Part shown: positions 1 to 64,000 of the stretch, piece by piece
Position numbering within the stretch: position 1 is the first letter of the stretch
How the letters are laid out: every line of letters starts with the position of its first letter
Origin: Acidobacteriota bacterium
GTDB lineage: Bacteria > Acidobacteriota > Vicinamibacteria > Vicinamibacterales > CAVVIG01
Direction of reading: 5' to 3'
Assembly: GCA_016195265.1 (NCBI GenBank)
Contig: JACPZW010000073.1
Location: 4,798-68,797 of the forward strand
DNA: 64,000 bases
Program-made: the position numbers and the translations under genes
Notes under the pieces: generated by a model
What the model was told of the DNA's origin: nothing
The model's input: only the letters and a program-made list of their open reading frames with translations
Database searches by the model: none

Positions 1-2166
1 GTGCCTGCAGCGAGCCCGTGTCGCGATCGTCGACCTTGACGGTGCGCTCGCTCTCGGGAAACGTGACGAAGTCGACGAGCGCTTCCACGGTCGGCCCGGC
101 CGACTGCGCGGCCGGCGGCTCGGGCCGGGTGCCGTCGATCACGAACGTCGCCACGCCCCACGCGAACGGCAGCGCGAGCGAGCCGCCGGTCACCACGGGC
201 TGACCCGCGTACCAGCACCGGTCGCCAATCACCTGACAGCGCACGCGCACGGCACCCTCGCGCTCGGTCTGCCCGTCGATCCGCGCCCACGTCTTCACGA
301 CGCCTGGGCCGATGGGCTCGATCTGCGGCGTGTCGCGTCCCACGCGCACCACGTCGACCGCCGTCGTGCCGTCCGCCTGCCGGATGGCCGTCCCCGTCGT
401 CAGCTTGGCGGTCGCGCGGGCGTCGAGATGCTGAAAGCGTCCTTCCGCGAACACGACGCCGACCGGCGGCGAGGCCATCTGCACGACCGTGAGCGCCGAG
501 TCGAGACGCGCGACCAGATCGGCCGCCTCGAGCAGCGCGACGTCGTAGACCCCCGGCGGCAGCGACGGCAGATCCAGCTCGGCTTCGTTCGGGTTCTTGA
601 TGAGGTACGCGGCGTCCGGCGGCCGATCGTGGCGATCGAGCAGGACCAGCGCCTGCCCGTGCGGAACGAGGTACGCGTGCAGGTACGGCTTCAAATGCCG
701 GCCGCGCAGCACCACGCGTCCCGGCGCGTAGACCTGGCGCGGCTCGACGGCGTCGGGCCGGGGCGCGGGCGTTCGTAACGCGAGATACAGCAGGGCGCCG
801 ATTGGAAGCGCCAGCAGGAACACGCCGGCCCACGCGTCGATGCGATTGATATTGATCCGCGAGCGTCCACGTTCGATCTGCTGCGAGGCGCCGACGGCGG
901 ACAGCCAGACCGCGAACGGCACGATCGTGTCGCGATGGCGGATCAGCGTGCCGATGTTCCCGCTGTTGACGCCGATCAGCAGCGCGCCCGTGATGACAAA
1001 GCCGCCGAGCACACACGTCAGCAGCGGATCGCGCCGGAGGCCGGCGCGCGCGCCGATCGCGGCGAGCACGATCACCACGTACCAGAGCATCTGCTGCGGG
1101 AGCATCGCGATCTCGGCGCGTCCCCGCAGAATCCACGGCTCGGGCACGGTGAAGAAACGGACGACACTGCGGACCACGAATCCGGCCGTCGCGGCGGGCG
1201 CCAGCGTCTGCGGCCGGACGCCGACGTAGTACTCGTCGCCGAGGAGCCGGAACGAATGTCCGGGCGTCAGCACGTGCCCGATGTGATGGTTCGTCGCGAC
1301 GCGCACGCCGGCGTGCAGCGCCGTGGTCACGGCCGGCACGGTGAAGGCGACGACGCCGGCCGCGACGGCGCCGCACGCGAGCAGGCCGAAAGCCCACCGC
1401 GATCGGACGCCGAGCCAGGCAATCACGCCCACTGCCAGCGCGGCGGCCGTCAGCGTCGCCGCATCGTAGCGCAGGCTGCGAATGGCCAGCAGCGCGGCCA
1501 CGATCGCGACCGCGGCCCACACGCCGCGGTTCCAGGTGCGCGCGCGCAGCGCCATCACCGCCCACACGGCGATCGCCGCCAGCAGGAAATACGGCGCTTC
1601 CTTGAGCGGCGACATCGACCACACGAACAGCGTCGGCAGAACCGTCACGATCAACAGACCGATGAGCGCGGGCCGCGGACCGCAGTGCGCGCGCACGAGC
1701 CTGAACATCAGCACCGCGCCGGCGAAAAACAGCACGGTCGACGCCAGATGTGCGGCGTACGGCGACGGACCGAACACCGTATGGAACGCCGCGAGGACGT
1801 AGTTGTAGCTGCTCCAGCCGTAGGACGCGTCGAACGCTTCGAAGTAGTCGCGCGGCGCGAACGGCTGGCCGGCCAGGGCGTTGCGAATCCATATCGATCG
1901 CTGGAGCATGTACAACGCGTCGCCTCCGGAGAGCGTGGCGAACGATCGCTCGGCCGGTTTCGCGAGGAACGGCAACGCGCCCACCGCGGCCACGCGCGCG
2001 CCGATCGTCACGCACAGCCACGTCACGACCCACTGCCGCTCCTCCCCCCGAGATCGCGCGCCGCCCACACGACCAGCGCGCAGAGCGCCGCCACCATGGC
2101 GAGGCCCGCAGGAGACAGCGTCGCGAACACGCCAAGGATGGCGCCGAGAAGAGTCGCCGGGATCAT
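1..2166 (-). CDS. Module I: polytopic membrane protein (uncharacterised, GT-C-like) fused in-frame to a DUF4330-like/IPT-type domain; 3' end outside window; apparent 1-nt frameshift in the C6 run 2044-2049
   Basis: Absent from the ORF track because no stop lies inside the window. Manual minus-strand translation from ATG 2166 gives MIPATLLGAILGVFATLSPAGLAMVAALCALVVWAARDLGG, then a stop 5 codons later. Shifting one base at the homopolymer continues EERQWVVTWLCVTIGARVAAVGALPFLAKP...GGDALYMLQRSIWIRN...GPSPYAAHLA...SPLKEAPYF...GVNSGNIGTLIRHRDTIVPFAVWLSAVGASQQIERGRSRININRIDAWAGVFLLALPIGALLYLALRTPAPRPDAVEPRQVYAPGRVVLRGRHLKPYLHAYL..., open to base 1. Both halves align with the separate genes 3443-4843 and 2244-3446. 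Confidence 0.6.
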
Positions 2167-2170
2167 GTCG

Positions 2171-2203
2171 GTGGCTGGTGGCTGGTGGCTGGCGGCTGGT
2201 GGC
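2171..2203. repeat. Heptanucleotide microsatellite (GTGGCTG)x4.7
   Basis: gtggctg gtggctg gtggctg gcggctg gtggc, 4 nt upstream (in transcript sense) of ATG 2166. Confidence 0.9.
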
Positions 2204-2243
2204 CCGCCTTAGCGCTGCGCGCTACGGCGAGGCAGGCTGGTAG

Positions 2244-3446
2244 CTACCGCGGAACCGTCACACTCGTAATCGTGCCGCGCACGACGTACGCGTCGGTCTG
2301 AAACACGATCGCTGCGCCGGCCTTGATCACCTGCGAGCGATACGACCAGCCGCCCGCCACTTTCGTGACGGGCACCCGCAGCGTGCACTCGAGGACGCCG
2401 ACCTTCTCCGGGCCGCGCACGGTGCCGTCGATCAAACTCTCGTTCAGCTCGCTCGTCCGCTCGCTGCGGCGCCCCAGCGCGACGATCCGCGCCGGGCTGT
2501 CCCGGTCTCCGCCCGGCGACACGTCAGCGTCCTGCTCGCGGATCAGCGCGAGGACCTCGGGCCGGTCCTGAAGCCGGATCGTCACGCTGGCATTCACGGC
2601 GCGCTCGGGTTCGTCGGGCGCGATTTCGGAGACCACGAAGATCACGGGCGTCCCGCCCGCGTCGGCCTGCACGTTCTTGCCGGGCGCGAGCAGCGCACCG
2701 CCGGGCAGATAGCACTTGAATCCGTCGACGTCGCAGCGGGCGCGCAACTCCGCGCCCACCTGCCAGCGGTTCGTCATTCTCGAGACGATGCTCTTCTCGC
2801 CGGCGTCCAGCCGGACCTCGGCCGGCGCCGGCGGCTTCACGCTCAGAATCTCGCCCCACGACTCGGCGGATCCGCCGGGAAGTCTGGCGCCCGCGGCCAG
2901 CTTGGCGGCCACCTCCTTCGTGAGATTCGTGAAGGCGCCTCGCACGCGCACGACGGCTTTCGGATCGCCGGCGCGCGGCGGCGGCGGCGGCGGCGGATTC
3001 ACCACGACGGCGGCTTCACGCACGGCGACGATGTTCGCTTCATTCTGCAGGATGAAGTCGTAGGTGCCGGGCAGCAGGTTGTCCGGCAGCCGGATCTCGG
3101 CGAGCTGCGGGCTTTCGACGAGGAACCGCGCCTGCGTGTAGTTCACGAGCGCGTAATTGTCGAACGACGTCATCGGATTCAGATCGTGCATCACCGCCGA
3201 CGGCTTGTTCGTGCGCTGCAGGTACAGGCGGAGGTAGGGCAGCAGGTTGTCGCCCTTGACGGCGATGCGAATGTCCGGTCCGGCGGTCACCGTCGAGGGC
3301 GTCAGCGTCGCGATCGTCGGCGCCACCGGCACGCGGAGGATCCGGTAGCCGGCGACCCCGAGCGCCAGCATGATCAGCACGACGACGCCGGCGACGGCGT
3401 CGAAGAGATTGACTCCGCCGAAGAGACGGCCTTCCTGATCGATCAT
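2244..3446 (-). CDS. Module II partner: single-pass membrane-anchored DUF4330-like protein, long form (TM anchor + IPT/Ig-like region + extra C-terminal beta-rich region)
   Basis: Track ORF 2244..3767 trimmed to internal ATG 3446 (MIDQEGRLFGGVNLFDAVAGVVVLIMLALGVAGYRILRVPVAPTIATLTPSTV...). ATGA overlap with the stop of 3443-4843. N-terminal signature and C-terminal GGWSYRSQVIKAGAAIVFQTDAYVVRGTI motif are shared with 9970-10791, 12462-13316 and 13316-14167. Confidence 0.75.
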   Translation of the reverse strand: MIDQEGRLFGGVNLFDAVAGVVVLIMLALGVAGYRILRVPVAPTIATLTPSTVTAGPDIRIAVKGDNLLPYLRLYLQRTNKPSAVMHDLNPMTSFDNYALVNYTQARFLVESPQLAEIRLPDNLLPGTYDFILQNEANIVAVREAAVVVNPPPPPPPRAGDPKAVVRVRGAFTNLTKEVAAKLAAGARLPGGSAESWGEILSVKPPAPAEVRLDAGEKSIVSRMTNRWQVGAELRARCDVDGFKCYLPGGALLAPGKNVQADAGGTPVIFVVSEIAPDEPERAVNASVTIRLQDRPEVLALIREQDADVSPGGDRDSPARIVALGRRSERTSELNESLIDGTVRGPEKVGVLECTLRVPVTKVAGGWSYRSQVIKAGAAIVFQTDAYVVRGTITSVTVPR

Positions 3447-4843
3447 CGCCACGACGCCACCACCTTCTCCGGACGTGGACGAGCCGGCAGGGCGACGAAC
3501 CGCCCGGCCACGGTGACGCCGCCGAAACCGGCGAGCACCAGGACGAACGGCACGATCATGTCGCGATGCCGGATGAGCGTTCCAATGTTGCCGCTGTTGG
3601 GCGCGACGACGACGACGCCGGCGGCGATCATGCCGGCGAGCACCGACGCCAGCAGCGGCTGCCGCCACATGCCGCGAATCCCGCCGGCAATGGCCAGCAG
3701 GACCGCCCCGTACCACAGCACCTGCTGCGGGATCAGCGCGAGCCATTTCATCGAGTCGGCCGCCCACGGCAGCGGCTGCGCGAAGAACATGACGACCGAT
3801 CGAATCAGAAACCGCGTGCCTTCGCCGGGCGTGAGCGCAAACGGCGGGCCGTCGACCGGATCGGTGGACACACCGGCGTAGTACTTGTCATCCACCAGCC
3901 GGTAGTACGCGCCGGGCGATCGCGCATGGCCCAGATGTCTGATCGCGGCGTCCCGCACGCCCGCCGCCAAGGCTTTCTGAACGTAGACGGTCCGCGCGCC
4001 GACGGCGACCCCGCACGCCACCAGCACGAAGGTGACCGCGACGAGCGCGGTACGGCGCGTGGTCGCCCAGAGCACGGCGCCGGCACCGGCGCCCGCCGCG
4101 GCAATCGCGGCGGCGCCGCTGCGCAACGTGCCGCTCATCGCGATCGCGAAGGCGAGCGCCGCGACCGACGAGACCTTCACCGGCCAGCGGCCCTGCACGA
4201 CGCCGACGCTGGCCACGACGGCCGTGGTCAGCAGGAGAAACTGCATGGCCTCCTTGAGCGGCACCACGGACCACGCGAAGACGCTCGGCATGAACAGGAC
4301 GCCGGCGAGACCGGCAAACGCCGCCAGCGGACCGAACGCCCGGCGGCAGCACCGATACAGGAGCGACGCGGCGGTCAGAAACAGCGCGGCGCTGAAGACG
4401 GCGACGCCGTACGGCGAGCGCCCGAACAGGACGTGCAGAAAGGCGAGCACGTAGTTGTACGCGGACCAGCCGAACTGCGGCTCGAACGCCTCGATGTAGT
4501 CGCGTGAGCCGACCGGAATGCCGAGGAAGATGTTGCGGATCCAGATCGATCGCTGGATGGCGTACTGCGCGTCGCCGAAATAGCTGGTGTACGACTGCCG
4601 CTGCGGATCGACGAGAAACGGCAGGACGCCGATGGCCATCATCCGCAACGCGAGCGCCGCGCCGAGCGCGGCGAGCAGCCAGTGCCGCTCGCGGCCGTCG
4701 ATGTCGCGCGCGGTCCAGCGGAACAGCCCGGCCATCCAGATCAGACACACCACCGTCAGCGGCGAGAGGGTGTACGCGACGCCGGCGAGAACCGCCGCAA
4801 GAATGACGAATGGCTGATGGCTGGCTGATGGCTGAGATCGCAT
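3443..4843 (-). CDS. Module II: polytopic membrane protein, uncharacterised GT-C-like family
   Basis: 466-aa ORF with many hydrophobic helices. Motifs: YFGDAQYAIQRSIWIRN (first loop), GRSPYG, PLKEAMQ, C-terminal APNSGNIGTLIRHRDMIVPF. Three paralogues in the window. N-terminus (MRSQPSASHQP) is encoded by a heptamer-type repeat. Confidence 0.8.
   Translation of the reverse strand: MRSQPSASHQPFVILAAVLAGVAYTLSPLTVVCLIWMAGLFRWTARDIDGRERHWLLAALGAALALRMMAIGVLPFLVDPQRQSYTSYFGDAQYAIQRSIWIRNIFLGIPVGSRDYIEAFEPQFGWSAYNYVLAFLHVLFGRSPYGVAVFSAALFLTAASLLYRCCRRAFGPLAAFAGLAGVLFMPSVFAWSVVPLKEAMQFLLLTTAVVASVGVVQGRWPVKVSSVAALAFAIAMSGTLRSGAAAIAAAGAGAGAVLWATTRRTALVAVTFVLVACGVAVGARTVYVQKALAAGVRDAAIRHLGHARSPGAYYRLVDDKYYAGVSTDPVDGPPFALTPGEGTRFLIRSVVMFFAQPLPWAADSMKWLALIPQQVLWYGAVLLAIAGGIRGMWRQPLLASVLAGMIAAGVVVVAPNSGNIGTLIRHRDMIVPFVLVLAGFGGVTVAGRFVALPARPRPEKVVASWR
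4811..4836. repeat. Heptamer-type microsatellite variant (TGGCTGA/TGGCTGG)
   Basis: tggctga tggctgg ctgatgg ctgag. Encodes the first residues (SQPSASHQP) of 3443-4843. Confidence 0.75.
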
Positions 4844-4846
4844 CCG

Positions 4847-5791
4847 TCAGACCTCGAACTTCAGCGCGGTGTCGGCCAGATGCGCTTCGCTCGCGCCGAA
4901 CGCCCGGCGCAGCCGCCGCCACGGCAGCGCCGCGATGTACGCGAGGCTGGCCGGCGACGCCGCGATGCTGCGGAAGGCGTACGCAATCGCCTGGCCGGTA
5001 TTGCCGGCCTCGAGGTGCGATCCGGACAACATGAGATAAAGGTTGGCGTACGCCCGGCGCCGCAGCGGCTGCACTTCGCCGGCAGCCGGATCCGCGAACA
5101 TCTGCGCGAACCCGTGGAGCATGTCGTGCTCGAAGACCTTCACGTTGCGGTGCATGCTGGCCGGCCGCATCCGGTACTGCATCAGCGGCTCGCGGACGAC
5201 GTCGACTTCCCAGTAGCACGCGATGCGCCGCCACATGTCCCAGTCCGCCGCCGTCGACATCTCGGGATCGAACCGGCCGGCCTTGTCGAAGCATTCACGA
5301 CGGACGACCGCGGTGCTGCCGCCGGCCAGGACGACGGTCCCGCGGAGCATCGCGATCTCGCGCAGCACGCGGCCGCGGCGGCCGGTGAAGTTCGTGCCGA
5401 GCGGCCGCAGGCGCTCGTCCACGTACTCGACGGCGCAGTATACGAGGCCGACGGCGGGATTCGCGAACAGCGGCACCTGCTTCGCCAGCTTGTCGGGATG
5501 CCACAGATCGTCGGCGTCGAGGAACGCGACGAGCTCGCCGCGGCTGCGCGCGATGCCGGCGTTGCGCGCGGCCGAGACGCCCTGGTTGGCCTGAGTGACA
5601 ACCTGTAAACGAGCGGGGCCGGCGCGGTCGACGTAGCGCTTCAGGATCTCCAGCGACTCATCGGTCGAACCATCGTCGACGACGATAATCTCGCGGTTCG
5701 TGTACGACTGGCCGAGGACGCTGTCCAGCGCGGCGGCGAGAAATCGCTCGCAGTTGTGGTTCGGCACGACGACGGACACCAGCGGCGTCAC
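4847..5791 (-). CDS. Family 2 glycosyltransferase (GT-A fold)
   Basis: VSVVVPNHNCERFLAAALDSVLGQSY...IIVVDDGSTDES...FLDADDLW. Start set at GTG 5791, which forms a GTGA overlap with the stop of 5788-6585. The track ORF extends to 5893. Confidence 0.8.
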   Translation of the reverse strand: MTPLVSVVVPNHNCERFLAAALDSVLGQSYTNREIIVVDDGSTDESLEILKRYVDRAGPARLQVVTQANQGVSAARNAGIARSRGELVAFLDADDLWHPDKLAKQVPLFANPAVGLVYCAVEYVDERLRPLGTNFTGRRGRVLREIAMLRGTVVLAGGSTAVVRRECFDKAGRFDPEMSTAADWDMWRRIACYWEVDVVREPLMQYRMRPASMHRNVKVFEHDMLHGFAQMFADPAAGEVQPLRRRAYANLYLMLSGSHLEAGNTGQAIAYAFRSIAASPASLAYIAALPWRRLRRAFGASEAHLADTALKFEV

Positions 5792-6585
5792 GCGCGGACT
5801 CCGCGGCAGATTGCGACGAGGACGGGCGCGGCGTCCACGCCCGCGGCCGAGAATTCGTAGTCGTGCTCGGACGGAATCAGCGGATGGCCCCACAGCGCGC
5901 GGCTCAACACGTCGCGAACGGCAGCGGGCGTCCGGTTCAGTACGCGCCAGGTCATCAGCTTCGCCTGCGGGCCCAGCGTGCGCGGCATGCGCTGCTGGTC
6001 GTCCCAGAACGGCGACACCGCAAAACGCGAGCTGAGCGCCTGGCCGAGTAGTTCGACCTGCGCGAACCGGCGGCCCAGCTCGACCCTGAATTCCGCGGGG
6101 TCGTACTCGTGCACGTGAAACGGGTTGCGCGGTGTGCCGTCAACAGGCCGCGTGTAGTTCGCGTTCGGCGTCGACATGACGCAGACGCCTTCGGGCGCGA
6201 GCACGCGCCGCACTTCGCGGACGAAGCCGGCGCGATCGCGCAGATGCTCGATGGTCTCGAAGGAGGTCACGACGTCCCAGGCGGCGTCGGGAAACGGCAG
6301 CCGGCACGCGTCCGACCGGACGACGGCGGCGCTGCGATCGGACATCGTTGTCGCGGCCGAGCGCGCGGTCTTGAGCGCGTCGAAATCGGCGTCGGCGCCG
6401 ACGACGGCGCGCGCGGATCCCGCGAGGAGCGCGAGACCGTAGCCTGTGCCGCAGGCGACGTCCAGAATGCGGCGCTGCTCGACGAACGGCCGCGCGAACA
6501 AGTAGCGCGAGGCATGAACGCCCCACCACGGCGACTCGCGCCGCGTCGCGGGATCGATCGCCGGTTCGTGGCGTTCGACGGTCAT
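5788..6585 (-). CDS. Class I SAM-dependent methyltransferase
   Basis: ILDVACGTGYGLALLA (motif I), VVTSFETIEHL, LAPEGVCVMSTPN. Start trimmed to ATG 6585 (MTVERHEP) because the first 21 codons of the track ORF lie in repeat element A. Confidence 0.8.
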   Translation of the reverse strand: MTVERHEPAIDPATRRESPWWGVHASRYLFARPFVEQRRILDVACGTGYGLALLAGSARAVVGADADFDALKTARSAATTMSDRSAAVVRSDACRLPFPDAAWDVVTSFETIEHLRDRAGFVREVRRVLAPEGVCVMSTPNANYTRPVDGTPRNPFHVHEYDPAEFRVELGRRFAQVELLGQALSSRFAVSPFWDDQQRMPRTLGPQAKLMTWRVLNRTPAAVRDVLSRALWGHPLIPSEHDYEFSAAGVDAAPVLVAICRGVRA

Positions 6586-6626
6586 GCAGCGGACAGCGGC
6601 GAGGAGAGCGCAGACAAGGATGAAAA

Positions 6627-6902
6627 GGCCACAGAGACACCGGGACACAGAGGCGCGCTGCAGATTCGGCGGGTCGGCCTGCCTCGCAGGCCGACCCGCA
6701 GCGCCGGATCGGACCGAGACGCGAACCTCGGATCAACCAACATTGGTTCGTGTCTCGGTCCGACTCCGGCGACGCCGCCGCTTCGCGGCGCCCGCCGAAT
6801 CTCGTTCACCGCGCTGATCGTGCGCGTTCTCACGCCGTCTCTTCTCGGTGTCTCCGTGTCTCCGTGGCCAATTTCCCTCCGTGGCCTCCGTGTCCTCCGT
6901 GG
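6627..6902. repeat. Structured palindromic intergenic element, copy A (core inverted relative to copies B and D)
   Basis: Inner inverted repeats GGCCACAGAGACACCGGGACAC / GTGTCTCCGTGTCTCCGTGGCC. Core 6661-6803: closing stem CAGATTCGGCGGG/CCCGCCGAATCT enclosing three hairpins (TCGGCCTGC-ctc-GCAGGCCGA; a ~25-bp stem CCGGATCGGACCGAGACGCGAACC...GGTTCGTGTCTCGGTCCGACTCCGG; CGCCGC-ttc-GCGGCG). Right outer flank is a CCTCCGTGG-type repeat. Confidence 0.8.
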
Positions 6903-6904
6903 TT

Positions 6905-8809
6905 TCATCTTGCACTCGCGAGGGCCGCCTGCGGCGAAGCGGCGGCGGCCTGCTCGGTTTTCAGGAACACGTAGTCCTCCATGACCAGCACGTCCATGTG
7001 CGTCTTCATGAAGCAGCGGTACGCGTCCTCCGGCGTGCAGACGATCGGCTCGTCCTTCACGTTGAACGACGTGTTCACGATGACGGGACAGCCCGTGTTC
7101 CGGAAAAACGCCTCGATGATGTCGTAATACAGCGGGTTCGTTTCGCGGCGGACGGTCTGGATGCGCGCCGAATAGTCGACGTGCGTCACCGCCGGAATCT
7201 GCGAGCGCACGACGTTCAGCTTCTCGATGCCCCACCGCTGCTCGTCGGCCGCGGTCGGTGTCACACGACGCTCGGGCTTCACGCCGGCGACGAGGAGCAT
7301 GTACGGGCTCTCCTCGTCCAGCTCGAACCATTCATTCACGTGCTCGCGCAGGACCGCCGGCGCGAACGGCCGGAACGACTCGCGGAACTTGATCTTCAGA
7401 TTGAGCACCGACTGCATCTTGGGTGAGCGCGCGTCGCCGATGATCGACCGGCCGCCGAGCGCGCGCGGACCGAACTCCATCCGGCCCTGGAACAGTCCGA
7501 TCACTTTCTCGTCGGCGAGACATGCGGCGACGCGCGTCGCCAGCTCCGCCCGGGGCACGCGCTCGCCCATCACGCCGCGGCTCCTCATCCACGCGGCGAT
7601 CTCCTCGTTCGAGAACTTCGGGCCGAGCAGACCGGCCTGCATGGCGTCGTCGTAGACCGGGACATTCTTTCCAGGTACGCGCGCCGGCACAGAAGTCTTC
7701 CCCACTGCTGCGCCAGCCGGCACCCACGTGCCCCTGCGTTCGGCGCTCTCGCGCGGCTGACCAAGGTACCGATGCCAGATCGCGTACGCGACGCCCAGTG
7801 CGCCGCCCGCGTCGCCCGACGCCGGCTGAATCCAGAGATGACGGAACGGCCCTTCACGCAGGATGCGCCCGTTGCCGACGCAGTTGAGCGCGACGCCGCC
7901 CGCCAAGCAGAGCCGATCGAGGCCGGTCTCGCGGTGCGCCGTCCGCGCCATGCGCAGCATGATCTCCTCGGTCACGTCCTGCACGGAGCGCGCGAGATCC
8001 ATTTCGCGCTGCGTGACGGGCGCGTCGGGATCGCGGCGCGGCCCGCCGAACAGCCGCTCGAAACCGTCGCCGGTCATCGTCAGGCCGCGATGGAACGTGA
8101 AGCTCTCGAGATTCAGCCGGATGCTGCCGTCGTCGGCGATGTCGATCAGGTGATCGCGGATCGCCGTGACGTACTTCGGCTCGCCGTACGGCGCGAGCCC
8201 CATGATCTTGTATTCGCCTTCGTTGACCTTGAAGCCGGTGAAGTAGGTGAAGGCGGAGTACAGCAGCCCGACCGAGTGCGGGAACTGCGTCTCCTTGATC
8301 ATCGTCAGGTCGTGGCCGCGACCGGCGCCGATCGACGAGGTCGTCCACTCGCCGACGCCGTCGATCGTGAGGATTGCCGCTTCTTCAAAGGGCGATGGAT
8401 AAAACGCCGAGGCCGCGTGCGATTCATGATGGTCGCCGAACAGGATCGTCTGCTTGGTGCCGAGCGCCTTCTGGATTTCGGTGGCCTGCCACAGCTTTTC
8501 GCCGAGCCAGAGCGGCATCGCCATCATGAACGGACGGAACCCGCGCGGCGACACGGCGATGGACGTCTCGAGCAATCGATCGAATTTGACGAGCGGCTTC
8601 TCGTAGAACGCGACGTGTGCGACCTGGTCAATCGTGATCCCGGCTTCGCGCAGACAGTACGCGACCGCGTTCGACGGGAACGCGGCGTCGTGCTTCTTGC
8701 GCGTGAACCGTTCCTCCTGCGCCGCGCCGACGATCCGGCCGTCGCGCAGCAGGCACGCGGCCGAGTCGTGATAGTAGGCGGAGAGGCCGAGGATGTAGGT
8801 GGGGCTCAT
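6905..8809 (-). CDS. Carbamoyltransferase, NodU/CmcH (SxtI-like) family
   Basis: MSPTYILGLSAYYHDSAACLLRDGRIVGAAQEERFTRKKHD... typical Carbam_trans N-terminus, 634 aa. Start at internal ATG 8809. Confidence 0.85.
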   Translation of the reverse strand: MSPTYILGLSAYYHDSAACLLRDGRIVGAAQEERFTRKKHDAAFPSNAVAYCLREAGITIDQVAHVAFYEKPLVKFDRLLETSIAVSPRGFRPFMMAMPLWLGEKLWQATEIQKALGTKQTILFGDHHESHAASAFYPSPFEEAAILTIDGVGEWTTSSIGAGRGHDLTMIKETQFPHSVGLLYSAFTYFTGFKVNEGEYKIMGLAPYGEPKYVTAIRDHLIDIADDGSIRLNLESFTFHRGLTMTGDGFERLFGGPRRDPDAPVTQREMDLARSVQDVTEEIMLRMARTAHRETGLDRLCLAGGVALNCVGNGRILREGPFRHLWIQPASGDAGGALGVAYAIWHRYLGQPRESAERRGTWVPAGAAVGKTSVPARVPGKNVPVYDDAMQAGLLGPKFSNEEIAAWMRSRGVMGERVPRAELATRVAACLADEKVIGLFQGRMEFGPRALGGRSIIGDARSPKMQSVLNLKIKFRESFRPFAPAVLREHVNEWFELDEESPYMLLVAGVKPERRVTPTAADEQRWGIEKLNVVRSQIPAVTHVDYSARIQTVRRETNPLYYDIIEAFFRNTGCPVIVNTSFNVKDEPIVCTPEDAYRCFMKTHMDVLVMEDYVFLKTEQAAAASPQAALASAR

Positions 8810-8840
8810 GAGAGGGCTAAGGGCTGGAAAAACGTTCGTC

Positions 8841-8875
8841 CAGCCACCAGTCACAGCCACCAGCCACCAGCCACC
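8841..8875. repeat. Heptanucleotide microsatellite (CAGCCAC)x5, opposite orientation to the other copies
   Basis: cagccac cagtcac agccac cagccac cagccac, in the spacer between 8879-9037 and 6905-8809. Confidence 0.9.
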
Positions 8876-8878
8876 TGA

Positions 8879-9037
8879 TCAAAAGAGTGAATAGATAAAC
8901 GGCGCCACGGCGCTGCTCTGCGCGAAGACGAGCAGCAGGCCGAGCAGGATCAGCACGACCGCGATCGGCGCGAGCCAGTACTTCTTTTCCTGCTTGAGAA
9001 AATCCCAGAACTCTCCAAGAACGGATCGTTGAGCCAT
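8879..9037 (-). CDS. Small single-TM protein, DUF5989 / SxtK-like
   Basis: 52 aa: MAQRSVLGEFWDFLKQEKKYWLAPIAVVLILLGLLLVFAQSSAVAPFIYSLF. This matches my recollection of the DUF5989 consensus and sits in the usual position beside a carbamoyltransferase. Confidence 0.7.
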   Translation of the reverse strand: MAQRSVLGEFWDFLKQEKKYWLAPIAVVLILLGLLLVFAQSSAVAPFIYSLF

Positions 9038-9045
9038 GCCAAACC

Positions 9046-9447
9046 TCAGTACAGATGATCGAAGTGTTTCGGATCCCGCAAGCGCGGCGGCGCCGGCACC
9101 CAGGACGGCGGCGCGGCGCGCCAGCGGCGGCCGAGACGGTCCCGGCCGGCGAGACGCTGAATCACGCCGTACGGCGTGATGATCAGGAAGAAGAAAATCG
9201 ACAGCAGGATCCGGCTGTTCACCCAGCCGAGCGCGCGCGCAAACTTCATCCACACGCGATTCGGCGCGTCGAACAGGCGCGGCGCCGCCCACGCCACGAT
9301 GAGGAAGAACGCCGCCGCCGCCGCGAACGCTTCGGCCGCGGTCATGCGTCCGCGCCACAGCCGGTGCGCGGCCAGGGCGACGCACAAACCGCCGAACGCG
9401 ATGCCGAACGATCGGCCGCCCTTCCCGGGTGTGTCGACTACTGCCAT
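9046..9447 (-). CDS. SxtJ-like small membrane protein
   Basis: 133 aa from internal ATG 9447: MAVVDTPGKGGRSFGIAFGGLCVALAAHRLW...NSRILLSIFFFLIITPYGVIQRLAGRD. Canonical neighbour of the carbamoyltransferase/DUF5989 pair. Confidence 0.65.
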   Translation of the reverse strand: MAVVDTPGKGGRSFGIAFGGLCVALAAHRLWRGRMTAAEAFAAAAAFFLIVAWAAPRLFDAPNRVWMKFARALGWVNSRILLSIFFFLIITPYGVIQRLAGRDRLGRRWRAAPPSWVPAPPRLRDPKHFDHLY

Positions 9448-9968
9448 GGCTGAGGCTCGCGCAGCAGACGCCGCACCCACGGCCGCCGGTTCGCCCACGC
9501 GGCAACGACGCCGTGCGACCAGAACGCCGGCACGCCGGCGATCACCAGAAACGAGATCCACGTCGCCCACGTCGGCCAGCCCACCGGCTCGCCGAACGCG
9601 ACGACGAGCGCGACGTGAGTCACGGTCGCGACCACCACGGCCCAGGCGATCAACCGGACCTGCTCCGCGGCCGGCTGGGATCGAAATTCTCTCGCCGTCG
9701 GCTCGAGCCAGCCGCGCAGCGCCGACGACCGCCACGCCCGCGGCGGGACGTCGATCGCAGCGTCGATCAGGCGGACCAGCCGGCTGCCGGCGAGCACGTC
9801 GCGGACGCGGGCTTCTTCGTCTGGATCGATGGGCGTCGATCGCGCGCGGCCCGCGGCCGCATCCACGCGCTGTACCTGCGTGGCGACCTGCCGCGCGGCG
9901 CGGCCGAAGGTCTGCCACACGCCGGCAATCGCCCGGTACACGATGCTGGTTTTCAATACGTTCGGCAT
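9438..9968 (-). CDS. Hypothetical membrane protein (two C-terminal TM helices)
   Basis: 176-aa ORF with ATG start, 1 nt after the stop of 9970-10791. Non-shadow amino-acid composition. Hydrophobic segments VRLIAWAVVVATVTHVALVVAF and WATWISFLVIAGVPAFW. No family recognised. Confidence 0.55.
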   Translation of the reverse strand: MPNVLKTSIVYRAIAGVWQTFGRAARQVATQVQRVDAAAGRARSTPIDPDEEARVRDVLAGSRLVRLIDAAIDVPPRAWRSSALRGWLEPTAREFRSQPAAEQVRLIAWAVVVATVTHVALVVAFGEPVGWPTWATWISFLVIAGVPAFWSHGVVAAWANRRPWVRRLLREPQPWQ

Positions 9969-9969
9969 C

Positions 9970-10791
9970 TCACTTCCCTCCGCCGGCCGCGGCGGCAGAC
10001 GCCGCCGCCGGCAGTTCCGACACGCGCTCGATCACGCCGTAGATGCGGTAGCGCTCCGTCTCGAAGAGGAGTGTCTCGCCCGCGCGCAGCCACTCCCCTT
10101 TGTATTCCCAGCCGCCGAGCCCTCGCGTTTTCGCCGGGATGCGCACGGTGGCGTCGAAGGCGGCGCCCGGCATGTGCGCGTGCAGGGTGATAAAGGTGAC
10201 TGCGTCCTTGACCGGCCGCACGGGACCCATGGTCGCCAGTTCGCCCGGCGTCAGGACGCTGGCGCCGGCCTGCTCCCAGCGATCGCGATCGCCTTCCTTC
10301 ACGAACGGCGCCGTCTCGGGCGGCACGACGAATCGCACGACCGCTTCGACGGTCACGCGCGGCAGCGGCGCGAGCGTGAACGCCGCCTGGAACGACGCCA
10401 CCTCCTGCGCTTCGTCGTACAGATGGATGTCGTACGTGCCGGCGTCGGCGGCAGTCGGGAGCGCCAACTCGACTTCGTCCGGCGTGACGATCAGGAACGT
10501 CCCCTGCATCGCGTCCATCGGCAGGCGGCCGTTCAGGGAGTACGGCTCGCCGGTCTTCGCGATGAACGCGCCGAGGTACGGACGGAAGTGCTTGCCCGTG
10601 AGGCGCACGCGCCGCGGCGTCTCCGGCGTGAGCGTGCGCGGCGTGACGCTGAGAATTTCCGGGGGCGGAATGCGGAAGACCCGGTACGCGACGTAGCTCA
10701 TCGGCACGAGGACGATCACGAATGCCGCCACGGCGGCATCGACGAGATTGAGACGTCCGAGCAGTTTTCCGCGGGAGTCAATCAATGGCAT
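9970..10791 (-). CDS. Module III partner: membrane-anchored DUF4330-like / IPT-type protein, short form
   Basis: MPLIDSRGKLLGRLNLVDAAVAAFVIVLVPMSYVAYRVFRIPPPEILSVTPRTL...RLTGKHFRPYLGAFI...GTYDIHLYDE...GGWEYKGEWLRAGETLLFETERYRIYGVI. Start at ATG 10791; the upstream track start lies in repeat element B. Confidence 0.75.
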   Translation of the reverse strand: MPLIDSRGKLLGRLNLVDAAVAAFVIVLVPMSYVAYRVFRIPPPEILSVTPRTLTPETPRRVRLTGKHFRPYLGAFIAKTGEPYSLNGRLPMDAMQGTFLIVTPDEVELALPTAADAGTYDIHLYDEAQEVASFQAAFTLAPLPRVTVEAVVRFVVPPETAPFVKEGDRDRWEQAGASVLTPGELATMGPVRPVKDAVTFITLHAHMPGAAFDATVRIPAKTRGLGGWEYKGEWLRAGETLLFETERYRIYGVIERVSELPAAASAAAAGGGK

Positions 10792-10796
10792 AAGTT

Positions 10797-11130
10797 GGCC
10801 ACGAAGCCACGAAGTCACGAAGAAGAAGGGGAATAAGCCACAGAGATCACTGAGACACAGAGGCGCGCGACCAGATTCGGCGGTCGCCGCGAAGCGGCGA
10901 CACCGCCGGAATCGGGCCGAGACGCGAGCCGTGGACCGGCAAACGCTGGCTCGCGTCTCGGCCCGATCCGGCGGTGGTCGTCGGCCTGCACGGCAGGCCG
11001 ACCCGCCGAATCTCGGTGAGCGCGCGGCGATCGACTGGATTCACGCTCTTCCTCCGTGCCTCTGTGCCTCTGTGGCCCATTTCCCTCTGCGCCCTCCGTG
11101 GCCTCCGTGGCCTCCGTGGCCTCCGTGGCC
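10797..11130. repeat. Structured palindromic intergenic element, copy B
   Basis: Left flank (CCACGAAG)n + GCCACAGAGATCACTGAGACACAGAGG. Core 10872-11014: CAGATTCGGCGG/CCGCCGAATCT closing TCGCCGC-gaa-GCGGCGA, a ~29-bp stem and GTCGGCCTGC-acg-GCAGGCCGAC. Right flank CCTCCGTGCCTCTGTGCCTCTGTGGCC + (GGCCTCCGT)x4. Fills the gap between 11141-12460 and 9970-10791. Confidence 0.8.
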
Positions 11131-11140
11131 TCAGTTGGTT

Positions 11141-12460
11141 TCAATCCGGACGAGGCACGAGCGTGTTCAGCACGGACGTGAAGCCTGCGGCGCTCAGCAG
11201 GGCCAGGGCGGGGACGACCATGTCGCGATGACGGACGAGGGTGCCGATGTTGCCGCTGTTGGGCGCGATGACGGCGACGCCCGCGGCCACCGACGCGAGC
11301 AGGATCCACGTCACGAGCGGGTCGCGCCTGAATCCGGCCACGACGCCGGGGATTCCGAGCAGCACCAGCATGTACCACGCCATCTGCTGCGGCAGGTACG
11401 CGAGCCCCGACCGCGACTCGATCTGCCACGGCGCCGGCACAGTGAAAAACGCCACCGCCGCGCGGCCGAGAAAGCGGACGGCTTCGGCGGGCTCGAGCGT
11501 GCGGGCGATGCGCGACCCATAGGAATAGAAGCGCTGGTCGAGCACTTTGTACCCGTACCCGTTGCTCGCCACGTGCCCGATCTGGCGATCGGCCGCGGCC
11601 CGCACGACGCTCATGGCCTGCTCCTGGACGAACGGCCGCGAGACCACCGCGGCGCCGGCCGCAACGCAAAGCACGCCGCTCGTCACCGCGACCCACGACC
11701 GCCGCGTCAGCATCCACGCCAGGACGCCCGCGACCGCGCCGGACACGGCGACGTACACCGCCGCGGACCGCAGCGTCATGAGCGCGTAGCCCGTGGCCGC
11801 CGCGAGCATCGCTGCGGCGATGCGCGCCCGCCACGTCCGCGACCGCACGGCGCGGAGCGTGAACGCGACGAGAAACGCCGCCAGCGCGAACTGCATCGAC
11901 TCCTTGAGCATCGACACCGACCACGCGAACGTGGACGGCCAGAACAGCAGCCACGCGAGGCCGACGAGCGCCGCAGGCGGACCGAAGCTCTGCCGCGCGA
12001 TCCGGAAGAGCGCGATCGCCCCCGCGAGAAACGCGGCGATGCTGACGAAATTCAGCGCGTAGGGCGACGGCCCCGTGATCATCTGAATGGCGCCGAGGAT
12101 GTAGGAGTACGACGTCGCGCCGTACGGGTTGTACAGGATGTACTCGTACATCGGGCCGATTGGGACATCCAGCCAGATGTTGCGAATCCATCCCGCGCGC
12201 GCGATGGCGAACTGCGCGTCGGGAAAGTAAGTATTGAAATGCTGCGCCGGCGTCGTCGTCAGCAGCAGCGCGCCGACCGCCGCCACACGGAGCCCGGTCG
12301 CGGCGCCCAGCAGCCCGAAAACCCAGCGCCGCTCCCACGCATCGAGCCCTCGAGCGGCCCACCACCAGAGCAGCATCGCCACCAGCGCGAAGAGCACCGC
12401 GAGAGGCGAGACCGTGAACGCCACTCCCGCGAGCGCGCCGGCGGCACACCACATCAGCAT
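11141..12460 (-). CDS. Module III: polytopic membrane protein, uncharacterised GT-C-like family
   Basis: MLMWCAAGALAGVAFTVSPL...YFPDAQFAIARAGWIRN...GPSPYA...MLKESMQ...APNSGNIGTLVRHRDMVVPA. Start set at ATG 12460, 1 nt after the stop of 12462-13316. Confidence 0.8.
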   Translation of the reverse strand: MLMWCAAGALAGVAFTVSPLAVLFALVAMLLWWWAARGLDAWERRWVFGLLGAATGLRVAAVGALLLTTTPAQHFNTYFPDAQFAIARAGWIRNIWLDVPIGPMYEYILYNPYGATSYSYILGAIQMITGPSPYALNFVSIAAFLAGAIALFRIARQSFGPPAALVGLAWLLFWPSTFAWSVSMLKESMQFALAAFLVAFTLRAVRSRTWRARIAAAMLAAATGYALMTLRSAAVYVAVSGAVAGVLAWMLTRRSWVAVTSGVLCVAAGAAVVSRPFVQEQAMSVVRAAADRQIGHVASNGYGYKVLDQRFYSYGSRIARTLEPAEAVRFLGRAAVAFFTVPAPWQIESRSGLAYLPQQMAWYMLVLLGIPGVVAGFRRDPLVTWILLASVAAGVAVIAPNSGNIGTLVRHRDMVVPALALLSAAGFTSVLNTLVPRPD

Positions 12461-12461
12461 G

Positions 12462-13316
12462 TCAGTCGCGGCTCCCGGCCCGATCCTCGGGAGCGCGGCG
12501 CACCACGCTGACGCGCGTGATGAAACCATTCGCAACCCAGTCCGATGTCGCGAATGCGAACATCTCACCGGCGCGGACCGGGCGCGTGCCGTCGAGCCAG
12601 ACGCCGAGATTCTTCACGACGCCGACGCGCACGACCGCCTCGATCCGGATTTGCGGAGGCGAGACCGAGGCCCCCAAGATCCCCTCCGGCGAGACCCCGA
12701 AGCCAATCGGGCGGTGAGGCGCGGGCAGCCGCCGCAGTGAGATCACGGTCGCGGGTTCCGAGGCTCGTCTGGCGCTCGGGCCCAGGTCCACGTCGCCGAC
12801 GTGTATTAGAGATGCCACGGTCTCATCGACGTCGAACCGGATCGCGATCTCAAGGACGGCCTTCTCGACCGGCGCCTCTGGCGCATAGGCTTCCGGCGTC
12901 ACGACCGTGAAGGCCGACAGGCGCCTGGCGACTTCGCGGCCCTCGTCGTAGAGATAGAGATCGTACACGCCCGGTGCCATCTTGGGCAGTCGCAACTCGG
13001 CGACGGTCGGACGCTCGAGGAGAAACGCCGCCTCGTTGGGGTTTGTCGGCGGATCCACGAACGGGGGCGCCTGGCCAGCCGCCGCGACGTACGCGTGGAG
13101 ATAGGGACGCAGGTTGCGGCCTTCGAGACGAAGCACCTGATCGCCGCCGACGCGGACGGTTCCTGGATCGATCTTCACAATCTCTGGCGACGGCACGCGA
13201 AACACTCGGTAGGTGGCGAGGCCGACGGGCAATAAGAAAAGGATGACAAGCAGCGCCGAGGCGTCCACCAGGTTCACGCGCCCGAACAACCGGCCCTTGT
13301 CGTCGAGAATCGGCAT
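12462..13316 (-). CDS. Module IV partner 2: membrane-anchored DUF4330-like / IPT-type protein
   Basis: MPILDDKGRLFGRVNLVDASALLVILFLLPVGLATYRVFRVPSPEIVKIDPGTVRVGGDQVLRLEGRNLRPYLHAYV...GVYDLYLYDEGREV. TGATG junction with 13316-14167. Confidence 0.8.
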   Translation of the reverse strand: MPILDDKGRLFGRVNLVDASALLVILFLLPVGLATYRVFRVPSPEIVKIDPGTVRVGGDQVLRLEGRNLRPYLHAYVAAAGQAPPFVDPPTNPNEAAFLLERPTVAELRLPKMAPGVYDLYLYDEGREVARRLSAFTVVTPEAYAPEAPVEKAVLEIAIRFDVDETVASLIHVGDVDLGPSARRASEPATVISLRRLPAPHRPIGFGVSPEGILGASVSPPQIRIEAVVRVGVVKNLGVWLDGTRPVRAGEMFAFATSDWVANGFITRVSVVRRAPEDRAGSRD

Positions 13317-14167
13317 CAGCGTCGGGCCGTCCCGCGGGACACATCCGCAACGCGGGCGGTCCGCGTCACCATGCCCCGAAGCACGTAGGTCGGCGTCACA
13401 AACGTGAACAGCTCCCCCACCCGAATCGGGACGTTGTTATAACCCCACACGCCCTGGCGCTTCACGACGCCGAGGCGCACGACGGCGTCGTACCGGTGCA
13501 AGGCCGGCATCAGCGGCAGCGTCGTGCCGGTCGGAAGGATCGGTCGCAGTGTCTCCCCGGCCTCCGGCGCGGGCCGCCAGGACACCAGCGACGCCGCGAG
13601 CTGCATGGGCGTGTCGTTCGCCGGCTGATTGATGTCGGTGTCGCCCACGTGCACGGACGGCACGACATCGGCATCGACGGAGAACCGGACGTGGATGTCG
13701 AACGTCGCCACCTCATCGATCGGCGTGACCGGCGTCGGCACGGCGGGAGGCGTCAGCGCGAACGCGGACTCGCGATGAGCCACTTCGCGGCCCTCGTCGA
13801 ACAAATACAGATCGTACAGGCCGGCGCGCAAGCCGCGGGGCAGCTTCAATTCGATCGCGGTTGGTGTCGCGATCAAATAGTTCGCCCGCTGATCGTCGTG
13901 CAGATCCTCGGGCCACAGATGCGCTCCCGCCGGTGACACATACGCGCGCAGGAACGGCCTGAAGTGTTCGCCCGTCACGCGAACCTCGAGCGGACCGTCG
14001 GCGGCCAGCCTCGCGGGCGTGATCGTTGTCATGATCGGCGCCGGCACGCGCAACACCCGGTAGGCGACGAAGGCCATGGGGACGACGAGCAGCACGAACG
14101 CCACGGCCGCGGCGTCCATGACATTGAAGCGCCCCTTCACACGGCCGCGCACGTCACCACCGCCCAT
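13316..14167 (-). CDS. Module IV partner 1: membrane-anchored DUF4330-like / IPT-type protein
   Basis: MGGGDVRGRVKGRFNVMDAAAVAFVLLVVPMAFVAYRVLRVPAPIMTTITPARL...VRVTGEHFRPFLRAYV...GLYDLYLFDEGREV. Start directly abuts the stop of 14168-15523. Confidence 0.8.
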   Translation of the reverse strand: MGGGDVRGRVKGRFNVMDAAAVAFVLLVVPMAFVAYRVLRVPAPIMTTITPARLAADGPLEVRVTGEHFRPFLRAYVSPAGAHLWPEDLHDDQRANYLIATPTAIELKLPRGLRAGLYDLYLFDEGREVAHRESAFALTPPAVPTPVTPIDEVATFDIHVRFSVDADVVPSVHVGDTDINQPANDTPMQLAASLVSWRPAPEAGETLRPILPTGTTLPLMPALHRYDAVVRLGVVKRQGVWGYNNVPIRVGELFTFVTPTYVLRGMVTRTARVADVSRGTARR

Positions 14168-15523
14168 TCAGGCCCACACTCTTGCGGCGGGATACAGCCC
14201 GGCGGCGGCCAGCCACACGATGGCCGGCACGATCATGTCGCGATGGCGCACGAGTGTCCCGGTATTCCCGCTGTTCGGCGCGATGATCAACATGCCGGCG
14301 AAGACGAAGCCGACCAACATCGCGGTCACGAGCGCGTCGCGGCGCGCGGCCGCGGTGAAGCCGATCAGCGTCAGAAGGAGCAGCGCGTACCATGCGCACT
14401 GCTCCGGCAACATCGCCAGCCCGGACGCCGAGTCCAGCTGCCACGGGAGCGGCACGGTGAAGAAGGCGACCATCGACCTGAGCATGAACCGGATGCTCTC
14501 GTCGGTGGTGATCGTGTCCACCGAGCGCGGCCCTTCGGCATAAAAGCGGTCGTCGAGCAGCCGGAACGATCCGCCCGGTGTCTCAACGTGACCGAGGTGG
14601 CGGCCGGCGGCCAGTTGCACTTCCTGGCCGACGCGCGCGCGGACCGCCGTGTCCCTCGTCAGCAGCAGGACGGCGGCGACGGCTCCGCACACGACGAGAG
14701 CGGCGACCCACCACCGCAACGTAATCAGCCGCAGGGCCAGGCCGAGCGCGAGCCCCGCGGCAACGACCACAAGTCCGTCCGCGCGAAGCGTCGTCAGGAC
14801 GTACACGACGCCGCCGACGACGAGGGCGGCCTGGGCGCGTTCGGTCCAGCGCCGCCCGCGCAGAAGGGCGACGATCGACACGGTCAGCGCCGCCATCAGC
14901 AGGAGCTGCACCGCCTCACGCAGCGTCGACAGCGACCAGGCGAAGAGCGTGGGCCAGAACAAAAGGAGGATCAGCCCCGCGCCAGCAGGCCACGGACCAT
15001 ACGCGCGCCGAGCCAGCCGGAACAACAGCAGAGCCCCGCCGATAAAGCTCGCGACGCTGATGAGATTGATACCGTAGGGCGCGGCGCCGACGACGAGCTG
15101 GATCAACGCCAGAATCGTGTGGAACGAGGAGGCCCCGTAGGAGTTGTAAATCTGGCGGTACTGATCCGGAGAGATTGGCACGTGCCGCCAGTGGTTGAGA
15201 ATCCACCAGGAGCGCTCGGTCGCGAAGACCGCGTCAGGAAAGTACGCCCGGAACTGCTGGCGCAACGGGTCGGTCGCCACGAGCAGGGCCGCGATCGCCG
15301 CGACGCGCGCGACGATCGCAACAACGAGCGCCGACGTCACCCATCGCCGCTCACGGACGCCGAGGCCGCGCACGCCCCAGCGGCAGAGCGGCACGATGCC
15401 CAGAATGAACACGACCGTCAGCGGCGACCAGGTGTACGCGAGGCCGAGCGCCACGCCCGCGATCGCCGCGCGGCGCGCGAGACGTGTCAGCGCAGGATCT
15501 CCTCGACGTCGGGCGCGAGCCAT
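14168..15523 (-). CDS. Module IV: polytopic membrane protein, uncharacterised GT-C-like family
   Basis: ...IAGVALGLAYTWSPL...YFPDAVFATERSWWILN...GAAPYG...TLREAVQ...APNSGNTGTLVRHRDMIVPA. Start uncertain: ATG 15523 overlaps the upstream gene by 37 nt, and the track ORF runs to 15703. Confidence 0.75.
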   Translation of the reverse strand: MARARRRGDPALTRLARRAAIAGVALGLAYTWSPLTVVFILGIVPLCRWGVRGLGVRERRWVTSALVVAIVARVAAIAALLVATDPLRQQFRAYFPDAVFATERSWWILNHWRHVPISPDQYRQIYNSYGASSFHTILALIQLVVGAAPYGINLISVASFIGGALLLFRLARRAYGPWPAGAGLILLLFWPTLFAWSLSTLREAVQLLLMAALTVSIVALLRGRRWTERAQAALVVGGVVYVLTTLRADGLVVVAAGLALGLALRLITLRWWVAALVVCGAVAAVLLLTRDTAVRARVGQEVQLAAGRHLGHVETPGGSFRLLDDRFYAEGPRSVDTITTDESIRFMLRSMVAFFTVPLPWQLDSASGLAMLPEQCAWYALLLLTLIGFTAAARRDALVTAMLVGFVFAGMLIIAPNSGNTGTLVRHRDMIVPAIVWLAAAGLYPAARVWA

Positions 15524-16629
15524 TCGGCGACGAACTTGTTGCCGGCGGCCGTCAGGTGCATGCCGTCCCAGCACATCGCGCGATCGTGCAGATCGATCGT
15601 GAGCCCGGCGTTGCGGTAGCGGACGCGCGGATCGTTTCCGTATTCGGTCCGGATCATCTCGGCGACAGCTTCCTGCTGCTCGACGTGCGTGTCCGAAATC
15701 CACGGCTCTGTGACGACGAGCACGCGCTTGCCCTGCGCGAGCGCGATCGTGATGGCGGCCCGGAGCGACTGCAGGTAGGGCTGCCAGCTGTCCGGCTGCG
15801 GTCCCTTCACGGCGCCGCCGGTCTCGCCGGGTACGAGACGGCCGAGCTGGCGCTCGAGCGCCTGCGACACGCGCAGCGCCGCGTCGGCCGCTTCCGTCGC
15901 GTACTGATCGGAACGCTGCGGCGTGAACACGACCCGCCCCGGGTCGGCCGTCGCGAGCGTGTCTCTTCGGAGCCAGTTGGTCAGCGGAATAATCTGCAGG
16001 ATCGGCAGGTAGCCGGTCAGCCGGAACACGGCCGAGTCATGACGGAACACCTGCGTGTTCATGCCGAGATCGTTGTAGCCGCTGTAGAGGATCGCCACGT
16101 CGCTGTGGAGGTACTCGTAGTCCTTGAGCGTGTACTGGAACGAATACGCGCCCTCGGAATTCCATCCCAGGTTGGCGACGACGATCGGCGGCGCGTGACG
16201 CGCGTCCGCGCCGCGGTTGAGCGCGGCCTGCAGGTACGCGGGAATCGTCTCGTCCGCCGGCACGCCGTAGCCGAACGTGACGCTGCCGCCGAGCATTTCA
16301 ACGCGGCGCTCGCCCGCCTGCTTCCTGCCCAGCGCCGGCCCGCGATAACCCCAGACGTTGTACCCGCCCCCGCTGGCGTAGCGCTGGTGCATGTAGAGAT
16401 CGAGACCGGCGACCGACGCGAGCGTACCGATCGTCGAGAGCGCGATGGCGGCGAAGGCGAACGCGATCTTGCGGCCGGGGACGAGGTACCACGCCAGCGC
16501 GAGCAGCGTCAGTCCCAGCGTGCCGAGCCCGACGAGCCATCGTCCCTGCACGAGCAACGGAATGGCGGCGACGGCGAGCGCGCCGCCGGCGCCGAGCCAC
16601 GCGACGTGGCCGCGAGCCACGCGCGGCAT
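15487..16629 (-). CDS. Membrane-anchored SGNH/GDSL-like hydrolase or acyltransferase
   Basis: Two N-terminal hydrophobic helices, then WGYRGPA...VEMLGGSVTFGYGV (block I with GGS in place of GDS), NLGWNSEGAYSF, ILYSGYNDL (block III), CWDGMHLT (block V D-x-x-H). Start at ATG 16629. Confidence 0.7.
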   Translation of the reverse strand: MPRVARGHVAWLGAGGALAVAAIPLLVQGRWLVGLGTLGLTLLALAWYLVPGRKIAFAFAAIALSTIGTLASVAGLDLYMHQRYASGGGYNVWGYRGPALGRKQAGERRVEMLGGSVTFGYGVPADETIPAYLQAALNRGADARHAPPIVVANLGWNSEGAYSFQYTLKDYEYLHSDVAILYSGYNDLGMNTQVFRHDSAVFRLTGYLPILQIIPLTNWLRRDTLATADPGRVVFTPQRSDQYATEAADAALRVSQALERQLGRLVPGETGGAVKGPQPDSWQPYLQSLRAAITIALAQGKRVLVVTEPWISDTHVEQQEAVAEMIRTEYGNDPRVRYRNAGLTIDLHDRAMCWDGMHLTAAGNKFVAEWLAPDVEEILR

Positions 16630-16643
16630 CGGCGACTCTCCGG

Positions 16644-17828
16644 TCACCACGTCCACGCCCGCATAATCTCCGGCGCGAGATGTTCCGCGAGCTGCCGGTT
16701 GCCCTTCGCCGTCAGGTGGACGCCGTCGTAGCACAGCGCGGGATCGGCCAGATCAACCGCGCGGCCCATGTTGATGTAGTGGAGACGCGGTTCGGTCTTG
16801 TAGGCGACCGCGAGCATCTCGGCCAGGATGCGCTGCTGCTCGACGTGGAACTGCCAGCCTTCGATGACGGCGCCGGCCGTGCCGCCGCGCGTCGCCCGCG
16901 TCGCGTACGGTTCCGTGACGACAAACACTTGTTGATTCTTCGCAAGCGCATAATCCGCGGCGCGGCGGATCGATCCGCAGTAGTAGTCCCAGCGCTCGCC
17001 GCAGGTGCCGGGCGGAATCGGCGCCGCTGATTCACCCTCCGGCACGAGCTTGCCCAACTGGCGCTCGACGGCCTGCGTGATCCGCAGCGCGGTCTGCGCC
17101 GCCTCGGACGACGAGCGGTCCGCGATGTTCGGCTTGAAGACGACGCGGTTCAAGTCGCGGGTTTCGGACAGATCGCGGATGCGCAGCCAGTCGGCCAGCG
17201 GAATGATCGGCACGATGGGCAGATAACCCGTCACCCGGAACACGGCGGACTGATGGCGGAACACCTGCGTGTTGTGCAGCCAGTCGTTGTAGCCGCTGTA
17301 GAGAATCGCCGCGTCGGGTTTCAGGTAGTCGTAGTCCTTGAGCGTGAACAGGAACGAGTACGCGCCCTCGCTCTGCCACCCGAGATTCACGACGTTCACC
17401 GGCGTCTGCGGCCGCGCCGCCTGCAGCAGCGGCTGGAGGTTCGCGGGGATCGTTTCGTCGGACGCGACGCCGTACCCGAACGCCACGCTGCCGCCGAGCA
17501 TCACGATCCGGCGCTCGCCGGGTTGCTTCGCGCGGACCGCGGGTCCACGGTAGCCCCAGATGTTGTAGCCGCCGGTGCGCACGTAGCGCGCGTGCAGGTA
17601 GAGATCGACGGCGGCGACGAAGGCGACGGTCGCGACGCTCGACAGCAGGATCGCCGCGATGGCGAATGCGACCTGTCTTTTCCACGGCAGCCGAATCACC
17701 TGTGCGCCAGCAGCCAGCACCACGAACAGCGCCATCCACATCCAGCGCCCCTGCCAGAACGCGACCGCGCCCAGCGCCAGACATACGAGCGTCGCGATGG
17801 AGGACAGCGTGGTGAGCCGAGAACGCAT
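16644..17828 (-). CDS. Membrane-anchored SGNH/GDSL-like protein (paralogue of 15487-16629)
   Basis: IVMLGGSVAFGYGV, NLGWQSEGAYSF, ILYSGYNDW, CYDGVHLT. Start trimmed to ATG 17828 because the upstream codons lie in a REP hairpin. Confidence 0.7.
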   Translation of the reverse strand: MRSRLTTLSSIATLVCLALGAVAFWQGRWMWMALFVVLAAGAQVIRLPWKRQVAFAIAAILLSSVATVAFVAAVDLYLHARYVRTGGYNIWGYRGPAVRAKQPGERRIVMLGGSVAFGYGVASDETIPANLQPLLQAARPQTPVNVVNLGWQSEGAYSFLFTLKDYDYLKPDAAILYSGYNDWLHNTQVFRHQSAVFRVTGYLPIVPIIPLADWLRIRDLSETRDLNRVVFKPNIADRSSSEAAQTALRITQAVERQLGKLVPEGESAAPIPPGTCGERWDYYCGSIRRAADYALAKNQQVFVVTEPYATRATRGGTAGAVIEGWQFHVEQQRILAEMLAVAYKTEPRLHYINMGRAVDLADPALCYDGVHLTAKGNRQLAEHLAPEIMRAWTW

Positions 17829-17833
17829 GATGT

Positions 17834-17890
17834 GTAGGGCGGGTCCTTCTGGACCCGCCACTGTGCCGGGTCCGAAAGGACCCGGCCTAC
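17834..17890. repeat. REP-type hairpin pair (GTAGGGCGGGTCC-N4-GGACCCGCC ... GCCGGGTCC-N4-GGACCCGGCCTAC)
   Basis: Two 9-bp-stem hairpins in inverted orientation, lying in the spacer between 17904-19100 and 16644-17828. Confidence 0.85.
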
Positions 17891-17903
17891 GTCCGAGAAA
17901 TAC

Positions 17904-19100
17904 CTATATCCGACAACTCCGGGCGAGCGCCTCTGCGATGCGCGACTGATCGTCGTCGGTCATGCCGTCGAACAAGGGGATCGCAATCGTGCGATCCTGC
18001 GCGGCTTCGCTGTGCGCAAGGTGCGGACACGGTCCGCCGCTCGCGTCGCACCGGCGGTCGGCGCCGCACGACCACGTCTCGCGCGGATACGCGGCTTCAC
18101 GATGCGCGCACATGACGCCGCGCCGCGTCGCGACGCCCGCGTCGAGCATCGCCTGCATGACGGCCTTCTGATCGCGCCCCTCGGGCAGGCGCACCGTGTA
18201 CGTCTGCCAGTTCGGTCGCGCGTAGTCCGGCACCGCCGGCAACCCCACTCCAGCGAGAGACGCGAGCAACGAGTTGTACCGCGCGGCCTGCGCGCGGCGC
18301 CGCGCCAGCATGGCCGGCACCCTCGCGAGCTGCACGCGCCCGACCGCGGCCTGCACGTCGGTCATCCGGAAGTTGTAGCCGAGCGTCGGGTAGGTCTCGA
18401 ACGTGACTCGATCGGACGCGTGACGCGCGAGGTCCGACACGCTCATGCCATGGTGTCTCAGCGCGCGGAGGCGCGCGTCGAGATCGGCGCTGCGCGTCGT
18501 GATCATTCCGCCGTCACCGGTCGTGACCAGCTTGCGCGGATGAAACGAGAAGCACGCCACATCGCCGTGCGGACGTCCGACTGGCGACCATTCGGCGTCG
18601 ACGCGCACGTCGCTGCCGATCGCGCACGCTGCGTCCTCGACGAGCGCTACGCCCCTGCGGCGCGCGATGTCGAGCATCCGCTCGATGGCGCACGGCAGGC
18701 CCACCTGGTGCACGGCGAGAATCGCCCGCGTCTTCGGCCCGACGGCGCGATCGACGATCGCGGGATCCATGTTGAATGTGTCCGGCTGAATGTCGACGAA
18801 CACCGGCCGCGCGCCGCAGTAGCGGATGGCGTTCGCAGTCGCGATGAACGAGTGGCTCGCGGTGATCACCTCGTCGCCGGGCTGCACGCCGACGGCCAGG
18901 AGTGCCGCGTGCAACGCCGTCGTGCCGCTCGACACCGCGCAGGCGTGCGGGGCGCCGACCGCGGCGGCGAACTCGCGCTCGAACGCGGCGACCTCGGGCC
19001 CCTGCGTCACCCAGCCCGACAGAATCGCGCGCGCGGCGGCGTCGACTTCGGCCTGATCGAGCACGGGCCGCGCGATCGGAATCAGGGTTTTGACCGCCAT
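17904..19100 (-). CDS. DegT/DnrJ/EryC1/StrS-family PLP-dependent sugar aminotransferase
   Basis: IPIARPVLDQAEVDAAARAILSGWVTQGPEVAAFEREFAAAVGAPHACAVSSGTTALHAALLA...FHPRKLVTTGDGGM. ATG start at 19100. Confidence 0.85.
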   Translation of the reverse strand: MAVKTLIPIARPVLDQAEVDAAARAILSGWVTQGPEVAAFEREFAAAVGAPHACAVSSGTTALHAALLAVGVQPGDEVITASHSFIATANAIRYCGARPVFVDIQPDTFNMDPAIVDRAVGPKTRAILAVHQVGLPCAIERMLDIARRRGVALVEDAACAIGSDVRVDAEWSPVGRPHGDVACFSFHPRKLVTTGDGGMITTRSADLDARLRALRHHGMSVSDLARHASDRVTFETYPTLGYNFRMTDVQAAVGRVQLARVPAMLARRRAQAARYNSLLASLAGVGLPAVPDYARPNWQTYTVRLPEGRDQKAVMQAMLDAGVATRRGVMCAHREAAYPRETWSCGADRRCDASGGPCPHLAHSEAAQDRTIAIPLFDGMTDDDQSRIAEALARSCRI

Positions 19101-19110
19101 GATTCGAGCA

Positions 19111-20031
19111 TCAAGATCTGTAGGCCGGGTCCTTCTGGACCCGGCTGTCCGGCGGGCTGTCTGGCGGGTCCGAAAGGACCCGCCCTACCGCCGTCGCCCG
19201 CCCTACCGCCGTCGCCCGCCCTACCGCCGTCGCCCGCCCTACAGCCGTCGCCCGCCCTGCCGCCGTCGCCCGCCCTACAGCCGCGCGCGCCTTGAACACG
19301 CGGAACCGCCCGAGCCTGGTCATCTGCAGCACGTACTGGAGCGTCACGCCCAACGTCGCCAGCCCGTACTGCACGCTGCGCGCGAAGTTGATCGAGGACG
19401 CTTCGGCGAAGTACCGCGTGGGAATCGGCACGTCGCCGATCTTGAACCCGTGATACACGGCCTGCGCGAGCAACTGCGTGTCGAACACGAAGTCGTCCGA
19501 ATTGCCGTGATAGTCAATCGTTTCGAGCACGGCGCGCCGGTAGGCGCGGAATCCGGAATGGAAGTCGCCGAGGTTCTGTCCGAAGACGACGTTCTCCATC
19601 ACCGTCAGGACGCGGTTCGAGAGGTACTTGTAAAGCGGCATCCCGCCGTCGAGCGTCTCGCGGCGCGATCGCACGCGCGATCCGATGACGACGTCGCAAA
19701 TGCCCGTCGTCAAAAACCCGACCGCAAACGGCGTGACGCGCGGGTCGTACTGGTAATCCGGATGAATCATCACGACGACATCCGCGCCGCTCGCCAGCGC
19801 CGTGTCGTAGCAGATCTTCTGATTGGCGCCGTAGCCCTTGTTCCGCTCGTGCCGGATGACGCGGAGGCCGAGGCGCTCGGCCAGCGCGACGGTCCCATCC
19901 GTGCTGCAGTCGTCGCACAGCACGATCTCGTCCACAACGCCCGGCGGGATGTCGAGGACGGTACGTTCGAGGGTCGTCTCCGCGTTGTAGGCGGGCATCA
20001 CGACAATGACTTTCGTGGAGCCGGGCATCAT
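19111..20031 (-). CDS. Family 2 glycosyltransferase with repeat-encoded C-terminal tail
   Basis: [25 protein letters not shown]...[10 protein letters not shown]...[17 protein letters not shown] junction with 20028-21014. The last ~55 codons, (GRATAV)n + [24 protein letters not shown], are read from the 18-bp tandem repeat and REP hairpins. Confidence 0.8.
19120..19188. repeat. REP-type hairpin pair
   Basis: GTAGGCCGGGTCCttctGGACCCGGC ... GGCGGGTCCgaaaGGACCCGCCCTAC. Lies inside the 3' end of ORF 19111-20031. Confidence 0.85.
19189..19283. repeat. 18-bp tandem repeat x ~5 (CGCCGTCGCCCGCCCTAC), derived from the REP 3' tail
   Basis: Units at 19189, 19207, 19225, 19243 and 19261, with 1-2 substitutions in the fourth unit. 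Each ends in the GCCCGCCCTAC tail of the REP. Read in frame as (GRATAV)n. Confidence 0.85.
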
Positions 20032-21014
20032 GCGACCCAGTTCCGCACGCGGTCGTCGGCCAGCAGCGTCTCGATCGGCGTCCCGGAGCCGAGGTACCAC
20101 GCCTGCAGGCGGTGAATCCCCTCTTCGAGCGACACTGCCGGCGCGAACTTCAGAAGCGAGGCGGCTTTCGTCGCGTCCGCGCAGAGATCGTGCACGTCGC
20201 CCGGCCGCGGCTCGTCGTGCGTGATTTCGATCGCGCGTCCCGTGACGCGGCCGATCGTCTGCGCGAGCGAGGCAATCGACACCGAGCGTCCGCTGCCCAG
20301 ATTGATCGTGTCGCCGACCGCCGCGTCCGAGAATCCCGCGGCGAGAATGCCGGCCGCGGTATCCGAGACGAACGTGAAGTCGCGCGTCTGCGTGCCGTCG
20401 CCGAAAATAATGACCGGCTTGCCCGCCAGCGCGCGCAGCAGGAACTTCGGGATCACCTCGCCGCTGTCGCCTTCGTGATGGCAGCGCGGGCCGAATGCAT
20501 TGAACGGCCGCACCACGACGGTCGGATAGCCGTACGTCGTGTAGTACGCCCGCGTGTAGCACTCCCCCGCCAACTTCGACGCGCCATACACCGTCGTCGG
20601 GAACGTCGTGTGGCGTTCGTCCATCGGTACGCGGCGCGCGGTTCCGTACACTTCGGAGCTCGACACGTACACGAACCGCCGCACGCCGGCCGCGCGCGCG
20701 CACGCCAGCAGATCGAGCGTCGCCGTGCCGTTGACGTCGTGGTTCTCGCGCGGCGAGTGAATCGAGTGGCGCACGCCGAGGCACGCCAGGTGAAACACGA
20801 CGCCGACACCGGCCATGGCGTCCGCCATCGCGGCGGCGTCGCGGACATCCGTGACGAGAAGACGGCAGCGTCGCGAATCGAGTCCGTCCAGATTCTCGCG
20901 CTTGCCGTTGACGAGATTGTCGGCGACCACGATGTCATCGCCGCGCTCGACGAGCTGGCGCACAAGTTCGGAGCCGATGAAGCCGGCGCCGCCGGTGATG
21001 AGAACGCGCATCAT
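20028..21014 (-). CDS. NAD-dependent nucleotide-sugar epimerase/dehydratase (extended SDR)
   Basis: [22 protein letters not shown]...YGASKLAGE...[13 protein letters not shown]. Start ATG 21014 overlaps the upstream stop. Confidence 0.85.
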
Positions 21015-22141
21015 CGAGTCCCGAGGCTGGTGGCTGGTGGCTGGTGGCTGGTGGCCTGACGAACCGCATCCGCGACCGCGACGATCTGATCGTCGGTGAG
21101 CTCTGGATACATCGGGAGCGACAGCACTTCGGCCGCGGCGCGTTCGGCGACCGGGAACTGGTCCGCGCGATACCCGAGGTTCGCGTAGGCCGGTTGCAGA
21201 TGCACGGGCAGCGGATAGTGGAGGCCGGTCTGAATTCCAGCGGCCTCGAGCGATGCGCGGACGGCGGCGCGCTCGCGGACGCGCACCGTGTACAGGTGAT
21301 ACACGTGCCGCGCGTACGGCATCTCTTCCGGCAGGCCGAGACCCGAGTCCTTCAGCAGCGCGTTGTACCGCGTTGCACGACGCCGGCGGCTCTCCGTCCA
21401 ATCTTCGAGGTGGCGGAGCTTCACGCGCAGGATCGCGCCCTGCAGTCCTTGCATGCGCGCGTTGAACGCGGCGACGACGTGCTGGTACTTCGTCCGCTCG
21501 CCCCAGTTGCGCAGCAAACGGAGCTGCTCCGCGAAGTCAGCGCGGTTCGTCGTGACGAGGCCGCCCTCGCCGTAGGCGCCGAGGTTCTTGCTGGGATAAA
21601 AGCTGAAGCACGCCAAATCGCCCAGGCTGCCGGCCGGCAGGCCCTTGTAGCGCGCGGCGTGCGCCTGCGCGGCGTCTTCGATCACGAGCAACCCGCGCCG
21701 CGCGGCGATGTCGCGGATCGGATCCATGTCCGCCGGCTGACCGTAAAGGTGCACCGGCATGATCGCCTTCGTGCGGGGCGTGATCGCCGCTTCGACGAGC
21801 GCCGGATCCATCGTGAACGAACGCGGATCGACGTCAACGAACACCGGCCGCGCGCCCGTGTAGAGGATCGACGCGGCGGTCGCGACGAACGTCAACGGCA
21901 CGGTGATCACTTCGTCGCCGGCGCCGACGCCGGCCGCCACCAGCGCGAGCTGCAACGCCGCGGTGCCCGAGCTCATGGCGACGCCGTGCGCCGCGCCGCA
22001 CGCCGCGGCGAATTCTTTTTCGAACGCGGCGACTTCGTCGCCGAGCACGAACTGCCCGGTCTCGAAGACGCGCGCGATGGCCGCGTCGATCTCCAGTTTG
22101 ATCGAGCGGTACTGCGCTTTCAGATCGACGAACGGGATCAT
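21011..22141 (-). CDS. DegT/DnrJ-family sugar aminotransferase (WbpE-like)
   Basis: MIPFVDLKAQYRSIKLEIDAAIARVFETGQFVLGDEVAAFEKEFAAACGAAHGVAMSSGTAALQLAL...FYPSKNLGAYGEGG. C-terminal [14 protein letters not shown] is encoded by the heptamer repeat. Confidence 0.85.
   Translation of the reverse strand: MIPFVDLKAQYRSIKLEIDAAIARVFETGQFVLGDEVAAFEKEFAAACGAAHGVAMSSGTAALQLALVAAGVGAGDEVITVPLTFVATAASILYTGARPVFVDVDPRSFTMDPALVEAAITPRTKAIMPVHLYGQPADMDPIRDIAARRGLLVIEDAAQAHAARYKGLPAGSLGDLACFSFYPSKNLGAYGEGGLVTTNRADFAEQLRLLRNWGERTKYQHVVAAFNARMQGLQGAILRVKLRHLEDWTESRRRRATRYNALLKDSGLGLPEEMPYARHVYHLYTVRVRERAAVRASLEAAGIQTGLHYPLPVHLQPAYANLGYRADQFPVAERAAAEVLSLPMYPELTDDQIVAVADAVRQATSHQPPATSLGTR
21025..21056. repeat. 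Heptanucleotide microsatellite (GGCTGGT)x4.5
   Basis: Four perfect units. Lies in the last 15 codons of 21011-22141 and immediately upstream of ATG 21014. Confidence 0.9.
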
Positions 22142-22155
22142 GGAAACGTTGGGAA

Positions 22156-22277
22156 CCACGGAGGACGCGGAGGACACGGAGGCGAAGAGGAATACGGCCA
22201 CAGCGGCGCTCCGCGCGCTTCTGTGCCCCGGTGACTCTGTGGCCCGTTCATCTTCTTCGCGGCTTCGTGGCTCCGTG
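22156..22277. repeat. Short (core-less) member of the same element family, copy C
   Basis: CCACGGAGGACGCGGAGGACACGGAGG ... GGCCACAG-(33 nt)-CTGTGGCC ... CTTCGCGGCTTCGTGGCTCCGTG. Same flank motifs as copies A, B and D but without the four-way core. Confidence 0.65.
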
Positions 22278-22291
22278 ATTGCGTTTCGTCG

Positions 22292-23347
22292 TTACGCAAG
22301 CGCGCCGAACGGCACGATGAACGCCTGGGGCACCTCCGCGCGCAGGCCGTCCGGCGTCAGCGCGCGATACTCGTCGAGCGCAGTCGGGCGCAGCAGCTTC
22401 ACCAGGACGTGAAACGGCACCGGCTCGCCTCCACACTCGGCCTTGAACTGATACACCGGATCGTCGACGGCCGGCGACGCTTCGAAATTCAGCCGCCGGC
22501 ACCCCGCCGCGCGGCTGATCGTCACCGCGCGATCGAGGAGCGCGAGCGTCGGCCGCACGCCGCCGAGACCCGGGCGCGCCACCGGCAGGTAGTACGAGAT
22601 GACGCCGCCGCCGAGAAAGCAGATCAAGCCGGCGACAATCCGGCCGTCGAGCTCCGCGACGAGGAAGATGCCGTGGCGCCCCGCGGTCCGGAACAGCGCG
22701 CGGAGATGCTCGAACGGCTTCACGGGAATCGACTGGACCTCGCACCGCTCGTGATACAGCGCCCAGACCGTGGCCAGCTCGTCGTCGTTGGCGATGTCGC
22801 GCACCGTTACGCCGCGCGACAGCGCGTGGCGCACGTAGTACCGCACCTTGGCCGGCCACGGCGACGCGTCCGGATCGTCGGGAATCGCCAGCCACTGCGA
22901 CACGCGGCCGACTTCGAAGTCCACGCCGTTGAGCGCCGCGCGGTACGGCGCGAGTGATGCCGCCAGCGGCGTGTAGATGGTGAGCGATCCGCAGTCGGCA
23001 TCACGAGCGTCCGCCTCGGCGCCGCGCAGCAGCGCACAGGTCGTGGCGTCACTGCCGGGGCCCATCAGCACCAGCGCACCGGCATTCGGGCCGAAGTAGG
23101 CCAACGACAGCCACACGTTGACGCGCGACGTCTTCAGGTGGAGCGCCGGCACCACGCCGGCCAGATCGCCGCGCGCGTCCCGGATCGCCACAAAGCGCAG
23201 CAGGGCGCCCGGGTACACGATATCGGTGAGGAAGCGCAGATAAAATGGATAGTGATACGCCAGCGCGGCGCCCGGCTGCGACGCGAACCCGTCGAGAAAC
23301 CGTTCGTACTCGGTCTCGTCGATGTCACTGGTGCGCGTGAGATTCAT
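22292..23347 (-). CDS. FemAB-like / GNAT-fold acyl(aminoacyl)transferase (tentative)
   Basis: 351-aa soluble protein. The size and overall pattern (...YHYPFYLRFL..., LVAELDGRIVAGLICFLGGGVISYYLPVARP..., LNFEASP...YQFKAECGG) resemble FemAB-related proteins of EPS loci. No HMM run. Confidence 0.5.
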   Translation of the reverse strand: MNLTRTSDIDETEYERFLDGFASQPGAALAYHYPFYLRFLTDIVYPGALLRFVAIRDARGDLAGVVPALHLKTSRVNVWLSLAYFGPNAGALVLMGPGSDATTCALLRGAEADARDADCGSLTIYTPLAASLAPYRAALNGVDFEVGRVSQWLAIPDDPDASPWPAKVRYYVRHALSRGVTVRDIANDDELATVWALYHERCEVQSIPVKPFEHLRALFRTAGRHGIFLVAELDGRIVAGLICFLGGGVISYYLPVARPGLGGVRPTLALLDRAVTISRAAGCRRLNFEASPAVDDPVYQFKAECGGEPVPFHVLVKLLRPTALDEYRALTPDGLRAEVPQAFIVPFGALA

Positions 23348-23350
23348 CCG

Positions 23351-24307
23351 TCACGGCTCCGACGCGTCGCCGGGCTCCAGTCCGAGGGTGTCTTCGATCT
23401 GATACAGCGGGCGCCGGCGGCTCTCGTCGAGGATACGCCACACGTATTCACCGAGGAGCCCGAGGGCGAGCAGGTTCAGGCCACCAATCACGAGCACGGC
23501 GGTCATGAGGGACGGCCAGCCCGAGACGCTCGGGCCAATGAACGTGAAGCGCACGAGGTTGAACGTCGCGTAAAGCAGTCCGCCGATAGCCACGCACGCG
23601 CCGGTCATGCTCAAGGCACGGATGGGCACGTCGCTGAAGCTGAGAATCGTGTTGAGCGCGTGCTGAATCTTTCGGCTGAACGTCCATCGCGAGACGCGTC
23701 CGATCGCCGCTTCGCGATCGTACCAGACGATCGCGAGCTTCAGCGGCGTGCTCGCCAGAAAACCCTCGAACGTGAACCCGTGATCGCGATGCGCGTTGAT
23801 CTGATCGACGACGCGACGCGTGAGAAGGAACTGTGACGTCCCTTCGAGCGGCACCTTCCGGAGATTCACCAGGTGCATCGCGCCGTTGTACACGCGGCTC
23901 GTGGTTTCCGACCACCAGCCATCGTTGCGCGTCCGCCGCACCGCGAGCACTGCGTCAGCGCCCTGTTCGTCCATTGTGTGGACCAGGCGATCGATGTTCT
24001 CGATCGGGTCCTGCAGATCCACCGGGAGGTTGACGACCCGCAGCCCCGTCGCGTGGCGGCACGCGCAGCGCAGGGCAATGTGGCTGCCGCGATTCGTGAT
24101 CAGGCGAATCGCGCGCCAGCCCTGGCGGTCGTTCAGTGCCTGTTCGATGAAGGACCACGTGCCGTCCGTGCTGCCGTCATCGACGAGTACGACTTCCATC
24201 GAGCCGGGCGGTTGCGCGGCGACGTAGCGGGCCACGCCGACGACGCACCGCGGCAGTGCGGCCTCTTCGTTGAAGCACGGGATGACGATGGACAGTTGCG
24301 GAGTCAT
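23351..24307 (-). CDS. Polyprenyl-phosphate sugar synthase-type GT2 (GtrB/ArnC/DPM1-like) with C-terminal TM helices
   Basis: LSIVIPCFNEEAALP...VLVDDGSTDGT...NRGSH...LPVDLQDP and two C-terminal hydrophobic helices ending LGEYVWRILDESRRRP. Confidence 0.8.
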   Translation of the reverse strand: MTPQLSIVIPCFNEEAALPRCVVGVARYVAAQPPGSMEVVLVDDGSTDGTWSFIEQALNDRQGWRAIRLITNRGSHIALRCACRHATGLRVVNLPVDLQDPIENIDRLVHTMDEQGADAVLAVRRTRNDGWWSETTSRVYNGAMHLVNLRKVPLEGTSQFLLTRRVVDQINAHRDHGFTFEGFLASTPLKLAIVWYDREAAIGRVSRWTFSRKIQHALNTILSFSDVPIRALSMTGACVAIGGLLYATFNLVRFTFIGPSVSGWPSLMTAVLVIGGLNLLALGLLGEYVWRILDESRRRPLYQIEDTLGLEPGDASEP

Positions 24308-24317
24308 GCCGACCGCG

Positions 24318-24884
24318 TCAGGATGCCGCCAGGAACTTCGACAGGATGACGACGTCCTCGAACCGGCCGTGCGTGAAATACTGCGCTTTCAGCCGGCCCT
24401 CTTCGGCGAATCCCAGGCTCGCATACAGCGCCAGCGCGCGCGCGTTTCCGGCAAGGACTTCCAGGCTGACCTTGCGCACGGCGACGAAGTCGCGCAGGTA
24501 GTCGCACACCTGCGTCAGCATCCGGCGGCCGTAGCCCCGGCCGGCGTCGCGCTCGTCGAAGAGGCTGAGCCCGACCCACGCGTGACGCGAGACTCGATCG
24601 ACGCGATACGCCTTGATGTAGCCGACGGGACGCTGCGCGTCCTTCGCCAGGACCGCGGTCAGCATGAGGTCGTCACCTTCGACGCCGCCGCCGCTCGCGA
24701 TCCACGCGTCGACGGTCTGGGCGTTCACGCCCAGGCGGAATCCCATCACCGCCGACACGAGCGCGAGGTTGTTGCGCATCTGCAGGTAGCTCGGACCGTC
24801 CACGGGCTCGGGCCGTCGCAGCGCGATGACGCCGTCGGAGAGCAGCGCCACCTGGGGTGTCGTGACATCGCCGGCGTCGCTCAT
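24318..24884 (-). CDS. GNAT-family N-acetyltransferase
   Basis: 188 aa from ATG 24884 (ATGA overlap): ...RGYGRRMLTQVCDYLRDFVAVRKVSLEVLAGNARALALYASLGFAEEG. Confidence 0.75.
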   Translation of the reverse strand: MSDAGDVTTPQVALLSDGVIALRRPEPVDGPSYLQMRNNLALVSAVMGFRLGVNAQTVDAWIASGGGVEGDDLMLTAVLAKDAQRPVGYIKAYRVDRVSRHAWVGLSLFDERDAGRGYGRRMLTQVCDYLRDFVAVRKVSLEVLAGNARALALYASLGFAEEGRLKAQYFTHGRFEDVVILSKFLAAS

Positions 24885-25912
24885 GGCCGGGCTCCTGCGG
24901 GCGCATCGAGCTCGATCAACCGGCCGCGCGCGGCCATCGACTCGGACGCGGCTTCGACGACCTGCACGACGCGCAGTCCGCTGTCGCCGCCGGTCAGCGG
25001 CGCGGTGCCGCGCTCGATGCACTCCACGAAATGCGCGACTTCCGCGCGCAGCGCCTCGGTCGCCGTCAACTGCGGCGCCCACATGTCGCCCGCGCGGTAG
25101 CCGACGAGGAGTTGATACACGCTGTCGGGCTGGCTGTTGACGGTGATGCCCTTGTCGTAAATCTTGATCTTCTCGCTGGGCTCGAGATCGTCGTAGACGA
25201 TCATGCGCTGGCTGCCGCCGATGAGCGTGCGGCGGATCTTCACGGGCGCGAGCCAGTTCACGTGAATGTGCGCGATCAGGTTGTTGTCGAAGAACAGCGT
25301 CAGGTAGGCGATGTTCTCGTGGCCGCCCGCCACGTGGCTGACGCCGGTCGCCGACACCGCCCGCGGCCGCGACGGCAGGACGTGGTCCATGATCGAGAGA
25401 TCGTGCACGGCCAGGTCCCAGATCACGTTCACGTCGTGCTGAAAGAGGCCGAGGTTCACGCGCACCGAGTCGTAGTAATAGATGTTGCCCAGCTCGCCGC
25501 CCGACACGAGCGAGGCGATCTTCTGCACCGCGCCGGTATAGACGAACGTGTGATCGACCATCAGAACGCGGCGCCGGCGCGCCGCCTCCTCGATGAGCCG
25601 CCGGGCGTCGGCGCTCGAGGCCGCCATCGGCTTCTCGACGAGCACGTGTTTGCCGGCCTGCAGCGCGCGAAGCGCGAGGTCGGCGTGCGTCGAGACGGGC
25701 GTGGCGATCGCCACGGCGTCCACCGCCGGGTTCGCGAAAATGTCGCGCGCGTCTTTCGTGGTCGCGATGCCGGGATAGCGCGCCGCGGCGGCCGCGAGCC
25801 GATCGTCCCGCAGATCGCAGACGGCGGTGACGCGCGCGCCCGCGCTCTCGGCGAAATTGCGGAGCAGATTCGGTCCCCAGTAGCCGAGGCCGATGATGCC
25901 CACGCTAATCAT
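24881..25912 (-). CDS. Gfo/Idh/MocA-family NAD-dependent sugar oxidoreductase (WbpB-like)
   Basis: MISVGIIGLGYWGPNLLRNF...GKHVLVEKPMA...DHTFVYTGAV. ATGA overlap at 25909-25912. Confidence 0.8.
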   Translation of the reverse strand: MISVGIIGLGYWGPNLLRNFAESAGARVTAVCDLRDDRLAAAAARYPGIATTKDARDIFANPAVDAVAIATPVSTHADLALRALQAGKHVLVEKPMAASSADARRLIEEAARRRRVLMVDHTFVYTGAVQKIASLVSGGELGNIYYYDSVRVNLGLFQHDVNVIWDLAVHDLSIMDHVLPSRPRAVSATGVSHVAGGHENIAYLTLFFDNNLIAHIHVNWLAPVKIRRTLIGGSQRMIVYDDLEPSEKIKIYDKGITVNSQPDSVYQLLVGYRAGDMWAPQLTATEALRAEVAHFVECIERGTAPLTGGDSGLRVVQVVEAASESMAARGRLIELDAPAGARP

Positions 25913-26394
25913 GCGGACTCCCCAGGCTTCCGGACGTTGCCGATCGTCCGCGCCGGCACGCCGGCGACGACCGCGTGCGGCGGCACGTCGCGCGTCACGA
26001 CCGCGCCCGCGCCGATCATGGAATGCTCGCCGAGCGTGACGCCGCAGCGGATGACGGCGCCGCTGCCGATCGACGCGCCGCGGCGCACGGTCGTCGGCAC
26101 GACCGTCCAGTCGGCCTCGCCCTGCAGCCGTCCATCGGTCGTCGCGCGCGGATACGGGTCGTTGGTGAACATCACGCCGTGGCCGACGAAGACGTCGGCT
26201 TCGATCGTCACGCCCTCGCAGAGAAAGCTGTGCGAGGAGATCTTGCACCGGTCACCGACGATGACACCCTTCTGGATTTCCACGAACGCGCCGATCTTGA
26301 CGTCGTTGCCGATCCGGCAGCCGTACAGATTCACGAGCGACGGGTGGTGAATCGTCACGTTCGAGCCCAGCACGACGTCGGCGGCAATCGGCAT
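25909..26394 (-). CDS. Left-handed beta-helix (hexapeptide) sugar N-acetyltransferase (WbpD/PglD-like)
   Basis: 161 aa from ATG 26394 with hexapeptide repeats: IGNDVKIGAFVEIQKGVIVGDRCKISSHSFLCEGVTIEADVFVGHGV...IGSGAVI. Confidence 0.8.
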   Translation of the reverse strand: MPIAADVVLGSNVTIHHPSLVNLYGCRIGNDVKIGAFVEIQKGVIVGDRCKISSHSFLCEGVTIEADVFVGHGVMFTNDPYPRATTDGRLQGEADWTVVPTTVRRGASIGSGAVIRCGVTLGEHSMIGAGAVVTRDVPPHAVVAGVPARTIGNVRKPGESA

Positions 26395-26399
26395 CGGAA

Positions 26400-27800
26400 T
26401 CAGGCGGCGGCAAGCGCGGCCGGCGCGCGGCGCGCGAGCTGAACGAATTCCCAGAGCACGAGCCCGAGCAGCAGCAGCGTCCCGAGCAGGCACAGGCCGC
26501 TGTCGAGATAAGCCTGCCACGCGTCGCGCCGCAGCAGCGCCGACAACCACGACGTCGGGACGATCAGCGCGTTCAACAGCACGTAGCTCACCGCCCAGAG
26601 CGCGATCTTGAAGGCGCGGCCGGCCTGCGGACGCGTCACGTACCAATGGAAGAGCGCGGCCAGCGGCAGCAGAAACACGATGTAGTAGTAGTAGTGCGCG
26701 TGGACGAACGCCACGCCGGCCATGGTGAGAATGCTGAATTCCCAGATCGCGGCCCACTTCACGGTCTCGGTATCGGCCCGCCGCCGCTCCAGCATCACGG
26801 CGCCCCAGGTGAAGATCGCGCCCGCGGCCGCGGCCAGGACGCCGAACGCGGCCTTCGCCGACAGCCACGGCCAGCGGTCCTCGACGCCGCACAGCGCCCA
26901 CCGCACGTCGGCCTCCGTGCCGCGTCCATCGAGCCACTGCCGGCAGAAGTCGGATTTCAACGCGCCGCGGGCGATGACGGGATACAGCACCTCGCCGCCG
27001 CCCAGCGGCCGCACGAGGCCGCCGACGATGCTGACGGTCCTGCCGATGATGAAGTGATCGAGACCGAAGACGAGCTGCGCGGCGAGGAACAGCGCGGCCG
27101 AGGCGCCCGCGAACGCGACGAGACCTTTGACGCGCCGGTGCAGGGCGAACGAGGCCAGCAGCACGATCGGCCAGTATTTGAACCACGCGAGGTAGGCGAC
27201 CGCCGCGCCGCCGGCCGCGTCGTGCCCGCGTGCCATCAGCGCGCACGCGGCGATGAGCGCGAGAAACGCGACGGCTTCGAATTCGCGCTGCACGAGCGAC
27301 TGCGTCAGCGGAAGAAACGCGAACGCCATCGCGAGAATCGCCGCGGGCATCCAACTCGCGTGTCCCACCTGCCCATCGGGCGGAGCAAGCTCCGCCCCTA
27401 CCTGCCCTTCCCGCCCTTCCTGCCTCTCCCGCCCTCCTAGCATCTTCACCAGCAGCGCGCAGGCCGCCGCCAGCACCAGTGGATACAACAGCAGCAACGC
27501 CGTCGAGATCTGCTCGTATGAGTTGAGGAAGACGACAGGAAACAGCGTCAGATACTGCGACGGCCCGTAGTAGTACAGGCCGTGGTTGTACTTCAACGCG
27601 ACCTGCATGTCGGGGCTGTTCCACAGCGCCGGGTTCAGCCGTTGGGCGTACTCACCGGGCATCGTGAAGTAGAAGTCGCCCTGCGTGTGCTCCAGCCCGC
27701 GGACTATGCCCTTGGCCAGATAGACAGCCGCGATCGCGAGACACAGGGCCGCGATCACCCGCCCGCGTCCGTCTTTCGGCCACCAAGTCGCCACACTCAC
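26400..27800 (-). CDS. Polytopic membrane protein, GT-C superfamily (GT87/DUF2029-like); carries an in-frame hairpin-repeat insertion
   Basis: YYYGPSQYLTLFPVVFL...FLPLTQSLVQREFEAVAFL...AYLAWFKYWPIVLL. Paralogue of 55420-56742. GTG start 27800 forms a GTGA overlap. Confidence 0.7.
   Translation of the reverse strand: MSVATWWPKDGRGRVIAALCLAIAAVYLAKGIVRGLEHTQGDFYFTMPGEYAQRLNPALWNSPDMQVALKYNHGLYYYGPSQYLTLFPVVFLNSYEQISTALLLLYPLVLAAACALLVKMLGGRERQEGREGQVGAELAPPDGQVGHASWMPAAILAMAFAFLPLTQSLVQREFEAVAFLALIAACALMARGHDAAGGAAVAYLAWFKYWPIVLLASFALHRRVKGLVAFAGASAALFLAAQLVFGLDHFIIGRTVSIVGGLVRPLGGGEVLYPVIARGALKSDFCRQWLDGRGTEADVRWALCGVEDRWPWLSAKAAFGVLAAAAGAIFTWGAVMLERRRADTETVKWAAIWEFSILTMAGVAFVHAHYYYYIVFLLPLAALFHWYVTRPQAGRAFKIALWAVSYVLLNALIVPTSWLSALLRRDAWQAYLDSGLCLLGTLLLLGLVLWEFVQLARRAPAALAAA
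27375..27407. repeat. Variant REP hairpin (GGCGGAGC-aa-GCTCCGCC-CCTAC) inserted in-frame in a CDS, flanked by an 8-bp direct repeat
   Basis: ACCTGCCC at 27367-27374 and 27400-27407 flanks ATCGGGCGGAGCAAGCTCCGCCCCT. The same hairpin occurs at 49106-49128. Confidence 0.7.
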
Positions 27801-28984
27801 GCGGGTCGAGCTCCGGCGGGCCCGCCTTCGCTCGCGTGCGAGGGCGCGAGCTTCGGCGGGGCAGGCAGCCAGCGGCGGTAGCAGTCAATCTGATTCGTCA
27901 CCATGCGATCGATGGTGAAGCGCTCGCGCACCGACCGCCGGCCTTCGTCCGCCATGCGCCGGCCGAGGGCGGGATCCCGATAGAGGCGCAGCACCGCCGC
28001 CGCAATCGCGTGCGCATCGGCGCGCGGCACGAGCAGTCCGTGGACGCCGTCGGTGACGACTTCCGGCGCGGCCGCGACGTTGGTCGCCACAAGCGGCGCG
28101 CCAGCGGCGAGCGCCTCGACCACGGTCTGACAGAACGCCTCGGTCAGCGACGGATGGACGACGACGTCCATCGCGCGCATGCAGGCCGGCACGTCGCGGC
28201 GGTAGCCGGCGAAGATCACGCGATCGGCGAGGCCCTGGCCGCGCACCATCGCCTCGATCGCCTCGCGATCCCCGCCGCCGAGCAGCAGCACTTTGAGATT
28301 CGGGATGTCCCGCGCGAGCTCGCGCGCGGCGCCGAGCAGGTACGGATGGCCTTTGGTGCGGAAGAACCGGGCGACGCACCCGATGACGAACGCGTCGCCA
28401 AGCCCGAGATCGGCGCGGACGCGCCGCCGGTCGTCGTCGGTCGCGCTCAGCGCGTCGAAGTCAAAGCCCTGATAGATCACCTCGATCTTGTCCGGCGAGG
28501 CGCCTTCACGCCTGACCATGTGCGTCTTCACGGCCTGCGACAGCACGACGACGCGATCGGCGCGGCTGGTCAGCAGTCGATCGCACCAGCCGTGGAGACG
28601 CGTGCCGATCATTTCGATTTCAGATGTGTGATGCCGCGTCAACACGACCAGCGGAACGCGGGCGAGGCGCGCCGCCGCGAGACCCACGATCCCGCCGTCA
28701 ACCAGGTGCGTCTGGACGACGTCCACACGGCGCCCGCGCAGCCAGCGCGCGAGCCTCGCGATCGCGCCGAGGTACGCCGTCTTGCGGCGCGCGCCCAGGC
28801 ACTCGTAGTCGCCGCCGATCTCGCGCAGCCAGGACGGCGTCTCCGGCTCGACGAGGCTCACGCCGGACACCGTCAGCCCGCGCGCGTGCAATCCCCGCCC
28901 GAGATTCGCGAAGTAATGCGAGTCGAGCGTCGTCGCGCACACGTGACACACGTGCAGTGATGCGCCGGCGGCGGCCTTCAGCAC
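27797..28984 (-). CDS. GT4-family (GT-B fold) glycosyltransferase
   Basis: ...VARFFRTKGHPYLL...LLGGGDRE...HPSLTEAFCQTVVEALAAGAPLVATNV (E-x7-E region). Start tentatively GTG 28984 (VLKAAAGASLHVCHV), as there is no ATG nearby. Confidence 0.75.
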   Translation of the reverse strand: MLKAAAGASLHVCHVCATTLDSHYFANLGRGLHARGLTVSGVSLVEPETPSWLREIGGDYECLGARRKTAYLGAIARLARWLRGRRVDVVQTHLVDGGIVGLAAARLARVPLVVLTRHHTSEIEMIGTRLHGWCDRLLTSRADRVVVLSQAVKTHMVRREGASPDKIEVIYQGFDFDALSATDDDRRRVRADLGLGDAFVIGCVARFFRTKGHPYLLGAARELARDIPNLKVLLLGGGDREAIEAMVRGQGLADRVIFAGYRRDVPACMRAMDVVVHPSLTEAFCQTVVEALAAGAPLVATNVAAAPEVVTDGVHGLLVPRADAHAIAAAVLRLYRDPALGRRMADEGRRSVRERFTIDRMVTNQIDCYRRWLPAPPKLAPSHASEGGPAGARPA

Positions 28985-30717
28985 GCGACCGCCTCCGTCT
29001 TCGTCTTTGTCGTCTTCGAGGGCTGCGTGCGATAGATGAAGTCCGTCCCGTGAAGGATGCCGTCGCACATCGTGTCGAGACCCGCATCGCGGCCGGGCTC
29101 GAGATCGCGCAAACCGCTCACGTGCACTTCGTAGGGGCTCCAGCGCTTCGGATCGCCGGTCACCGGCCGGATCACCGACAGCGGGATCATGCGGCGGAAG
29201 AAAAAGTGGTACGCGTACTTCTTCGCGCGGCGGATCGTGTCCGCGTCGAGACGCCGCCCGCACGGCAGGCCGTCGAGAATCGCGCGATAGTGCTCCGGCG
29301 ATCGCACGTCCGTCGTGATGCCCTTGTTCCGAATCCACGCCTCGCCGGCGACGATGACGGGAATGCCCATGCTCGTCAGCTCGACGCCGGTCTTCGTGCC
29401 GTAGATGAGCACGCTGTCGCACTGCGCCATCACGGCATAGGTGCTGACCGGGCTCTCGGGCGGAATCAGAAAGATGTTCGGCGGCAGCTGTCCGATCTCA
29501 TTCCTGATTTCGTCGGCGATCGGCTGGCGCGACTGGATGTGGCCGCGCAGTTCGGCCGGGTGCACGCGGATGATCAGCTGCAGATCCGGCCGCGTCGCGA
29601 AATACGCGATGGTCGCGGCCAGCCATTCCCACATGTCCGCGAATGCGTTCTGCGGGTAGTGCAGCTGCGCGTCCCACATAACGTTCGTCAGCAGCCCAAT
29701 CGACGGCTTGCGCCAATCGATCCCGGTCGCGCGCGCGATAGCCTCGGGTTCGGTCTCCGCGGCGCGGCTGAACGAGATCCAATCCTGCGAGCCCGTCCAC
29801 CGGCTCTTGAGGTAGGTCATGAGTTCGGTCTCGCGCTCGTCGTCCCAGTCAAGGTCGGCCCACGTCGAAACCGGCTCGGTCATCAGCGTGTGGTGATACG
29901 TGTCGCCGTGGCTGAAGATGAACGAGTTCCTGCGGTACGACTGAATCCAGTTCACGACGCGGATGCCGCAGCGGCGCGCGACCGCGCCGACGATGCCCTG
30001 CGGCACGTAGATGCCGTGATTGAAGGAGGCCGCCGCGTACGGCTGCACGGTCAGCAGCCGCTCGATCGACGCGCGCGTGATGAGCGCGGCCGCGAAGAAG
30101 CGGCGCAGCACGTCGTCGCCGTGCGGCTCGCGCTCGAGACTCGTGCGGGCGAAAAAGCGAATCGCTCCCGCGCGCGCGTGCTCGCCGATCGGAAAGCCGT
30201 CCGAGGTGTAGTCGAAGATCTCGTCGCGCGTGAGCGTCCGCGCGAGGCGCCAGGCCTCGTCTTCCTCGCCGGCGGCCAGAAAATCGCCGTAGTGCAGGAC
30301 CTTGACGCCGAGCGCCCTGAACATCGCGTCCGCCGGGCCGTGGCACGACCGGCAGAGCTCGCGGCGCGGCCCGTACGGGATGAATTCGTTGACGACCCAT
30401 TCGTCTTTCAACGTGCCGAGCAGGCAGCTCTGGCACGCGGGCAGCACTTCGTTGCAGAGCAGCACGTCCACGCGCGCGCCCCTCAGCGTCAGCGCCACCG
30501 CGAGCACGCTGTCGAGCGTCGTCATGGCCGGGTGCCCGATGCTCGGCGCGAGCAGGACGCGCGGGGCATCGGCGGGCAGCGCGGCCACATGGCGCCGCAG
30601 GTCCGCGTAATCGGCCGCGCCGAGAAGATCGGGCCATCGTGGCTGATCGACCTTCACCGGGTACACGCGCCGGACGAGACGCTTGAGCGCGCGCTTCTGG
30701 GGAGCGAATGCGCTCAC
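28978..30717 (-). CDS. Capsule-polysaccharide-biosynthesis-type protein (KpsS/KpsC 'Capsule_synth'-like, tentative)
   Basis: 579-aa soluble ORF with Cys-rich N-terminal part (LLCNEVLPACQSCLLG...CRSCHG) and ...IGLLTNVMWDAQLHYP...IIRVHPAE...VLIYGTKTGVELTSMGIPV. GTG start 30717 forms a GTGA overlap. Confidence 0.5.
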   Translation of the reverse strand: MSAFAPQKRALKRLVRRVYPVKVDQPRWPDLLGAADYADLRRHVAALPADAPRVLLAPSIGHPAMTTLDSVLAVALTLRGARVDVLLCNEVLPACQSCLLGTLKDEWVVNEFIPYGPRRELCRSCHGPADAMFRALGVKVLHYGDFLAAGEEDEAWRLARTLTRDEIFDYTSDGFPIGEHARAGAIRFFARTSLEREPHGDDVLRRFFAAALITRASIERLLTVQPYAAASFNHGIYVPQGIVGAVARRCGIRVVNWIQSYRRNSFIFSHGDTYHHTLMTEPVSTWADLDWDDERETELMTYLKSRWTGSQDWISFSRAAETEPEAIARATGIDWRKPSIGLLTNVMWDAQLHYPQNAFADMWEWLAATIAYFATRPDLQLIIRVHPAELRGHIQSRQPIADEIRNEIGQLPPNIFLIPPESPVSTYAVMAQCDSVLIYGTKTGVELTSMGIPVIVAGEAWIRNKGITTDVRSPEHYRAILDGLPCGRRLDADTIRRAKKYAYHFFFRRMIPLSVIRPVTGDPKRWSPYEVHVSGLRDLEPGRDAGLDTMCDGILHGTDFIYRTQPSKTTKTKTEAVAC

Positions 30718-32735
30718 GACGGGACCTTGTAGGGCGGGTCCTTCTGGACCCGCCGGACCGGCCGGTCTGCCGGGTCCGAAAGGACCCGGCCTACATCACC
30801 TACGTCCGTTGCGTCCGATACGACCCGGCCTACGTCTTCACGCAGCGCGAGCGTCGCCGCGATCGTGTCGCACAAGCTGGTGGCGTCGAGGCCGTGCGCG
30901 TGCAGCACTTCGTCGTTGCGTCCGCACAGCGGCACGTCGGTCACGCCGAGCCGGCGCACGACGCGCTCGCCAGGCAGCGACAGCTCGGCGAGCGTCCGCA
31001 GCAGCATGTCGCCCTGGCCGCCGTGGATGAAATGGTTGTCCAGCGTGAACACGGCCGGCGCGTCGCGCACGATCGACGCGAACCAGCCCCGATCGATCCG
31101 GTTCAGCCACGGCAGGTTGACGACCGCGAGATGGATGTCGTGGCGCGCCTTCAGCAGCGCCGTCGCCCGGACGGCTTCCGAGAGCATCACGGGGCCGTAG
31201 GCAAAGACCACGCCGTCGCGGCCCGGGACGAGCGTGACGCCGCGGCCCTCGAGCAGCTCGTAATCGGCGGGCAGATCGAACGGCACGTCCCACGGGACGG
31301 AGACGAGCCGCAGGTAGACGCTGTCGAGCGTTCGATCCGCGCAGCCGTACCGCACGGCCATGTCGACTTCGCGTTCCGTGCTCGGCTCGATCAGCACAAG
31401 CCCGGGCACCGCCGACAGCGCGGCGATATCGCGCACGCACTGATGCGAATGGCCCGGACCGCCGGGCACGAGTCCGGCCAGCGAACCGACGTAGATCACC
31501 TTCGTGCGCTCGGTCGCGTTGTTGTAGATCTGCTCGTTCGGCCGATCCGAAAGAAAGCACGCGAACGAATGGACGATGGGCAGCAGGCCCTTCAGCGCGG
31601 CGCCGCCGGCCTGGGACACCATGTCCTGCTCGGCGATGCCGCACTCGACGAACCGCTCGGGGAATTCCGCCTCGAACGGCAGCAGCCCGGTGTCGAGCGC
31701 CAGGTCGGCGTCGAAGACCACGAGGCGCGGGTTGCGGCGGGCCTGCTCGACGAGCGCGCGCGAGTACGCCGCGACGAGACGCTGCGGACGCTGCGGCGCC
31801 GTGTGGTCCGGCCGCGGCGTGGACTCGAGCCGGACGGCGTCCGCGCGCATCGACGCCAGCGCCGCGTTCACGCGCGCGACGAGCTCCGGCAGCGCCTTCA
31901 GATACGTGTCGTCGTCCGGCGCGCCGCTGTGGAAGCGGTACAGCCGATCATCGGGCGAGAGCGCAGTGCCCTCCATGAACGAGACGCCGCGGCCTTTGAT
32001 CGTGTCGGCGATGATCGCCTTGGGCCGATCGTGGACCAGCGCCAGCGACGCGAGCGTCCGCGCGATCGCGCCCGTGTCGTGGCCGTCGACGCGGGCGATG
32101 TGCCAGCCGAAGCTGCGCAGCTTGGCTTCGAGATCGCCCAGGTCGCTCACGCGCGACACCCAGATGTCGGACTGAATCTTGTTGTGATCGACGATCGCCG
32201 TCAGGCCGCCGAGCCGCGTGTTGGCGGCGGACACGAGCGATTCCCAGAACTGCCCTTCCTGCAACTCGCCGTCACCGGTCAGCACGAACGCGCGGCCCTT
32301 GCCGCCCAGCACACGATTGGCGAGCAGCATGCCCTTCGCCTTCGAGACGCCCATGCCGAGCGATCCCGTGTTCGTCTCGATCGAGGGCGTGGAGACGTCG
32401 GGATGGCCCGGCAGGCCGTTCAGCCGGCGCAGCTCGTGGATCTTCTCGAACGGCAGCTTGCCGATCGCCGTCAGCACTGCGTACAACGCCGGCGCGTCGT
32501 GCCCCTTCGACGAAAAGAACACATCGTCGGCAGTCAGCTCGTTCAGGTACAACCAGCTGATGAGATCGAGACAGCTGAAGCTCGTGCCGATGTGCCCGGA
32601 GCCCGCGCGCGTGATCATGTAGAGCGCGTTGATGCGGCAGAGATCCGCGAAGACCGCCGTCTTGCGGACGGGATCCACGTCCAGCGCGCGCACGCGGCTG
32701 AACTCGGCCTGCGGGACGTACTGAAGATCAATCAT
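30714..32735 (-). CDS. Transketolase-family ThDP enzyme (N- and C-terminal halves fused), with REP-encoded C-terminal tail
   Basis: SGHIGTSFSCLDL...GSLGMGVSKAKG...LTGDGELQEGQFWES...CGIAEQDMVSQAGG...GPGHSHQCVRDIA. The last ~40 codons (GRVLSDPADRPVRRVQKDPPYKVPS) lie in REP hairpins. Confidence 0.8.
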   Translation of the reverse strand: MIDLQYVPQAEFSRVRALDVDPVRKTAVFADLCRINALYMITRAGSGHIGTSFSCLDLISWLYLNELTADDVFFSSKGHDAPALYAVLTAIGKLPFEKIHELRRLNGLPGHPDVSTPSIETNTGSLGMGVSKAKGMLLANRVLGGKGRAFVLTGDGELQEGQFWESLVSAANTRLGGLTAIVDHNKIQSDIWVSRVSDLGDLEAKLRSFGWHIARVDGHDTGAIARTLASLALVHDRPKAIIADTIKGRGVSFMEGTALSPDDRLYRFHSGAPDDDTYLKALPELVARVNAALASMRADAVRLESTPRPDHTAPQRPQRLVAAYSRALVEQARRNPRLVVFDADLALDTGLLPFEAEFPERFVECGIAEQDMVSQAGGAALKGLLPIVHSFACFLSDRPNEQIYNNATERTKVIYVGSLAGLVPGGPGHSHQCVRDIAALSAVPGLVLIEPSTEREVDMAVRYGCADRTLDSVYLRLVSVPWDVPFDLPADYELLEGRGVTLVPGRDGVVFAYGPVMLSEAVRATALLKARHDIHLAVVNLPWLNRIDRGWFASIVRDAPAVFTLDNHFIHGGQGDMLLRTLAELSLPGERVVRRLGVTDVPLCGRNDEVLHAHGLDATSLCDTIAATLALREDVGRVVSDATDVGDVGRVLSDPADRPVRRVQKDPPYKVPS
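30729..30833. repeat. REP-type hairpin pair plus a solo tail
   Basis: GTAGGGCGGGTCCttctGGACCCGCC ... GCCGGGTCCgaaaGGACCCGGCCTAC, then GACCCGGCCTAC at 30822-30833. Inside the 3' end of the transketolase ORF. Confidence 0.85.
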
Positions 32736-32767
32736 TCAAGACGATGAACACAGGCAAATCGAAGAGC

Positions 32768-32868
32768 TGCAGGCCGGGTCCAAAAGGACCCGCCCTACGT
32801 CCCGTCACAGTCGGTACTGCACAGGCGGGTCCGAAAGGACCCGCCCTACGTCCCGTCACAGTTGGTAC
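32768..32868. repeat. REP hairpin unit duplicated as a ~50-bp direct repeat
   Basis: GG(C)CGGGTCC(a/g)aaaGGACCCGCCCTACGTCCCGTCACAGT(C/T)GGTAC occurs twice in tandem. Confidence 0.85.
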
Positions 32869-33635
32869 GGTTTCTGCGCGACCGTCGGTAATCGCGCCTC
32901 TCCCAGTTCGACGAAGCGCTCGGCGAGCATCCAGTCCTCGCGGCTGTTGACGTCGAAGCCTTCGAAGCCTTCGGTGAGAAACGGCATGACGACGTCGCCG
33001 GCGATCGTCCGGCCGCCGAAGACGACGCGCGACCACGCGATCTCGAGCGAGGCGTTCTGCACGTGGATCTCGGGCAGCGTGTTGGTCTGGCTGCTGTGCC
33101 AGGGCTGTCCCGCCGGACCGAGCGGCAGCAGCGGCGTCATCCGGCGGCCGCGCACGATCCACATCTTGCCGGGATGCTGGCGGCAACGCTCGACGGCGCG
33201 CAGCGAATCGACCCCGGCGTCCGCGGCGAACGCCGTCCACGCGCGCTGAATTGTGGCCGGCTGGCGAAACGGGCTGGTCGGGCGCAGCAGGCTGAAGCTC
33301 TCGAACGTCCGGCCGCTGTCACGCAGCCGCGACAGCAGATGCTCGACCCACTCGATGTCGGGCGACGCGTCGCCTGCGAACTGCGCGGGCCGCAGAAACG
33401 GCACCGTCGCGCCGTAGTGCCGCGCGATGTCGGCGTACCGCTCGTCGTCGGTCGAGACGATGACGTCGGCGAAGACGCCGCTGTTGCGCGCCGCGGCGAT
33501 GGTGTACGCGAGGACCGGATGCCCGCCGAGCACGCGGACGTTCTTGTCGGGCACGCGCTTCGATCCGGATCGCGCCGGAACGAGTGCGACGCATGCGGGC
33601 TTGCCTTGAGTCTTCTCGAAGGGTTTCGGGTTCAC
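32856..33635 (-). CDS. Acylneuraminate (NulO/Kdo-type) cytidylyltransferase, NeuA/CTP_transf_3 family
   Basis: CVALVPARSGSKRVPDKNVRVLGGHPVLAYTI...LLRPTSPFR. GTG 33635 forms a GTGA overlap with the upstream stop. Confidence 0.8.
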   Translation of the reverse strand: MNPKPFEKTQGKPACVALVPARSGSKRVPDKNVRVLGGHPVLAYTIAAARNSGVFADVIVSTDDERYADIARHYGATVPFLRPAQFAGDASPDIEWVEHLLSRLRDSGRTFESFSLLRPTSPFRQPATIQRAWTAFAADAGVDSLRAVERCRQHPGKMWIVRGRRMTPLLPLGPAGQPWHSSQTNTLPEIHVQNASLEIAWSRVVFGGRTIAGDVVMPFLTEGFEGFDVNSREDWMLAERFVELGEARLPTVAQKPYQL

Positions 33636-35095
33636 ACGCGGTGCGGGTTGAGGTTGATGTAGACGTCCTTCACGCTGGAGTAGATGTCCAGCGCTTCGGT
33701 GCCCGGCTCGCGCGAGCCGTTGCCCGACTGCTTGACGCCGCCGAACGGCATGTGCGGCTCGCTGCCGAAGGTGCCTGCGTTCACGACGGCGACACCGGCC
33801 GCCACCTTGCGCGCGAAGAGCAGCGCGCGATGGACGTTCTGCGTGTGGATGCAGGCGGTCAGGCCGTAGGTGGACCGATCGGCAAGCGCCAGCGCGGCCG
33901 CGAAATCCTTCGCGCGATAGAGACACGCAATCGGGCCGAACAGCTCCCGCGTCGAAATGTCGTCGTCCGGAGCGGCGTTCTCGACGAGCGTTGGCGCGAC
34001 GAAGAACCCGTGCCGATGCGGCTCGTCCATCAGCCGCTCGCCGCCGGTCAGGACGCGTGCGCCTCGCTCGCGCGCGCGCTGCAGCACCGACAGCATGTTC
34101 GTGAGTTGCTCTTCGTTGATGACGGGACCGAAGTCGTCGTTGTCGGACGTGCCGACCTTGAGCTTCTTCGCGCGCTCGACCAGCATGTCCCGGAAACGAT
34201 CGTAGACGGCGTCGAAGACGATGATGCGCGTGCCCGACGCGCAGCGCTGGCCGGCGTTGCTGAACGCGGACAGCAGTGTCCAGGTCGCTGCGTTTTCGAG
34301 ATCCGCATCGTCGCAGACGACGAGCGGGTTCTTGCCGCCGAGCTCGAGCGAGATCTTGGCGAGCCGGCGGCCCGCGACGGCCGCGATCTCGCGGCCCACG
34401 GCGGTCGATCCGGTGAACGAGATCACCGGCACGCCCGTGTGCGCGACGAGCGGCGCGCCGGCTTCCTCGCCCAGGCCCTGCACGACGTCATAGAGGCCGT
34501 CGGGTAGCCCGGCCTCCTTCGCGATTTCGTGCAGCAGCCAGGCGGTCGCCGGCGTGTCTTCCGCCGCTTTCAGCACCGCGGCGTTGCCGCAGATCAGCGC
34601 CGGAAACAGTTTCCATGCGACGTTGGCAATCGGCGTGTTCGCTGCGACGATCAGCCCCGCCACGCCGAGCGGCTCGCGGACAGTCATGACCTGCCGGTTC
34701 GGCGTCGCGCTGGTCGTCGTCCGGCCGTAGAGCCGCTGCCCTTCGCCGGCGTAGAAATGCGCGAGCGCGATGGCGCCGCCCGTCTCGTCCAGCGCATCCT
34801 TCGTCGACTTGCCGGTTTCGGCCGCGACGACGCGCGCGATGTCGTCACGCCGGGCGTGCATCGCGTTGGCGACGTCCCGAAGGATGTCGCCGCGGCGAAC
34901 CGGCGTCGTATCGGCCCACGCCGGCTGCGCGGCGGCAGCGGCGGCGACCGCCGCATCGACATCCGCCGCGTGCGATCGCGCCACTTCGCACAGGCGCTTT
35001 CCCGTCGCGGGGTTGAGTTTGTCGAACCACTCGCCCGCGGCCGGCGACGCTTCGCGGCCGGCGATGCAGTTGTGAATGCGGGACGGGATTACCAT
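33632..35095 (-). CDS. NAD(P)-dependent aldehyde dehydrogenase
   Basis: ...FTGSTAVGREI...SLELGGKNPLVV...NAGQRCAS...PFGGVKQSGNGSRE. Start ATG 35095. Confidence 0.85.
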   Translation of the reverse strand: MVIPSRIHNCIAGREASPAAGEWFDKLNPATGKRLCEVARSHAADVDAAVAAAAAAQPAWADTTPVRRGDILRDVANAMHARRDDIARVVAAETGKSTKDALDETGGAIALAHFYAGEGQRLYGRTTTSATPNRQVMTVREPLGVAGLIVAANTPIANVAWKLFPALICGNAAVLKAAEDTPATAWLLHEIAKEAGLPDGLYDVVQGLGEEAGAPLVAHTGVPVISFTGSTAVGREIAAVAGRRLAKISLELGGKNPLVVCDDADLENAATWTLLSAFSNAGQRCASGTRIIVFDAVYDRFRDMLVERAKKLKVGTSDNDDFGPVINEEQLTNMLSVLQRARERGARVLTGGERLMDEPHRHGFFVAPTLVENAAPDDDISTRELFGPIACLYRAKDFAAALALADRSTYGLTACIHTQNVHRALLFARKVAAGVAVVNAGTFGSEPHMPFGGVKQSGNGSREPGTEALDIYSSVKDVYINLNPHRV

Positions 35096-35901
35096 GCGGT
35101 CCACCCGCCGTCGATCACGAGGTTCGATCCGGTCATGTACGACGAAGCGTCGGACAGCAGAAATACGACCGCGCCGTTGTACTCGTCCTCGCGCGCCATG
35201 CGGCCGAGCGGCACGCGCGCGCTGTACGCCTCGACGAACCTTGGATCCTGGTTGTTGAACACGCCGCCGAACGTGACAGTGTTGACACGCACGTTGCGGC
35301 CCGCCCAATACGTGGACAGGTAGCGCGTGAGATTGAGGACCGCCGACTTCGACGCCGAGTACGCGACCGGCTTGAAGAACGGACCGCCGGCCTCGCGACG
35401 GTATTCGTACAGCCGCTGGTCCGGCGACACGAGGCCGTAGGTTGAGGACACGTTGACGATCGATCCGCGCCCGGCTTCCGCCATCTGCCCGCCAACCGCC
35501 TGACAGCACAGCATCGTGCCCTTGACGTTGACGTCCATCACGCGATCCCACGAGCTTTCCGGGTAACTCTCGAAAGGACCGTTTTCCTCCGCGGGCGCGT
35601 TGGGCGGCGAATCGATCGCGGCCGCGTTGATAAGACCGTGCGGGACGCCCATCTGCGCGTTGACGATGTCGAGCGCCGCATCGAGCGAATCGCGGCTGCG
35701 CACGTCCACGCGGACCGGCAGGATGTGTTCGTGATCGGCGCCGAAGACGTCTTGCGCGCGCACAGGGTCCGCGGCCAGATCGAACGCGGCGACCCGGGTA
35801 CCCCGGCGCACGAGCGCGCGACAGAACTGGCGGCCAAGCTGTCCGTATGCGCCGGTCACGACGACGACGCGGCCGGAGAGATCGAAGAGATCTTTAGTCA
35901 A
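35089..35901 (-). CDS. Short-chain dehydrogenase/reductase (classical SDR)
   Basis: GRVVVVTGAYGQLGRQ...NAAA...YSASKSAV. There is no ATG; tentative TTG start at 35901 overlaps the upstream TAA. Confidence 0.75.
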   Translation of the reverse strand: MTKDLFDLSGRVVVVTGAYGQLGRQFCRALVRRGTRVAAFDLAADPVRAQDVFGADHEHILPVRVDVRSRDSLDAALDIVNAQMGVPHGLINAAAIDSPPNAPAEENGPFESYPESSWDRVMDVNVKGTMLCCQAVGGQMAEAGRGSIVNVSSTYGLVSPDQRLYEYRREAGGPFFKPVAYSASKSAVLNLTRYLSTYWAGRNVRVNTVTFGGVFNNQDPRFVEAYSARVPLGRMAREDEYNGAVVFLLSDASSYMTGSNLVIDGGWTAW

Positions 35902-36448
35902 TCGTCTTGGTGGCTGGTGGCTGGGGACTGGGGACTGGGGACTGGTGGCTGGCGGCTCGAGCCGCGAAGATGGCGTCGCACACTTCACGGACGGCGCCGC
36001 GGCCGCCGGGCGCGGTCGTCCGGTACGCGGCCGCGCCAAGGACGTCGTGATGTGCATCCTGGACAACGATCGGCAGGCCGACGGCTTCGAGACACGAAAG
36101 ATCGTTGATGTCGTTGCCGACGAACGCCACGTCGTCGAGCGTCACGCCGTACTCCGCCGCCAGCGCGCGGACGGCGCTCAGCTTGTCGTCGCAGCCCTGC
36201 ACGCACCGCATGGCGAGCTTGCGGCTGCGGACCGAGACGACCGGATTGGTTTCCGTGGAGACGATCACGGCGTCCACGCCGGCCTGTTTCAGTTTCGCGA
36301 TCCCGAGGCCGTCGCTCCGCCAGCACCGCACGCTTTCGACGCCGTCCTGCGAGACGTACACGGTGTTGTCGGTGAACACGCCGTCGAAGTCGAACACGAC
36401 AAGCCGGACGCGGCCGAGCCTCGCATCGAGATCGCGGACGGCCGTCAT
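35894..36448 (-). CDS. HAD-IIIA phosphatase, KdsC / NulO-9-phosphate phosphatase type
   Basis: RLVVFDFDGVFTDN...GNDINDL. C-terminal SHQSPVPSPQPPATKTID is read from the heptamer repeat. ATGA overlap at 36445-36448. Confidence 0.8.
   Translation of the reverse strand: MTAVRDLDARLGRVRLVVFDFDGVFTDNTVYVSQDGVESVRCWRSDGLGIAKLKQAGVDAVIVSTETNPVVSVRSRKLAMRCVQGCDDKLSAVRALAAEYGVTLDDVAFVGNDINDLSCLEAVGLPIVVQDAHHDVLGAAAYRTTAPGGRGAVREVCDAIFAARAASHQSPVPSPQPPATKTID
35908..35956. repeat. Compound heptanucleotide microsatellite (TGGTGGC)2(TGGGGAC)3(TGGTGGC)(TGGCGGC)
   Basis: Seven contiguous 7-nt units in the last codons of 35894-36448 and directly upstream of the SDR start. Confidence 0.9.
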
Positions 36449-37494
36449 TGGAGATCCTCGAACGCAATCGCATCATCCTCGGCAAGATCGCGCCGCAGGG
36501 CGCGCCCGAGCACCGACGGCAGCTCGTAGGGCGGCAGGCCGCCACTGGGCGATTTGATCGCGACGTCGGGGGCCGCCAGCACGTGGCCGGCCTTCAGGCC
36601 GCGCGCAGCGACGAGCTTCTTGCCCATCTTGAACAGCGGCTTTTTCTCGACGGCCAGCGGCGTCTTGACGCCGGTGCCGAGCGCCGCGCGCACCCTGCGC
36701 AGATCGCGCACGAGCTTGCGCATGCCGACGGGCTCGAGCGAATACGCGTGGTCGGTGCCCTTCGACGCGCGGTTCAGCGTGAAGTGCTTCTCGATCACGC
36801 GCGCGCCGAGGATGTACGCCGCATCGGCCAGGGCGATGCCGTTCTGGTGATCCGACAATCCAATCACGGCGTCCGGAAATCGATCGCGGTACGTCGTGAT
36901 GACGCGAAGATTCATGTCCTCCGGTTCGGCCGGGTAACTCGCCGTACACTGCAGCAGACACAGCCGCGGATTGAGGGCCCGCACCGCGTCGTGCGCCCGC
37001 TGGACGTCAACGATCGAGCCGCCACCGGTACTGATGATCACGGGCCTGCCGATTCGCGCCACGTGCGTCAGCAGCGGCACGTTATTGAGATCGCCCGACG
37101 CGATCTTGTAGGCGGGCACGTCGAGCTTCGCGAGGAAGTCGGCGCTCTCGAGGTCGAACGCCGTCGCGAAGAACGTGATCCCGATCTCGGCCGCGTAGCG
37201 TTTCAGCTCGACGTAGTGATCCCAGCCGAACTCGAGCGCCTCGCGATGCTGGCCGTACGTCGCGCCGAAGCTGTTCTCGTTGTCGTACGGCGACTCGTAC
37301 ATGGCCCGCGTGTAGAGCGTGCGGTTGCTGCGCTTCTGCAGCTTCACGGCGTCGACGCCGCAGTCCTTCGCCACGCGGAACATTTCCTTGGCCCTGTCGA
37401 CGCTGCCCTGATGGTTGTGGCCGATCTCCGCGATGACGTAGCAGTCGCCGTCGTCGTGAATACGGGTCGAGCCGATGGTGAGATCGCGGGACAT
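36445..37494 (-). CDS. neuB: N-acylneuraminate / KDN (9-phosphate) synthase, NeuB family with C-terminal SAF domain
   Basis: CYVIAEIGHNHQGSVDRAKEM...DAVKLQKR...YESPYDNENSFGATYGQHREALEF (resembles the phosphate-utilising NANS type)...ISTGG...LSDH...EKHFTL. Confidence 0.85.
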   Translation of the reverse strand: MSRDLTIGSTRIHDDGDCYVIAEIGHNHQGSVDRAKEMFRVAKDCGVDAVKLQKRSNRTLYTRAMYESPYDNENSFGATYGQHREALEFGWDHYVELKRYAAEIGITFFATAFDLESADFLAKLDVPAYKIASGDLNNVPLLTHVARIGRPVIISTGGGSIVDVQRAHDAVRALNPRLCLLQCTASYPAEPEDMNLRVITTYRDRFPDAVIGLSDHQNGIALADAAYILGARVIEKHFTLNRASKGTDHAYSLEPVGMRKLVRDLRRVRAALGTGVKTPLAVEKKPLFKMGKKLVAARGLKAGHVLAAPDVAIKSPSGGLPPYELPSVLGRALRRDLAEDDAIAFEDLQ

Positions 37495-37495
37495 G

Positions 37496-38581
37496 TCAGA
37501 GGGCGCCGGGTGCGTGGTGCTGGGTGCCGGGTGCGGTGCTGCCAGGTGCCGAGGTGCCGGGTGCGTGGTGCTGGGTGCCGGGTGCGGTGCCGGGTGCCGA
37601 CGTGCCGGGTGCCGTGCTGGGTGCCGGGTGCGGGGTGCGCCGCACGGGGTTGTCCGGTGAGCTCAGAAGCTCTGCGGGAATCGCCTGCGCCAGGTGGTAC
37701 GGCAGGCCGACGTGCACGAGCGGGTCAAGGAGCGAGATGAAGCGTCCGCCCGCCAGGTTCACCCAGTCGCGCCGGTTCAGCAGGAGACGCCGGGCGTCCG
37801 GCGAGGCGCCGACAAAGAGCACGCGCGCGACGTAATGGACGAGGCGCGCGCGAAGGCGCGTCCCCACCGTGCGCGTCGACGCGAGAAACGCGAACTTGCG
37901 ACGGTAGATCTCGAAGTTGTCGATGCCGCCCGTCTCGCGGGCGACCTTGGCATCGATGTCGGCCCGCCCGCGCTCCGCCCACTCGCGATGGTGCAACACC
38001 GCCACGTCCCGTGTCATGACGACGCGGTACCCCGCGCACAGGATCGACGCGGTCAGATCCGGATCGATCATGTACGAGCGATAGTTTTCGTTGAAGAAAC
38101 CGACACTCTCCGCGAGGCCCGTGCGCAGGACACCGTGATTGCAGTTCAAGATGCCGTACTCGGAAATGCCGCCGCGGTACGCTTCGAACCGGCCCGGCCC
38201 TTTGGTGTCCTTCATCTTCAGGCCGACCATGCCGAAGGTCGGATTCGTTTCGAGAATTCCGACGGCCATGTCGAGACTGCCGGGCACGATCTCCGTGTCG
38301 TCACTCAGCCAGCAGGTGTAGCGGCTCTGCACGTGGCGCCAGACGCGGTTGTAGCAGCGCGCGGTGCCGAGCAGTTCGCCCTGGAGCACAGGCGTGATCC
38401 GCGCGTCATTCTGCAGGTACGCGACCGTGCCGTCCGTCGATCCGCCGTCGATGACGATCAGCTCGTGCGGCGTCCGCGTGCCGCGCTCGATCGCGTCGAC
38501 AACGGTCCGGAGCAGCTCGAGACGGTTGTACGTCGCGAGCAGAATGACCAGATGGTCGCTGCGCTGATTGATCTTGTTCAC
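37496..38581 (-). CDS. Family 2 glycosyltransferase with microsatellite-encoded low-complexity C-terminal tail
   Basis: LVILLATYNRLELLRTVVDAI...LIVIDGGSTDGT...WLSDDTEI. Tentative GTG start 38581. Tail HPAPSTAPGTSAPGTAPGTQHHAPGTSAPGSTAPGTQHHAPGAL. Confidence 0.75.
   Translation of the reverse strand: MNKINQRSDHLVILLATYNRLELLRTVVDAIERGTRTPHELIVIDGGSTDGTVAYLQNDARITPVLQGELLGTARCYNRVWRHVQSRYTCWLSDDTEIVPGSLDMAVGILETNPTFGMVGLKMKDTKGPGRFEAYRGGISEYGILNCNHGVLRTGLAESVGFFNENYRSYMIDPDLTASILCAGYRVVMTRDVAVLHHREWAERGRADIDAKVARETGGIDNFEIYRRKFAFLASTRTVGTRLRARLVHYVARVLFVGASPDARRLLLNRRDWVNLAGGRFISLLDPLVHVGLPYHLAQAIPAELLSSPDNPVRRTPHPAPSTAPGTSAPGTAPGTQHHAPGTSAPGSTAPGTQHHAPGAL
37503..37640. repeat. Complex GGTGCCG/GGTGCGT-type heptamer microsatellite with a ~50-bp higher-order duplication
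   Basis: GCCGGGTGCGTGGTGCTGGGTGCCGGGTGCGGTGC occurs at 37505 and 37555. About 19 units of 7 nt. Entirely inside the 3' end of 37496-38581. Confidence 0.85.
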
Positions 38582-38588
38582 TGAATCT

Positions 38589-38778
38589 GTAGGCCGGGTC
38601 CTTGTGGACCCGGCTGACTCCGGCGGGTCCAAAAGGATCCGCCCTACATCGTCAGCTTTGTCCGGCGGGTCCAAAAGGACCCGCCCTACATCGTCAGCTT
38701 GTCCGGCGGGTCCGAAAGGACCCGCCCTACTCGCTACTCGCCAGATCTGTCCGGCGGGTCCACAAGGACCCGCCCTAC
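38589..38778. repeat. Array of five REP-type hairpins filling an entire intergenic spacer
   Basis: One GTAGGCCGGGTCCttgtGGACCCGGC followed by four direct copies of (T)GTCCGGCGGGTCC-N4-GGA(C/T)CCGCCCTAC at ~41-48-bp spacing. Confidence 0.85.
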
Positions 38779-38779
38779 T

Positions 38780-40144
38780 TCAGGAAGCCCAGAGCGCCGC
38801 GAGCCGTGCTGCGTTCGCCGTGTCGTCAACGCTGCGGCCAACGGCAACGTAATTGACGCCGGGCTGACCGCTCAGCTTCGACGCAAGCAGCCGCCAGCAA
38901 TCGACGACGGTCATGGTCCGGCCGCTCTGCACGAAGTCGTTCGCCTCGAGCGCGCCGTAGACGGGATCGGGCGTCGTGATCACCACGACGGACGCCTGGC
39001 GGAGGCAGTCCGCGAGCGAATCGAGGACGAGGCCGTGATCCTTCAGTTCCAGCGACGCCAGCGACGCCGCGAGCGGATCGTGCGCGACAACTCTTGCGCC
39101 GTGGCGCGACAGCGCCTTCACCAGCGCAACGCCTTGCGACTCTTCAATCACGTGCGAGAACGGCTTGTACGCGAGCCCGAGCACGGCGACCGTCGTCCCG
39201 TGCGCGATCGACACGTGCAGGCGATCGAGGATCGTGCCGGCGAGCGCCTGGTTCGATCGATCGGTCGTCTCGGCCAGCTCCGCGCGCGTTCCGAGCACGC
39301 GCGCCAGGTAGCCGAGCGCAACGTTGTCGCGGGGAAAGCAGGGGCCGCCATATCCCAGGGCGCCGGTGAGGTACTTGCGGCCAATCCGCGCGTCGAACCC
39401 GAGCGCGTCGCTGACGACGTCCACGTCGCCGCCGGGAATCCGCTCGCACAAGTCGGCGAGCATGTTCGCGTAGGCGATCTTCGTCGTTACGAACGTGTTG
39501 ACGGCGATCTTGGTCAGCTCGGCGTTCTCGAGGCTCATGCGCCGGCACGACGGCTGCTTCGGCATGATCGCCGCGTAGGCCTCGGCGAGCGTGCGCCCCG
39601 ACCGGTCGTCGAATTCGCCGACGAGGGTGAAGTCCGGATGCAGGAAGTCCCGGATGACGCTGCCGAGCGCGATGAACTCCGGGCTGTAGCACAGGCCGAA
39701 GTCCACGCCGCACTTCTTTCCCGACCGCTGTTCGAGCACCGGCAGCAAACCGTGCCGCGTCGAGCCGGGCAACACCGTGCTGGTCAGCACGACGAGGTGA
39801 TAGCCCGTCTTCTGCGCGAGGGCGTCGCCGATTTCCCCGAACGCCCACGCCGCGTACTGCAGCGAGAACCGGCCCGACTCGTCGCTCGGCGTGGGCACGA
39901 TGACGAACGTCACGTCCGATCCAAGGATTGCCTCGCGATGGCTCGTCGTCGCGCGCAGCCGATCGCGATGGGCGGCGATGAGATCGCCGAGGCCGGTTTC
40001 CTGGACGGGCGCGCGGCCCGCGTTGACCGCGTCCACGGCGTGGGCGTTCACGTCGACGCCGATGACATTGAAGCCGCGGCTCGCGATCGCCGCCGCCATG
40101 CTGGCGCCGAGCTTGCCGAGTCCGACGATGGAATAGATCATCAT
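38780..40144 (-). CDS. Nucleotide-sugar 6-dehydrogenase (UDP-glucose/GDP-mannose dehydrogenase family)
   Basis: MMIYSIVGLGKLGASMAAAIASRG...NAELTKIAVNTF...GGPCFPRD...LGLAYKP. Confidence 0.85.
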   Translation of the reverse strand: MMIYSIVGLGKLGASMAAAIASRGFNVIGVDVNAHAVDAVNAGRAPVQETGLGDLIAAHRDRLRATTSHREAILGSDVTFVIVPTPSDESGRFSLQYAAWAFGEIGDALAQKTGYHLVVLTSTVLPGSTRHGLLPVLEQRSGKKCGVDFGLCYSPEFIALGSVIRDFLHPDFTLVGEFDDRSGRTLAEAYAAIMPKQPSCRRMSLENAELTKIAVNTFVTTKIAYANMLADLCERIPGGDVDVVSDALGFDARIGRKYLTGALGYGGPCFPRDNVALGYLARVLGTRAELAETTDRSNQALAGTILDRLHVSIAHGTTVAVLGLAYKPFSHVIEESQGVALVKALSRHGARVVAHDPLAASLASLELKDHGLVLDSLADCLRQASVVVITTPDPVYGALEANDFVQSGRTMTVVDCWRLLASKLSGQPGVNYVAVGRSVDDTANAARLAALWAS

Positions 40145-40163
40145 CGCGAGGGGTGGAGGTCGC

Positions 40164-41192
40164 TCACCGCGTAGGGGCGGCGCTCGCTCCGCCCGCGGGC
40201 CGACCGAGGTCGGCCCCGACGGCAAGTTGCTGCCGGACCTGCGCTTCGATCCACAGGTAGGTGCGCTTCAATCCTTCTTCGAGGGTGATGCGCGGCTCCC
40301 AGCCGAGCACCTGGCGGAGCTTCGTGTTGTCCGAGTTGCGTCCGCGCACGCCCTGCGGTCCCGGCACGTGGCGCTTCCCGAGCGTCAGGCCCGCGGCCGC
40401 CGACACGAGGTCCGCGAGCTGGTTGATCGTCACCAGGCGATCCTGTCCGAGGTTCAACGGATCGTGATGATTCGACGCCATCAGCCTCGTCAGGCCGTCG
40501 AGGCAGTCGTCGATGTAGCAGAACGATCGCGTCTGCTCACCGTCGCCCCAGATCTCGATGTCCTTCTGTCCGGTCAGCTTCGCGATCGCGACCTTGCGGC
40601 ACATCGCGGCCGGCGCCTTCTCGCGGCCGCCGTCCCATGTGCCGAGCGGACCGAAGATGTTGTGGAAGCGCACGACACGCGTCTCGATCCCGTAGTCCTC
40701 GCGGTAGTGCATGCACAGCCGTTCGGTGATCAGCTTTTCCCAGCCGTAGGCGTCCTGCGGCTGCGCCGGATACGCATCGTCTTCCTTGAGCGGCGTGACG
40801 GCGGCGTCGGTCTGCTTGAACTCGGGATACACGCACGCGGACGAAGTGTAGAGATAGCGCGTCACGCCGTTACGCTTCGCGCCTTCGAGCGTGTTGAGGT
40901 TGATCAGCGCGTTGTTGTGCAGGATCGTCGCATGGTGCGCCGAGATGTAGCCCATTCCGCCCATGTCGGCGGCGAGCGCGTAGACATGATCCACGCCGCG
41001 CGTCGCCGCGACCGCGTTGGCCGGCTCGCGCAGGTCCTTCATGAGGAAGTCGTCGGCGTCGGTCGGCGCGTATTCGGGGCGCTTCACATCGACGCCGCGC
41101 ACCCAATGGCCTTGCGTCTTCAGGTGCGTCACCAGGTGATGGCCGATGAAACCGCCGGCACCAGTGACCAGAATCTTCTTCGCGTCGCTCAT
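40164..41192 (-). CDS. NAD-dependent epimerase (GDP-mannose 3,5-epimerase-like extended SDR)
   Basis: KILVTGAGGFIGHHL...SSACVYP...YGWEKLITERLC...GDGEQTRSFCYIDD. ATGA overlap at 41189-41192. Confidence 0.75.
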   Translation of the reverse strand: MSDAKKILVTGAGGFIGHHLVTHLKTQGHWVRGVDVKRPEYAPTDADDFLMKDLREPANAVAATRGVDHVYALAADMGGMGYISAHHATILHNNALINLNTLEGAKRNGVTRYLYTSSACVYPEFKQTDAAVTPLKEDDAYPAQPQDAYGWEKLITERLCMHYREDYGIETRVVRFHNIFGPLGTWDGGREKAPAAMCRKVAIAKLTGQKDIEIWGDGEQTRSFCYIDDCLDGLTRLMASNHHDPLNLGQDRLVTINQLADLVSAAAGLTLGKRHVPGPQGVRGRNSDNTKLRQVLGWEPRITLEEGLKRTYLWIEAQVRQQLAVGADLGRPAGGASAAPTR

Positions 41193-42862
41193 ACGGGACT
41201 CTCCGCGGTGATTTCTTCCAGGTTGGGCCGGGCCGCGATCGGCATGCGCCATCCAGTACCGAAGGCACGGTCGGTGACCTTCAGTCCGGGCGCGGCCTGC
41301 TTGCGTTTGAATTCGGCGAGGCGGACGAGGCGCAGCACGCGACGCACCATCGCCGCGTCGAAACCGGCCGCGACGATCTCGCTCGCCGGCTGGTGCTGCT
41401 CGATGTGCCGCTGCAGGACGTCGTCGAGCACGTCGTAAGGCGGCAGCGAATCCTGATCGGTCTGATTCGGCCGCAGCTCCGCGGACGGCGCCTTGGTGAG
41501 CGTCGGCTCGGGGATGATCGCGCGGCCCTTCGACCCGTTCAGCCACCGCGACACGCGATAGACCATCGTCTTCGGCACGTCCGCGATCACGGCGAGGCCG
41601 CCGGACATGTCGCCGTACAGGGTGCAGTACCCGACGGAGATTTCCGACTTGTTGCCCGTGGTCAGCAGCAGCGCGCCGCGCTTGTTCGACAGCGCCATCA
41701 GCAGATTGCCGCGCACGCGGGCCTGGATGTTTTCTTCCGTGACGTCGCGGGCGCCGTCCTTGAACGCGGGCGCCAGCGTCCGTTCCATCACGCGCATTGC
41801 CGGCTCGATCGGCAGCGTGATCGTCTCGATCCCGAGATTCCGCGCGACCGCGAGGGCATCGTCGATGCTGCCCTGGCTCGAGTAGGGCGACGGCATCAGC
41901 ACGCCCAGCACGCGTCCGGCGCCGAGGGCGTCGACGGCGATCGCGGCCGTCAGCGCGGAATCGACGCCGCCCGACAGCCCGAGCACGGCGCTCGTGAAGC
42001 CGCACTTGCGCGCGTAGTCGCGCGTGCCCAGCACGAGCGCGCGCCAGATCTCCGACTCCGGCACGATGTCGGATGGCGCCGCGATTGCGGCGCCGCGGTC
42101 GAGATCGCAGACGACGACGTCGGCGTCGAACGAGCGGCCGCGGGCGATCGGCGCGCCGTCGGCGTTGAAGCCGCAGCTCCGGCCGTCGAAGACGAGGTCA
42201 TCGTTCCCGCCGTACTGGTTCGCGTAGACGACCGGCACGCGATGGCGCCGCGCCATGCTGCTCAGCATCTCCTCGCGCCGCGCGTGCTTGCCGACCGAGA
42301 ACGGCGACGCCGAGAGATTGACGATGGCCTGCGCGCCGGCGCGGACGAGCTCCTCGATCGGATCGTGGTGATAGCGGCGGCGCTTCCAGAAGTCGCGATC
42401 GTTCCAGACGTCCTCGCAGATGCTGACGCCGATGCGGCGTCCGGCGATCTCGAGGATCTGCGGGCCGCGATACGGCTCGAAGTAGCGGTCCTCGTCGAAG
42501 ACGTCGTAGGTCGGCAGCAGCGCCTTGCGGAACCGCTGATCCGCGTGGCCGTCGCGCAGCAGCACCGCCGAATTGAAGAGCGGCCGGCCCTCGTCGGACG
42601 GATTCGGCTCGGGCAGGCCTGCGAGCACGGGCGGCTGACCGGCGACGTCGCGCGCGAGCCGATCGAGCGCGTCCCAGCTGCGCCGGACGAAGCCCGCGCT
42701 GAGCAGCAGATCGCGCGGCAGATACCCGACGAGCGCGAGCTCCGGCGTCACGGCGAGGTCCGCGCCCTGCCGGCCGGCCTCCGCCGCGGCGTCCGCGATG
42801 AGCCGCGCATTGCCGGCAAGGTCGCCGACGATGGGATTGATTTGCAGCAGGGCGATCTTCAT
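41189..42862 (-). CDS. nadE: Glutamine-dependent NAD+ synthetase-family amidotransferase (CN-hydrolase + ATP-pyrophosphatase domains)
   Basis: MKIALLQINPIVGDLAGNA...VTPELALVGY...ICEDVW (nitrilase-type), then LGLSGGVDSALTA (PP-loop SGGxDS). 557 aa. Confidence 0.8.
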   Translation of the reverse strand: MKIALLQINPIVGDLAGNARLIADAAAEAGRQGADLAVTPELALVGYLPRDLLLSAGFVRRSWDALDRLARDVAGQPPVLAGLPEPNPSDEGRPLFNSAVLLRDGHADQRFRKALLPTYDVFDEDRYFEPYRGPQILEIAGRRIGVSICEDVWNDRDFWKRRRYHHDPIEELVRAGAQAIVNLSASPFSVGKHARREEMLSSMARRHRVPVVYANQYGGNDDLVFDGRSCGFNADGAPIARGRSFDADVVVCDLDRGAAIAAPSDIVPESEIWRALVLGTRDYARKCGFTSAVLGLSGGVDSALTAAIAVDALGAGRVLGVLMPSPYSSQGSIDDALAVARNLGIETITLPIEPAMRVMERTLAPAFKDGARDVTEENIQARVRGNLLMALSNKRGALLLTTGNKSEISVGYCTLYGDMSGGLAVIADVPKTMVYRVSRWLNGSKGRAIIPEPTLTKAPSAELRPNQTDQDSLPPYDVLDDVLQRHIEQHQPASEIVAAGFDAAMVRRVLRLVRLAEFKRKQAAPGLKVTDRAFGTGWRMPIAARPNLEEITAESPV

Positions 42863-42874
42863 GACGGACTCAGA

Positions 42875-43942
42875 TCAGTGAACGCGCTCGAACGGCTGCG
42901 ACGGCGCCCGCGCGGCGCGCGCGCCGGGCAATCCGCCAAGAACGATGTCGAGCTGGCGCTCGTAGCGCCCGGGCTGGCCGTGCACCGAGCCGATGTGAAA
43001 CGCGAACGGCCGGCCCTGCCACATGAACTCTTCCCAGCCGAGCGCGCCGACATCCGGCGCGCCCGTCTGCGCGAACCCGATCGTCGAGCAGTAGCCCGGT
43101 TGTTTCGGTACTGGCGACCACGCGCCGGGCGTCATGTCGTGAATCAGGCGCTTGAGACTGCCCGGCGGAATCGTGTCGTTCACGTCCCAGACCGGCAGCG
43201 CGCACTCGAACTTCACGCGGTCGCCGCGGCCGAATTGCTCCTTGATTCGCCACCCGTTGGTCTTCCATTGCTCCGTCAGAAGCGCGCGAAACAGGTGGCC
43301 GGCCTTCGGAATGCGCGTCAGCGCGCGACGCAGGCGGTACGCGACGCTGCCCGGCAGGCGCCAGACGTCGGGCACGAAACACAGGTCCTTCGGCGACACA
43401 CGGGCGAGGTCGACGAACATGCACACCATGTACGGGAAGTAGCGGTACGAGTTGTGGCGCCGCGGATTGATCGGCGTGCCGAAGAATCCCAGCCGATGCT
43501 CGTCCATGTACTGCGGCACGCGCCGAATCCAGTCCGGCATGACGATGAAGCAGTCGGGATCCTGAATCAGGACGAACCGCGTGCGGACGCGCGAGAGCAG
43601 CTCGCTGATGCCCAGCGCGTGCTCGTAACCCATGTCCACGTCGCGGCCCTGCGGACGGACGACGGTGAACCGGGGATCGGTCAGATCGATCGTCTCTCGC
43701 AGCTCCACGTTGTTGTCGAACAGCAGCCAGCGCGGACGGTCGACGCCGGGATTGAGCCGCCGCATCAGCAGGTCGTTGCGGTCGAGGCACGCTTTCGCGC
43801 GGAACGCGACGCTGCAGATCGTCAGTCCGCCGGCGGCCGGATCGACGCGCCCGGGCAGTTGGGCGCGGATCTGTTCCCACCGGGCTGTCGCCTGCCGGTG
43901 CCGGGCGTGCTGCCTTCTCAGTTGCTCGACAGCGCGCCACAT
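42875..43942 (-). CDS. Hypothetical protein, possible GT-A-like glycosyltransferase
   Basis: 355-aa ORF with non-shadow composition. LTICSVAFRAKACLDRN near the N-terminus and FVLIQDPDCFIV (DxD-like). No family recognised. Confidence 0.5.
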   Translation of the reverse strand: MWRAVEQLRRQHARHRQATARWEQIRAQLPGRVDPAAGGLTICSVAFRAKACLDRNDLLMRRLNPGVDRPRWLLFDNNVELRETIDLTDPRFTVVRPQGRDVDMGYEHALGISELLSRVRTRFVLIQDPDCFIVMPDWIRRVPQYMDEHRLGFFGTPINPRRHNSYRYFPYMVCMFVDLARVSPKDLCFVPDVWRLPGSVAYRLRRALTRIPKAGHLFRALLTEQWKTNGWRIKEQFGRGDRVKFECALPVWDVNDTIPPGSLKRLIHDMTPGAWSPVPKQPGYCSTIGFAQTGAPDVGALGWEEFMWQGRPFAFHIGSVHGQPGRYERQLDIVLGGLPGARAARAPSQPFERVH

Positions 43943-44793
43943 TTCTTGACCTGTCCAACCTGTCCGGCGGGTCCCAGCGTCGCGAGCGAGTCGGCCAGCG
44001 TCGGCCGGCCCCGCCCGATCGCCTCGAAGAACCTGGATGCGTCGAGCGTGCGATCCACGCGGCCGCGCACGACCGGCACGACCGTGACGTCGAGATGAAG
44101 CTGGCGCGCGGCGGCGGTCAACAGATCGTACTTACTCAGCGCGTCACCGCCGACGTGATACAGACCCTCGAGCCATCGGCCGCCCGCCAGGGCGTCGGCG
44201 ATCAGATCGGAGAGCAGAGCCGCCGATACGCCCGTGAACCGGTAATCCGACAGCCCTTCCACCTGCGGGCCAGGATGCGCCGCGAGCCACTCGATCACGC
44301 CGCGGCCGCGTGGATTGCGACCGAAGAAGCTCGTGCGGATCGTCAGGTGCGGGGCGCCGAGCTCGCCGGTAAGTTTCGACCGGCCGTAGGCGTCACCGGG
44401 ATCCGGCGCGTCCGTCTCGCGATAGCCACCCCGGGCGCCGGAGAACACGCCGTCGGTGCTGATGTGCACGACCCGAGCCCGTCGCGCCGCGGCGCTCGCG
44501 GCCAGCCGGCGCGGAAACTCGCCGTTGACCGCGACGAGCTCCGCATCGGTCGCCGTGCCGAGCCCGATGGCGTTGATCACGACATCCGGCCGCGCTTCGT
44601 CGAGCGCGCGATCGAGCGTGCGCGGATCGGCGGCATCGAGGCTGGTGTTCAGCCACGTCACCGCGGCGCCCGACGGAACGTTACCCACCAGGCCCGCACG
44701 CGGCCTCGGGGCGCAGATCGTCATCTCGCGTGAGAGCCGGTCGGAGAGATAGCGACCCAGAAATCCGGTCGCGCCGAGGAGAAGCGCGGTCAT
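43918..44793 (-). CDS. RmlD-like NAD(P)-dependent sugar reductase (dTDP-4-dehydrorhamnose reductase family)
   Basis: MTALLLGATGFLGRYL...VINAIG...HISTDGVFSG...YGRSKLTGE. Confidence 0.75.
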   Translation of the reverse strand: MTALLLGATGFLGRYLSDRLSREMTICAPRPRAGLVGNVPSGAAVTWLNTSLDAADPRTLDRALDEARPDVVINAIGLGTATDAELVAVNGEFPRRLAASAAARRARVVHISTDGVFSGARGGYRETDAPDPGDAYGRSKLTGELGAPHLTIRTSFFGRNPRGRGVIEWLAAHPGPQVEGLSDYRFTGVSAALLSDLIADALAGGRWLEGLYHVGGDALSKYDLLTAAARQLHLDVTVVPVVRGRVDRTLDASRFFEAIGRGRPTLADSLATLGPAGQVGQVKKCGALSSN

Positions 44794-44794
44794 C

Positions 44795-45319
44795 TTAAAT
44801 CGTCAGGCGGCGCTTGAGCACGGCGAGCATCACGGCGGCGAAGTTCAGCGCGTGACAGCAGCGGCTGTCGGCGAAGGTCGCCACGAACTCGGCGTGCGTG
44901 ACTTTCAGCAGCTCGATGCCGTCTTCCAGCGGCGGCGCCGGCAGGATGGGCCGCACGTCGCGCGCGAAGTAGCACCACATGCGGTTGCCCAGCCGGCCGA
45001 CGTCTGGCACGAGCGTGCCGAGCAGCTCGACGTCTCCCGCGTCGTGGCCCGTCTCCTCGACGAGCTCGCGCCGCACGCAGGCTTCAGGCGTTTCGTTGGC
45101 GTCGATCATCCCGCTCGGCAGCTCGAGCGTGTAGTCCTCGATGACCGGCCGGTACTGCTTCACGAGCAGAAAGCGCCCGCCGCCGTCGACCGCAATCACG
45201 GTCACGTAGTCGAACGGCTGCACCGTGTAGTGCGGCGACGGATCGCCGTCCACCTGCTTGGCGACGACGTCGAACCACGGCGTCGAGAACGCGACCTGAC
45301 GATCAGTGATGCGCGGCAT
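44795..45319 (-). CDS. NUDIX hydrolase (nucleotide-sugar / ADP-ribose pyrophosphatase type)
   Basis: Nudix box: LPSGMIDANETPEACVRRELVEETG. Confidence 0.8.
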   Translation of the reverse strand: MPRITDRQVAFSTPWFDVVAKQVDGDPSPHYTVQPFDYVTVIAVDGGGRFLLVKQYRPVIEDYTLELPSGMIDANETPEACVRRELVEETGHDAGDVELLGTLVPDVGRLGNRMWCYFARDVRPILPAPPLEDGIELLKVTHAEFVATFADSRCCHALNFAAVMLAVLKRRLTI

Positions 45320-46958
45320 CCTGCTCCACGAAGGCCGCGGCGGCGACGCCCGACAACGCCAACAGATAACCGAACGCGGGCGTCGTCTTCCGGTGCTCGA
45401 TGTAGAACACGAGGCTGAACGCGATGATGAAGATCGTCGGCGCCAGGCCGATCCACACGCCCGCGGCAGTGGAGCGCTGCAGCGTCAGGATCACGAGCCC
45501 GGCGAGCGCGGCAGGCCAGATGAGCAACGCCGCGAGGTTGAGCGCCCGAAGCGCGACGGCAAGGGTGGACTCGATCGGCGTATGGGCGATCAGCGGCTTG
45601 TCCGCCGGCAGTCGCGAGACGTAGATGAGCCCCGGCAGCTGCATCGCCACCAGCCGGATCATGTGCCCGGGGAACTGCGGCGAGCGAAACACTTCGCGGA
45701 ACAGATAGTCGCGCGTGAATGTCTCTCGCGCCGCCGGCGTGCACGGCGCCGGACAATTCGTACGGACCCAGTTCCAGTAGGCGATGTCGTTGTCGCCGAT
45801 CGCGAGGCCCCAGGGATTCGGCACGCTGCCGAGGGTTTCCCACATGAACTGCCAGACCGTCTGGCGCGTGAACGCGAGCTGGCCGTACACCTGTTTATTG
45901 CGGAGCGCCCACGGCAACAGCAGGGCGACGACCGCGACCTGCGCGGCCAGAAAGTACGGTACGAGTCGCCGTGCAGGTTTCGCCGCGATGCCGACGATCG
46001 CCGTCCACGCGGCCAGCACGATCGGCAGCACGAAGCCGGCGCTGTTCATGGCGGCGCCCACCGCGCTGCCGGCGACGATGCACATAAGGCCAGGCACACG
46101 TGATTCGCCGCGCTGATGCGCGTCCCATGCCCGCACGGCGCCGTAAGCAATCAGGATCGCCCAGAAGCTGTCGGTCGCCGCGGCCACTGTCTGAATGACG
46201 AGGTACGCGTGCGCGGGCGAGACGGCGTACGCGAGCGCGCCGAGCACGCCGGCCAGGCCCGACCACAACCGCCGGCCGATGCCGAAGATGCAGAGGCACG
46301 CGAGCGCGTCGAGTCCCGCCTGCATCCACTGTGAGTACACGAACCGTTGCGCGCGCCCCAACGCGAACGAAGAGGCGAGCCACAACGAGTAGCCGGCGGT
46401 GTGGGGGAAGTCCGCGAGCGGCGCGAGCGCGCCCGGCCTGGTGTCGTCCGCCGGGAAATCCTGCGGATCCACCATCGCCTGGCGCTCGACGACGGCGCGG
46501 TCCATCGTCATGACGTGGTCCCAGTTCAACACCCACCCCCGGCCCTGCAGCAGATTGCGCGCCATCTCGGCGTCCCACAGCGCCATGCCCATCACCATCT
46601 GGTTCGACGGCCAGTAGACGCCCGCCATCACCAGACGAAACGCGAGTGCGAGCGCGACGATGCCGGCGAGCTGCCATCGGCGGGCGACCGTCACGGGCTC
46701 GAGCGCGGGCGGCTGCCGCGTCGCGGCGCGCGCGAGCACGGCCGCCATCATCCTCGACACCGCCGGGATGAGGCCGGCGACGATGCCCAGTACGCCGAGC
46801 ACCAGCACCTGGCGCTGCGCGGGGCCCATGCCGCCGGCGCGGTGCGCGAGCACGTTCGACGCCAGCACGAGGCAAGCGAGCAGCGCGCCGCCGATCATCA
46901 GCGCGGCGCGGACGCGGGGCTGGAAGCGCGCGGCGGGATCGCGCCGGGCGCCGCTCAC
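45303..46958 (-). CDS. Polytopic GT-C glycosyltransferase, ArnT/PMT-like
   Basis: Many TM helices; first-loop motif MALWDAEMARNLLQGRGW. GTG 46958 forms a GTGA overlap (alternative ATG 46898). Confidence 0.7.
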   Translation of the reverse strand: MSGARRDPAARFQPRVRAALMIGGALLACLVLASNVLAHRAGGMGPAQRQVLVLGVLGIVAGLIPAVSRMMAAVLARAATRQPPALEPVTVARRWQLAGIVALALAFRLVMAGVYWPSNQMVMGMALWDAEMARNLLQGRGWVLNWDHVMTMDRAVVERQAMVDPQDFPADDTRPGALAPLADFPHTAGYSLWLASSFALGRAQRFVYSQWMQAGLDALACLCIFGIGRRLWSGLAGVLGALAYAVSPAHAYLVIQTVAAATDSFWAILIAYGAVRAWDAHQRGESRVPGLMCIVAGSAVGAAMNSAGFVLPIVLAAWTAIVGIAAKPARRLVPYFLAAQVAVVALLLPWALRNKQVYGQLAFTRQTVWQFMWETLGSVPNPWGLAIGDNDIAYWNWVRTNCPAPCTPAARETFTRDYLFREVFRSPQFPGHMIRLVAMQLPGLIYVSRLPADKPLIAHTPIESTLAVALRALNLAALLIWPAALAGLVILTLQRSTAAGVWIGLAPTIFIIAFSLVFYIEHRKTTPAFGYLLALSGVAAAAFVEQDAAHH

Positions 46959-48238
46959 GCCGTCGCCTCCCACTTCAGCAGCGGGCGCAGCACACCCGGA
47001 TACGCGTTGGTCGACCGGCCGCGAACCGATCCGCCTTCGAGCGGATCGTGGACGGAAATGGAAATGACGCCGTTCTCTTCGATGACGCCCGTCGGGGGCG
47101 TCTTGAATCCCCAGAGCGCGACGTCGATGCTGAACGAGCCTTCGGCGAGGAAGTTGCCTGGGATCCAGCAGGTCGCGACCTGCGTGCCGACCGGACGATC
47201 GATGCGCTCCCAGTCTGGACTCTCCTGGCTGAGGAACAGCACGACGCCGGCGTCGTTCAGCACGTCGAAGCACGGCGTGAAACGCAACCCGGGCTTCATG
47301 ACTGTGTACTGAATTTCAATCGCGATCGGGTGGCGGATATCGAACGACTCCTGCACTGCGCCGGCCGCGTCGTGCGCGCGGACGCGCAGCAGCCGCACCG
47401 TGTCGTCGCCGGGCGCGCGCGACCGGTCCGGCCATTGCCGCTCGGCGCGCGTGCCGTAGCCCTTGAAGACGTACTCGGCGACGACGGCCGGCGTCGGCCC
47501 GGCCGCCACGACGCGCCCCTCATCGAGCAGCACCGTGCGCGTGCACAGGCGCGTCACCGCCGACATGTTGTGCGAGACGAAGAGGACGGTGCGTCCGAGG
47601 CGGCTGACGTCCTCCATCTTGCCGAGACACTTGCGCTGGAACTCCAGGTCGCCGACCGCGAGGACTTCGTCGATCAGCAGGATCTCGGGCTCGAGGTGCG
47701 CGGCGACGGCGAAGGCGAGCCGCATGTACATGCCGCTCGAGTAGTGCTTCACCATCGTGTCGATGAAGGCCTCGATCTCGGAGAACGCGACGATCTCGTC
47801 GAACTTGCGATCGATCTCGGCGCGCGGCATGCCGAGAATCGCGCCGTTCAGGTAGATGTTCTCGCGGCCGGTCAGCTCTGGATGGAATCCGGTCCCCACT
47901 TCGAGCAGCGATCCGACGCGGCCGTAGATGTCCGCGTGGCCGACACTCGGCTCGGTGATGCGCGAGAGGATTTTCAGGAGCGTGCTCTTCCCGGCGCCGT
48001 TGCGGCCGATGACGCCGACCACTTCGCCCGGCTGAATCTCGAGCGAGACGTCGCGCAGCGCCCAGAAGGTCCGCTCCGACAGGACGGACGAGCGGCCGCG
48101 CAGCACGGACGCCACGCGCTGGAACGGCGCCACTGCCGCTTTCATGACCGAGTCGCGCAGCGATCGATAGCGCTCGGGCCGGCCGCCGATGCGGTACTCC
48201 TTCCCGAGGTGCTCGATGCGAATCGCCGGATGCGTCAT
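46955..48238 (-). CDS. wzt: Polysaccharide ABC-transporter ATP-binding protein with C-terminal glycan-binding-type domain (Wzt/TagH-like)
   Basis: GVIGRNGAGKSTLLK (Walker A), YSSGMYMRLAF (signature), ILLIDEVL (Walker B), plus a ~180-aa beta-rich C-terminal extension. Confidence 0.85.
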   Translation of the reverse strand: MTHPAIRIEHLGKEYRIGGRPERYRSLRDSVMKAAVAPFQRVASVLRGRSSVLSERTFWALRDVSLEIQPGEVVGVIGRNGAGKSTLLKILSRITEPSVGHADIYGRVGSLLEVGTGFHPELTGRENIYLNGAILGMPRAEIDRKFDEIVAFSEIEAFIDTMVKHYSSGMYMRLAFAVAAHLEPEILLIDEVLAVGDLEFQRKCLGKMEDVSRLGRTVLFVSHNMSAVTRLCTRTVLLDEGRVVAAGPTPAVVAEYVFKGYGTRAERQWPDRSRAPGDDTVRLLRVRAHDAAGAVQESFDIRHPIAIEIQYTVMKPGLRFTPCFDVLNDAGVVLFLSQESPDWERIDRPVGTQVATCWIPGNFLAEGSFSIDVALWGFKTPPTGVIEENGVISISVHDPLEGGSVRGRSTNAYPGVLRPLLKWEATA

Positions 48239-49092
48239 CACACGATGTCGGCGAACGTCCGTTCCATGCGCCGGAAGTACAGCGCGCCGGTCACGAGCAC
48301 GACCAGCGCCGTCGCGAACGACATCGCGACGACGGCGACCGGCGCGGCCATGGTGCCGAAGAGCGCCCATCGGAAGCCTTCGACGGCGCCGACCATGGGG
48401 TTGAGGCCGAAGAGCGTGCGCCACGGCTCGTGAAGCAGCGAGCTCGGATACGCAATCGGCGTCGCGAACAGCCAGAACTGGGTCAGGAACGGCACCGTAT
48501 AGCGCACGTCGCGAAACTGCACGTTCATCGCCGACAGCCAGAGTCCGGTCCCGAGCGATGCGACGAGCGCGAGCAGGAGAAACAGCGGCAACCAGACGAC
48601 CGTCGTGGCCGGCGTCAGATGGTAATAGGCCATCATCGCAAGCAGGACGACGAACGCAAGGACGAAGTCGATGACGCCTGAAAGAATGGTCGCCACCGGC
48701 ACGATCAGCCGCGGAAAGTACACCTTCGTGATGAGATTCGCGTTGCCGACCAGGCTGTTCGACGATTGGGTCAGCCCATTCGAAAAGAACGTCCAGGGCA
48801 CCAGCGCGGCGAGCGTGAAGACGGGATACGGCACGCCTTCCGACGGCACCTTCGCCAGTTTCCCGAAGAAGAGGCTGAACACGAGCATCGTCAGCAACGG
48901 CTGCAGGATGGCCCAGGCGGCGCCGAGCACTGTCTGCTTGTAGCGGACCTTCACGTCGCGCCACGTGAGGAAGTACACGAGCTCGCGATACGCCCACAGA
49001 TCGCCGAGCTTCAGCGAGACCCAGCCGCGTGATCGCTGGATTCGGATCGCCCGCGGGGCATCGGACACCGCCGCATGCGGCGGCGAAGTCAT
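48238..49092 (-). CDS. wzm: ABC-2 type polysaccharide export permease (Wzm-like)
   Basis: LWAYRELVYFLTWRDVKVRYKQTVLGAAWAILQPLL...KVYFPRL. Start trimmed to ATG 49092. Confidence 0.85.
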   Translation of the reverse strand: MTSPPHAAVSDAPRAIRIQRSRGWVSLKLGDLWAYRELVYFLTWRDVKVRYKQTVLGAAWAILQPLLTMLVFSLFFGKLAKVPSEGVPYPVFTLAALVPWTFFSNGLTQSSNSLVGNANLITKVYFPRLIVPVATILSGVIDFVLAFVVLLAMMAYYHLTPATTVVWLPLFLLLALVASLGTGLWLSAMNVQFRDVRYTVPFLTQFWLFATPIAYPSSLLHEPWRTLFGLNPMVGAVEGFRWALFGTMAAPVAVVAMSFATALVVLVTGALYFRRMERTFADIV

Positions 49093-49105
49093 CGCCGCGG
49101 ATCCA

Positions 49106-49171
49106 GGCGGAGCAAGCTCCGCCCCTACGCCCGTAGCCCCTACGCTCGTGGGGGCCGACCTTGGTCGGCCC
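49106..49171. repeat. Variant REP hairpin plus second GC hairpin in the regulator/wzm spacer
   Basis: GGCGGAGCaaGCTCCGCCCCTAC (49106-49128) and GGGCCGACCttGGTCGGCCC (49152-49171). No downstream U-tract on the transcribed strand. Confidence 0.7.
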
Positions 49172-49180
49172 TGGGCGAGA

Positions 49181-49852
49181 TCAGGCACGCGCGACATCCT
49201 GCGGCGTATCGCGATCGATGGACGCGTGGGCCCCGGCGTGCGCCGCCGGCTTCAGCGTGAGCAGCTTCACGGACGGAATGCCGGCGCCGACCAGCTGCGC
49301 GACGAGCGGATCAGGTTTGTCGAGAGTCGCCACGATCAGGCGGTCGAACGCGACGGTCGTGCATTCGTCCAGCCCGCGAATCGGCATCCCGAGGAAGGTC
49401 CCGCCGGCCTCGGCCGCGAAGATCGCGACCGGTTCGAGTCCCTGTTCACGCAGCGACAGATACGCGAGCTCTGCGGCTTCACCGGTCCCGTACACGGCGA
49501 TGCGCTGCGCACCATCGTCCTTGCACGGCCGGAGGACTTCGCTCAGGTGCTGGCGGACCTCCCGATAGAGATGGAGCGAGTAGTCCATGAACTCGTACGT
49601 GAGCCGGGACTTTTCGGCGATCCCCTGCGGCGTGATCAAGTAGAGCAGCCGGTTCGACTGCACGTTGATGCACTTGATGTAGCCCTTCCGGATGAGCCGC
49701 TTTAGATAAATGTTGGTCAGCCCCAGGGCGATGCCGAGCTTGGCCGCCAGGTTTCGTTGGGTGATGTGTTGGTCCCGCGCGACTGCATCGAGCACGGTCA
49801 GCTCGCGCCGCGACTCCACATCCATGCTTAGCCGTTCCATGGAGAATCTCAC
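49181..49852 (-). CDS. Winged-helix (MarR-like, EPS-associated type) transcriptional regulator with C-terminal Rossmann-like domain
   Basis: LTVLDAVARDQHITQRNLAAKLGIALGLTNIYLKRLIRKGYIK; C-terminal RIAVYGTGEAAELAYL. First gene after the AT-rich gap. Start is GTG 49852 or ATG 49840. Confidence 0.7.
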   Translation of the reverse strand: MRFSMERLSMDVESRRELTVLDAVARDQHITQRNLAAKLGIALGLTNIYLKRLIRKGYIKCINVQSNRLLYLITPQGIAEKSRLTYEFMDYSLHLYREVRQHLSEVLRPCKDDGAQRIAVYGTGEAAELAYLSLREQGLEPVAIFAAEAGGTFLGMPIRGLDECTTVAFDRLIVATLDKPDPLVAQLVGAGIPSVKLLTLKPAAHAGAHASIDRDTPQDVARA

Positions 49853-50115
49853 ACTTCTAACTGTTTGTTATTAAATGACTTACTCGCTTATTTTCGATGG
49901 GCGCGGAACGATTCGAGGAACGGGCTGTCTGGCAGAGACAAGCTACCGCCCTGTCACTTACAGCCTTGGATGAACGGGGGCCTGGGGTGACTGGGGGCTG
50001 ACCGGCTTTATCGGTCGGGAAGACGCGTTCATATAGTGAACAACAGGAACGTAACCATGTCAAGCCGGGAACTCCAGATTTTTCATTGGGTTGGCGACAG
50101 GGAGAAGAGGGGCAA
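49853..50115 (-). promoter_or_regulatory. AT-rich non-coding gap; probable terminator/promoter region ahead of the regulator and the ~50-kb minus-strand gene array
   Basis: The only clearly AT-rich stretch in the window (e.g. ctaactgtttgttattaaatgacttactcgcttattttcgatgg). On the minus strand, TCGAAA (49897-49892), 16 nt, then TTTAAT (49875-49870) is a possible -35/-10 pair. No credible ORF. Confidence 0.35.
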
Positions 50116-50823
50116 CTAATCCGTGAAGCGGTACTTCAGCAGCACCCAGAGCGCGACGACGCCGTCGCGCCAGGTGATTTTCTTGCCCTGTTCGTAGCCG
50201 CGGCCATCGTAGGTAATGGGCACCTCGTACACACGGTAGCCGCGCTTGAAGATCTTGGCCGTCAACTCCGGCTCGATGCCGAAGCCGTTCGAGTGCAGCG
50301 TGAACGCCTTCAACACGTCGGCCCGCATCACCTTGTAACAGGTCTCCATGTCGGTGAGCATCGTGTTGTAGAGAACGTTGGTGATCAGCGTGAGCAGCCG
50401 GTTGCCCAGGTAGTGCGTGAACAGGAACACGCGGTGGCGGCCCAGAAATCGCGATCCGTAGACGACGTCGGCGCGACCTTTGACGATGAGATCGATCAGC
50501 TCCGGGTACTCTTCCGGCGAGTATTCCAGATCGGCGTCCTGAATGACGACGATATCACCGGTCACCCGCGCGAACCCGGCGCGAAGCGCCGCGCCCTTGC
50601 CCTGGTTGCGCCCCTGCCGGAGCAGGAGAAAACGGCCGTCGCCGCGCAGCGCCTGCAGCCGGTCCCACGTGCCGTCGGTCGACTGATCGTCGACGACGAT
50701 CAATTCGACGCGGACGTTGACCGCCAGCACGCGGCCGATGATTTCGTCGATCGTGTCCCGCTCGTTGAACACGGGCATGACGACCGACAGCAGCGGCTGC
50801 GCGGGAATCGGCGCGACGGACAT
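50116..50823 (-). CDS. Polyprenyl-phosphate sugar synthase-type GT2 (DPM1-like)
   Basis: LSVVMPVFNERDTI...LIVVDDQSTDGT...GKGAALRAG...IQDADLEY. Start ATG 50823 (track ORF runs to 50898). Confidence 0.8.
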   Translation of the reverse strand: MSVAPIPAQPLLSVVMPVFNERDTIDEIIGRVLAVNVRVELIVVDDQSTDGTWDRLQALRGDGRFLLLRQGRNQGKGAALRAGFARVTGDIVVIQDADLEYSPEEYPELIDLIVKGRADVVYGSRFLGRHRVFLFTHYLGNRLLTLITNVLYNTMLTDMETCYKVMRADVLKAFTLHSNGFGIEPELTAKIFKRGYRVYEVPITYDGRGYEQGKKITWRDGVVALWVLLKYRFTD

Positions 50824-50952
50824 CAAACGGCGACGGTAACATACCTCGTACGACGCGGCAATCGGGGCTGGACGCTCCCTCTGCGCTGCCGGTATCATCT
50901 CGACACGCGCTCAACACACCGAGTCCTCTGGTTGACCGCCTCCCGCTGCTGA

Positions 50953-52233
50953 ATGCCCGAGCCATCGCGCGACGCCTCGTGGCCGGCCGCGTTCTGGGCG
51001 GTGCTGCTGCTGGCGGCCGCCTTGCGCCTGGGCTACGTTCTGTTCTATCCGCAGATGCCGATGTGCCCGGACTGTCAGGCGTACGACGAAGTCGGCCGGC
51101 ACCTCGCCGACGGCCGCGGTTTCGTGGGCGGATTCGGCGGCGATACGCTGTTCTGGCCGCAGGTCCATCAGCCTGACGCGCCGGAGATCGGAATCGGCCC
51201 CGTCTATCCGGCGTTTCTCGCCGCGATCTATCGCGTTTTCGGCCACCAATTCCGGTGGGTGCGCGTCGCGCAGGCGTTGATCGCGTCGCTGGCGCTCGTC
51301 CCGCTGTTTTCGCTCGTCGATCGCGTGCTGGGCCGCCCGGCCGCACTCGGCACGTGCGGCCTCGTCGCGCTGTACCCGGCGTTCATCGTGTACTCCGGGT
51401 TCGTGCTCACGGAGAGCCTCTCGACGGCGATGCTGATCGCGACGATGTGGACGCTCCACCGCGCCTGGACCCGCGGCACACCGGCGTGGTGGACATTCGC
51501 CGGCGCGATGATGGCGCTGGCCGCGCTGCTGCGCGCGGAATTCGTCGTCGTGCTCGGCGCCGCGGTCATGCTCACGCTGTGGCGTCAGCCCACGCGCCGC
51601 ACGGTGATGGCGCTCGTGCTGGTCGCAGCCGCCGCGGCCGTGACGATGGCGCCGTGGACGATCCGCAACTACCGGCTGTTCCACCGGTTCATTCTGGTCT
51701 CGGCGCATGACGGCGACACGCTGTGGATCTCGGTCAAGGGCTGGCGTGAATGGCGGTTCGGCGATCCGGAACTGCAGAATCTGGTCCGCGGGCTCAGTTA
51801 CCTGGAGGAGTCCGACGCATTGAAGACCGCCGCGTTGCGGGAGATCGCGGATCGACCCTTGAGCTTCGCGTGGACGCGGCTGAAGCGATTTCCCGATCTC
51901 TGGCTGACCGGCCACACGGGCAACGTCGCCGGCGTGACCGACAGCTTCGAGGCCTATTGGCGGCGGGGCGAGTACGGCATCGTAGGCATCAAGGGGGCGC
52001 TGCTCGCGCTGAACGTCGGCCTGATCGGATTGGGGCTGATCGGCGGATTCCGGGCGGTGACGAGCGCGACGCTCTCGCGACCTGACGTGCTGCTTCTCGC
52101 GACGCCCATCGTCTGCATCTCCATCGTGCACTTCGTCCTGTTCGCGGCGCCGCGCTATCAGATTCCGATGATGCCGTTCGTGCTCGCGTTCGCCGCCTGG
52201 ATGGGCCGGCGGACAGCCGAGGGCGCCCGATGA
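50953..52233 (+). CDS. Polytopic GT-C glycosyltransferase, ArnT/PMT-like (COG1807 type)
   Basis: LRLGYVLFYPQMPMCPDCQAYDEVGRHLADGRGF...PVYPAFLAAIYRVFG... Paralogue of 54141-55406. Confidence 0.8.
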   Translation: MPEPSRDASWPAAFWAVLLLAAALRLGYVLFYPQMPMCPDCQAYDEVGRHLADGRGFVGGFGGDTLFWPQVHQPDAPEIGIGPVYPAFLAAIYRVFGHQFRWVRVAQALIASLALVPLFSLVDRVLGRPAALGTCGLVALYPAFIVYSGFVLTESLSTAMLIATMWTLHRAWTRGTPAWWTFAGAMMALAALLRAEFVVVLGAAVMLTLWRQPTRRTVMALVLVAAAAAVTMAPWTIRNYRLFHRFILVSAHDGDTLWISVKGWREWRFGDPELQNLVRGLSYLEESDALKTAALREIADRPLSFAWTRLKRFPDLWLTGHTGNVAGVTDSFEAYWRRGEYGIVGIKGALLALNVGLIGLGLIGGFRAVTSATLSRPDVLLLATPIVCISIVHFVLFAAPRYQIPMMPFVLAFAAWMGRRTAEGAR

Positions 52234-53471
52234 AGCTGCTCATCGCGATCCCGGCGCTGAACGAGGAAGACAGCATCGCCAGCATTGTCCAGCGCACGCT
52301 GGACGCGCGGTCCCACATCCTCGCGCGCACGCCGGTGACCGAGGTCGAGGTGACCGTCGTCAGCGACGGGTCCACCGATCGCACGGTCGAGCGGGCGGCG
52401 ACGTTCGGATCTGCCATCACGCTGATCGTGTTCGAGCGCAACCGCGGCTATGGCGCCGCGATCATGGAAGCGTGGCGACGGTCGGACGCGGAGCTCCTGT
52501 CGTTCCTCGACGCCGACGGCACCTGCGATCCGCGGTTCTTCGCGGATCTGTGCGAGGCGCTCCTCGCGCAGGACGCCCACGTCGCGCTGGGCTGCCGGAT
52601 GCACCGCGACAGCCGCATGCCGTTGCTGCGCCGTGCCGGCAACACGGTATTCGCGGCCATGCTGACCACGTTCGGATCGACGCGGGTCCGCGACGCGGCG
52701 AGCGGCATGCGCGTGGTCCAGCGCAGCTGCCTGCCGCGCCTCATGCCCCTGCCCACGGGTCTGCACTTCACGCCGGCGATGAGCGCGCGCGCGATCCTCG
52801 CCGACGATCTGAAGATCGTCGAGATCGACATGAGCTATCAGGAGCGCGCCGGCCGGTCCAAACTGCGCCCCTTCCGTGACGGCATTCGCTTCCTGCGCGT
52901 CATCCTGTCGGCCGCCTTTCTGTACCGCCCGTCGCGGCCGCTCGGAATTCTGGCCGTCGCGTGTTTCCTGTCAGCGGCGGGTTGGACCGCGCGGCTGGCG
53001 TGGCAACTCCGGCGCTACGGCGCGCTCGAAGAATGGATGATCTATCACTTCGTCGTCATTCAGCTGTCGGCGACGGCGGGCGTGCTGCTGGCGACGGCCG
53101 GCTATCTCGGTCACAAAGCAGTGGGCATCACGCTGTCGGCCGATCCGACGCGGTACCGCCGGCGGGGGCCCGTCGGGGCGCTGCTGTCGCACTCCGCGTT
53201 CTGGGTCGTGCCTTCGGGTCTCGCCGCGATCGGCGCGTGGGCGATCGCGCCGGCAGCCCTGGACTACTTCCGGACCGGCGTCGTCGATCCGGCGACGCAT
53301 CACTGGTCGCGGTTCCTGGCGATGTCGTTCGCCTTTTCCGTCGCGTTCGTGCTTGGCGCCGCCCGTCTGGTCGACATCACGCTCGATCTGCTGGCGGATC
53401 GGCTGGCGTATCTTCGGCTTCAGGGTCCACGCGGCCTCCAGAGCGCGCAGGACGGCGGCGCCCCGCGATGA
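52230..53471 (+). CDS. GT2 (DPM1/GtrB-like) with extended C-terminal membrane domain
   Basis: LLIAIPALNEEDSI...VVSDGSTDRT...NRGYGAA...FLDADGTCDP, then 4-5 hydrophobic helices. ATGA overlap at 52230. Confidence 0.8.
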   Translation: MKLLIAIPALNEEDSIASIVQRTLDARSHILARTPVTEVEVTVVSDGSTDRTVERAATFGSAITLIVFERNRGYGAAIMEAWRRSDAELLSFLDADGTCDPRFFADLCEALLAQDAHVALGCRMHRDSRMPLLRRAGNTVFAAMLTTFGSTRVRDAASGMRVVQRSCLPRLMPLPTGLHFTPAMSARAILADDLKIVEIDMSYQERAGRSKLRPFRDGIRFLRVILSAAFLYRPSRPLGILAVACFLSAAGWTARLAWQLRRYGALEEWMIYHFVVIQLSATAGVLLATAGYLGHKAVGITLSADPTRYRRRGPVGALLSHSAFWVVPSGLAAIGAWAIAPAALDYFRTGVVDPATHHWSRFLAMSFAFSVAFVLGAARLVDITLDLLADRLAYLRLQGPRGLQSAQDGGAPR

Positions 53472-54151
53472 ACACCGCCCACGAGCTGGACGCCTGGGAA
53501 CGCGCCTACCGGGACTTCGAGACCCCGGCCGGGGAGATGCGCAAGTTCGGGCGCCGGTTGCACGCGCTCGGCGCGGACCGGCTCGATCTGTCGTCGCGCA
53601 TCCTGGAAATCTGCTGCGGGCGGGGCAACGCGCTCATCGCCTGGCAGCGCCTGGGGTTCCGCCGCGCGGTCGGGCTGGATCTGTCCTACGCGCTGCTGCG
53701 CCTGTCGAACGCCGGCGCGCCCCGGATCGTCGGCGACGTCCGCGCGATGCCCGTGGCCGACGCGTCGCAGGACATCGTCGCGGTCCACGGAGGGTTGCAT
53801 CATCTTCGGTCGCTCGAGGATCTCGAGGCGACGCTGGGTGAAATGCGCCGCGTGATCCGGCCCGGCGGGCACATCGTCATCGTGGAGCCGTGGTCGACGC
53901 CGTTTCTGACCGCGGTCCACGCGCTGTCGCGTCAGCCGCTGATCAGGCGGCTCTGGCAGAAGATGGACGCGTTCGAACGCATGTACGAACACGAGCAGAA
54001 GACCTACGACGCGTGGCTCGGACAGCCGGATGCGATCCTCGCGTTGGTGCACCGATATCTCACACCGCTCGTCCTTCATCGACGCTGGGGCAAGCTGATG
54101 GTGCTGGCGCGCCGCGCGCCGGAGCGGACGGGAGCGCGGCGTGTCCGGTAG
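53468..54151 (+). CDS. Class I SAM-dependent methyltransferase
   Basis: ILEICCGRGNAL (motif I), DIVAVHGGLHHL, IRPGGHIVIVEP. ATGA overlap at 53468. Confidence 0.75.
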   Translation: MNTAHELDAWERAYRDFETPAGEMRKFGRRLHALGADRLDLSSRILEICCGRGNALIAWQRLGFRRAVGLDLSYALLRLSNAGAPRIVGDVRAMPVADASQDIVAVHGGLHHLRSLEDLEATLGEMRRVIRPGGHIVIVEPWSTPFLTAVHALSRQPLIRRLWQKMDAFERMYEHEQKTYDAWLGQPDAILALVHRYLTPLVLHRRWGKLMVLARRAPERTGARRVR

Positions 54152-55406
54152 GACGCCGACGCCGCGCGCGGTGTGGATCGCGACGATCGTCGCCTGCGCC
54201 ATCCGGCTTGTGTTCGTGCTCGGGTATCCGCAGTTCGGCGCGTGTCCGGATTGCCAGGTCTACGATCGCCTCGCGACGAACCTGCTGGCCGGCAAGGGAC
54301 TCGTGGGCGGCACGTCGGACGACCCGATGTTCGCGGACATCCGCGACGGCGCCAGCGCACCGGAAGTCGGCTTCGGGCCGGTTTATCCCGCGTTTCTCGC
54401 CGCGATCTACGCGACCGTGGGCCATCACATCACGGCGGTGCGGATCGCGCAGGCGTTTCTCGGAGCGCTCATCGTGCCGCTCGCATGGTGGCTCACGATG
54501 GTGGCGTTCGGCGGCGCGCCGGGGATCGTCTGCGCGTGGCTGGTCGCGCTCTCACCGCCGCTCGTGATGTACACGGGCATGGTCCTCACCGAGAACCTGT
54601 CCGTGGCGCTGCTCCTCGCGTCGATGTGCCTGCTCCTGCGGGCGCTGCCGCGCCGGACGCCGACGGCGTTCGTGTTCGCCGGCGTTGCGCTGGGCGCGCT
54701 GATCCTTCTGCGCGAGGAAATGATTCTGTTGCTGCCCGCGTTCGCGGGCCTGGTCTGGTGGAAAGGGCGCCCGCAGCCCGCCTGGACCGGCATCGCCGCG
54801 TTCGTGCTGGCGACGCTCGTCTGCATCGGCGCCTGGACGGTCCGCAACTACGTGCTGTTCCGGCAGCCGATCCTCATCTCCGTGCACGGCGGCGAGCAAC
54901 TGTGGATCTCGGCGAAGGGCTGGAGCGAGTGGCATTTCGACGATCCGGATCTGCGCAGGCTCGTGAGCGGCCGGAGTTACGTCGAGCGCAACGCGGCGAT
55001 GCAACAGGACGCGTTGCGAATCATCGCCGAGTCGCCCGGCCGGTTTCTCGTCTTCTGCTTTCAGCGCCTGCCGATGCTGTGGATCTCGAGTCACACCACG
55101 TACGTTCGCGGCCTGACCGAAAGCTTCCGCATGTACCTCGACCGCGGCGCGTACCTGCGCGTCGCCACGAAGGCGGCGTTGTTCGTCATCCAGATCGCGC
55201 TTCTGCTGCTCGCGGCGCGAGGCGCCTTCCTGGCCAGGGCGTTCACCGAGTCACCGCTCGCGGCGTGGATGCTGGCGATGCCGATCGCGGCGCTCACGGC
55301 CGTGCACTTCGTCATTTTCGCGACGCCGCGGTATCAGATCCCGGCCCTGCCGTTCGTCATGGCGTTCGCCGCGCTCGCCGTCACACGCGCGCGCCGGAGC
55401 GCGTAG
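54141..55406 (+). CDS. Polytopic GT-C glycosyltransferase, ArnT/PMT-like (paralogue of 50953-52233)
   Basis: IRLVFVLGYPQFGACPDCQVYDRLATNLLAGKGL...PVYPAFLAAIYATVG. GTG start 54141. Confidence 0.8.
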   Translation: MSGRTPTPRAVWIATIVACAIRLVFVLGYPQFGACPDCQVYDRLATNLLAGKGLVGGTSDDPMFADIRDGASAPEVGFGPVYPAFLAAIYATVGHHITAVRIAQAFLGALIVPLAWWLTMVAFGGAPGIVCAWLVALSPPLVMYTGMVLTENLSVALLLASMCLLLRALPRRTPTAFVFAGVALGALILLREEMILLLPAFAGLVWWKGRPQPAWTGIAAFVLATLVCIGAWTVRNYVLFRQPILISVHGGEQLWISAKGWSEWHFDDPDLRRLVSGRSYVERNAAMQQDALRIIAESPGRFLVFCFQRLPMLWISSHTTYVRGLTESFRMYLDRGAYLRVATKAALFVIQIALLLLAARGAFLARAFTESPLAAWMLAMPIAALTAVHFVIFATPRYQIPALPFVMAFAALAVTRARRSA

Positions 55407-55419
55407 ACTGACGTCTGGC

Positions 55420-56742
55420 ATGCGCTGGCGGATCACGCTCCCGCGGCTCGTGATGATGATCCTCACCGTCGCGGCGCTCGTCCGCTTTGGCGCCGCGGCC
55501 CGCAGCGGCCTGACGCTGGTAGGCGGGGATTTCTATCAGACGCTGCCGGGCCCGTACGTGGAGCGCGTCAACCCCGCGCTGTGGAACAGCCCCGATCTCG
55601 CAGGCAGCGCGGCGTTCCACAAGGACTACTACTTGTACGGCCCCGTGCAGTACCTGACGCTGTATCCCATCGCCTATCTGCGCTCGTACGCCGACATTGC
55701 GAAAGTGCTGCTCGTCATCTACACGCTGCTGATTGCGGCCATCGTCGTCGTGCTCTGGCGCACGATGGTCGCGCGCGAGCCCGGCCGGCGCGTCGGCGTG
55801 CTCCCGGCGCTGTGCGCCGTGCTGTTCTTCGCACCGTTGATCCAGTGCTACGTGCAGCGCGAGTTCGAAACCGTGACGTTTCTGATCTGGACTGCGGGCG
55901 CCTTCTTCCTCGTGACGGAGCGCGAGACGCTTGGCGGCGCGGCGGTGGGATACGTCACGTGGTTCAAGCTGCTGCCCGTCGGCTTTCTGCCGTACTTCGC
56001 GCTGCGCCGGTCCGGCCGCGCCGTGATCGGATTCGTCGCGGCCTCGGCCGTGGTGCTGGCGATCACCCACGCGACGTTCGGACTGAACAACTTCCTGATG
56101 TTCAGCGTGTCGCGCACGATCAACGACGAATCGACGTCGCAGCACATCGTCGGCGCCCAGTTCAGGCCGCTCATCGGCGCGCCGGCGACGTTCTACCTCG
56201 ATCCGCGCAAGTCACCCGGCTACATCGGCACGGGGTTTTGCGACGACTGGAACGAGACGAACGACACGATCATCAGCGTCCGTTGGGCGCTCTGCGGACT
56301 GCATCTGCGGCACGCCTGGCTGCCGAGCCGCGAGCTGTTCTGGGCCATCTCGCTCGCGATCGGCGCGCTGTTTCTGACGGCGTTCGTCCGCCACGAGCGC
56401 AGTCTGGCGACACACATCGAGACCAAATGGCGGGGCATCTGGGAACTCTCGCTGGTGCTCATGGCCAGCGTCGTCCTCGTGCGCGCGCATTTCTACTATC
56501 TGATCGTGCTGCTGTTTCCGCTCGTCGCCCTGCTCTACCGCTATCTCATGTATCGGCCGCACTGGACGCGCGTGGCGGCGCTGGCTTTCTCTTACGTCGT
56601 GCTGTCGGCGTTCGTCGTGCCGCTGTCGGTGACGAGCGCCGTGGTTGGACGCGACATGTGGCATTTCTACATGCAGGCCAACATCTACTTCTACGGTGAG
56701 ATGACCTTGTTCGGACTGCTGCTCGCGGAGTACTGGCTCTAG
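55420..56742 (+). CDS. Polytopic membrane protein, GT-C superfamily (GT87/DUF2029-like); paralogue of 26400-27800
   Basis: YYLYGPVQYLTLYPIAYL...FFAPLIQCYVQREFETVTFL...GYVTWFKLLPVGFL. Confidence 0.7.
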   Translation: MRWRITLPRLVMMILTVAALVRFGAAARSGLTLVGGDFYQTLPGPYVERVNPALWNSPDLAGSAAFHKDYYLYGPVQYLTLYPIAYLRSYADIAKVLLVIYTLLIAAIVVVLWRTMVAREPGRRVGVLPALCAVLFFAPLIQCYVQREFETVTFLIWTAGAFFLVTERETLGGAAVGYVTWFKLLPVGFLPYFALRRSGRAVIGFVAASAVVLAITHATFGLNNFLMFSVSRTINDESTSQHIVGAQFRPLIGAPATFYLDPRKSPGYIGTGFCDDWNETNDTIISVRWALCGLHLRHAWLPSRELFWAISLAIGALFLTAFVRHERSLATHIETKWRGIWELSLVLMASVVLVRAHFYYLIVLLFPLVALLYRYLMYRPHWTRVAALAFSYVVLSAFVVPLSVTSAVVGRDMWHFYMQANIYFYGEMTLFGLLLAEYWL

Positions 56743-56746
56743 GCTC

Positions 56747-57937
56747 GTGACGGCTCCCGCACCGACCCGCGTGCTTCGCGTCATCACCCGACTGAACATC
56801 GGCGGACCGGCGATTCAAGCCACGCGGCTCTCGACCAGCCTCGATGCCGAGGGATTCGACACGCTCCTGATCCACGGCCGCCTCGGCGAGGGTGAAGGCG
56901 ACATGAGCTACCTGCTGGCCGATCGCGGATCGCGCACGCAGTACCTTGATCTCCTGCAGCGGCCGATCGCGCCGTGGGCCGACGCGCGGGCCACCGTCGC
57001 CCTGTACCAGGCCATGCGCAGGTTCAGGCCGCACGTCCTGCACACGCACATGGCGAAAGCGGGGCTGTTGGGACGCGTCGCCGCGGTGGCGTTCAACCTG
57101 ACGCACCCGTCCTCGCGCGTCCGCGTGATCCACACCTACCACGGCCACGTGCTCGAGGGGTATTTCTCCGGTCCGACGACGCAGCTGTTCGTCGCGCTGG
57201 AGCGCCTGCTCGCCAGGGCGACCGATCGACTGATCGCGGTCTCCGCCCGCGTGCGCGAGGATCTGCTCCATCGCTATCGGATCGGCTCGCCGCCGATGTT
57301 CACGGTGGTCCCGCTCGGCCTCGATCTCGACGCGTTTGCCGCAATCGACGAAGGGACGCGGGCAGAAGCGCGCCGCGCGCTCGACATCGCGGGAGGCATT
57401 CCGGTGATTACGACCGTCGGCCGTCTGACGGCGATCAAGAATCACCCGCTGTTCCTGGACATGGCGCAGCGAATCGCGCGCACGCGACCCGACGCGGTGT
57501 TTCTCATCGCCGGCGGCGGCGAACTGCGCGATCAGCTCGAAGCGGAGGCGCGCCGGCGCGGGCTGGCCGAACGCGTCCGCTTCCTCGGGTGGCGTCGCGA
57601 CCTCGCGACGGTGTACGGGGCGACGGATGTCTTCGTCATCACGTCGAAGAACGAGGGCACGCCCGTGGCGCTGATCGAAGCCATGGCGTCGGGCGTCCCC
57701 GGCGTGTCGACCGACGTCGGCGGCGTGCGCGACGTGATCGCCGACGCGACGCTGGGGCGCGTGGTCCGGCCCGACGACGCGGAGGCGCTTGCGCGGGAGG
57801 TGACGGGCCTTCTCGACAATCGCGCGGCGCGCGAGGCCATCGCGTCGGCCGCGCGGCAGGCGGCGGTGAGCCGCTTCGGAGTCCGCCGGCTGAGCGCGGA
57901 CATCGCGGCGCTCTACCGCGAGGTCCTGGCGCGCTGA
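56747..57937 (+). CDS. GT4-family (GT-B fold) glycosyltransferase
   Basis: VLRVITRLNIGGPA...VGRLTAIKNH...IAGGGELR...TSKNEGTPVALIEAMASGVPGVSTDVGG. GTG start. Confidence 0.8.
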   Translation: MTAPAPTRVLRVITRLNIGGPAIQATRLSTSLDAEGFDTLLIHGRLGEGEGDMSYLLADRGSRTQYLDLLQRPIAPWADARATVALYQAMRRFRPHVLHTHMAKAGLLGRVAAVAFNLTHPSSRVRVIHTYHGHVLEGYFSGPTTQLFVALERLLARATDRLIAVSARVREDLLHRYRIGSPPMFTVVPLGLDLDAFAAIDEGTRAEARRALDIAGGIPVITTVGRLTAIKNHPLFLDMAQRIARTRPDAVFLIAGGGELRDQLEAEARRRGLAERVRFLGWRRDLATVYGATDVFVITSKNEGTPVALIEAMASGVPGVSTDVGGVRDVIADATLGRVVRPDDAEALAREVTGLLDNRAAREAIASAARQAAVSRFGVRRLSADIAALYREVLAR

Positions 57938-57940
57938 TCC

Positions 57941-58023
57941 GTAGGCCGGGGCCTTTCGGTTTTGTAGGCCGGGGTCCTTTCGGACCCGGCGTGGTCTGGC
58001 GGGTCCAAAAGGACCCGCCCTAC
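57941..58023. repeat. REP-type hairpins between convergent genes
   Basis: GTAGGCCGGGGCCTTTCGG (degenerate), GTAGGCCGGGGTCCtttcGGACCCGGC, GGCGGGTCCaaaaGGACCCGCCCTAC. Confidence 0.8.
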
Positions 58024-59054
58024 ATCTGCCCCGCCAGCTCCAGCACGGCCGGCGCCAGCGCGCGGCCAATCAGCGCGTTCCCGCGCTCGGTTAGGTGCAT
58101 CCCGTCCCAGCACATCGCCGGATCGCGGACGCTGAGCGCGTCGCCGAGATTCACGTACTTGACCTTCGGATTCGAGCCGTAGCGTCGCGCCAGCATCCCG
58201 CGCAGTTCTTCCTGCTGCGCGCGATGGCTGTGCTCGAGATAGGGCTGCGTCACGACAAGGACCCGGCTCTGTCGCGCGAGCGCGGCCTCGATGCCGAGAT
58301 GGACGCTGTGGCAGTAGAACCGCCAGTACTGGCTGCAGCCGTCGTCGTCCGGAACCCGCGGGCTGGCTTCGGGCCGCCATTTGGCGGCCTGCGCTTCGAT
58401 CGAATCGTAGAGCGCGACGGACGCCTGCAACAGCGCCGCCTCGGTGCGAGCGACGGCGTTCGGCCGGAACGTCGTCTTCTCGTCGCGATACGCCGCACGG
58501 ATGTCTCCCGTGCGAAGCGTCCGCATCTTTTCGGTCGCCACGATGGGCAGCATCGGAAAGTAGCCGAACCACCGGAAGAGCGCGGCGTCTCTGCGCCGCT
58601 CCGACAGATTGGCGCCGCCCAGATCGTTGTAGCCCTCGTAGAGGACCGTCAGGTCGTATTTGAGATACGCATAGTCGGCGAGCGTGTACTGGAAGGCGTG
58701 AGCGCCCTCGTTGCTGAATCCCAGGTTCACGACACGGAACCGCGACGCGTCGCGCGTCCCGGCGGCATTGAGCGCCAGCTCGAGCCGGTACGGAAACGCA
58801 GCCTCGGGAGGCAGGCCGTAGCCGAGCACGGTGCTGCCGCCTACCGCCACGACACGAATCTCGCCCGGACGCTTGCGGCCGACGATCTCGCCGCGGTAGC
58901 CCCAGATGTTGGAGCCCGTCTTGTCGAACTTCCCATGGAGGTACACGTCGATAGCCAGCAGCGTCGCGCACAGCAGGACGACCGAGAGCGTTACGCTCAG
59001 TAGCGCGAACACGACGAAGCGACGGCGGCTGATCGGACGGCGCGGTGCGCTCAT
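58020..59054 (-). CDS. Membrane-anchored SGNH/GDSL-like protein (third paralogue)
   Basis: N-terminal TM, then WGYRGEI...VVAVGGSTVLGYGL, NLGFSNEGAHAF, VLYEGYNDL, CWDGMHLT. ATGA overlap at 59051-59054. Confidence 0.7.
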   Translation of the reverse strand: MSAPRRPISRRRFVVFALLSVTLSVVLLCATLLAIDVYLHGKFDKTGSNIWGYRGEIVGRKRPGEIRVVAVGGSTVLGYGLPPEAAFPYRLELALNAAGTRDASRFRVVNLGFSNEGAHAFQYTLADYAYLKYDLTVLYEGYNDLGGANLSERRRDAALFRWFGYFPMLPIVATEKMRTLRTGDIRAAYRDEKTTFRPNAVARTEAALLQASVALYDSIEAQAAKWRPEASPRVPDDDGCSQYWRFYCHSVHLGIEAALARQSRVLVVTQPYLEHSHRAQQEELRGMLARRYGSNPKVKYVNLGDALSVRDPAMCWDGMHLTERGNALIGRALAPAVLELAGQM

Positions 59055-60334
59055 ATCGCGCCGATGATCCGCACGTCCGGCAACGGTACGATGAAACGGC
59101 CGCCGCCGTGAAGAAAGTCCTGCTCCTTGCGGACGATCTCAGGCTCGTAGTTCCACGCCGTCATGATGGCGTAGTTGGGCGGATTCGCGTGGAACGGCTC
59201 CGGCGGCACGATCGGAATCGACACGCCTGGCACGTACTTGCCGGAGCGCAGCGGCGACATGTCGAGGACGTACTCGACCAGATCGGGTCCGAGGCCGCAG
59301 AAGTTCAGCAGAATCGTCGAGCGGCCGGCGGCGCCGTAGCCGACGACGCGGCGGCCGGCGCGGCGCAGGTCGACGACGAGGTGGCGCAGCGACTGCCGGC
59401 GCGCTTCGACCTGCTCGCCGAACCGATCGACCTTCCACGCGCGCTCGGCCTCGAGCATCTGCGCGACGATGGGCGCGGGCTGGCGCGGCGTGTTCGCGCG
59501 CGCGGCCGTGACGCGGATCGAGCCGGCGTGGATGGGAATGCGCTTCACGTCGACAATCCGGAGGCCGTGGGTGTCGAGCAGCCGCGCGAGCGCCGTCAGC
59601 GAGTGATAACAGGTGTGCTCGTGGTAGACGGTGTCGTACTGGACGAGCGCGAGCAGGTCGCCCTGATACTGCACTTCGAAAATGAAGACGCCGTCATCCT
59701 CGAGCAGCGCGGTCACGCCGCGGACGATGGCGTGCAGGTCGTCGACGTGCGCGAAGACGTTGTTGCCCGTGACGATGCGCGCCGGCCCATGCGCCGCTTT
59801 CACACGCGCGGCGGCCGTGTCGTCGAAATAGGCCTGCACCAGCGGCCAGCCGTCCTCGCGGCTCGCACGCAGCGCGACGTCCGACGGGTCCACGCCGACG
59901 ACGCGGGCGCCCGCCGCGCGCAGCGGACGGATCAGGACACCGTCGTTGCAGCCGAACTCGACGACCAGCCGTCCGGCCGCGCCCTCGGCGGCCACGATCT
60001 CGGCGCCCATTTCGGCGAAGTGATCGATGAGCGTCCGCGTCGTGCTGGACACGTACGAGTACTGCGTGAAGATGTCGGCCGGCGGCACGACGTCGAGAAT
60101 CTGCATCAGCGTGCACTCGGCGCAGCGCGCGAGCCGGAGCGGAAACGCGGTCTGATAGGCGAGCTCGTCGCGGGTCAGAAATCCGCCGGCGAGCGGCATG
60201 TCGCCGTAGTCGACGAGCAGCACGAGCCGATCCGACCCGCAGATGCGGCAGGTCGTGCGCGTGGTGACGCGTGTCCCCTGGAGACCCCGGTGCGGCGCGA
60301 CGACGGGCGGCTGCGGCGATCGCGGGTCGCTCAC
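59051..60334 (-). CDS. Nucleotide-sugar C-methyltransferase (TylC3-like: Zn-ribbon + class I MTase + C-terminal domain)
   Basis: CRICGSDRL...CAECTLMQ (Cys4), VVEFGCNDGVL, NVFAHVDDL, VYHEHTCYHS. Tentative GTG start 60334 (GTGA overlap). Confidence 0.75.
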   Translation of the reverse strand: MSDPRSPQPPVVAPHRGLQGTRVTTRTTCRICGSDRLVLLVDYGDMPLAGGFLTRDELAYQTAFPLRLARCAECTLMQILDVVPPADIFTQYSYVSSTTRTLIDHFAEMGAEIVAAEGAAGRLVVEFGCNDGVLIRPLRAAGARVVGVDPSDVALRASREDGWPLVQAYFDDTAAARVKAAHGPARIVTGNNVFAHVDDLHAIVRGVTALLEDDGVFIFEVQYQGDLLALVQYDTVYHEHTCYHSLTALARLLDTHGLRIVDVKRIPIHAGSIRVTAARANTPRQPAPIVAQMLEAERAWKVDRFGEQVEARRQSLRHLVVDLRRAGRRVVGYGAAGRSTILLNFCGLGPDLVEYVLDMSPLRSGKYVPGVSIPIVPPEPFHANPPNYAIMTAWNYEPEIVRKEQDFLHGGGRFIVPLPDVRIIGAI

Positions 60335-61590
60335 AGGATTCTCGGCGTCGGCAGCGGGACGATGAATCGGCCCTTGAATCCCTTGGCGGTCAGCTTCGGC
60401 GCGAGCTCCTCGGCGATGTGCCAGGACAGCAGCAGCGCGTACTCCGGCTGATCCTCGAACAGCCGCGCCTCGTCCACGACGGGAATCAGCGTGCCCGGCA
60501 TGTACTTCCCGACCTTGTACGAGTCCTTTACTTCGAGGACGCAATCGACGATGCCATCGTCGAGGCCGGCGTAGTTGATCAGCGTGCTGGCGCGCGACGG
60601 CGCGCCGATGCCGAAGATGCGCGCGCCCTTCTGCTTCAGATCCTTCAGCAGTGCATGCAGGCCGAGCTTGGACTGGACGACGTCGCGCTTGAATCGCGCG
60701 AGCCGATCCGGCCATGCGCCGGCGGACCGCTCCTCGGCGAGGACCGCGGCCACCGACGGCTGCACCGGCCGTGTACCCTTTCGCGCGGAATACACGCGAA
60801 TCGATCCGCCGTGCGTCGGGATCCGCTTCGCGTGAATCACTTCGAGGCCGTGGCGCTCGAGCAGGAATTTCAGGCTGTGCAGCGAGTAGTACCGCAGGTG
60901 CTCGTGATAGATCGTGTCGTACTGCACCGTTTCGAGCAGGCTCATCAGGTAGTGCGATTCCGAGATGAACATGCCGTCCGGCTTCAGCATGGTCAGGATG
61001 CTGTCGACGATCTCGTGCACGTGCTCGATGTGGGCGAACACGTTCGTCGCCGTCACGATCGTCGCCGGGCCATCCTCCGCGCGCGCGCGCGCCGCAGCCT
61101 CGGGGCCGAAGAACGACATCGTGGTCGGGATGCCGCGCTCGTTGGCCACGTTCGCCATCAGCGTCGGCTCGATGCCGCGCACGCGGTGGCCGCCGTTCTT
61201 GAAGTTGCCGAGCAGCGTCCCGTCGTTCGACCCGACGTCGACGACGAGGTCCGCCGGCGTCAGCGGCAGGATCTGCCGGCAGTCCGTGTAGAGCTCGGCG
61301 AAATTCTCGCGGAGGATCTTCGTCGTGCCGCTCGTGTACGGGTACTCGGGCGGAAACAGGACCGCGGGATCCACGATCAAACCGAGCTGCACGAGCTCGC
61401 AGCGCGGGCAGTACAGAAACTCTGCGGGATACGCCGGCTGCTCGTGCGGACGCTGGCCGATGGGCCGCATCTGGTTGACGGGCGGCAGGTAGCCGATGAA
61501 CAGGGCCGACTGCAGGTCGGGGTTGTCGCACACCTGGCACCGATCGACGACGACGCTCGATCCGGTGCCGGCAGCGCGGGGCGCGGTCAT
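60331..61590 (-). CDS. Nucleotide-sugar C-methyltransferase (tandem paralogue)
   Basis: CQVCDNPDL...CPRCELVQ, VVDVGSNDGTL, NVFAHIEHV, IYHEHLRYYS. ATGA overlap at 61587-61590. Confidence 0.75.
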   Translation of the reverse strand: MTAPRAAGTGSSVVVDRCQVCDNPDLQSALFIGYLPPVNQMRPIGQRPHEQPAYPAEFLYCPRCELVQLGLIVDPAVLFPPEYPYTSGTTKILRENFAELYTDCRQILPLTPADLVVDVGSNDGTLLGNFKNGGHRVRGIEPTLMANVANERGIPTTMSFFGPEAAARARAEDGPATIVTATNVFAHIEHVHEIVDSILTMLKPDGMFISESHYLMSLLETVQYDTIYHEHLRYYSLHSLKFLLERHGLEVIHAKRIPTHGGSIRVYSARKGTRPVQPSVAAVLAEERSAGAWPDRLARFKRDVVQSKLGLHALLKDLKQKGARIFGIGAPSRASTLINYAGLDDGIVDCVLEVKDSYKVGKYMPGTLIPVVDEARLFEDQPEYALLLSWHIAEELAPKLTAKGFKGRFIVPLPTPRIL

Positions 61591-62615
61591 AAGGTCACTT
61601 TCCTCACGGTCAAGCCGTTCATGACGTTCATGACGTTGATACCTGCCGGCGCGAGGTGCGCGTGGTCGGCGTACCAGCGCGCGGCGAGCCACAGGCCGTC
61701 GCGAAACGCGATCTTCGGGCGATACCCCAGCGCGGCCATCTTCGCGATGTCCGGACAGCGGCGATCGGTGCCGCCGAGCGCCGCGTCGCTCGGCACGACG
61801 TGAATGCGACGGCCGAAGAACTCGCCGATCATCCGCGACACGTCGCGGATCGCGATCTCCTCCATCGTCCCGACGTGATAGATGCCCAGATGCTCGCCCC
61901 GCTCCATCGCCAGCCGCAGGCCGTCGATGAAATCGTCGATGTAGACGAACGACCGTGTCTGCGCGCCGGTCCCCTGAATCGGAAACGGAATCGGATCGCC
62001 GGCCGTCTCGGCCAGGCGCTTCATCCGCACGACGAGCTGCGGGATCACATGTTCCCACCCCATGTCCGGCCCGTACACATTGTGCGGGCGGACGATCACG
62101 ACGCGCATCGGGTGACGGCGTCCGTGATTGATGGCCATCAGCTCGTTGATGATCTTGCCGCCCGCGTACGAGTACCGCGGATTCAGCGGATCGGGTATCG
62201 ACAGCGGCGCGGTCTCGTCCGTCGGGACGCGCGGCGGCGATTGATACACCTCCGAGCTCGACGTGAGGATCAGCTCGCCGACGCCGGCCGCCGTGCACGC
62301 GTCCAGCACGTTCGACATCCCCTTCACGGCGACGTCGAGCACGAGATCGGGCTGCGAGTAGAAGAACGCAGTTCCGTTGATGAACGCCAAATGGCACACC
62401 GAGTCGACGCCGTCGACCGCGGCGGCCACGGCGCGCGCATCACGAATGTCGCCCTCGACGTACTCGAAGCGCTCGTCGAGATCGGCGAGCCGTGCCACCC
62501 GCCCGCGCGAGTTGTTGTCGAACACGCGGACGCGGTGGCCGTCGGCGACGAGCCGGCGCACCAGCGCGCTGCCGAGGAATCCCGTCCCGCCGGTGACCAG
62601 GAAGAAGCGTGGCAT
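61587..62615 (-). CDS. NAD-dependent nucleotide-sugar epimerase/dehydratase (extended SDR)
   Basis: MPRFFLVTGGTGFLGSALVRRL...YAGGKIINE...GTGAQTRSFVYIDD. Start ATG 62615. Confidence 0.8.
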   Translation of the reverse strand: MPRFFLVTGGTGFLGSALVRRLVADGHRVRVFDNNSRGRVARLADLDERFEYVEGDIRDARAVAAAVDGVDSVCHLAFINGTAFFYSQPDLVLDVAVKGMSNVLDACTAAGVGELILTSSSEVYQSPPRVPTDETAPLSIPDPLNPRYSYAGGKIINELMAINHGRRHPMRVVIVRPHNVYGPDMGWEHVIPQLVVRMKRLAETAGDPIPFPIQGTGAQTRSFVYIDDFIDGLRLAMERGEHLGIYHVGTMEEIAIRDVSRMIGEFFGRRIHVVPSDAALGGTDRRCPDIAKMAALGYRPKIAFRDGLWLAARWYADHAHLAPAGINVMNVMNGLTVRKVTL

Positions 62616-62628
62616 CAGAAGAAATGAA

Positions 62629-62945
62629 CCACTGAGGACACGGAGGACACGGAGGAAATCCGCAGAGGAGACACGGAAGAATACAGAGTGAAACGGGCCA
62701 CAGAGGCACAGGGGCACGGAGACAGGAGTCCCGGAGCTTGTGTTCGACGCGGCGCCGCGAAGCGGCGTCGGTCGGCCGAACGCCGGTGCGCAAGCGACGA
62801 CTGTAACTCGGCCTTCGTCGTTTGCGCTCCAGCGTTCGGCCGCCCAGCGCGGCGTGCTCCGCACGCCGCCCGCGTCGAACACCTCTGTGTCTCGGTGTCT
62901 CTGTGGCTATTCACATCTTCTCCGCGTCCTCCGTGTCCTCCGTGG
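62629..62945. repeat. Structured palindromic intergenic element, copy D (most complete; divergent core sequence, same architecture)
   Basis: Outer IR CCACTGAGGACACGGAGGACACGGAGG / CCTCCGTGTCCTCCGTGG. Inner IR GGCCACAGAGGCACAGG... / ...GTGTCTCTGTGGC. Core 62740-62882: perfect 13-bp closing stem GTGTTCGACGCGG/CCGCGTCGAACAC enclosing CGCCGC-gaa-GCGGCG, a ~27-bp imperfect stem and GCGGCGTGC-tcc-GCACGCCGC. Confidence 0.8.
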
Positions 62946-62954
62946 TTACTCATC

Positions 62955-63731
62955 TCACGCTTTCCCCCCGAGCGCGGTACTGGCCGGAATGCGCACCTGC
63001 ACCTGCCGTCCCAATTGCGATCGCCGCGTCCGCGTCAGCCCCCACAGGAACCACCGCATGTACTCGCCGGTCCACGGGCCGAGACGGAACGTCGACTGCC
63101 CGCCGTACAGCCGATCGATCGACACGATCGGCACCTCGCCGAGCGACATTCCCAGCAACTGCGCCTTGATCGACATCTCGAACGCGACGGCCCAGCCAAT
63201 CGGCCGCGACTCCAGATGGAAGCGGTCGAACTGATCGCGCCGGAACATCTTGATGCCCGTCGTGCAGTCGGTCATCAGCGATCCGGCCAGCCAGCGGAAC
63301 AACCGGTTCGCGATGCGCGACAGAATCCCGCCGACGAGCGACCCGCCCAGACGCCGCCCGCCGTGCGCGTAGCGCGTGCAGCTGACGAACTCGCAGCCCT
63401 GGTCCATCAGCGCCAGCATGTCCTCGATCGCCAGCACGGGTCCGACTTCATCGGCGGCGAAGATCAGGACATAGCGCCCGGCCGCCGCCGCGACGCCGGC
63501 GCGAATGGCGTTCACGACGCCCCGCCCCAGCGTGTTGTGTACGGCGCGTACCGGCTGGCCCGGCGGCAGTCCCGCGACGACGCGCACGCTGTCATCGTCA
63601 GGCGTGTCGTGGACGATGACGACTTCGTACGGCACGTCGACGACGGCGCGCAGCATCTTGAGCATGATGCGCAGGTTGATGCCCTCGTTGCGGACCGGCA
63701 TCAGCACCGTGAGGATCAGATCGCTCGCCAT
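62955..63731 (-). CDS. GT2, dolichyl/polyprenyl-phosphate sugar synthase-like
   Basis: LTVLMPVRNEGINL...VIVHDTPDDDS...FAADEVGP...MTDCTTGIKMF. Confidence 0.75.
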   Translation of the reverse strand: MASDLILTVLMPVRNEGINLRIMLKMLRAVVDVPYEVVIVHDTPDDDSVRVVAGLPPGQPVRAVHNTLGRGVVNAIRAGVAAAAGRYVLIFAADEVGPVLAIEDMLALMDQGCEFVSCTRYAHGGRRLGGSLVGGILSRIANRLFRWLAGSLMTDCTTGIKMFRRDQFDRFHLESRPIGWAVAFEMSIKAQLLGMSLGEVPIVSIDRLYGGQSTFRLGPWTGEYMRWFLWGLTRTRRSQLGRQVQVRIPASTALGGKA

Positions 63732-63735
63732 CGGC

Positions 63736-64000
63736 TCAGTTCGCGCTCTTCAGGAATTCGCGCACCGCCGCCACCACGCACTCGACGTCCTGGTCGGTCA
63801 GCGTGAACGCCGACGGCAGCCACAGCGCGCGCGGGCCGGCCCACATCGCGCCAGGGAATCGATCGTCCGGCTGCCGGTACGGCGCCTGCGTGTGCAGCGG
63901 AAACCAGAACCGCCGGCAGTGCATCCGCCGCGCTGCGAGAAACCGATCGAGCGCGTCGCGCCGCTCGACGATCGCGTCCGTCCACAGCGGCGCTTCGCCG
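63736..64000 (-). CDS. C-terminal end of a DegT/DnrJ-type aminotransferase (5' part outside window)
   Basis: Minus-strand frame open to the window edge. Terminal ...FPLHTQAPYRQ...LWLPSAFTLTDQDVECVVAAVREFLKSAN is typical of the family's C-terminus. Confidence 0.55.
   Translation of the reverse strand, partial: GEAPLWTDAIVERRDALDRFLAARRMHCRRFWFPLHTQAPYRQPDDRFPGAMWAGPRALWLPSAFTLTDQDVECVVAAVREFLKSAN

Follow-up and report, generated by a model that had tools for sequence, protein, structure and literature searches.

Four paralogous GT-C-fold membrane proteins paired with DUF4330 partners in an acidobacterial glycan gene cluster

What might four copies of a polytopic membrane protein and its smaller membrane-anchored companion do together at one end of an Acidobacteriota glycan cluster? 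The first-pass annotation of the window (the whole 64,000-nt stretch of DNA analysed here) had proposed four repeated modules, each pairing an unrecognised membrane protein with an Ig-like partner that works with it as one unit. The repetition was borne out: the membrane proteins (GT-C cores, for reasons given below) are 40-41% identical and the partners 30-35%, a paralogy far above chance; in HMM scans of the window, E-values ran from 1e-133 to 1e-172 for the cores, those of the partners from 1e-85 to 1e-171. All the frames given for modules II-IV lie on the minus strand and yield clean translations. Module II consists of a 466-aa core (3443..4843) and a 400-aa, long-form partner (2244..3446), joined by the ATGA overlap that had been claimed. 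The junctions of module IV are likewise the 0/1-nt ones described, with its core (14168..15523; 451 aa; GT-C HMM E=6e-170) followed by two short-form partners, IVa (13316..14167; 283 aa; partner HMM E=9e-91) and IVb (12462..13316; 284 aa), and then by the core of module III (11141..12460; 439 aa). Coupling within module III is not tight: its core and short-form partner (9970..10791; 273 aa) are kept apart by a 349-nt gap filled by a nested palindromic repeat element (10792..11140, unstranded).

Module I was the one place where the proposed frames needed correction. It had been read as a single fused frame (1-2166), and the fusion with its open junction held, the GT-C catalytic membrane domain (872..2166, minus strand; GT-C HMM E=5e-133) being fused in frame to a long-form DUF4330-like partner domain (2..871, minus strand; partner HMM E=1.5e-95). 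It is not one frame, as a 1-nt frameshift lies in a run of six Gs (2044-2049). The ATG at 2166 opens a stretch of 41 codons (2044-2166) that encodes TM helix 1 and is out of frame with the main ORF (2..2041); the GT-C HMM matched this N-terminal piece separately (2026-2208), and one added G in the run compensates the -1 shift and brings back the conserved ...ARDLGG-E-ERQWVV. The public gene call for the contig copy (P0001, 764 aa) begins past the frameshift, and comparison with it places module I across the window edge, about 85-90 C-terminal residues of the partner domain being absent from the window. The frameshift takes TM1, with its invariant S-P, out of the main frame, as would be seen if module I were a decaying pseudogene and the array partly a relic duplication lacking four distinct functions. 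We consider that improbable: the remaining 680-codon frame is intact with a high GC3 (0.88), the orthologues are intact and syntenic 1:1, similar split matches occur at several long-read MAG loci, and single-base homopolymer errors are a common assembly artefact. The fusion itself is no assembly artefact but a true Rosetta stone, shared by at least 12 fused homologues (P0002-P0011, P0016 and P0025) of 796-825 aa and 30-63% identity, and an AF2 model of the fused protein reached a pLDDT of 88.2 and a pTM of 0.75. The 1:1 synteny covers the entire IV-III-...-II-I array in a Terriglobia MAG, where the orthologues are 67-72% (GT-C) and 52-60% (partner) identical, against about 40% between paralogs, which speaks for specialised modules; by this comparison, partners evolve faster than enzymes.

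The description of the membrane protein as unrecognised did not survive, since Pfam and Foldseek both place it, if only distantly, in the GT-C/PMT_2 superfamily: it is a divergent glycosyltransferase of GT-C fold, remotely related to ArnT/PMT enzymes. PMT_2 (PF13231) was the sole Pfam family matched, above its 26.1-bit cut-off in two of the four paralogs (28 bits for module I and 34.6 for III, with 19.6 for II) and matched by 15 of 30 family members; the module IV core alone had no Pfam match, and neither Wzy_C nor STT3 appeared in the Pfam search. The top Foldseek matches, at a probability of ~1, were all GT-C enzymes (ArnT, STT3, AglB, AftA/B, ALG9 and PglB), and PimE was also among the matches. 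For a model of the module II core alone (AF2; pLDDT 87.8, pTM 0.87) they comprised STT3, ArnT, AglB, AftB, ALG9 and PglB, the best being STT3/OST subunits, with a weak match to FtsW (probability 0.54). Solved GT-C structures are only remotely similar (Foldseek E-values 2.5e-3 to 0.05; query-normalised TM-score, TMq, 0.46 or less), hhalign of the core against a PMT_2 protein from the same window gave a probability of just 27.7%, and a PDB sequence search with the core yielded no match. The core is without an NCBIfam model and is annotated by NCBI as a 'hypothetical protein'.

The motifs reported for the membrane proteins (D-A..R..WI.N, G..PY, L(K/R)E and NSGNxGTLxRHRD) are invariant in all four, and the suspected resemblance of the acidic first loop to GT-C proteins proved correct, given this membership. 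D91, invariant across 30 sequences, sits in that loop; PMT_2 enzymes likewise place an acidic residue in the loop past an early TM helix, an example being the 'YDEVGRH' loop in a PMT_2 protein from the same window. The alternating short loops of the core are rich in K/R. The family shares the polytopic GT-C fold with ArnT (structures 5EZM/5F15), which is among its best Foldseek matches (TMq 0.46), but the likeness is marginal (0-35 bits; hhalign probability 28%). It differs in its TM-only core of ~450 aa with a motif set of its own (NSGNxGTLxRHRD), and in that a DUF4330 partner is required or, at the least, invariably present.

That the partner is a DUF4330 protein had been suspected, and Pfam agreed for modules II, III and IVb (38, 29 and 35.1 bits; cut-off 27.6), IVa scoring below the cut-off at 18 bits. 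The pattern described for it is present in all five partners: a G(R/K)..G..N..DA motif at the N-terminus, a single TM helix, and G.W....G..F.T..Y..G at the C-terminus. The IPT/TIG-like character was also upheld, the first domain matching a TIG domain by Foldseek (target-normalised TM-score, TMt, 0.71); glycan-binding Ig domains of CGTase and SGBP type were among the further matches. The best-conserved part is the N-terminal motif, predicted to be cytoplasmic, together with the TM helix, and one partner (module II) has a Pro-rich linker. Canonical DUF4330 proteins of haloarchaea and Bacillota were found without this GT-C, and DUF4330 therefore has a GT-C-independent function.

The GT-C/DUF4330 pairing recurs in many soil-bacterial genomes, sometimes as one fused protein. 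In support of the earlier claim that the two proteins form one unit, the partner lay downstream on the same strand in 64 of 70 GT-C loci elsewhere, its start ~110 nt or less past the GT-C in 62 of those 64. Adjacency was strict in the other direction too: of the bacterial partner loci whose upstream sequence was long enough to evaluate, 47/47 had the GT-C directly upstream (count read from the scan), and in metagenome contexts the partner followed a GT-C or fused GT-C in 6/6 examined. GT-C-partner fusions made up 8 of 97 representatives and also occurred at several genome loci. The commonest operon (45/70 loci) runs from 2-3 tandem GT4 genes through the GT-C and partner to a third component; no GtrB-like synthase was detected near the GT-C in this form.

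In the window this third component is a 176-aa protein (9438..9968, minus strand) with two C-terminal TM helices, starting 1 nt past the stop of the module III partner. It matched no Pfam family, and scored 37.9 bits against an HMM derived from the C-terminal extensions that GT-C fusions carry. In 32/70 loci it either follows the partner or lies between it and the GT-C, and 17 of 97 full-length representatives have it fused to the GT-C. The first-pass annotation had overlooked it.

Paired genes of this kind could instead encode an enzyme and its acceptor, the DUF4330 proteins being membrane-anchored surface proteins O-glycosylated by a cognate PMT-like enzyme. Protein O-mannosyltransferases are indeed among the PMT_2 relatives, DUF4330 exists elsewhere without the GT-C, and the partners are extracytoplasmic, Ig-like and faster-evolving than the enzymes, the Pro-rich linker of one pointing the same way. 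Repeated in-frame fusions that join enzyme and 'substrate', seen in several lineages, are, however, hard to square with turnover, conservation peaks at the cytoplasmic N-terminal motif and TM helix rather than at an exposed Ser/Thr-rich region, and the third protein is likewise fused to the GT-C. We therefore give the substrate interpretation little credence.

We consider it probable that each module is a periplasm-facing multi-subunit glycosyltransferase whose Ig-like acceptor-binding module is supplied in trans. The core, a ~450-aa membrane protein with about 11 predicted helices, would work on the outer side of the inner membrane, where it would transfer a sugar from its lipid carrier, a polyprenyl phosphate or pyrophosphate, to an envelope glycan under construction. 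In the 'GDA..R..WIRN' loop, the invariant Asp may be catalytic or acceptor-activating, and the LKE and NSGNxGTLxRHRD motifs may form the donor-phosphate site. The partner, with a predicted cytoplasmic N-terminus, one TM helix and a periplasmic TIG-like domain plus one or two more beta domains, would use those domains to bind and select the acceptor glycan, a task that in EmbA-C, AftD and GT136 ORF12 falls to C-terminal Ig-like/CBM domains in cis. The core is predicted to end in the cytoplasm, so that fusing the two proteins would need exactly the partner's own TM helix, and the fusions of module I and its orthologues retain it. The two-TM third subunit would be part of the same complex, and the four anciently diverged modules may add different sugars or linkages in succession to the polysaccharide of the 60-kb cluster. 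Some eukaryotic GT-Cs that depend on a non-catalytic single-pass partner (PIG-M/PIG-X, OST subunits) similarly combine a catalytic subunit with a membrane-anchored one bearing a lumenal or extracytoplasmic domain, homology not being implied; we know of no described bacterial counterpart.

Mycobacterial PIM/LM/LAM and arabinan assembly offers a further likeness, GT4 steps (PimA/PimB) in the cytoplasm being followed outside by paralogous GT-Cs in series (PimE, Mpt, Emb, Aft), and AftA, AftB and PimE are among the Foldseek matches of this family. It differs in using other GT-C families; here no inositol-lipid genes were seen, and the organisms are Acidobacteriota and similar phyla. In EmbA/B/C, AftD and GT136 ORF12, an Ig-like CBM that follows the last TM helix binds the acceptor polysaccharide, and that of ORF12 is dispensable for activity (PMC11127046). 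The fused form (module I, P0002) resembles them in passing from a GT-C core to a beta-rich Ig-like periplasmic module, whereas here the module normally has a gene to itself, a TM anchor of its own and a conserved cytoplasmic N-terminal motif, in up to two copies per core and with a third 2-TM subunit besides. No sequence similarity was found between the partner and these CBMs. The first-pass suggestion of an undescribed device thus holds in part: the pairing of a GT-C with a trans-encoded DUF4330 had no match in the literature searched, but the GT-C fold superfamily is known, as is an Ig-like/CBM domain joined in cis to a GT-C core (PMC11127046). What is new is the GT-C family itself, its obligate trans-encoded DUF4330 subunit, the third subunit and the reiterated array.

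Three-component periplasmic systems (GtrA/GtrB/Gtr*, ArnC/ArnEF/ArnT, GT136) share the logic that the cytoplasm makes the lipid-phosphate sugar donor and the GT-C works outside, and the window holds candidate GtrB-like enzymes, two GT2s (23351-24307 and 52230-53471) with the C-terminal TM helices typical of GtrB/DPM1-like proteins. No flippase was identified. Unlike those systems, the conserved neighbours are GT4s or a carbamoyltransferase/methyltransferase/GT2 trio and no GtrA/GtrB pair, and the components are core, Ig-like subunit and 2-TM subunit. For GT4-led operons without a nearby GtrB-like synthase, an en-bloc donor (oligosaccharide-PP-lipid) is equally possible. Extended to the whole family, this would make the GT-C-fold protein an en-bloc transferase, ligase or polymerase (OST, WaaL or Wzy-like) fed by adjacent cytoplasmic glycosyltransferases, with DUF4330 a co-polymerase or a chain-length/acceptor-presenting subunit rather than CBM-like. 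We regard this as unlikely, though less so than the alternatives above. The 2-3 tandem GT4s directly upstream in 45/70 loci, the STT3/OST subunits heading the core-alone matches and the weak FtsW match all speak for it; the sole sequence-level tie, however, is to PMT_2, of the ArnT/PMT type with monosaccharide-P-lipid donors, the Pfam results for Wzy_C and STT3 count against it, and four specialised paralogs with GtrB-like GT2s fit stepwise single-sugar addition, as by Emb/Aft/Mpt, better than four ligases.

An extracytoplasmic glycan-building role, as first proposed, is in keeping with the 60-kb glycan cluster and with the identification of the cores as GT-C proteins. The window also holds an ABC-2 permease and four further TM-only GT-Cs (PMT_2 x2, GT87 x2), for which an HMM scan of the window found no DUF4330-type partner; against the subunit reading, lack of a periplasmic domain alone demands no partner. 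Interleaved with the modules are the modifying enzymes reported earlier: a GT2, a SAM methyltransferase, a carbamoyltransferase and two SGNH hydrolases. The first three form the conserved cytoplasmic trio upstream of module II (4847..8860, minus strand), comprising the carbamoyltransferase (6905-8860), the SAM methyltransferase (5788-6648) and the GT2 (4847-5893), the last of soluble type, having no TM helix and not being GtrB-like. The trio is syntenic and 79-86% identical in the Terriglobia MAG, and is also found in L006, L018, L051 and L052.

Four paralogous gene units on the minus strand (modules I to IV) each combine a polytopic membrane protein, the core, with a membrane-anchored partner, in a window whose G+C content is ~69% and whose minus strand carries almost all genes from 1 to 50 kb. 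On translation, the frames assigned by the first-pass annotation to module II (core 3443..4843, partner 2244..3446), module III (core 11141..12460, partner 9970..10791) and module IV (core 14168..15523, partners IVa 13316..14167 and IVb 12462..13316) were free of stops, and the junctions were also as it had described them: core and partner of module II meet in an ATGA overlap, and core IV, IVa, IVb and core III follow one another at 0/1 nt. The four cores are 40-41% identical to one another and share, among other invariant positions, D-A...R..WI.N, G..PY, L.E and NSGNxGTLxRHRD; identity among the five partners is 30-35%, and an extra domain of ~120 aa makes those of modules I and II a long form. 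Family HMMs matched exactly the module sites in the window, at E = 1e-85 to 1e-172.

At first pass the membrane core had not been recognised as a member of any characterised family. This stood for curated annotation, in that none of the curated family models covers the core, NCBIfam holds no model for either the core or the partner family, and NCBI annotates one member of the core family as 'hypothetical protein'. It did not stand for the fold or for Pfam, where PMT_2 (PF13231, GT-C clan; curated cut-off 26.1 bits) matched the cores of modules I (28.0 bits) and III (34.6 bits) above the cut-off and that of module II (19.6 bits) below it, with no match for module IV. PMT_2 was the sole Pfam family matched, by 15 of 30 unfused family members at E<=0.01, and Wzy_C (Wzy / O-antigen ligase) gave no Pfam match at E<=1 in the four paralogs or the 30 family members. 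Sequence searches of the PDB with the core profile and with the partner profile returned nothing meaningful, and hhalign aligned the core family profile with a PMT_2 protein of the same window across the PMT_2 core region at 27.7% probability. AF2 models were confident both for core II alone (pLDDT 87.8, pTM 0.87) and for P0002, a homologue in which core and partner are fused (pLDDT 88.2, pTM 0.75). The best Foldseek matches were GT-C enzymes only (STT3, ArnT, AglB, AftB, ALG9 and PglB for the core; ArnT, AftA and AglB for the fused model), with probabilities of 0.9-1.0 but weak E-values (2.5e-3 to 0.4) and TMq <=0.46. Because PMT_2 was the only Pfam match, the models were confident and the top Foldseek ranks held GT-C enzymes alone, we concluded that the core is a predicted GT-C-fold glycosyltransferase, remote from every solved or curated family. 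The family comprises 498 clusters (50% identity) at E<=1e-30 and 1774 at E<=1e-10, mainly from Acidobacteriota with some from Acidimicrobiia, Dehalococcoidia and Cyanobacteriota; uncultured genomes supply nearly all members. These results delimit a sizeable family of GT-C enzymes whose members standard annotation calls 'hypothetical'.

As expected of a GT-C enzyme, an acidic residue is conserved in the first large loop, which is predicted to be extracytoplasmic: D91 (module II numbering) does not vary among 30 sequences, nor does D83 among the four paralogs. Charge counts over the family alignment alternate between loops, the short ones being rich in K/R and devoid of acidic residues and the first large, motif-bearing loop being net acidic. 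We infer that the short K/R-rich loops are cytoplasmic, that the loops with all conserved motifs are periplasmic and, from the alternation, that the C-terminus of the core is cytoplasmic, which agrees with the N-in/one-TM/out layout of the partner and with the fused form. Two GT2 enzymes with C-terminal TM helices (23351-24307, minus strand, and 52230-53471, plus strand), one of them containing ...LGLLGEYVWRI, look like typical polyprenyl-phosphate sugar synthases of the GtrB/ArnC/DPM1 type and are candidates for supplying the GT-C enzymes with donor; these GtrB-like candidates are circumstantial evidence that the core may use a polyprenyl-phosphate-linked sugar donor. In the Gtr three-component system, a GtrB-like synthase is adjacent and accompanied by a GtrA/SMR/MATE flippase. 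The window differs on both counts: the candidates lie ~8 kb and ~35 kb away, and no flippase was found among the window ORFs scanned. The adjacent GT2, at 4847-5893, was considered as a GtrB-like donor synthase and rejected, as it lacks a TM helix and is closest, among PDB entries, to soluble GT2 enzymes.

Module I had been read as one fused frame spanning 1-2166. The fusion of core and partner was upheld; the single frame was not, because the ATG at 2166 opens another frame, which ends in a stop after 47 codons, and the long frame (2..2041) runs past the window edge. Codons 1-41 specify the conserved first helix (..TLSPAG..AARDLGG), and the conserved ERQW resumes in the long frame. Adding one G to a G6 run (2044-2049, within 2042-2050, minus strand) unites both frames; alignment with the orthologues requires this one base more, and its shortfall leaves TM1 of the protein out of frame. 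In the public annotation, module I is called as P0001 (764 aa), which begins downstream of the frameshift. Since one added G restores the frame and all orthologues are intact at this site, the frameshift reflects an assembly error in the homopolymer or else a recent inactivating or slippage mutation. The alternative that the core-partner fusion is itself an assembly artefact was rejected, because fused orthologues are conserved: at least 12 fused proteins of 796-825 aa are 30-63% identical to the repaired module I query over 80-99% of its length and retain a conserved linker (...QQIERG...N.(I/V)D.W). Among 97 representatives, defined as those of the 150 best matches whose alignment spans the GT-C profile, 8 carry the fusion to the partner, and same-ORF fusions were found in genome loci L008, L012, L018 (twice), L043 and L055.

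In a survey of pair co-occurrence, suggested at first pass and covering 70 GT-C loci from species-representative genomes, a partner lay on the same strand in 64 and began ~110 nt or less past the GT-C gene in 62 of these; in two Dehalococcoidia loci a third component (see below) stands between the two. The six exceptions were one acidobacterial locus and five distant homologues (22-27% identity) from Nitrospinota, Deltaproteobacteria and one unclassified bacterial MAG. For the reverse survey, the query was a degenerate DNA pattern of the partner N-terminal motif, the partner alignment having no conserved stretch of 7-10 columns. Among bacterial loci in which the partner was full-length and sufficient upstream sequence was available, our reading of the scan placed a GT-C gene directly upstream in 47 of 47. 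Each of the six metagenome contexts examined likewise had the partner behind a GT-C, fused or not; one of them, from Vicinamibacterales, consists of the two genes alone, with no glycan cluster around them.

The proposed likeness of the partner to DUF4330 (PF14221; curated cut-off 27.6 bits) was borne out by Pfam matches above the cut-off for partners II (38 bits), III (29 bits) and IVb (35.1 bits); IVa scored 18 bits, under the cut-off, and the fused part of module I gave no match. Matches span mostly the N-terminal 30 residues, comprising a G-R-x-F-G-R-x-N-x-x-D-A motif and then a single TM helix, and extend over 133 residues in partner II. Residues 471-807 of the fused model P0002 are all-beta, and the first partner domain is IPT/TIG-like by fold, as the first-pass annotation had supposed from its pattern: Foldseek aligned it with the TIG domain of CAMTA1 (2CXK) at TMt 0.71 and rmsd 2.8-3.0. 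The NFAT RHD C-terminal domain (TMt 0.65-0.71) and glycan-binding Ig-like proteins (CGTase, SGBP-B) were also among the matches of the fused model; Pfam TIG (PF01833) matched no partner at E<=1. We found no mention of DUF4330 or PF14221 in the searchable full-text literature, and the association with a GT-C enzyme gives the domain its first functional context.

The N-terminal motif also retrieves DUF4330 proteins of haloarchaea and Bacillota, where canonical members score 124-141 bits and are not accompanied by this GT-C. In Halorubrum, Halorientalis, Halomarina and other haloarchaea (L122 4300-6052, L152 3028-4768, L139 5937-7249), the DUF4330 gene is followed, with a 4-nt overlap, by a gene for a 184-217-aa protein with two TM helices and a RWLTAEPDPDVIVIDLRET motif, whose similarity to the bacterial third component is weak (24 bits for the Halorientalis protein). 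None of these loci has a GT-C of this family nearby. As the canonical haloarchaeal DUF4330 stands without this GT-C and is followed by the 2-TM protein, the pair may be an older module with its own function.

The third component (9438-9968, minus strand) is a protein of 176 aa that has two TM helices and belongs to no Pfam family. Besides the partner fusions, 17 of the 97 representatives (~18%) bear another C-terminal GT-C extension related to it. An HMM built from these extensions matched four small proteins: the third component (37.9 bits) and proteins of 117-179 aa that come after the partner in genome loci L001, L005 and L006. Detection required this HMM, as a single-sequence phmmer search with the third component against the representatives returned nothing. 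The third component follows the partner, or lies between GT-C and partner, in 32 of 70 genome loci, and forms a conserved third part of the GT-C/DUF4330 operon. GT-C fusions to the partner and to the third component thus provide independent Rosetta-stone links of both accessories to the core.

The best-supported interpretation is a multi-subunit, periplasm-facing GT-C glycosyltransferase whose putative acceptor-binding Ig-like module would be encoded separately and whose donor would be a monosaccharide-P-lipid or an oligosaccharide-PP-lipid. This split-enzyme reading has a direct precedent in GT136 ORF12, EmbA-C and AftD, in which an Ig-like CBM after the last TM helix binds the acceptor polysaccharide (PMC11127046). 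The commonest genome form is single-copy, with 2-3 tandem GT4 genes upstream on the same strand (45 of 70 loci), and an operon so rich in GT4 genes suggests the main rival explanation, that the GT-C protein is an en-bloc transferase or polymerase, as does the presence of STT3 among the Foldseek matches. On the multi-subunit glycosyltransferase reading, a GT-C core and an Ig-like acceptor module, each known already, appear in a new split, multi-subunit and reiterated form, which suggests that bacterial GT-Cs can be multi-subunit, like the eukaryotic enzymes OST and PIG-M/PIG-X.

We also entertain, tentatively and with some doubt, a larger reading: this would be the first bacterial GT-C holoenzyme built obligately from unlike subunits, a TM-only catalytic core being joined by one or two Ig-like DUF4330 proteins and a small protein with two TM helices. 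Core and partner would have co-diversified into module-specific pairs, which in Acidobacteriota are arrayed four or five times and would assemble a complex envelope polysaccharide wholly outside the membrane. On this reading GT-Cs would have recruited the DUF4330 and 2-TM pair as an independent module of greater age, found in haloarchaea as well. Little is understood of the envelope and exopolysaccharides of Acidobacteriota, a dominant group of soil bacteria, and such a reiterated periplasmic assembly line, if true, would offer a concrete handle on their envelope chemistry and new glycosyltransferase specificities.

The order of the array, namely module IV with its two partners, module III, the third component, SxtJ/DUF5989, carbamoyltransferase, methyltransferase, GT2, module II and fused module I, is 1:1 syntenic with a Terriglobia MAG. 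Identity to the Terriglobia orthologues is 67-72% for the cores, 52-60% for the partners, 64% for the third component and 79-86% for the cytoplasmic enzymes. Orthologues are far closer than the paralogs within the window (~40%), so the duplications are old and each module is maintained. The orthologous loci carry one more DUF4330 gene past the fused protein, at a position that lies beyond the window. The typical single-copy operon (L011-L070) reads GT4-GT4-GT4, then GT-C, DUF4330 and the 2-TM protein.

The window as a whole is a very large glycan cluster, with DegT aminotransferases, UDP-glucose dehydrogenase, epimerases, GT2 and GT4 enzymes and an ABC-2 permease. It encodes four other GT-Cs (two canonical PMT_2 and two GT87, ~420-466 aa, TM-only) at 26400-27800 (minus strand) and at 50953-52233, 54141-55406 and 55420-56742 (plus strand); none has a DUF4330 partner nearby, the partner HMM matching only the five sites beside the new family. 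NeuB, a CMP-sugar cytidylyltransferase, a HAD phosphatase, an aldehyde dehydrogenase, an SDR and a transketolase-like protein lie at 32856-37494 (minus strand), a nonulosonic-acid-type set that suggests the glycan contains an unusual acidic sugar. At 6905-9450 (minus strand), within the glycan locus, the carbamoyltransferase is followed by DUF5989 and SxtJ-family small membrane proteins, a set conserved in the syntenic MAG that we take to be the SxtI/SxtK/SxtJ-like trio known from saxitoxin clusters.

Core and partner of module III stand 349 nt apart, and the gap (10792-11140) is filled by a nested palindromic repeat element of tandem 9-mers (GGCCACGGA x4) with inverted copies at the opposite end and, in the middle, a hairpin of 36 nt. 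Runs of related 9-mers occur, mostly between genes, at 6876-6904, 22163-22182, 62636-62655 and 62928-62947 (9 matches against 0.01 expected). A scan of the window with Rfam gave no match; the element looks MITE/REP-like, and in the Terriglobia MAG the corresponding gap spans just ~62 nt. Two maximal GT2 ORFs contain short tandem peptide repeats (GRATAV x5; APGTS/APGTQHH), at the C-terminal end of 19111-20784 and at both ends of 37496-38674 (both minus strand), and these tails are probably repetitive intergenic DNA rather than real protein.

Follow-up and report, generated by a model that had tools for sequence, protein, structure and literature searches.

The four palindromic elements carried by the 64-kb stretch of acidobacterial DNA analysed here (referred to as the window) are probably copies of a composite, non-coding DNA repeat that is mobile or was so until recently. 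In such a composite, a guest unit of about 140-190 nt, comprising GCGCGC boxes, a closing stem and hairpins of 6, roughly 30 and 8-10 bp, would occupy the apex of the foldback arms of a host unit, and the composite would then spread as one unit. The host arms consist of tandem 7-9-nt units, namely CACNGAG, CACGGAGG and CACGAAG, with CAGGAG, CACAAAGG and CGCAGAG in other copies. The family behaves as mobile DNA, as is seen from insertions, near-identical intragenomic copies, random orientation and mosaic layering. It is real and abundant, and it appears to be largely undescribed; literature searches returned no description of the core.

Architecture of the elements in the window

Elements A (6627-6902), B (10797-11130), C (22156-22277) and D (62629-62945) are all present where a preliminary description of this DNA had placed them, and they measure 120-340 nt. 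Their building blocks occur far above chance. The motif CCACRGAGG has 11 matches in the window against 0.8 expected, 10 of which lie inside elements and one at position 53785, while the two-unit CACNGAG pattern CACNGAGRCACNGAG has 11 matches against 0.17 expected, all 11 inside elements. A, B and D share a common architecture, in which a core of 140 nt, with three hairpins enclosed by a closing stem, is located at the apex of inverted arms of tandem CACNGAG-type octamers. The paired arm sites in the window are 6844-6866 with 6628-6652, 11052-11074 with 10848-10862, and 62883-62905 with 62699-62721.

Element D contains outer arms, inner arms and a core. Its outer 5' arm, AACCACTGAGGACACGGAGGACACGGAGG (62627-62659), is composed of GGAGG-type nonamers and is 88% complementary to the outer 3' arm, ...CCTCCGTGTCCTCCGTGGTT (62915-62947), with which it forms inverted repeat I4. 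The inner 5' arm, GGCCACAGAGGCACAGGGGCACGGAG (62696-62721), is composed of CACNGAG octamers and pairs in the fold with the inner 3' arm, CTCTGTGTCTCGGTGTCTCTGTG (62883-62905). The core between them reads on the plus strand. It begins with the 5' half of the closing stem, GTGTTCGACGCGG (62740-62752), followed by hairpin 1, CGCCGC-GAA-GCGGCG (62753-62767), whose stem is conserved family-wide and whose loop is variable. The long hairpin (62770-62845), marked by inverted repeat I2 and by covariation, is the variable and covarying part. Hairpin 3, GCGGCGTGC-TCC-GCACGCCGC (62849-62869), and the 3' half of the closing stem, CCGCGTCGAACAC (62870-62882), complete the core.

The core of element A occupies 6662-6802 on the minus strand and that of element B 10873-11013 on the plus strand. 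A carries a GGAGG-type outer arm on its high-coordinate side only; B is bordered by CACGAAG on one side and by four units of CCTCCGTGG on the other; C is made of arms only, with the centre GGCGC-TCC-GCGCGC. An additional outer layer, GTCACGCTGCGATCG, surrounds many metagenomic copies and is absent from the window, and the GTAG-tagged repeats found in the window are a family separate from these elements.

Folded as single strands, A, B and D each form one long imperfect hairpin with a multibranch core at its apex (z = -10 to -14.6), in which hairpins of 6 bp, about 30 bp and 9 bp are joined to the closing stem. Element C, which has no core, is weakly structured (z = -1.8). The three-hairpin core with a closing stem proposed earlier for A, B and D, and the core-less nature of C, are thereby confirmed.

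Each of the four elements separates two co-directional genes on the minus strand, within a cluster for polysaccharide biosynthesis. The neighbour pairs at the four sites are carbamoyltransferase and methyltransferase, PMT_2 and DUF4330, GNAT and DegT (element C), and GT2 and epimerase (element D). Small open reading frames do run over the elements, such as MSNHGGHGG...SSVSSVSSVV, and they were rightly called spurious in the preliminary description. They are frame-inconsistent by-products, because repeat units of 8-9 nt with a variable position yield no conserved reading frame.

Compensatory changes and copies beyond the window

A covariance model built from 70 distinct cores from outside the window matches exactly three places within it, namely A (minus strand, 129 bits), B (plus strand, 130 bits) and D (plus strand, 70.6 bits, E = 1e-12). 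These matches make D a member of the family and show the core of A to be inverted relative to those of B and D, as had been noted from the window copies. The accompanying remark that the flanks keep their orientation is true, but it is a trivial consequence of their being palindromic. D had also been described as differing from A and B in primary sequence while still pairing, and this holds. Its closing stem, which differs from that of A and B, recurs in two copies that are independent of it (L098 and L112), and D accordingly stands for a subfamily.

The copies were gathered with exact patterns, which biases the sample of 70 cores to conserved subfamilies; within it, 94.8% of pair cells are standard pairs, and both sides have changed in 22 of the 44 pairs. 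Cells with a double change number 252. Column shuffles give 75, with none of 500 as high as the real alignment, and sliding the partners by 1-3 columns gives 36-45. The compensatory pattern first seen in the window is thus significant in a larger alignment. Copies that fall outside the core-pattern selection display D-type closing stems (L098, L112), as well as a swapped hairpin-1 stem and, in hairpin 3, a compensated T-A to G-C change (L073). At positions 2100-2235 of L006 all four helices differ while the architecture is the same. Conservation of a four-helix architecture under free sequence change goes beyond what is usually reported for a selfish repeat and could mean a host function.

The claim of a conserved hairpin CGCCGC-GAA-GCGGCG stands for the stem and not for the loop. 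Of 22 copies sampled independently by the 3' side of the core, 8 have a GAA loop, 5 have a TTC loop, which is the exact complement, and the others carry various further triplets; on these counts, the idea that hairpin 1 is an ultra-stable d(GCGAAGC) mini-hairpin was dropped. The compensatory changes reflect the upkeep of a DNA palindrome and not of a strand-specific RNA.

Further copies are numerous. The exact 25-nt pattern taken from the 5' side of the core occurs at 12 loci in Acidobacteria MAGs, and its 23-nt version in more than 120 soil-metagenome contigs among the matches listed; the pattern from the 3' side occurs at 32 genome loci, with eight in one MAG and seven in another. In total, 85 complete cores were recovered, of which 72 are unique, and most measure 130-139 nt. 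In the MAG CAVTHG01 the family has eight copies, all at unrelated loci, whose cores form two clusters with 93-97% identity inside each. Many within-genome copies are only 76-87% identical, which indicates that much of the family is old. The elements adjoin all kinds of genes. No plasmid in PLSDB contains anything similar to B or to a simple foldback; in IMG/VR the core was not found, and the arm motif is present in eight viral contigs. One 74-kb contig (L366) begins inside an element, as is expected of a repeat that breaks assemblies.

The family is modular. Truncated cores recur, with hairpin 1 alone or hairpins 1 and 3 alone, and one core type is found inside different arm families (CACNGAG, CAGGAG, CACAAAGG, CACGAAG and CGCAGAG), in a layering that resembles Russian dolls. 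Foldbacks that lack the core have A/T-rich centres, so the GCGCGC boxes beside the closing stem are part of the guest, the core, rather than of the host arms.

The arms are widely distributed. The 25-nt arm GCCAC-N-GAGACAC-N-GAGACAC-N-GAG has 22 specified bases, for which simple arithmetic gives about 0.07 chance matches in the genome collection, and more than 120 species-level genomes carry it among the matches listed. In the same matches it occurs in at least seven phyla, at loci of about 30% to 75% GC. The carriers listed include Acidobacteriota, Planctomycetota, Desulfuromonadales (with Geobacter), Spirochaetota (with Leptospiraceae), Nitrospirota, Chloroflexota, Bacillota and Verrucomicrobiota, among others. 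Typically its complement follows at a distance of 4-393 nt (median 42). The 5' position is always taken by the purine-rich arm, which has almost no T and is preceded by an A-rich run and TT(A); the element termini read (A)ACCAC... or GCCAC...

A literature search for the arm strings found no paper. Two kinds of opposite-strand pairs were reported in Geobacter metallireducens, 21 built from three tandem TCTCCGTS[Y] units and eight from five tandem MTYCTGA units, and both were proposed to be putative binding sites of a global regulator, possibly IHF/HU (Aklujkar et al. 2009; PMC2700814). In sequence, the TCTCCGTS[Y] sites correspond to CACGGAGA arms and the MTYCTGA sites to CAGGAG arms. The arms in the window agree with the definition of these class 2/3 paired sites, and CAGGAG arms occur in related loci.

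Empty sites, inversion and probable movement

The strongest signs of insertion come from orthologous sites in relatives. For element D, the relatives were chosen as the closest homologues of the epimerase. In one of them (L367, epimerase protein 94% identical) the site is filled by an orthologous 337-nt element in the same orientation. In two others (L368 and L369, epimerase 92%) the site is empty and the GT2 and epimerase genes overlap by 4 nt, while in a further one (L370, 88%) it is empty and the two genes lie 2 nt apart. The gene order DegT-GT2-epimerase-methyltransferase is retained in the relatives with the empty site. For element C, contigs of five relatives with DegT 90-93% identical were compared. 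In four of them (L371-L374) the site is empty and GNAT and DegT overlap at ATGA, and the fifth (L375) has a 51-nt spacer without the element. One of the four, L372, belongs to the MAG JAIQFX01, in which the family is present at other loci (L001, L009 and L052). At site B, a syntenic contig of 75-85% nucleotide identity (L253) contains three GTAG-type REP units instead.

Because relatives have overlapping genes at sites C and D, the apparent spacers there are insertions. C and D were inserted where relatives have a 4-nt stop/start overlap (or, for D in one relative, a 2-nt gap), and both genes were left intact. The earlier statement that the elements sit in spacers of one operon is thus correct as to their location between operon genes, but at C and D the spacers are the elements themselves.

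No unambiguous target-site duplication was found in the sites and copies compared. In L367 the element has TGATGA at either side, but ATGA...TCAT is itself part of the element termini. Element C shows no duplication at its site, and when boundaries and duplications were mapped on the eight copies from a single MAG, the ends were obscured by the layering. Among 131 arms, the preceding dinucleotide follows no rule (TT 23, TA 22, TG 14), and a TA target duplication of the kind made by IS630 or Correia elements is unsupported by these dinucleotides. No full-length IS was found between distant arms; in 120 loci, partner arms always lie within 400 nt of each other. The collected loci (2.47 Mb) contain no transposase flanked by arms. 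A regular-expression search of the same 2.47 Mb for HUH/Y1 transposases yielded a sole RAYT-like open reading frame (in L015), which is flanked by GTAG palindromes, as in a GTAG-REP 'REPtron', and not by arms. The MITE-like mobile element, one of three interpretations offered in the preliminary description, is accordingly supported in the main, by dispersed copies, empty C and D sites and near-identical copies; as neither a clean duplication nor a parent transposase was found, the family does not conform to the textbook MITE.

Once inserted, copies change quickly while their fold is kept. Between the window and L367, the orthologous D copies have 82% identity, compared with 91% for the adjacent epimerase gene, which amounts to roughly twice the rate of change of that gene; both copies fold to about -200 kcal/mol. 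Hairpin 3 of the L367 copy, GCGGCCTGC...GCAGGCCGC, shows a compensated G-C to C-G swap relative to D of the window. Inversion in place was also observed. Between two species (L205 and L157) whose flanking genes are 93-94% identical, the outer arms are in place and the inner segment, consisting of the asymmetric stretch ...GTGGCTGAAGCGCGC... and the core, is inverted. Seven locus pairs have flanks that are at least 97% identical, and the two members of every pair agree in orientation, which indicates that flipping is slow. DNA palindromes are expected to undergo both loop flipping and inversion between short inverted arms, and this explains the opposite orientation of the core in A compared with B and D.

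Movement would be catalysed in trans by an enzyme or host process that recognises folded DNA (a hairpin or cruciform). The lack of a clear target duplication would be more in keeping with a single-strand route of the HUH/Y1 type than with a DDE transposase. The apices of hairpins may serve as landing pads, which would produce the Russian-doll layering, and the copies in the operon would be passengers. Where transcribed, they would give hairpins of -180 to -240 kcal/mol between cistrons, which probably disrupt translational coupling and might serve as sites for RNase III, as barriers to 3' exonucleases or as weak attenuators.

A wider proposal can be put forward only tentatively. The tandem-octamer foldback arms, with GCCAC-N-GAGACAC-N-GAGACAC-N-GAG and its siblings such as CAGGAG and CACGAAG, might be a previously unrecognised class of mobile palindromes spread over many phyla. 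Such elements might be moved without target duplication by a structure-specific enzyme and target the stop/start overlaps of operons, with the apex acting as a landing pad for guest palindromes (the acidobacterial four-helix core being an example) and as the pivot for in-place inversion.

Alternative explanations and known systems

The core is symmetric with respect to strand. The minimum free energy of the top strand minus that of the bottom strand averages -0.02 kcal/mol (p = 0.76), and of 27 co-directional copies only 13 have the more stable fold on the sense strand (p = 0.66). Mispairs comprise 72 G-U against 52 A-C, and almost all of the excess comes from one position. With gene orientations called by a GC3 heuristic, 16 cores are sense and 17 antisense to both neighbours, 23 lie between convergent genes and 7 between divergent ones. 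Scans for sigma-70 promoters and U-tract terminators gave nothing above chance. Rfam returned no match at the gathering score across the whole window, so that the search called for earlier came out negative, and at an E-value threshold around D it returned generic hairpin noise from miRNA models only. The evidence thus says that the core is not a strand-specific RNA.

It is unlikely that the elements are a host-selected RNA module, in which hairpins are kept in order to segment the polycistronic mRNA (by RNase III, 3'-end protection, or attenuation and bidirectional termination) and mobility is incidental. All four window copies do lie between co-directional genes, and copies in general are enriched between convergent and depleted between divergent genes (23 vs 7). 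The folds of A, B and D are extremely stable; simple foldbacks have an A-rich run before them and, by symmetry, a T-rich run after them, like bidirectional terminators, and the sense strands of A, C and D have moderately U-rich tails. Against this stand the equal folding of the sense strand, the level of canonical U-tract terminators, which is not above chance, and the occupation of the same spacer by an unrelated REP cluster at site B in L253. In addition, close relatives have the same operon with overlapping genes and no element, which makes such a module dispensable. A role in RNA processing or stability, the second of the earlier interpretations, is plausible only as a secondary by-product of transcription.

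A still less probable explanation is that the octamer arms are protein-binding arrays for a nucleoid protein or global regulator of the IHF/HU type, in which case the palindromic layout would represent paired sites and not hairpins. This was the proposal made for the same motifs in G. metallireducens (Aklujkar et al. 2009; PMC2700814), and the occurrence of the same 25-nt arm across about 30% to 75% GC and many phyla argues for sequence-specific recognition. However, the arms always come purine-rich first and then as the complement (F...R), matched base for base even at the variable position, and different arm families interchange around the same core. Moreover, the sites are insertions absent in close relatives, which would be odd for a regulon, and no candidate protein was found.

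Very improbable, and largely refuted, is a strand-specific structured ncRNA gene or riboregulator encoded by the four-way-junction core, which was the third interpretation offered earlier. Covariation is significant, the architecture is conserved while the sequence diverges, one G-U pair recurs (columns 63-91), and one subfamily has GTGGCTGAAGCGCGC, an asymmetric segment that is conserved, on the 5' side of the core. Nevertheless, orientation is random with respect to genes, the two strands are equally stable, and the loops are unconserved and flip to their exact complement. The core has no promoter, terminator or Rfam match, inverts in place between close relatives, and is absent at orthologous sites. 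An inverton, in which the arms are recombination sites and flipping of the core toggles the downstream polysaccharide genes, has just as little probability: polysaccharide loci are classic targets of phase variation, the inner segment of L205/L157 is inverted while arms and flanking genes are fixed, and the cores of A and B, 4 kb apart, have opposite orientations in one cluster, but the seven near-identical locus pairs share their orientation, no promoter was found in the core and no recombinase gene beside the copies, and the elements adjoin genes of every kind.

Read as a mobile palindromic DNA repeat, the family is of interest for several reasons. It fills intergenic spacers in soil Acidobacteria, which are among the most abundant and least tractable soil phyla. 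In annotation, the repeats yield spurious '...SSVSSVV' or 'HGGHGG' reading frames, and they also break assemblies. Hairpins of about -200 kcal/mol that split translationally coupled genes and are yet tolerated offer a natural means of probing operon expression. The palindrome is nested and invertible, its arms are distributed from Leptospiraceae to Geobacter to Acidobacteria, and neither a clear target duplication nor a transposase was found for it, a combination that suggests a mobilisation mechanism not yet characterised. The family also raises anew the question of the Geobacter 'global regulator sites' of 2009 (PMC2700814).

Among known systems, the family works like REP/BIME/REPIN sequences and MITEs but is set apart from each by their defining marks, which are the GTAG tag, RAYT, a clear duplication and a parent IS. 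The REP/BIME/REPIN sequences of E. coli and Pseudomonas, mobilised by the HUH/Y1 protein RAYT, are likewise intergenic, palindromic, clustered or mosaic, and preferentially located downstream of genes. They keep hairpin pairing by compensatory change and use the same niche, as site B of a relative is occupied by GTAG REPs; they make no target duplication, and no clear one was found here. In contrast, they bear a GTAG or CGTC tag, neither of which is present in the window elements; their units measure 20-40 nt, against 120-340 nt here; they form a simple hairpin instead of a four-helix-junction core with tandem-octamer arms; and the association with RAYT was not found for the window family.

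MITEs such as Correia/NEMIS of Neisseria, ERIC, Nezha and Chunjie are short and non-coding, have inverted ends, reside within operons with the genes intact, are co-transcribed as long hairpins, and present both filled and empty orthologous sites. Correia elements are substrates of RNase III. The window family differs from MITEs in having no clean TA or 9-bp duplication and no cognate IS found, in inverted ends made of tandem short repeats, and in its nested guest-in-host architecture. Identity with Chunjie, a Geobacter MITE, was rejected, as Chunjie is A+T-rich and has 9-bp direct repeats (PMC3184786). Integron attC sites were also rejected. The ends AATGAAC/CAC and GTGGTTAC do not fit RYYYAAC...GTTRRRY, and attC sites form an array with one after every cassette, whereas only four elements are found in 64 kb.

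Eukaryotic foldback elements and flip/flop hairpins, such as parvovirus ITRs and chloroplast hairpin-loop inversions, similarly have long inverted termini of tandem sub-repeats and an asymmetric interior that occurs in both orientations. The likeness is an analogy only, since there is no sequence or protein relationship and the window elements are chromosomal, bacterial and non-replicative. The class 2/3 sites of G. metallireducens were described in a single genome and read as protein-binding, with core, mobility and cross-phylum spread not reported (PMC2700814), but they are alike in both motifs and layout, being opposite-strand pairs at variable distance (PMC2700814).

Arm composition and element termini

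The arms of these elements, inverted tandem units that flank the core, have a strict polarity. Purines predominate in the 5' arm, which is almost devoid of T, and pyrimidines in the 3' arm, which is almost devoid of A; this holds true for both strands and for all arm families. The order is in every case that of a purine-rich arm followed by its complement, as illustrated by element D (window 62629-62739 versus 62883-62947). No stop codon is possible in an arm that lacks T or A, and stop codons are therefore rare in arms from which these bases are nearly absent.

The gene upstream of an element ends in a stop codon that adjoins or overlaps the element terminus, in the form (A/T)TGA-AACCAC. Within the window this is seen at 6905-6907/6902, 11141-11143/11136, and 62955-62957, and it is also found at 2235-2250 of L367, a relative carrying an orthologous copy of element D. 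The termini contain ATGA...TCAT, and ATGA also forms the stop/start overlap at empty C sites, the orthologous junctions of relatives that lack the element; empty D sites, in contrast, have GTGA or a 2-nt gap.

Inversion and additional layers

In copies from outside the window (L362, L355, L341, L344, and L352), the loop of hairpin 1 reads TTC, the exact complement of the GAA found in the window copies, while the remaining core is unflipped relative to the latter. A complemented loop in a core that keeps its orientation indicates that individual hairpin loops flip. Larger units are inverted as well. An asymmetric segment, ...GTGGCTGAAGCGCGC..., is conserved in one subfamily (L139, L157, L205, L011, L143, L199, L214, and L219), where it lies on a single side only, 5' of the core between arm and core, and is inverted together with the core as one. 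Many metagenomic copies (e.g., L148, L150, L167, L236, L362, and L341) also possess an outermost inverted layer, GTCACGCTGCGATCG ... CGATCGCAGCGTGAC, which encloses the arms and is absent from the window.

Arms in viral contigs and other phyla, and an outlying core copy

Of the contigs in IMG/VR, 8 of viral or proviral origin (L333-L340) contain the arm motif, and two of these carry both arms approximately 100 nt apart; the core was found in none of the eight. In other phyla, the arms enclose different palindromes, such as the GGGAATCCAGGG...-type repeats of a Nitrospiria MAG (L027, ~1890-2110). Further tandem 7-8-mers, e.g., CAGACTT and CCCAAGC repeats, are present in neighbouring spacers (L262, L037). 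One short contig of 2.4 kb, binned as Limnocylindria (Chloroflexota; L004, DASYUC010000033.1), carries a copy of the core whose closing stem is disrupted; its presence there could reflect mis-binning or transfer.

A second repeat family

The window contains a second repeat family, unrelated to elements A-D, of GTAG-tagged REP units of the form GTAGGGCGGGTCC-nnnn-GGACCCGCC (24 matches versus 2 expected). These units form BIME-like clusters in spacers between the genes of the cluster that also contains A-D (window 17834-17890, 19120-19188, 30729-30833, 32769-32849, 38589-38778, 43962-43974, and 57941-58023). In the closest syntenic genome (L253, JACPZV010000572.1, 505-600), three GTAG REP units replace element B in the orthologous spacer; thus, one niche is used by two different repeat families. 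In an Acidobacteria gp18 MAG (L015, 3592-4275, minus strand), GTAG palindromes flank an ORF for a RAYT-like HUH/Y1 transposase with the motifs ..VMPNHVHVVV..YTLNNPVK.., and this arrangement is a REPtron.
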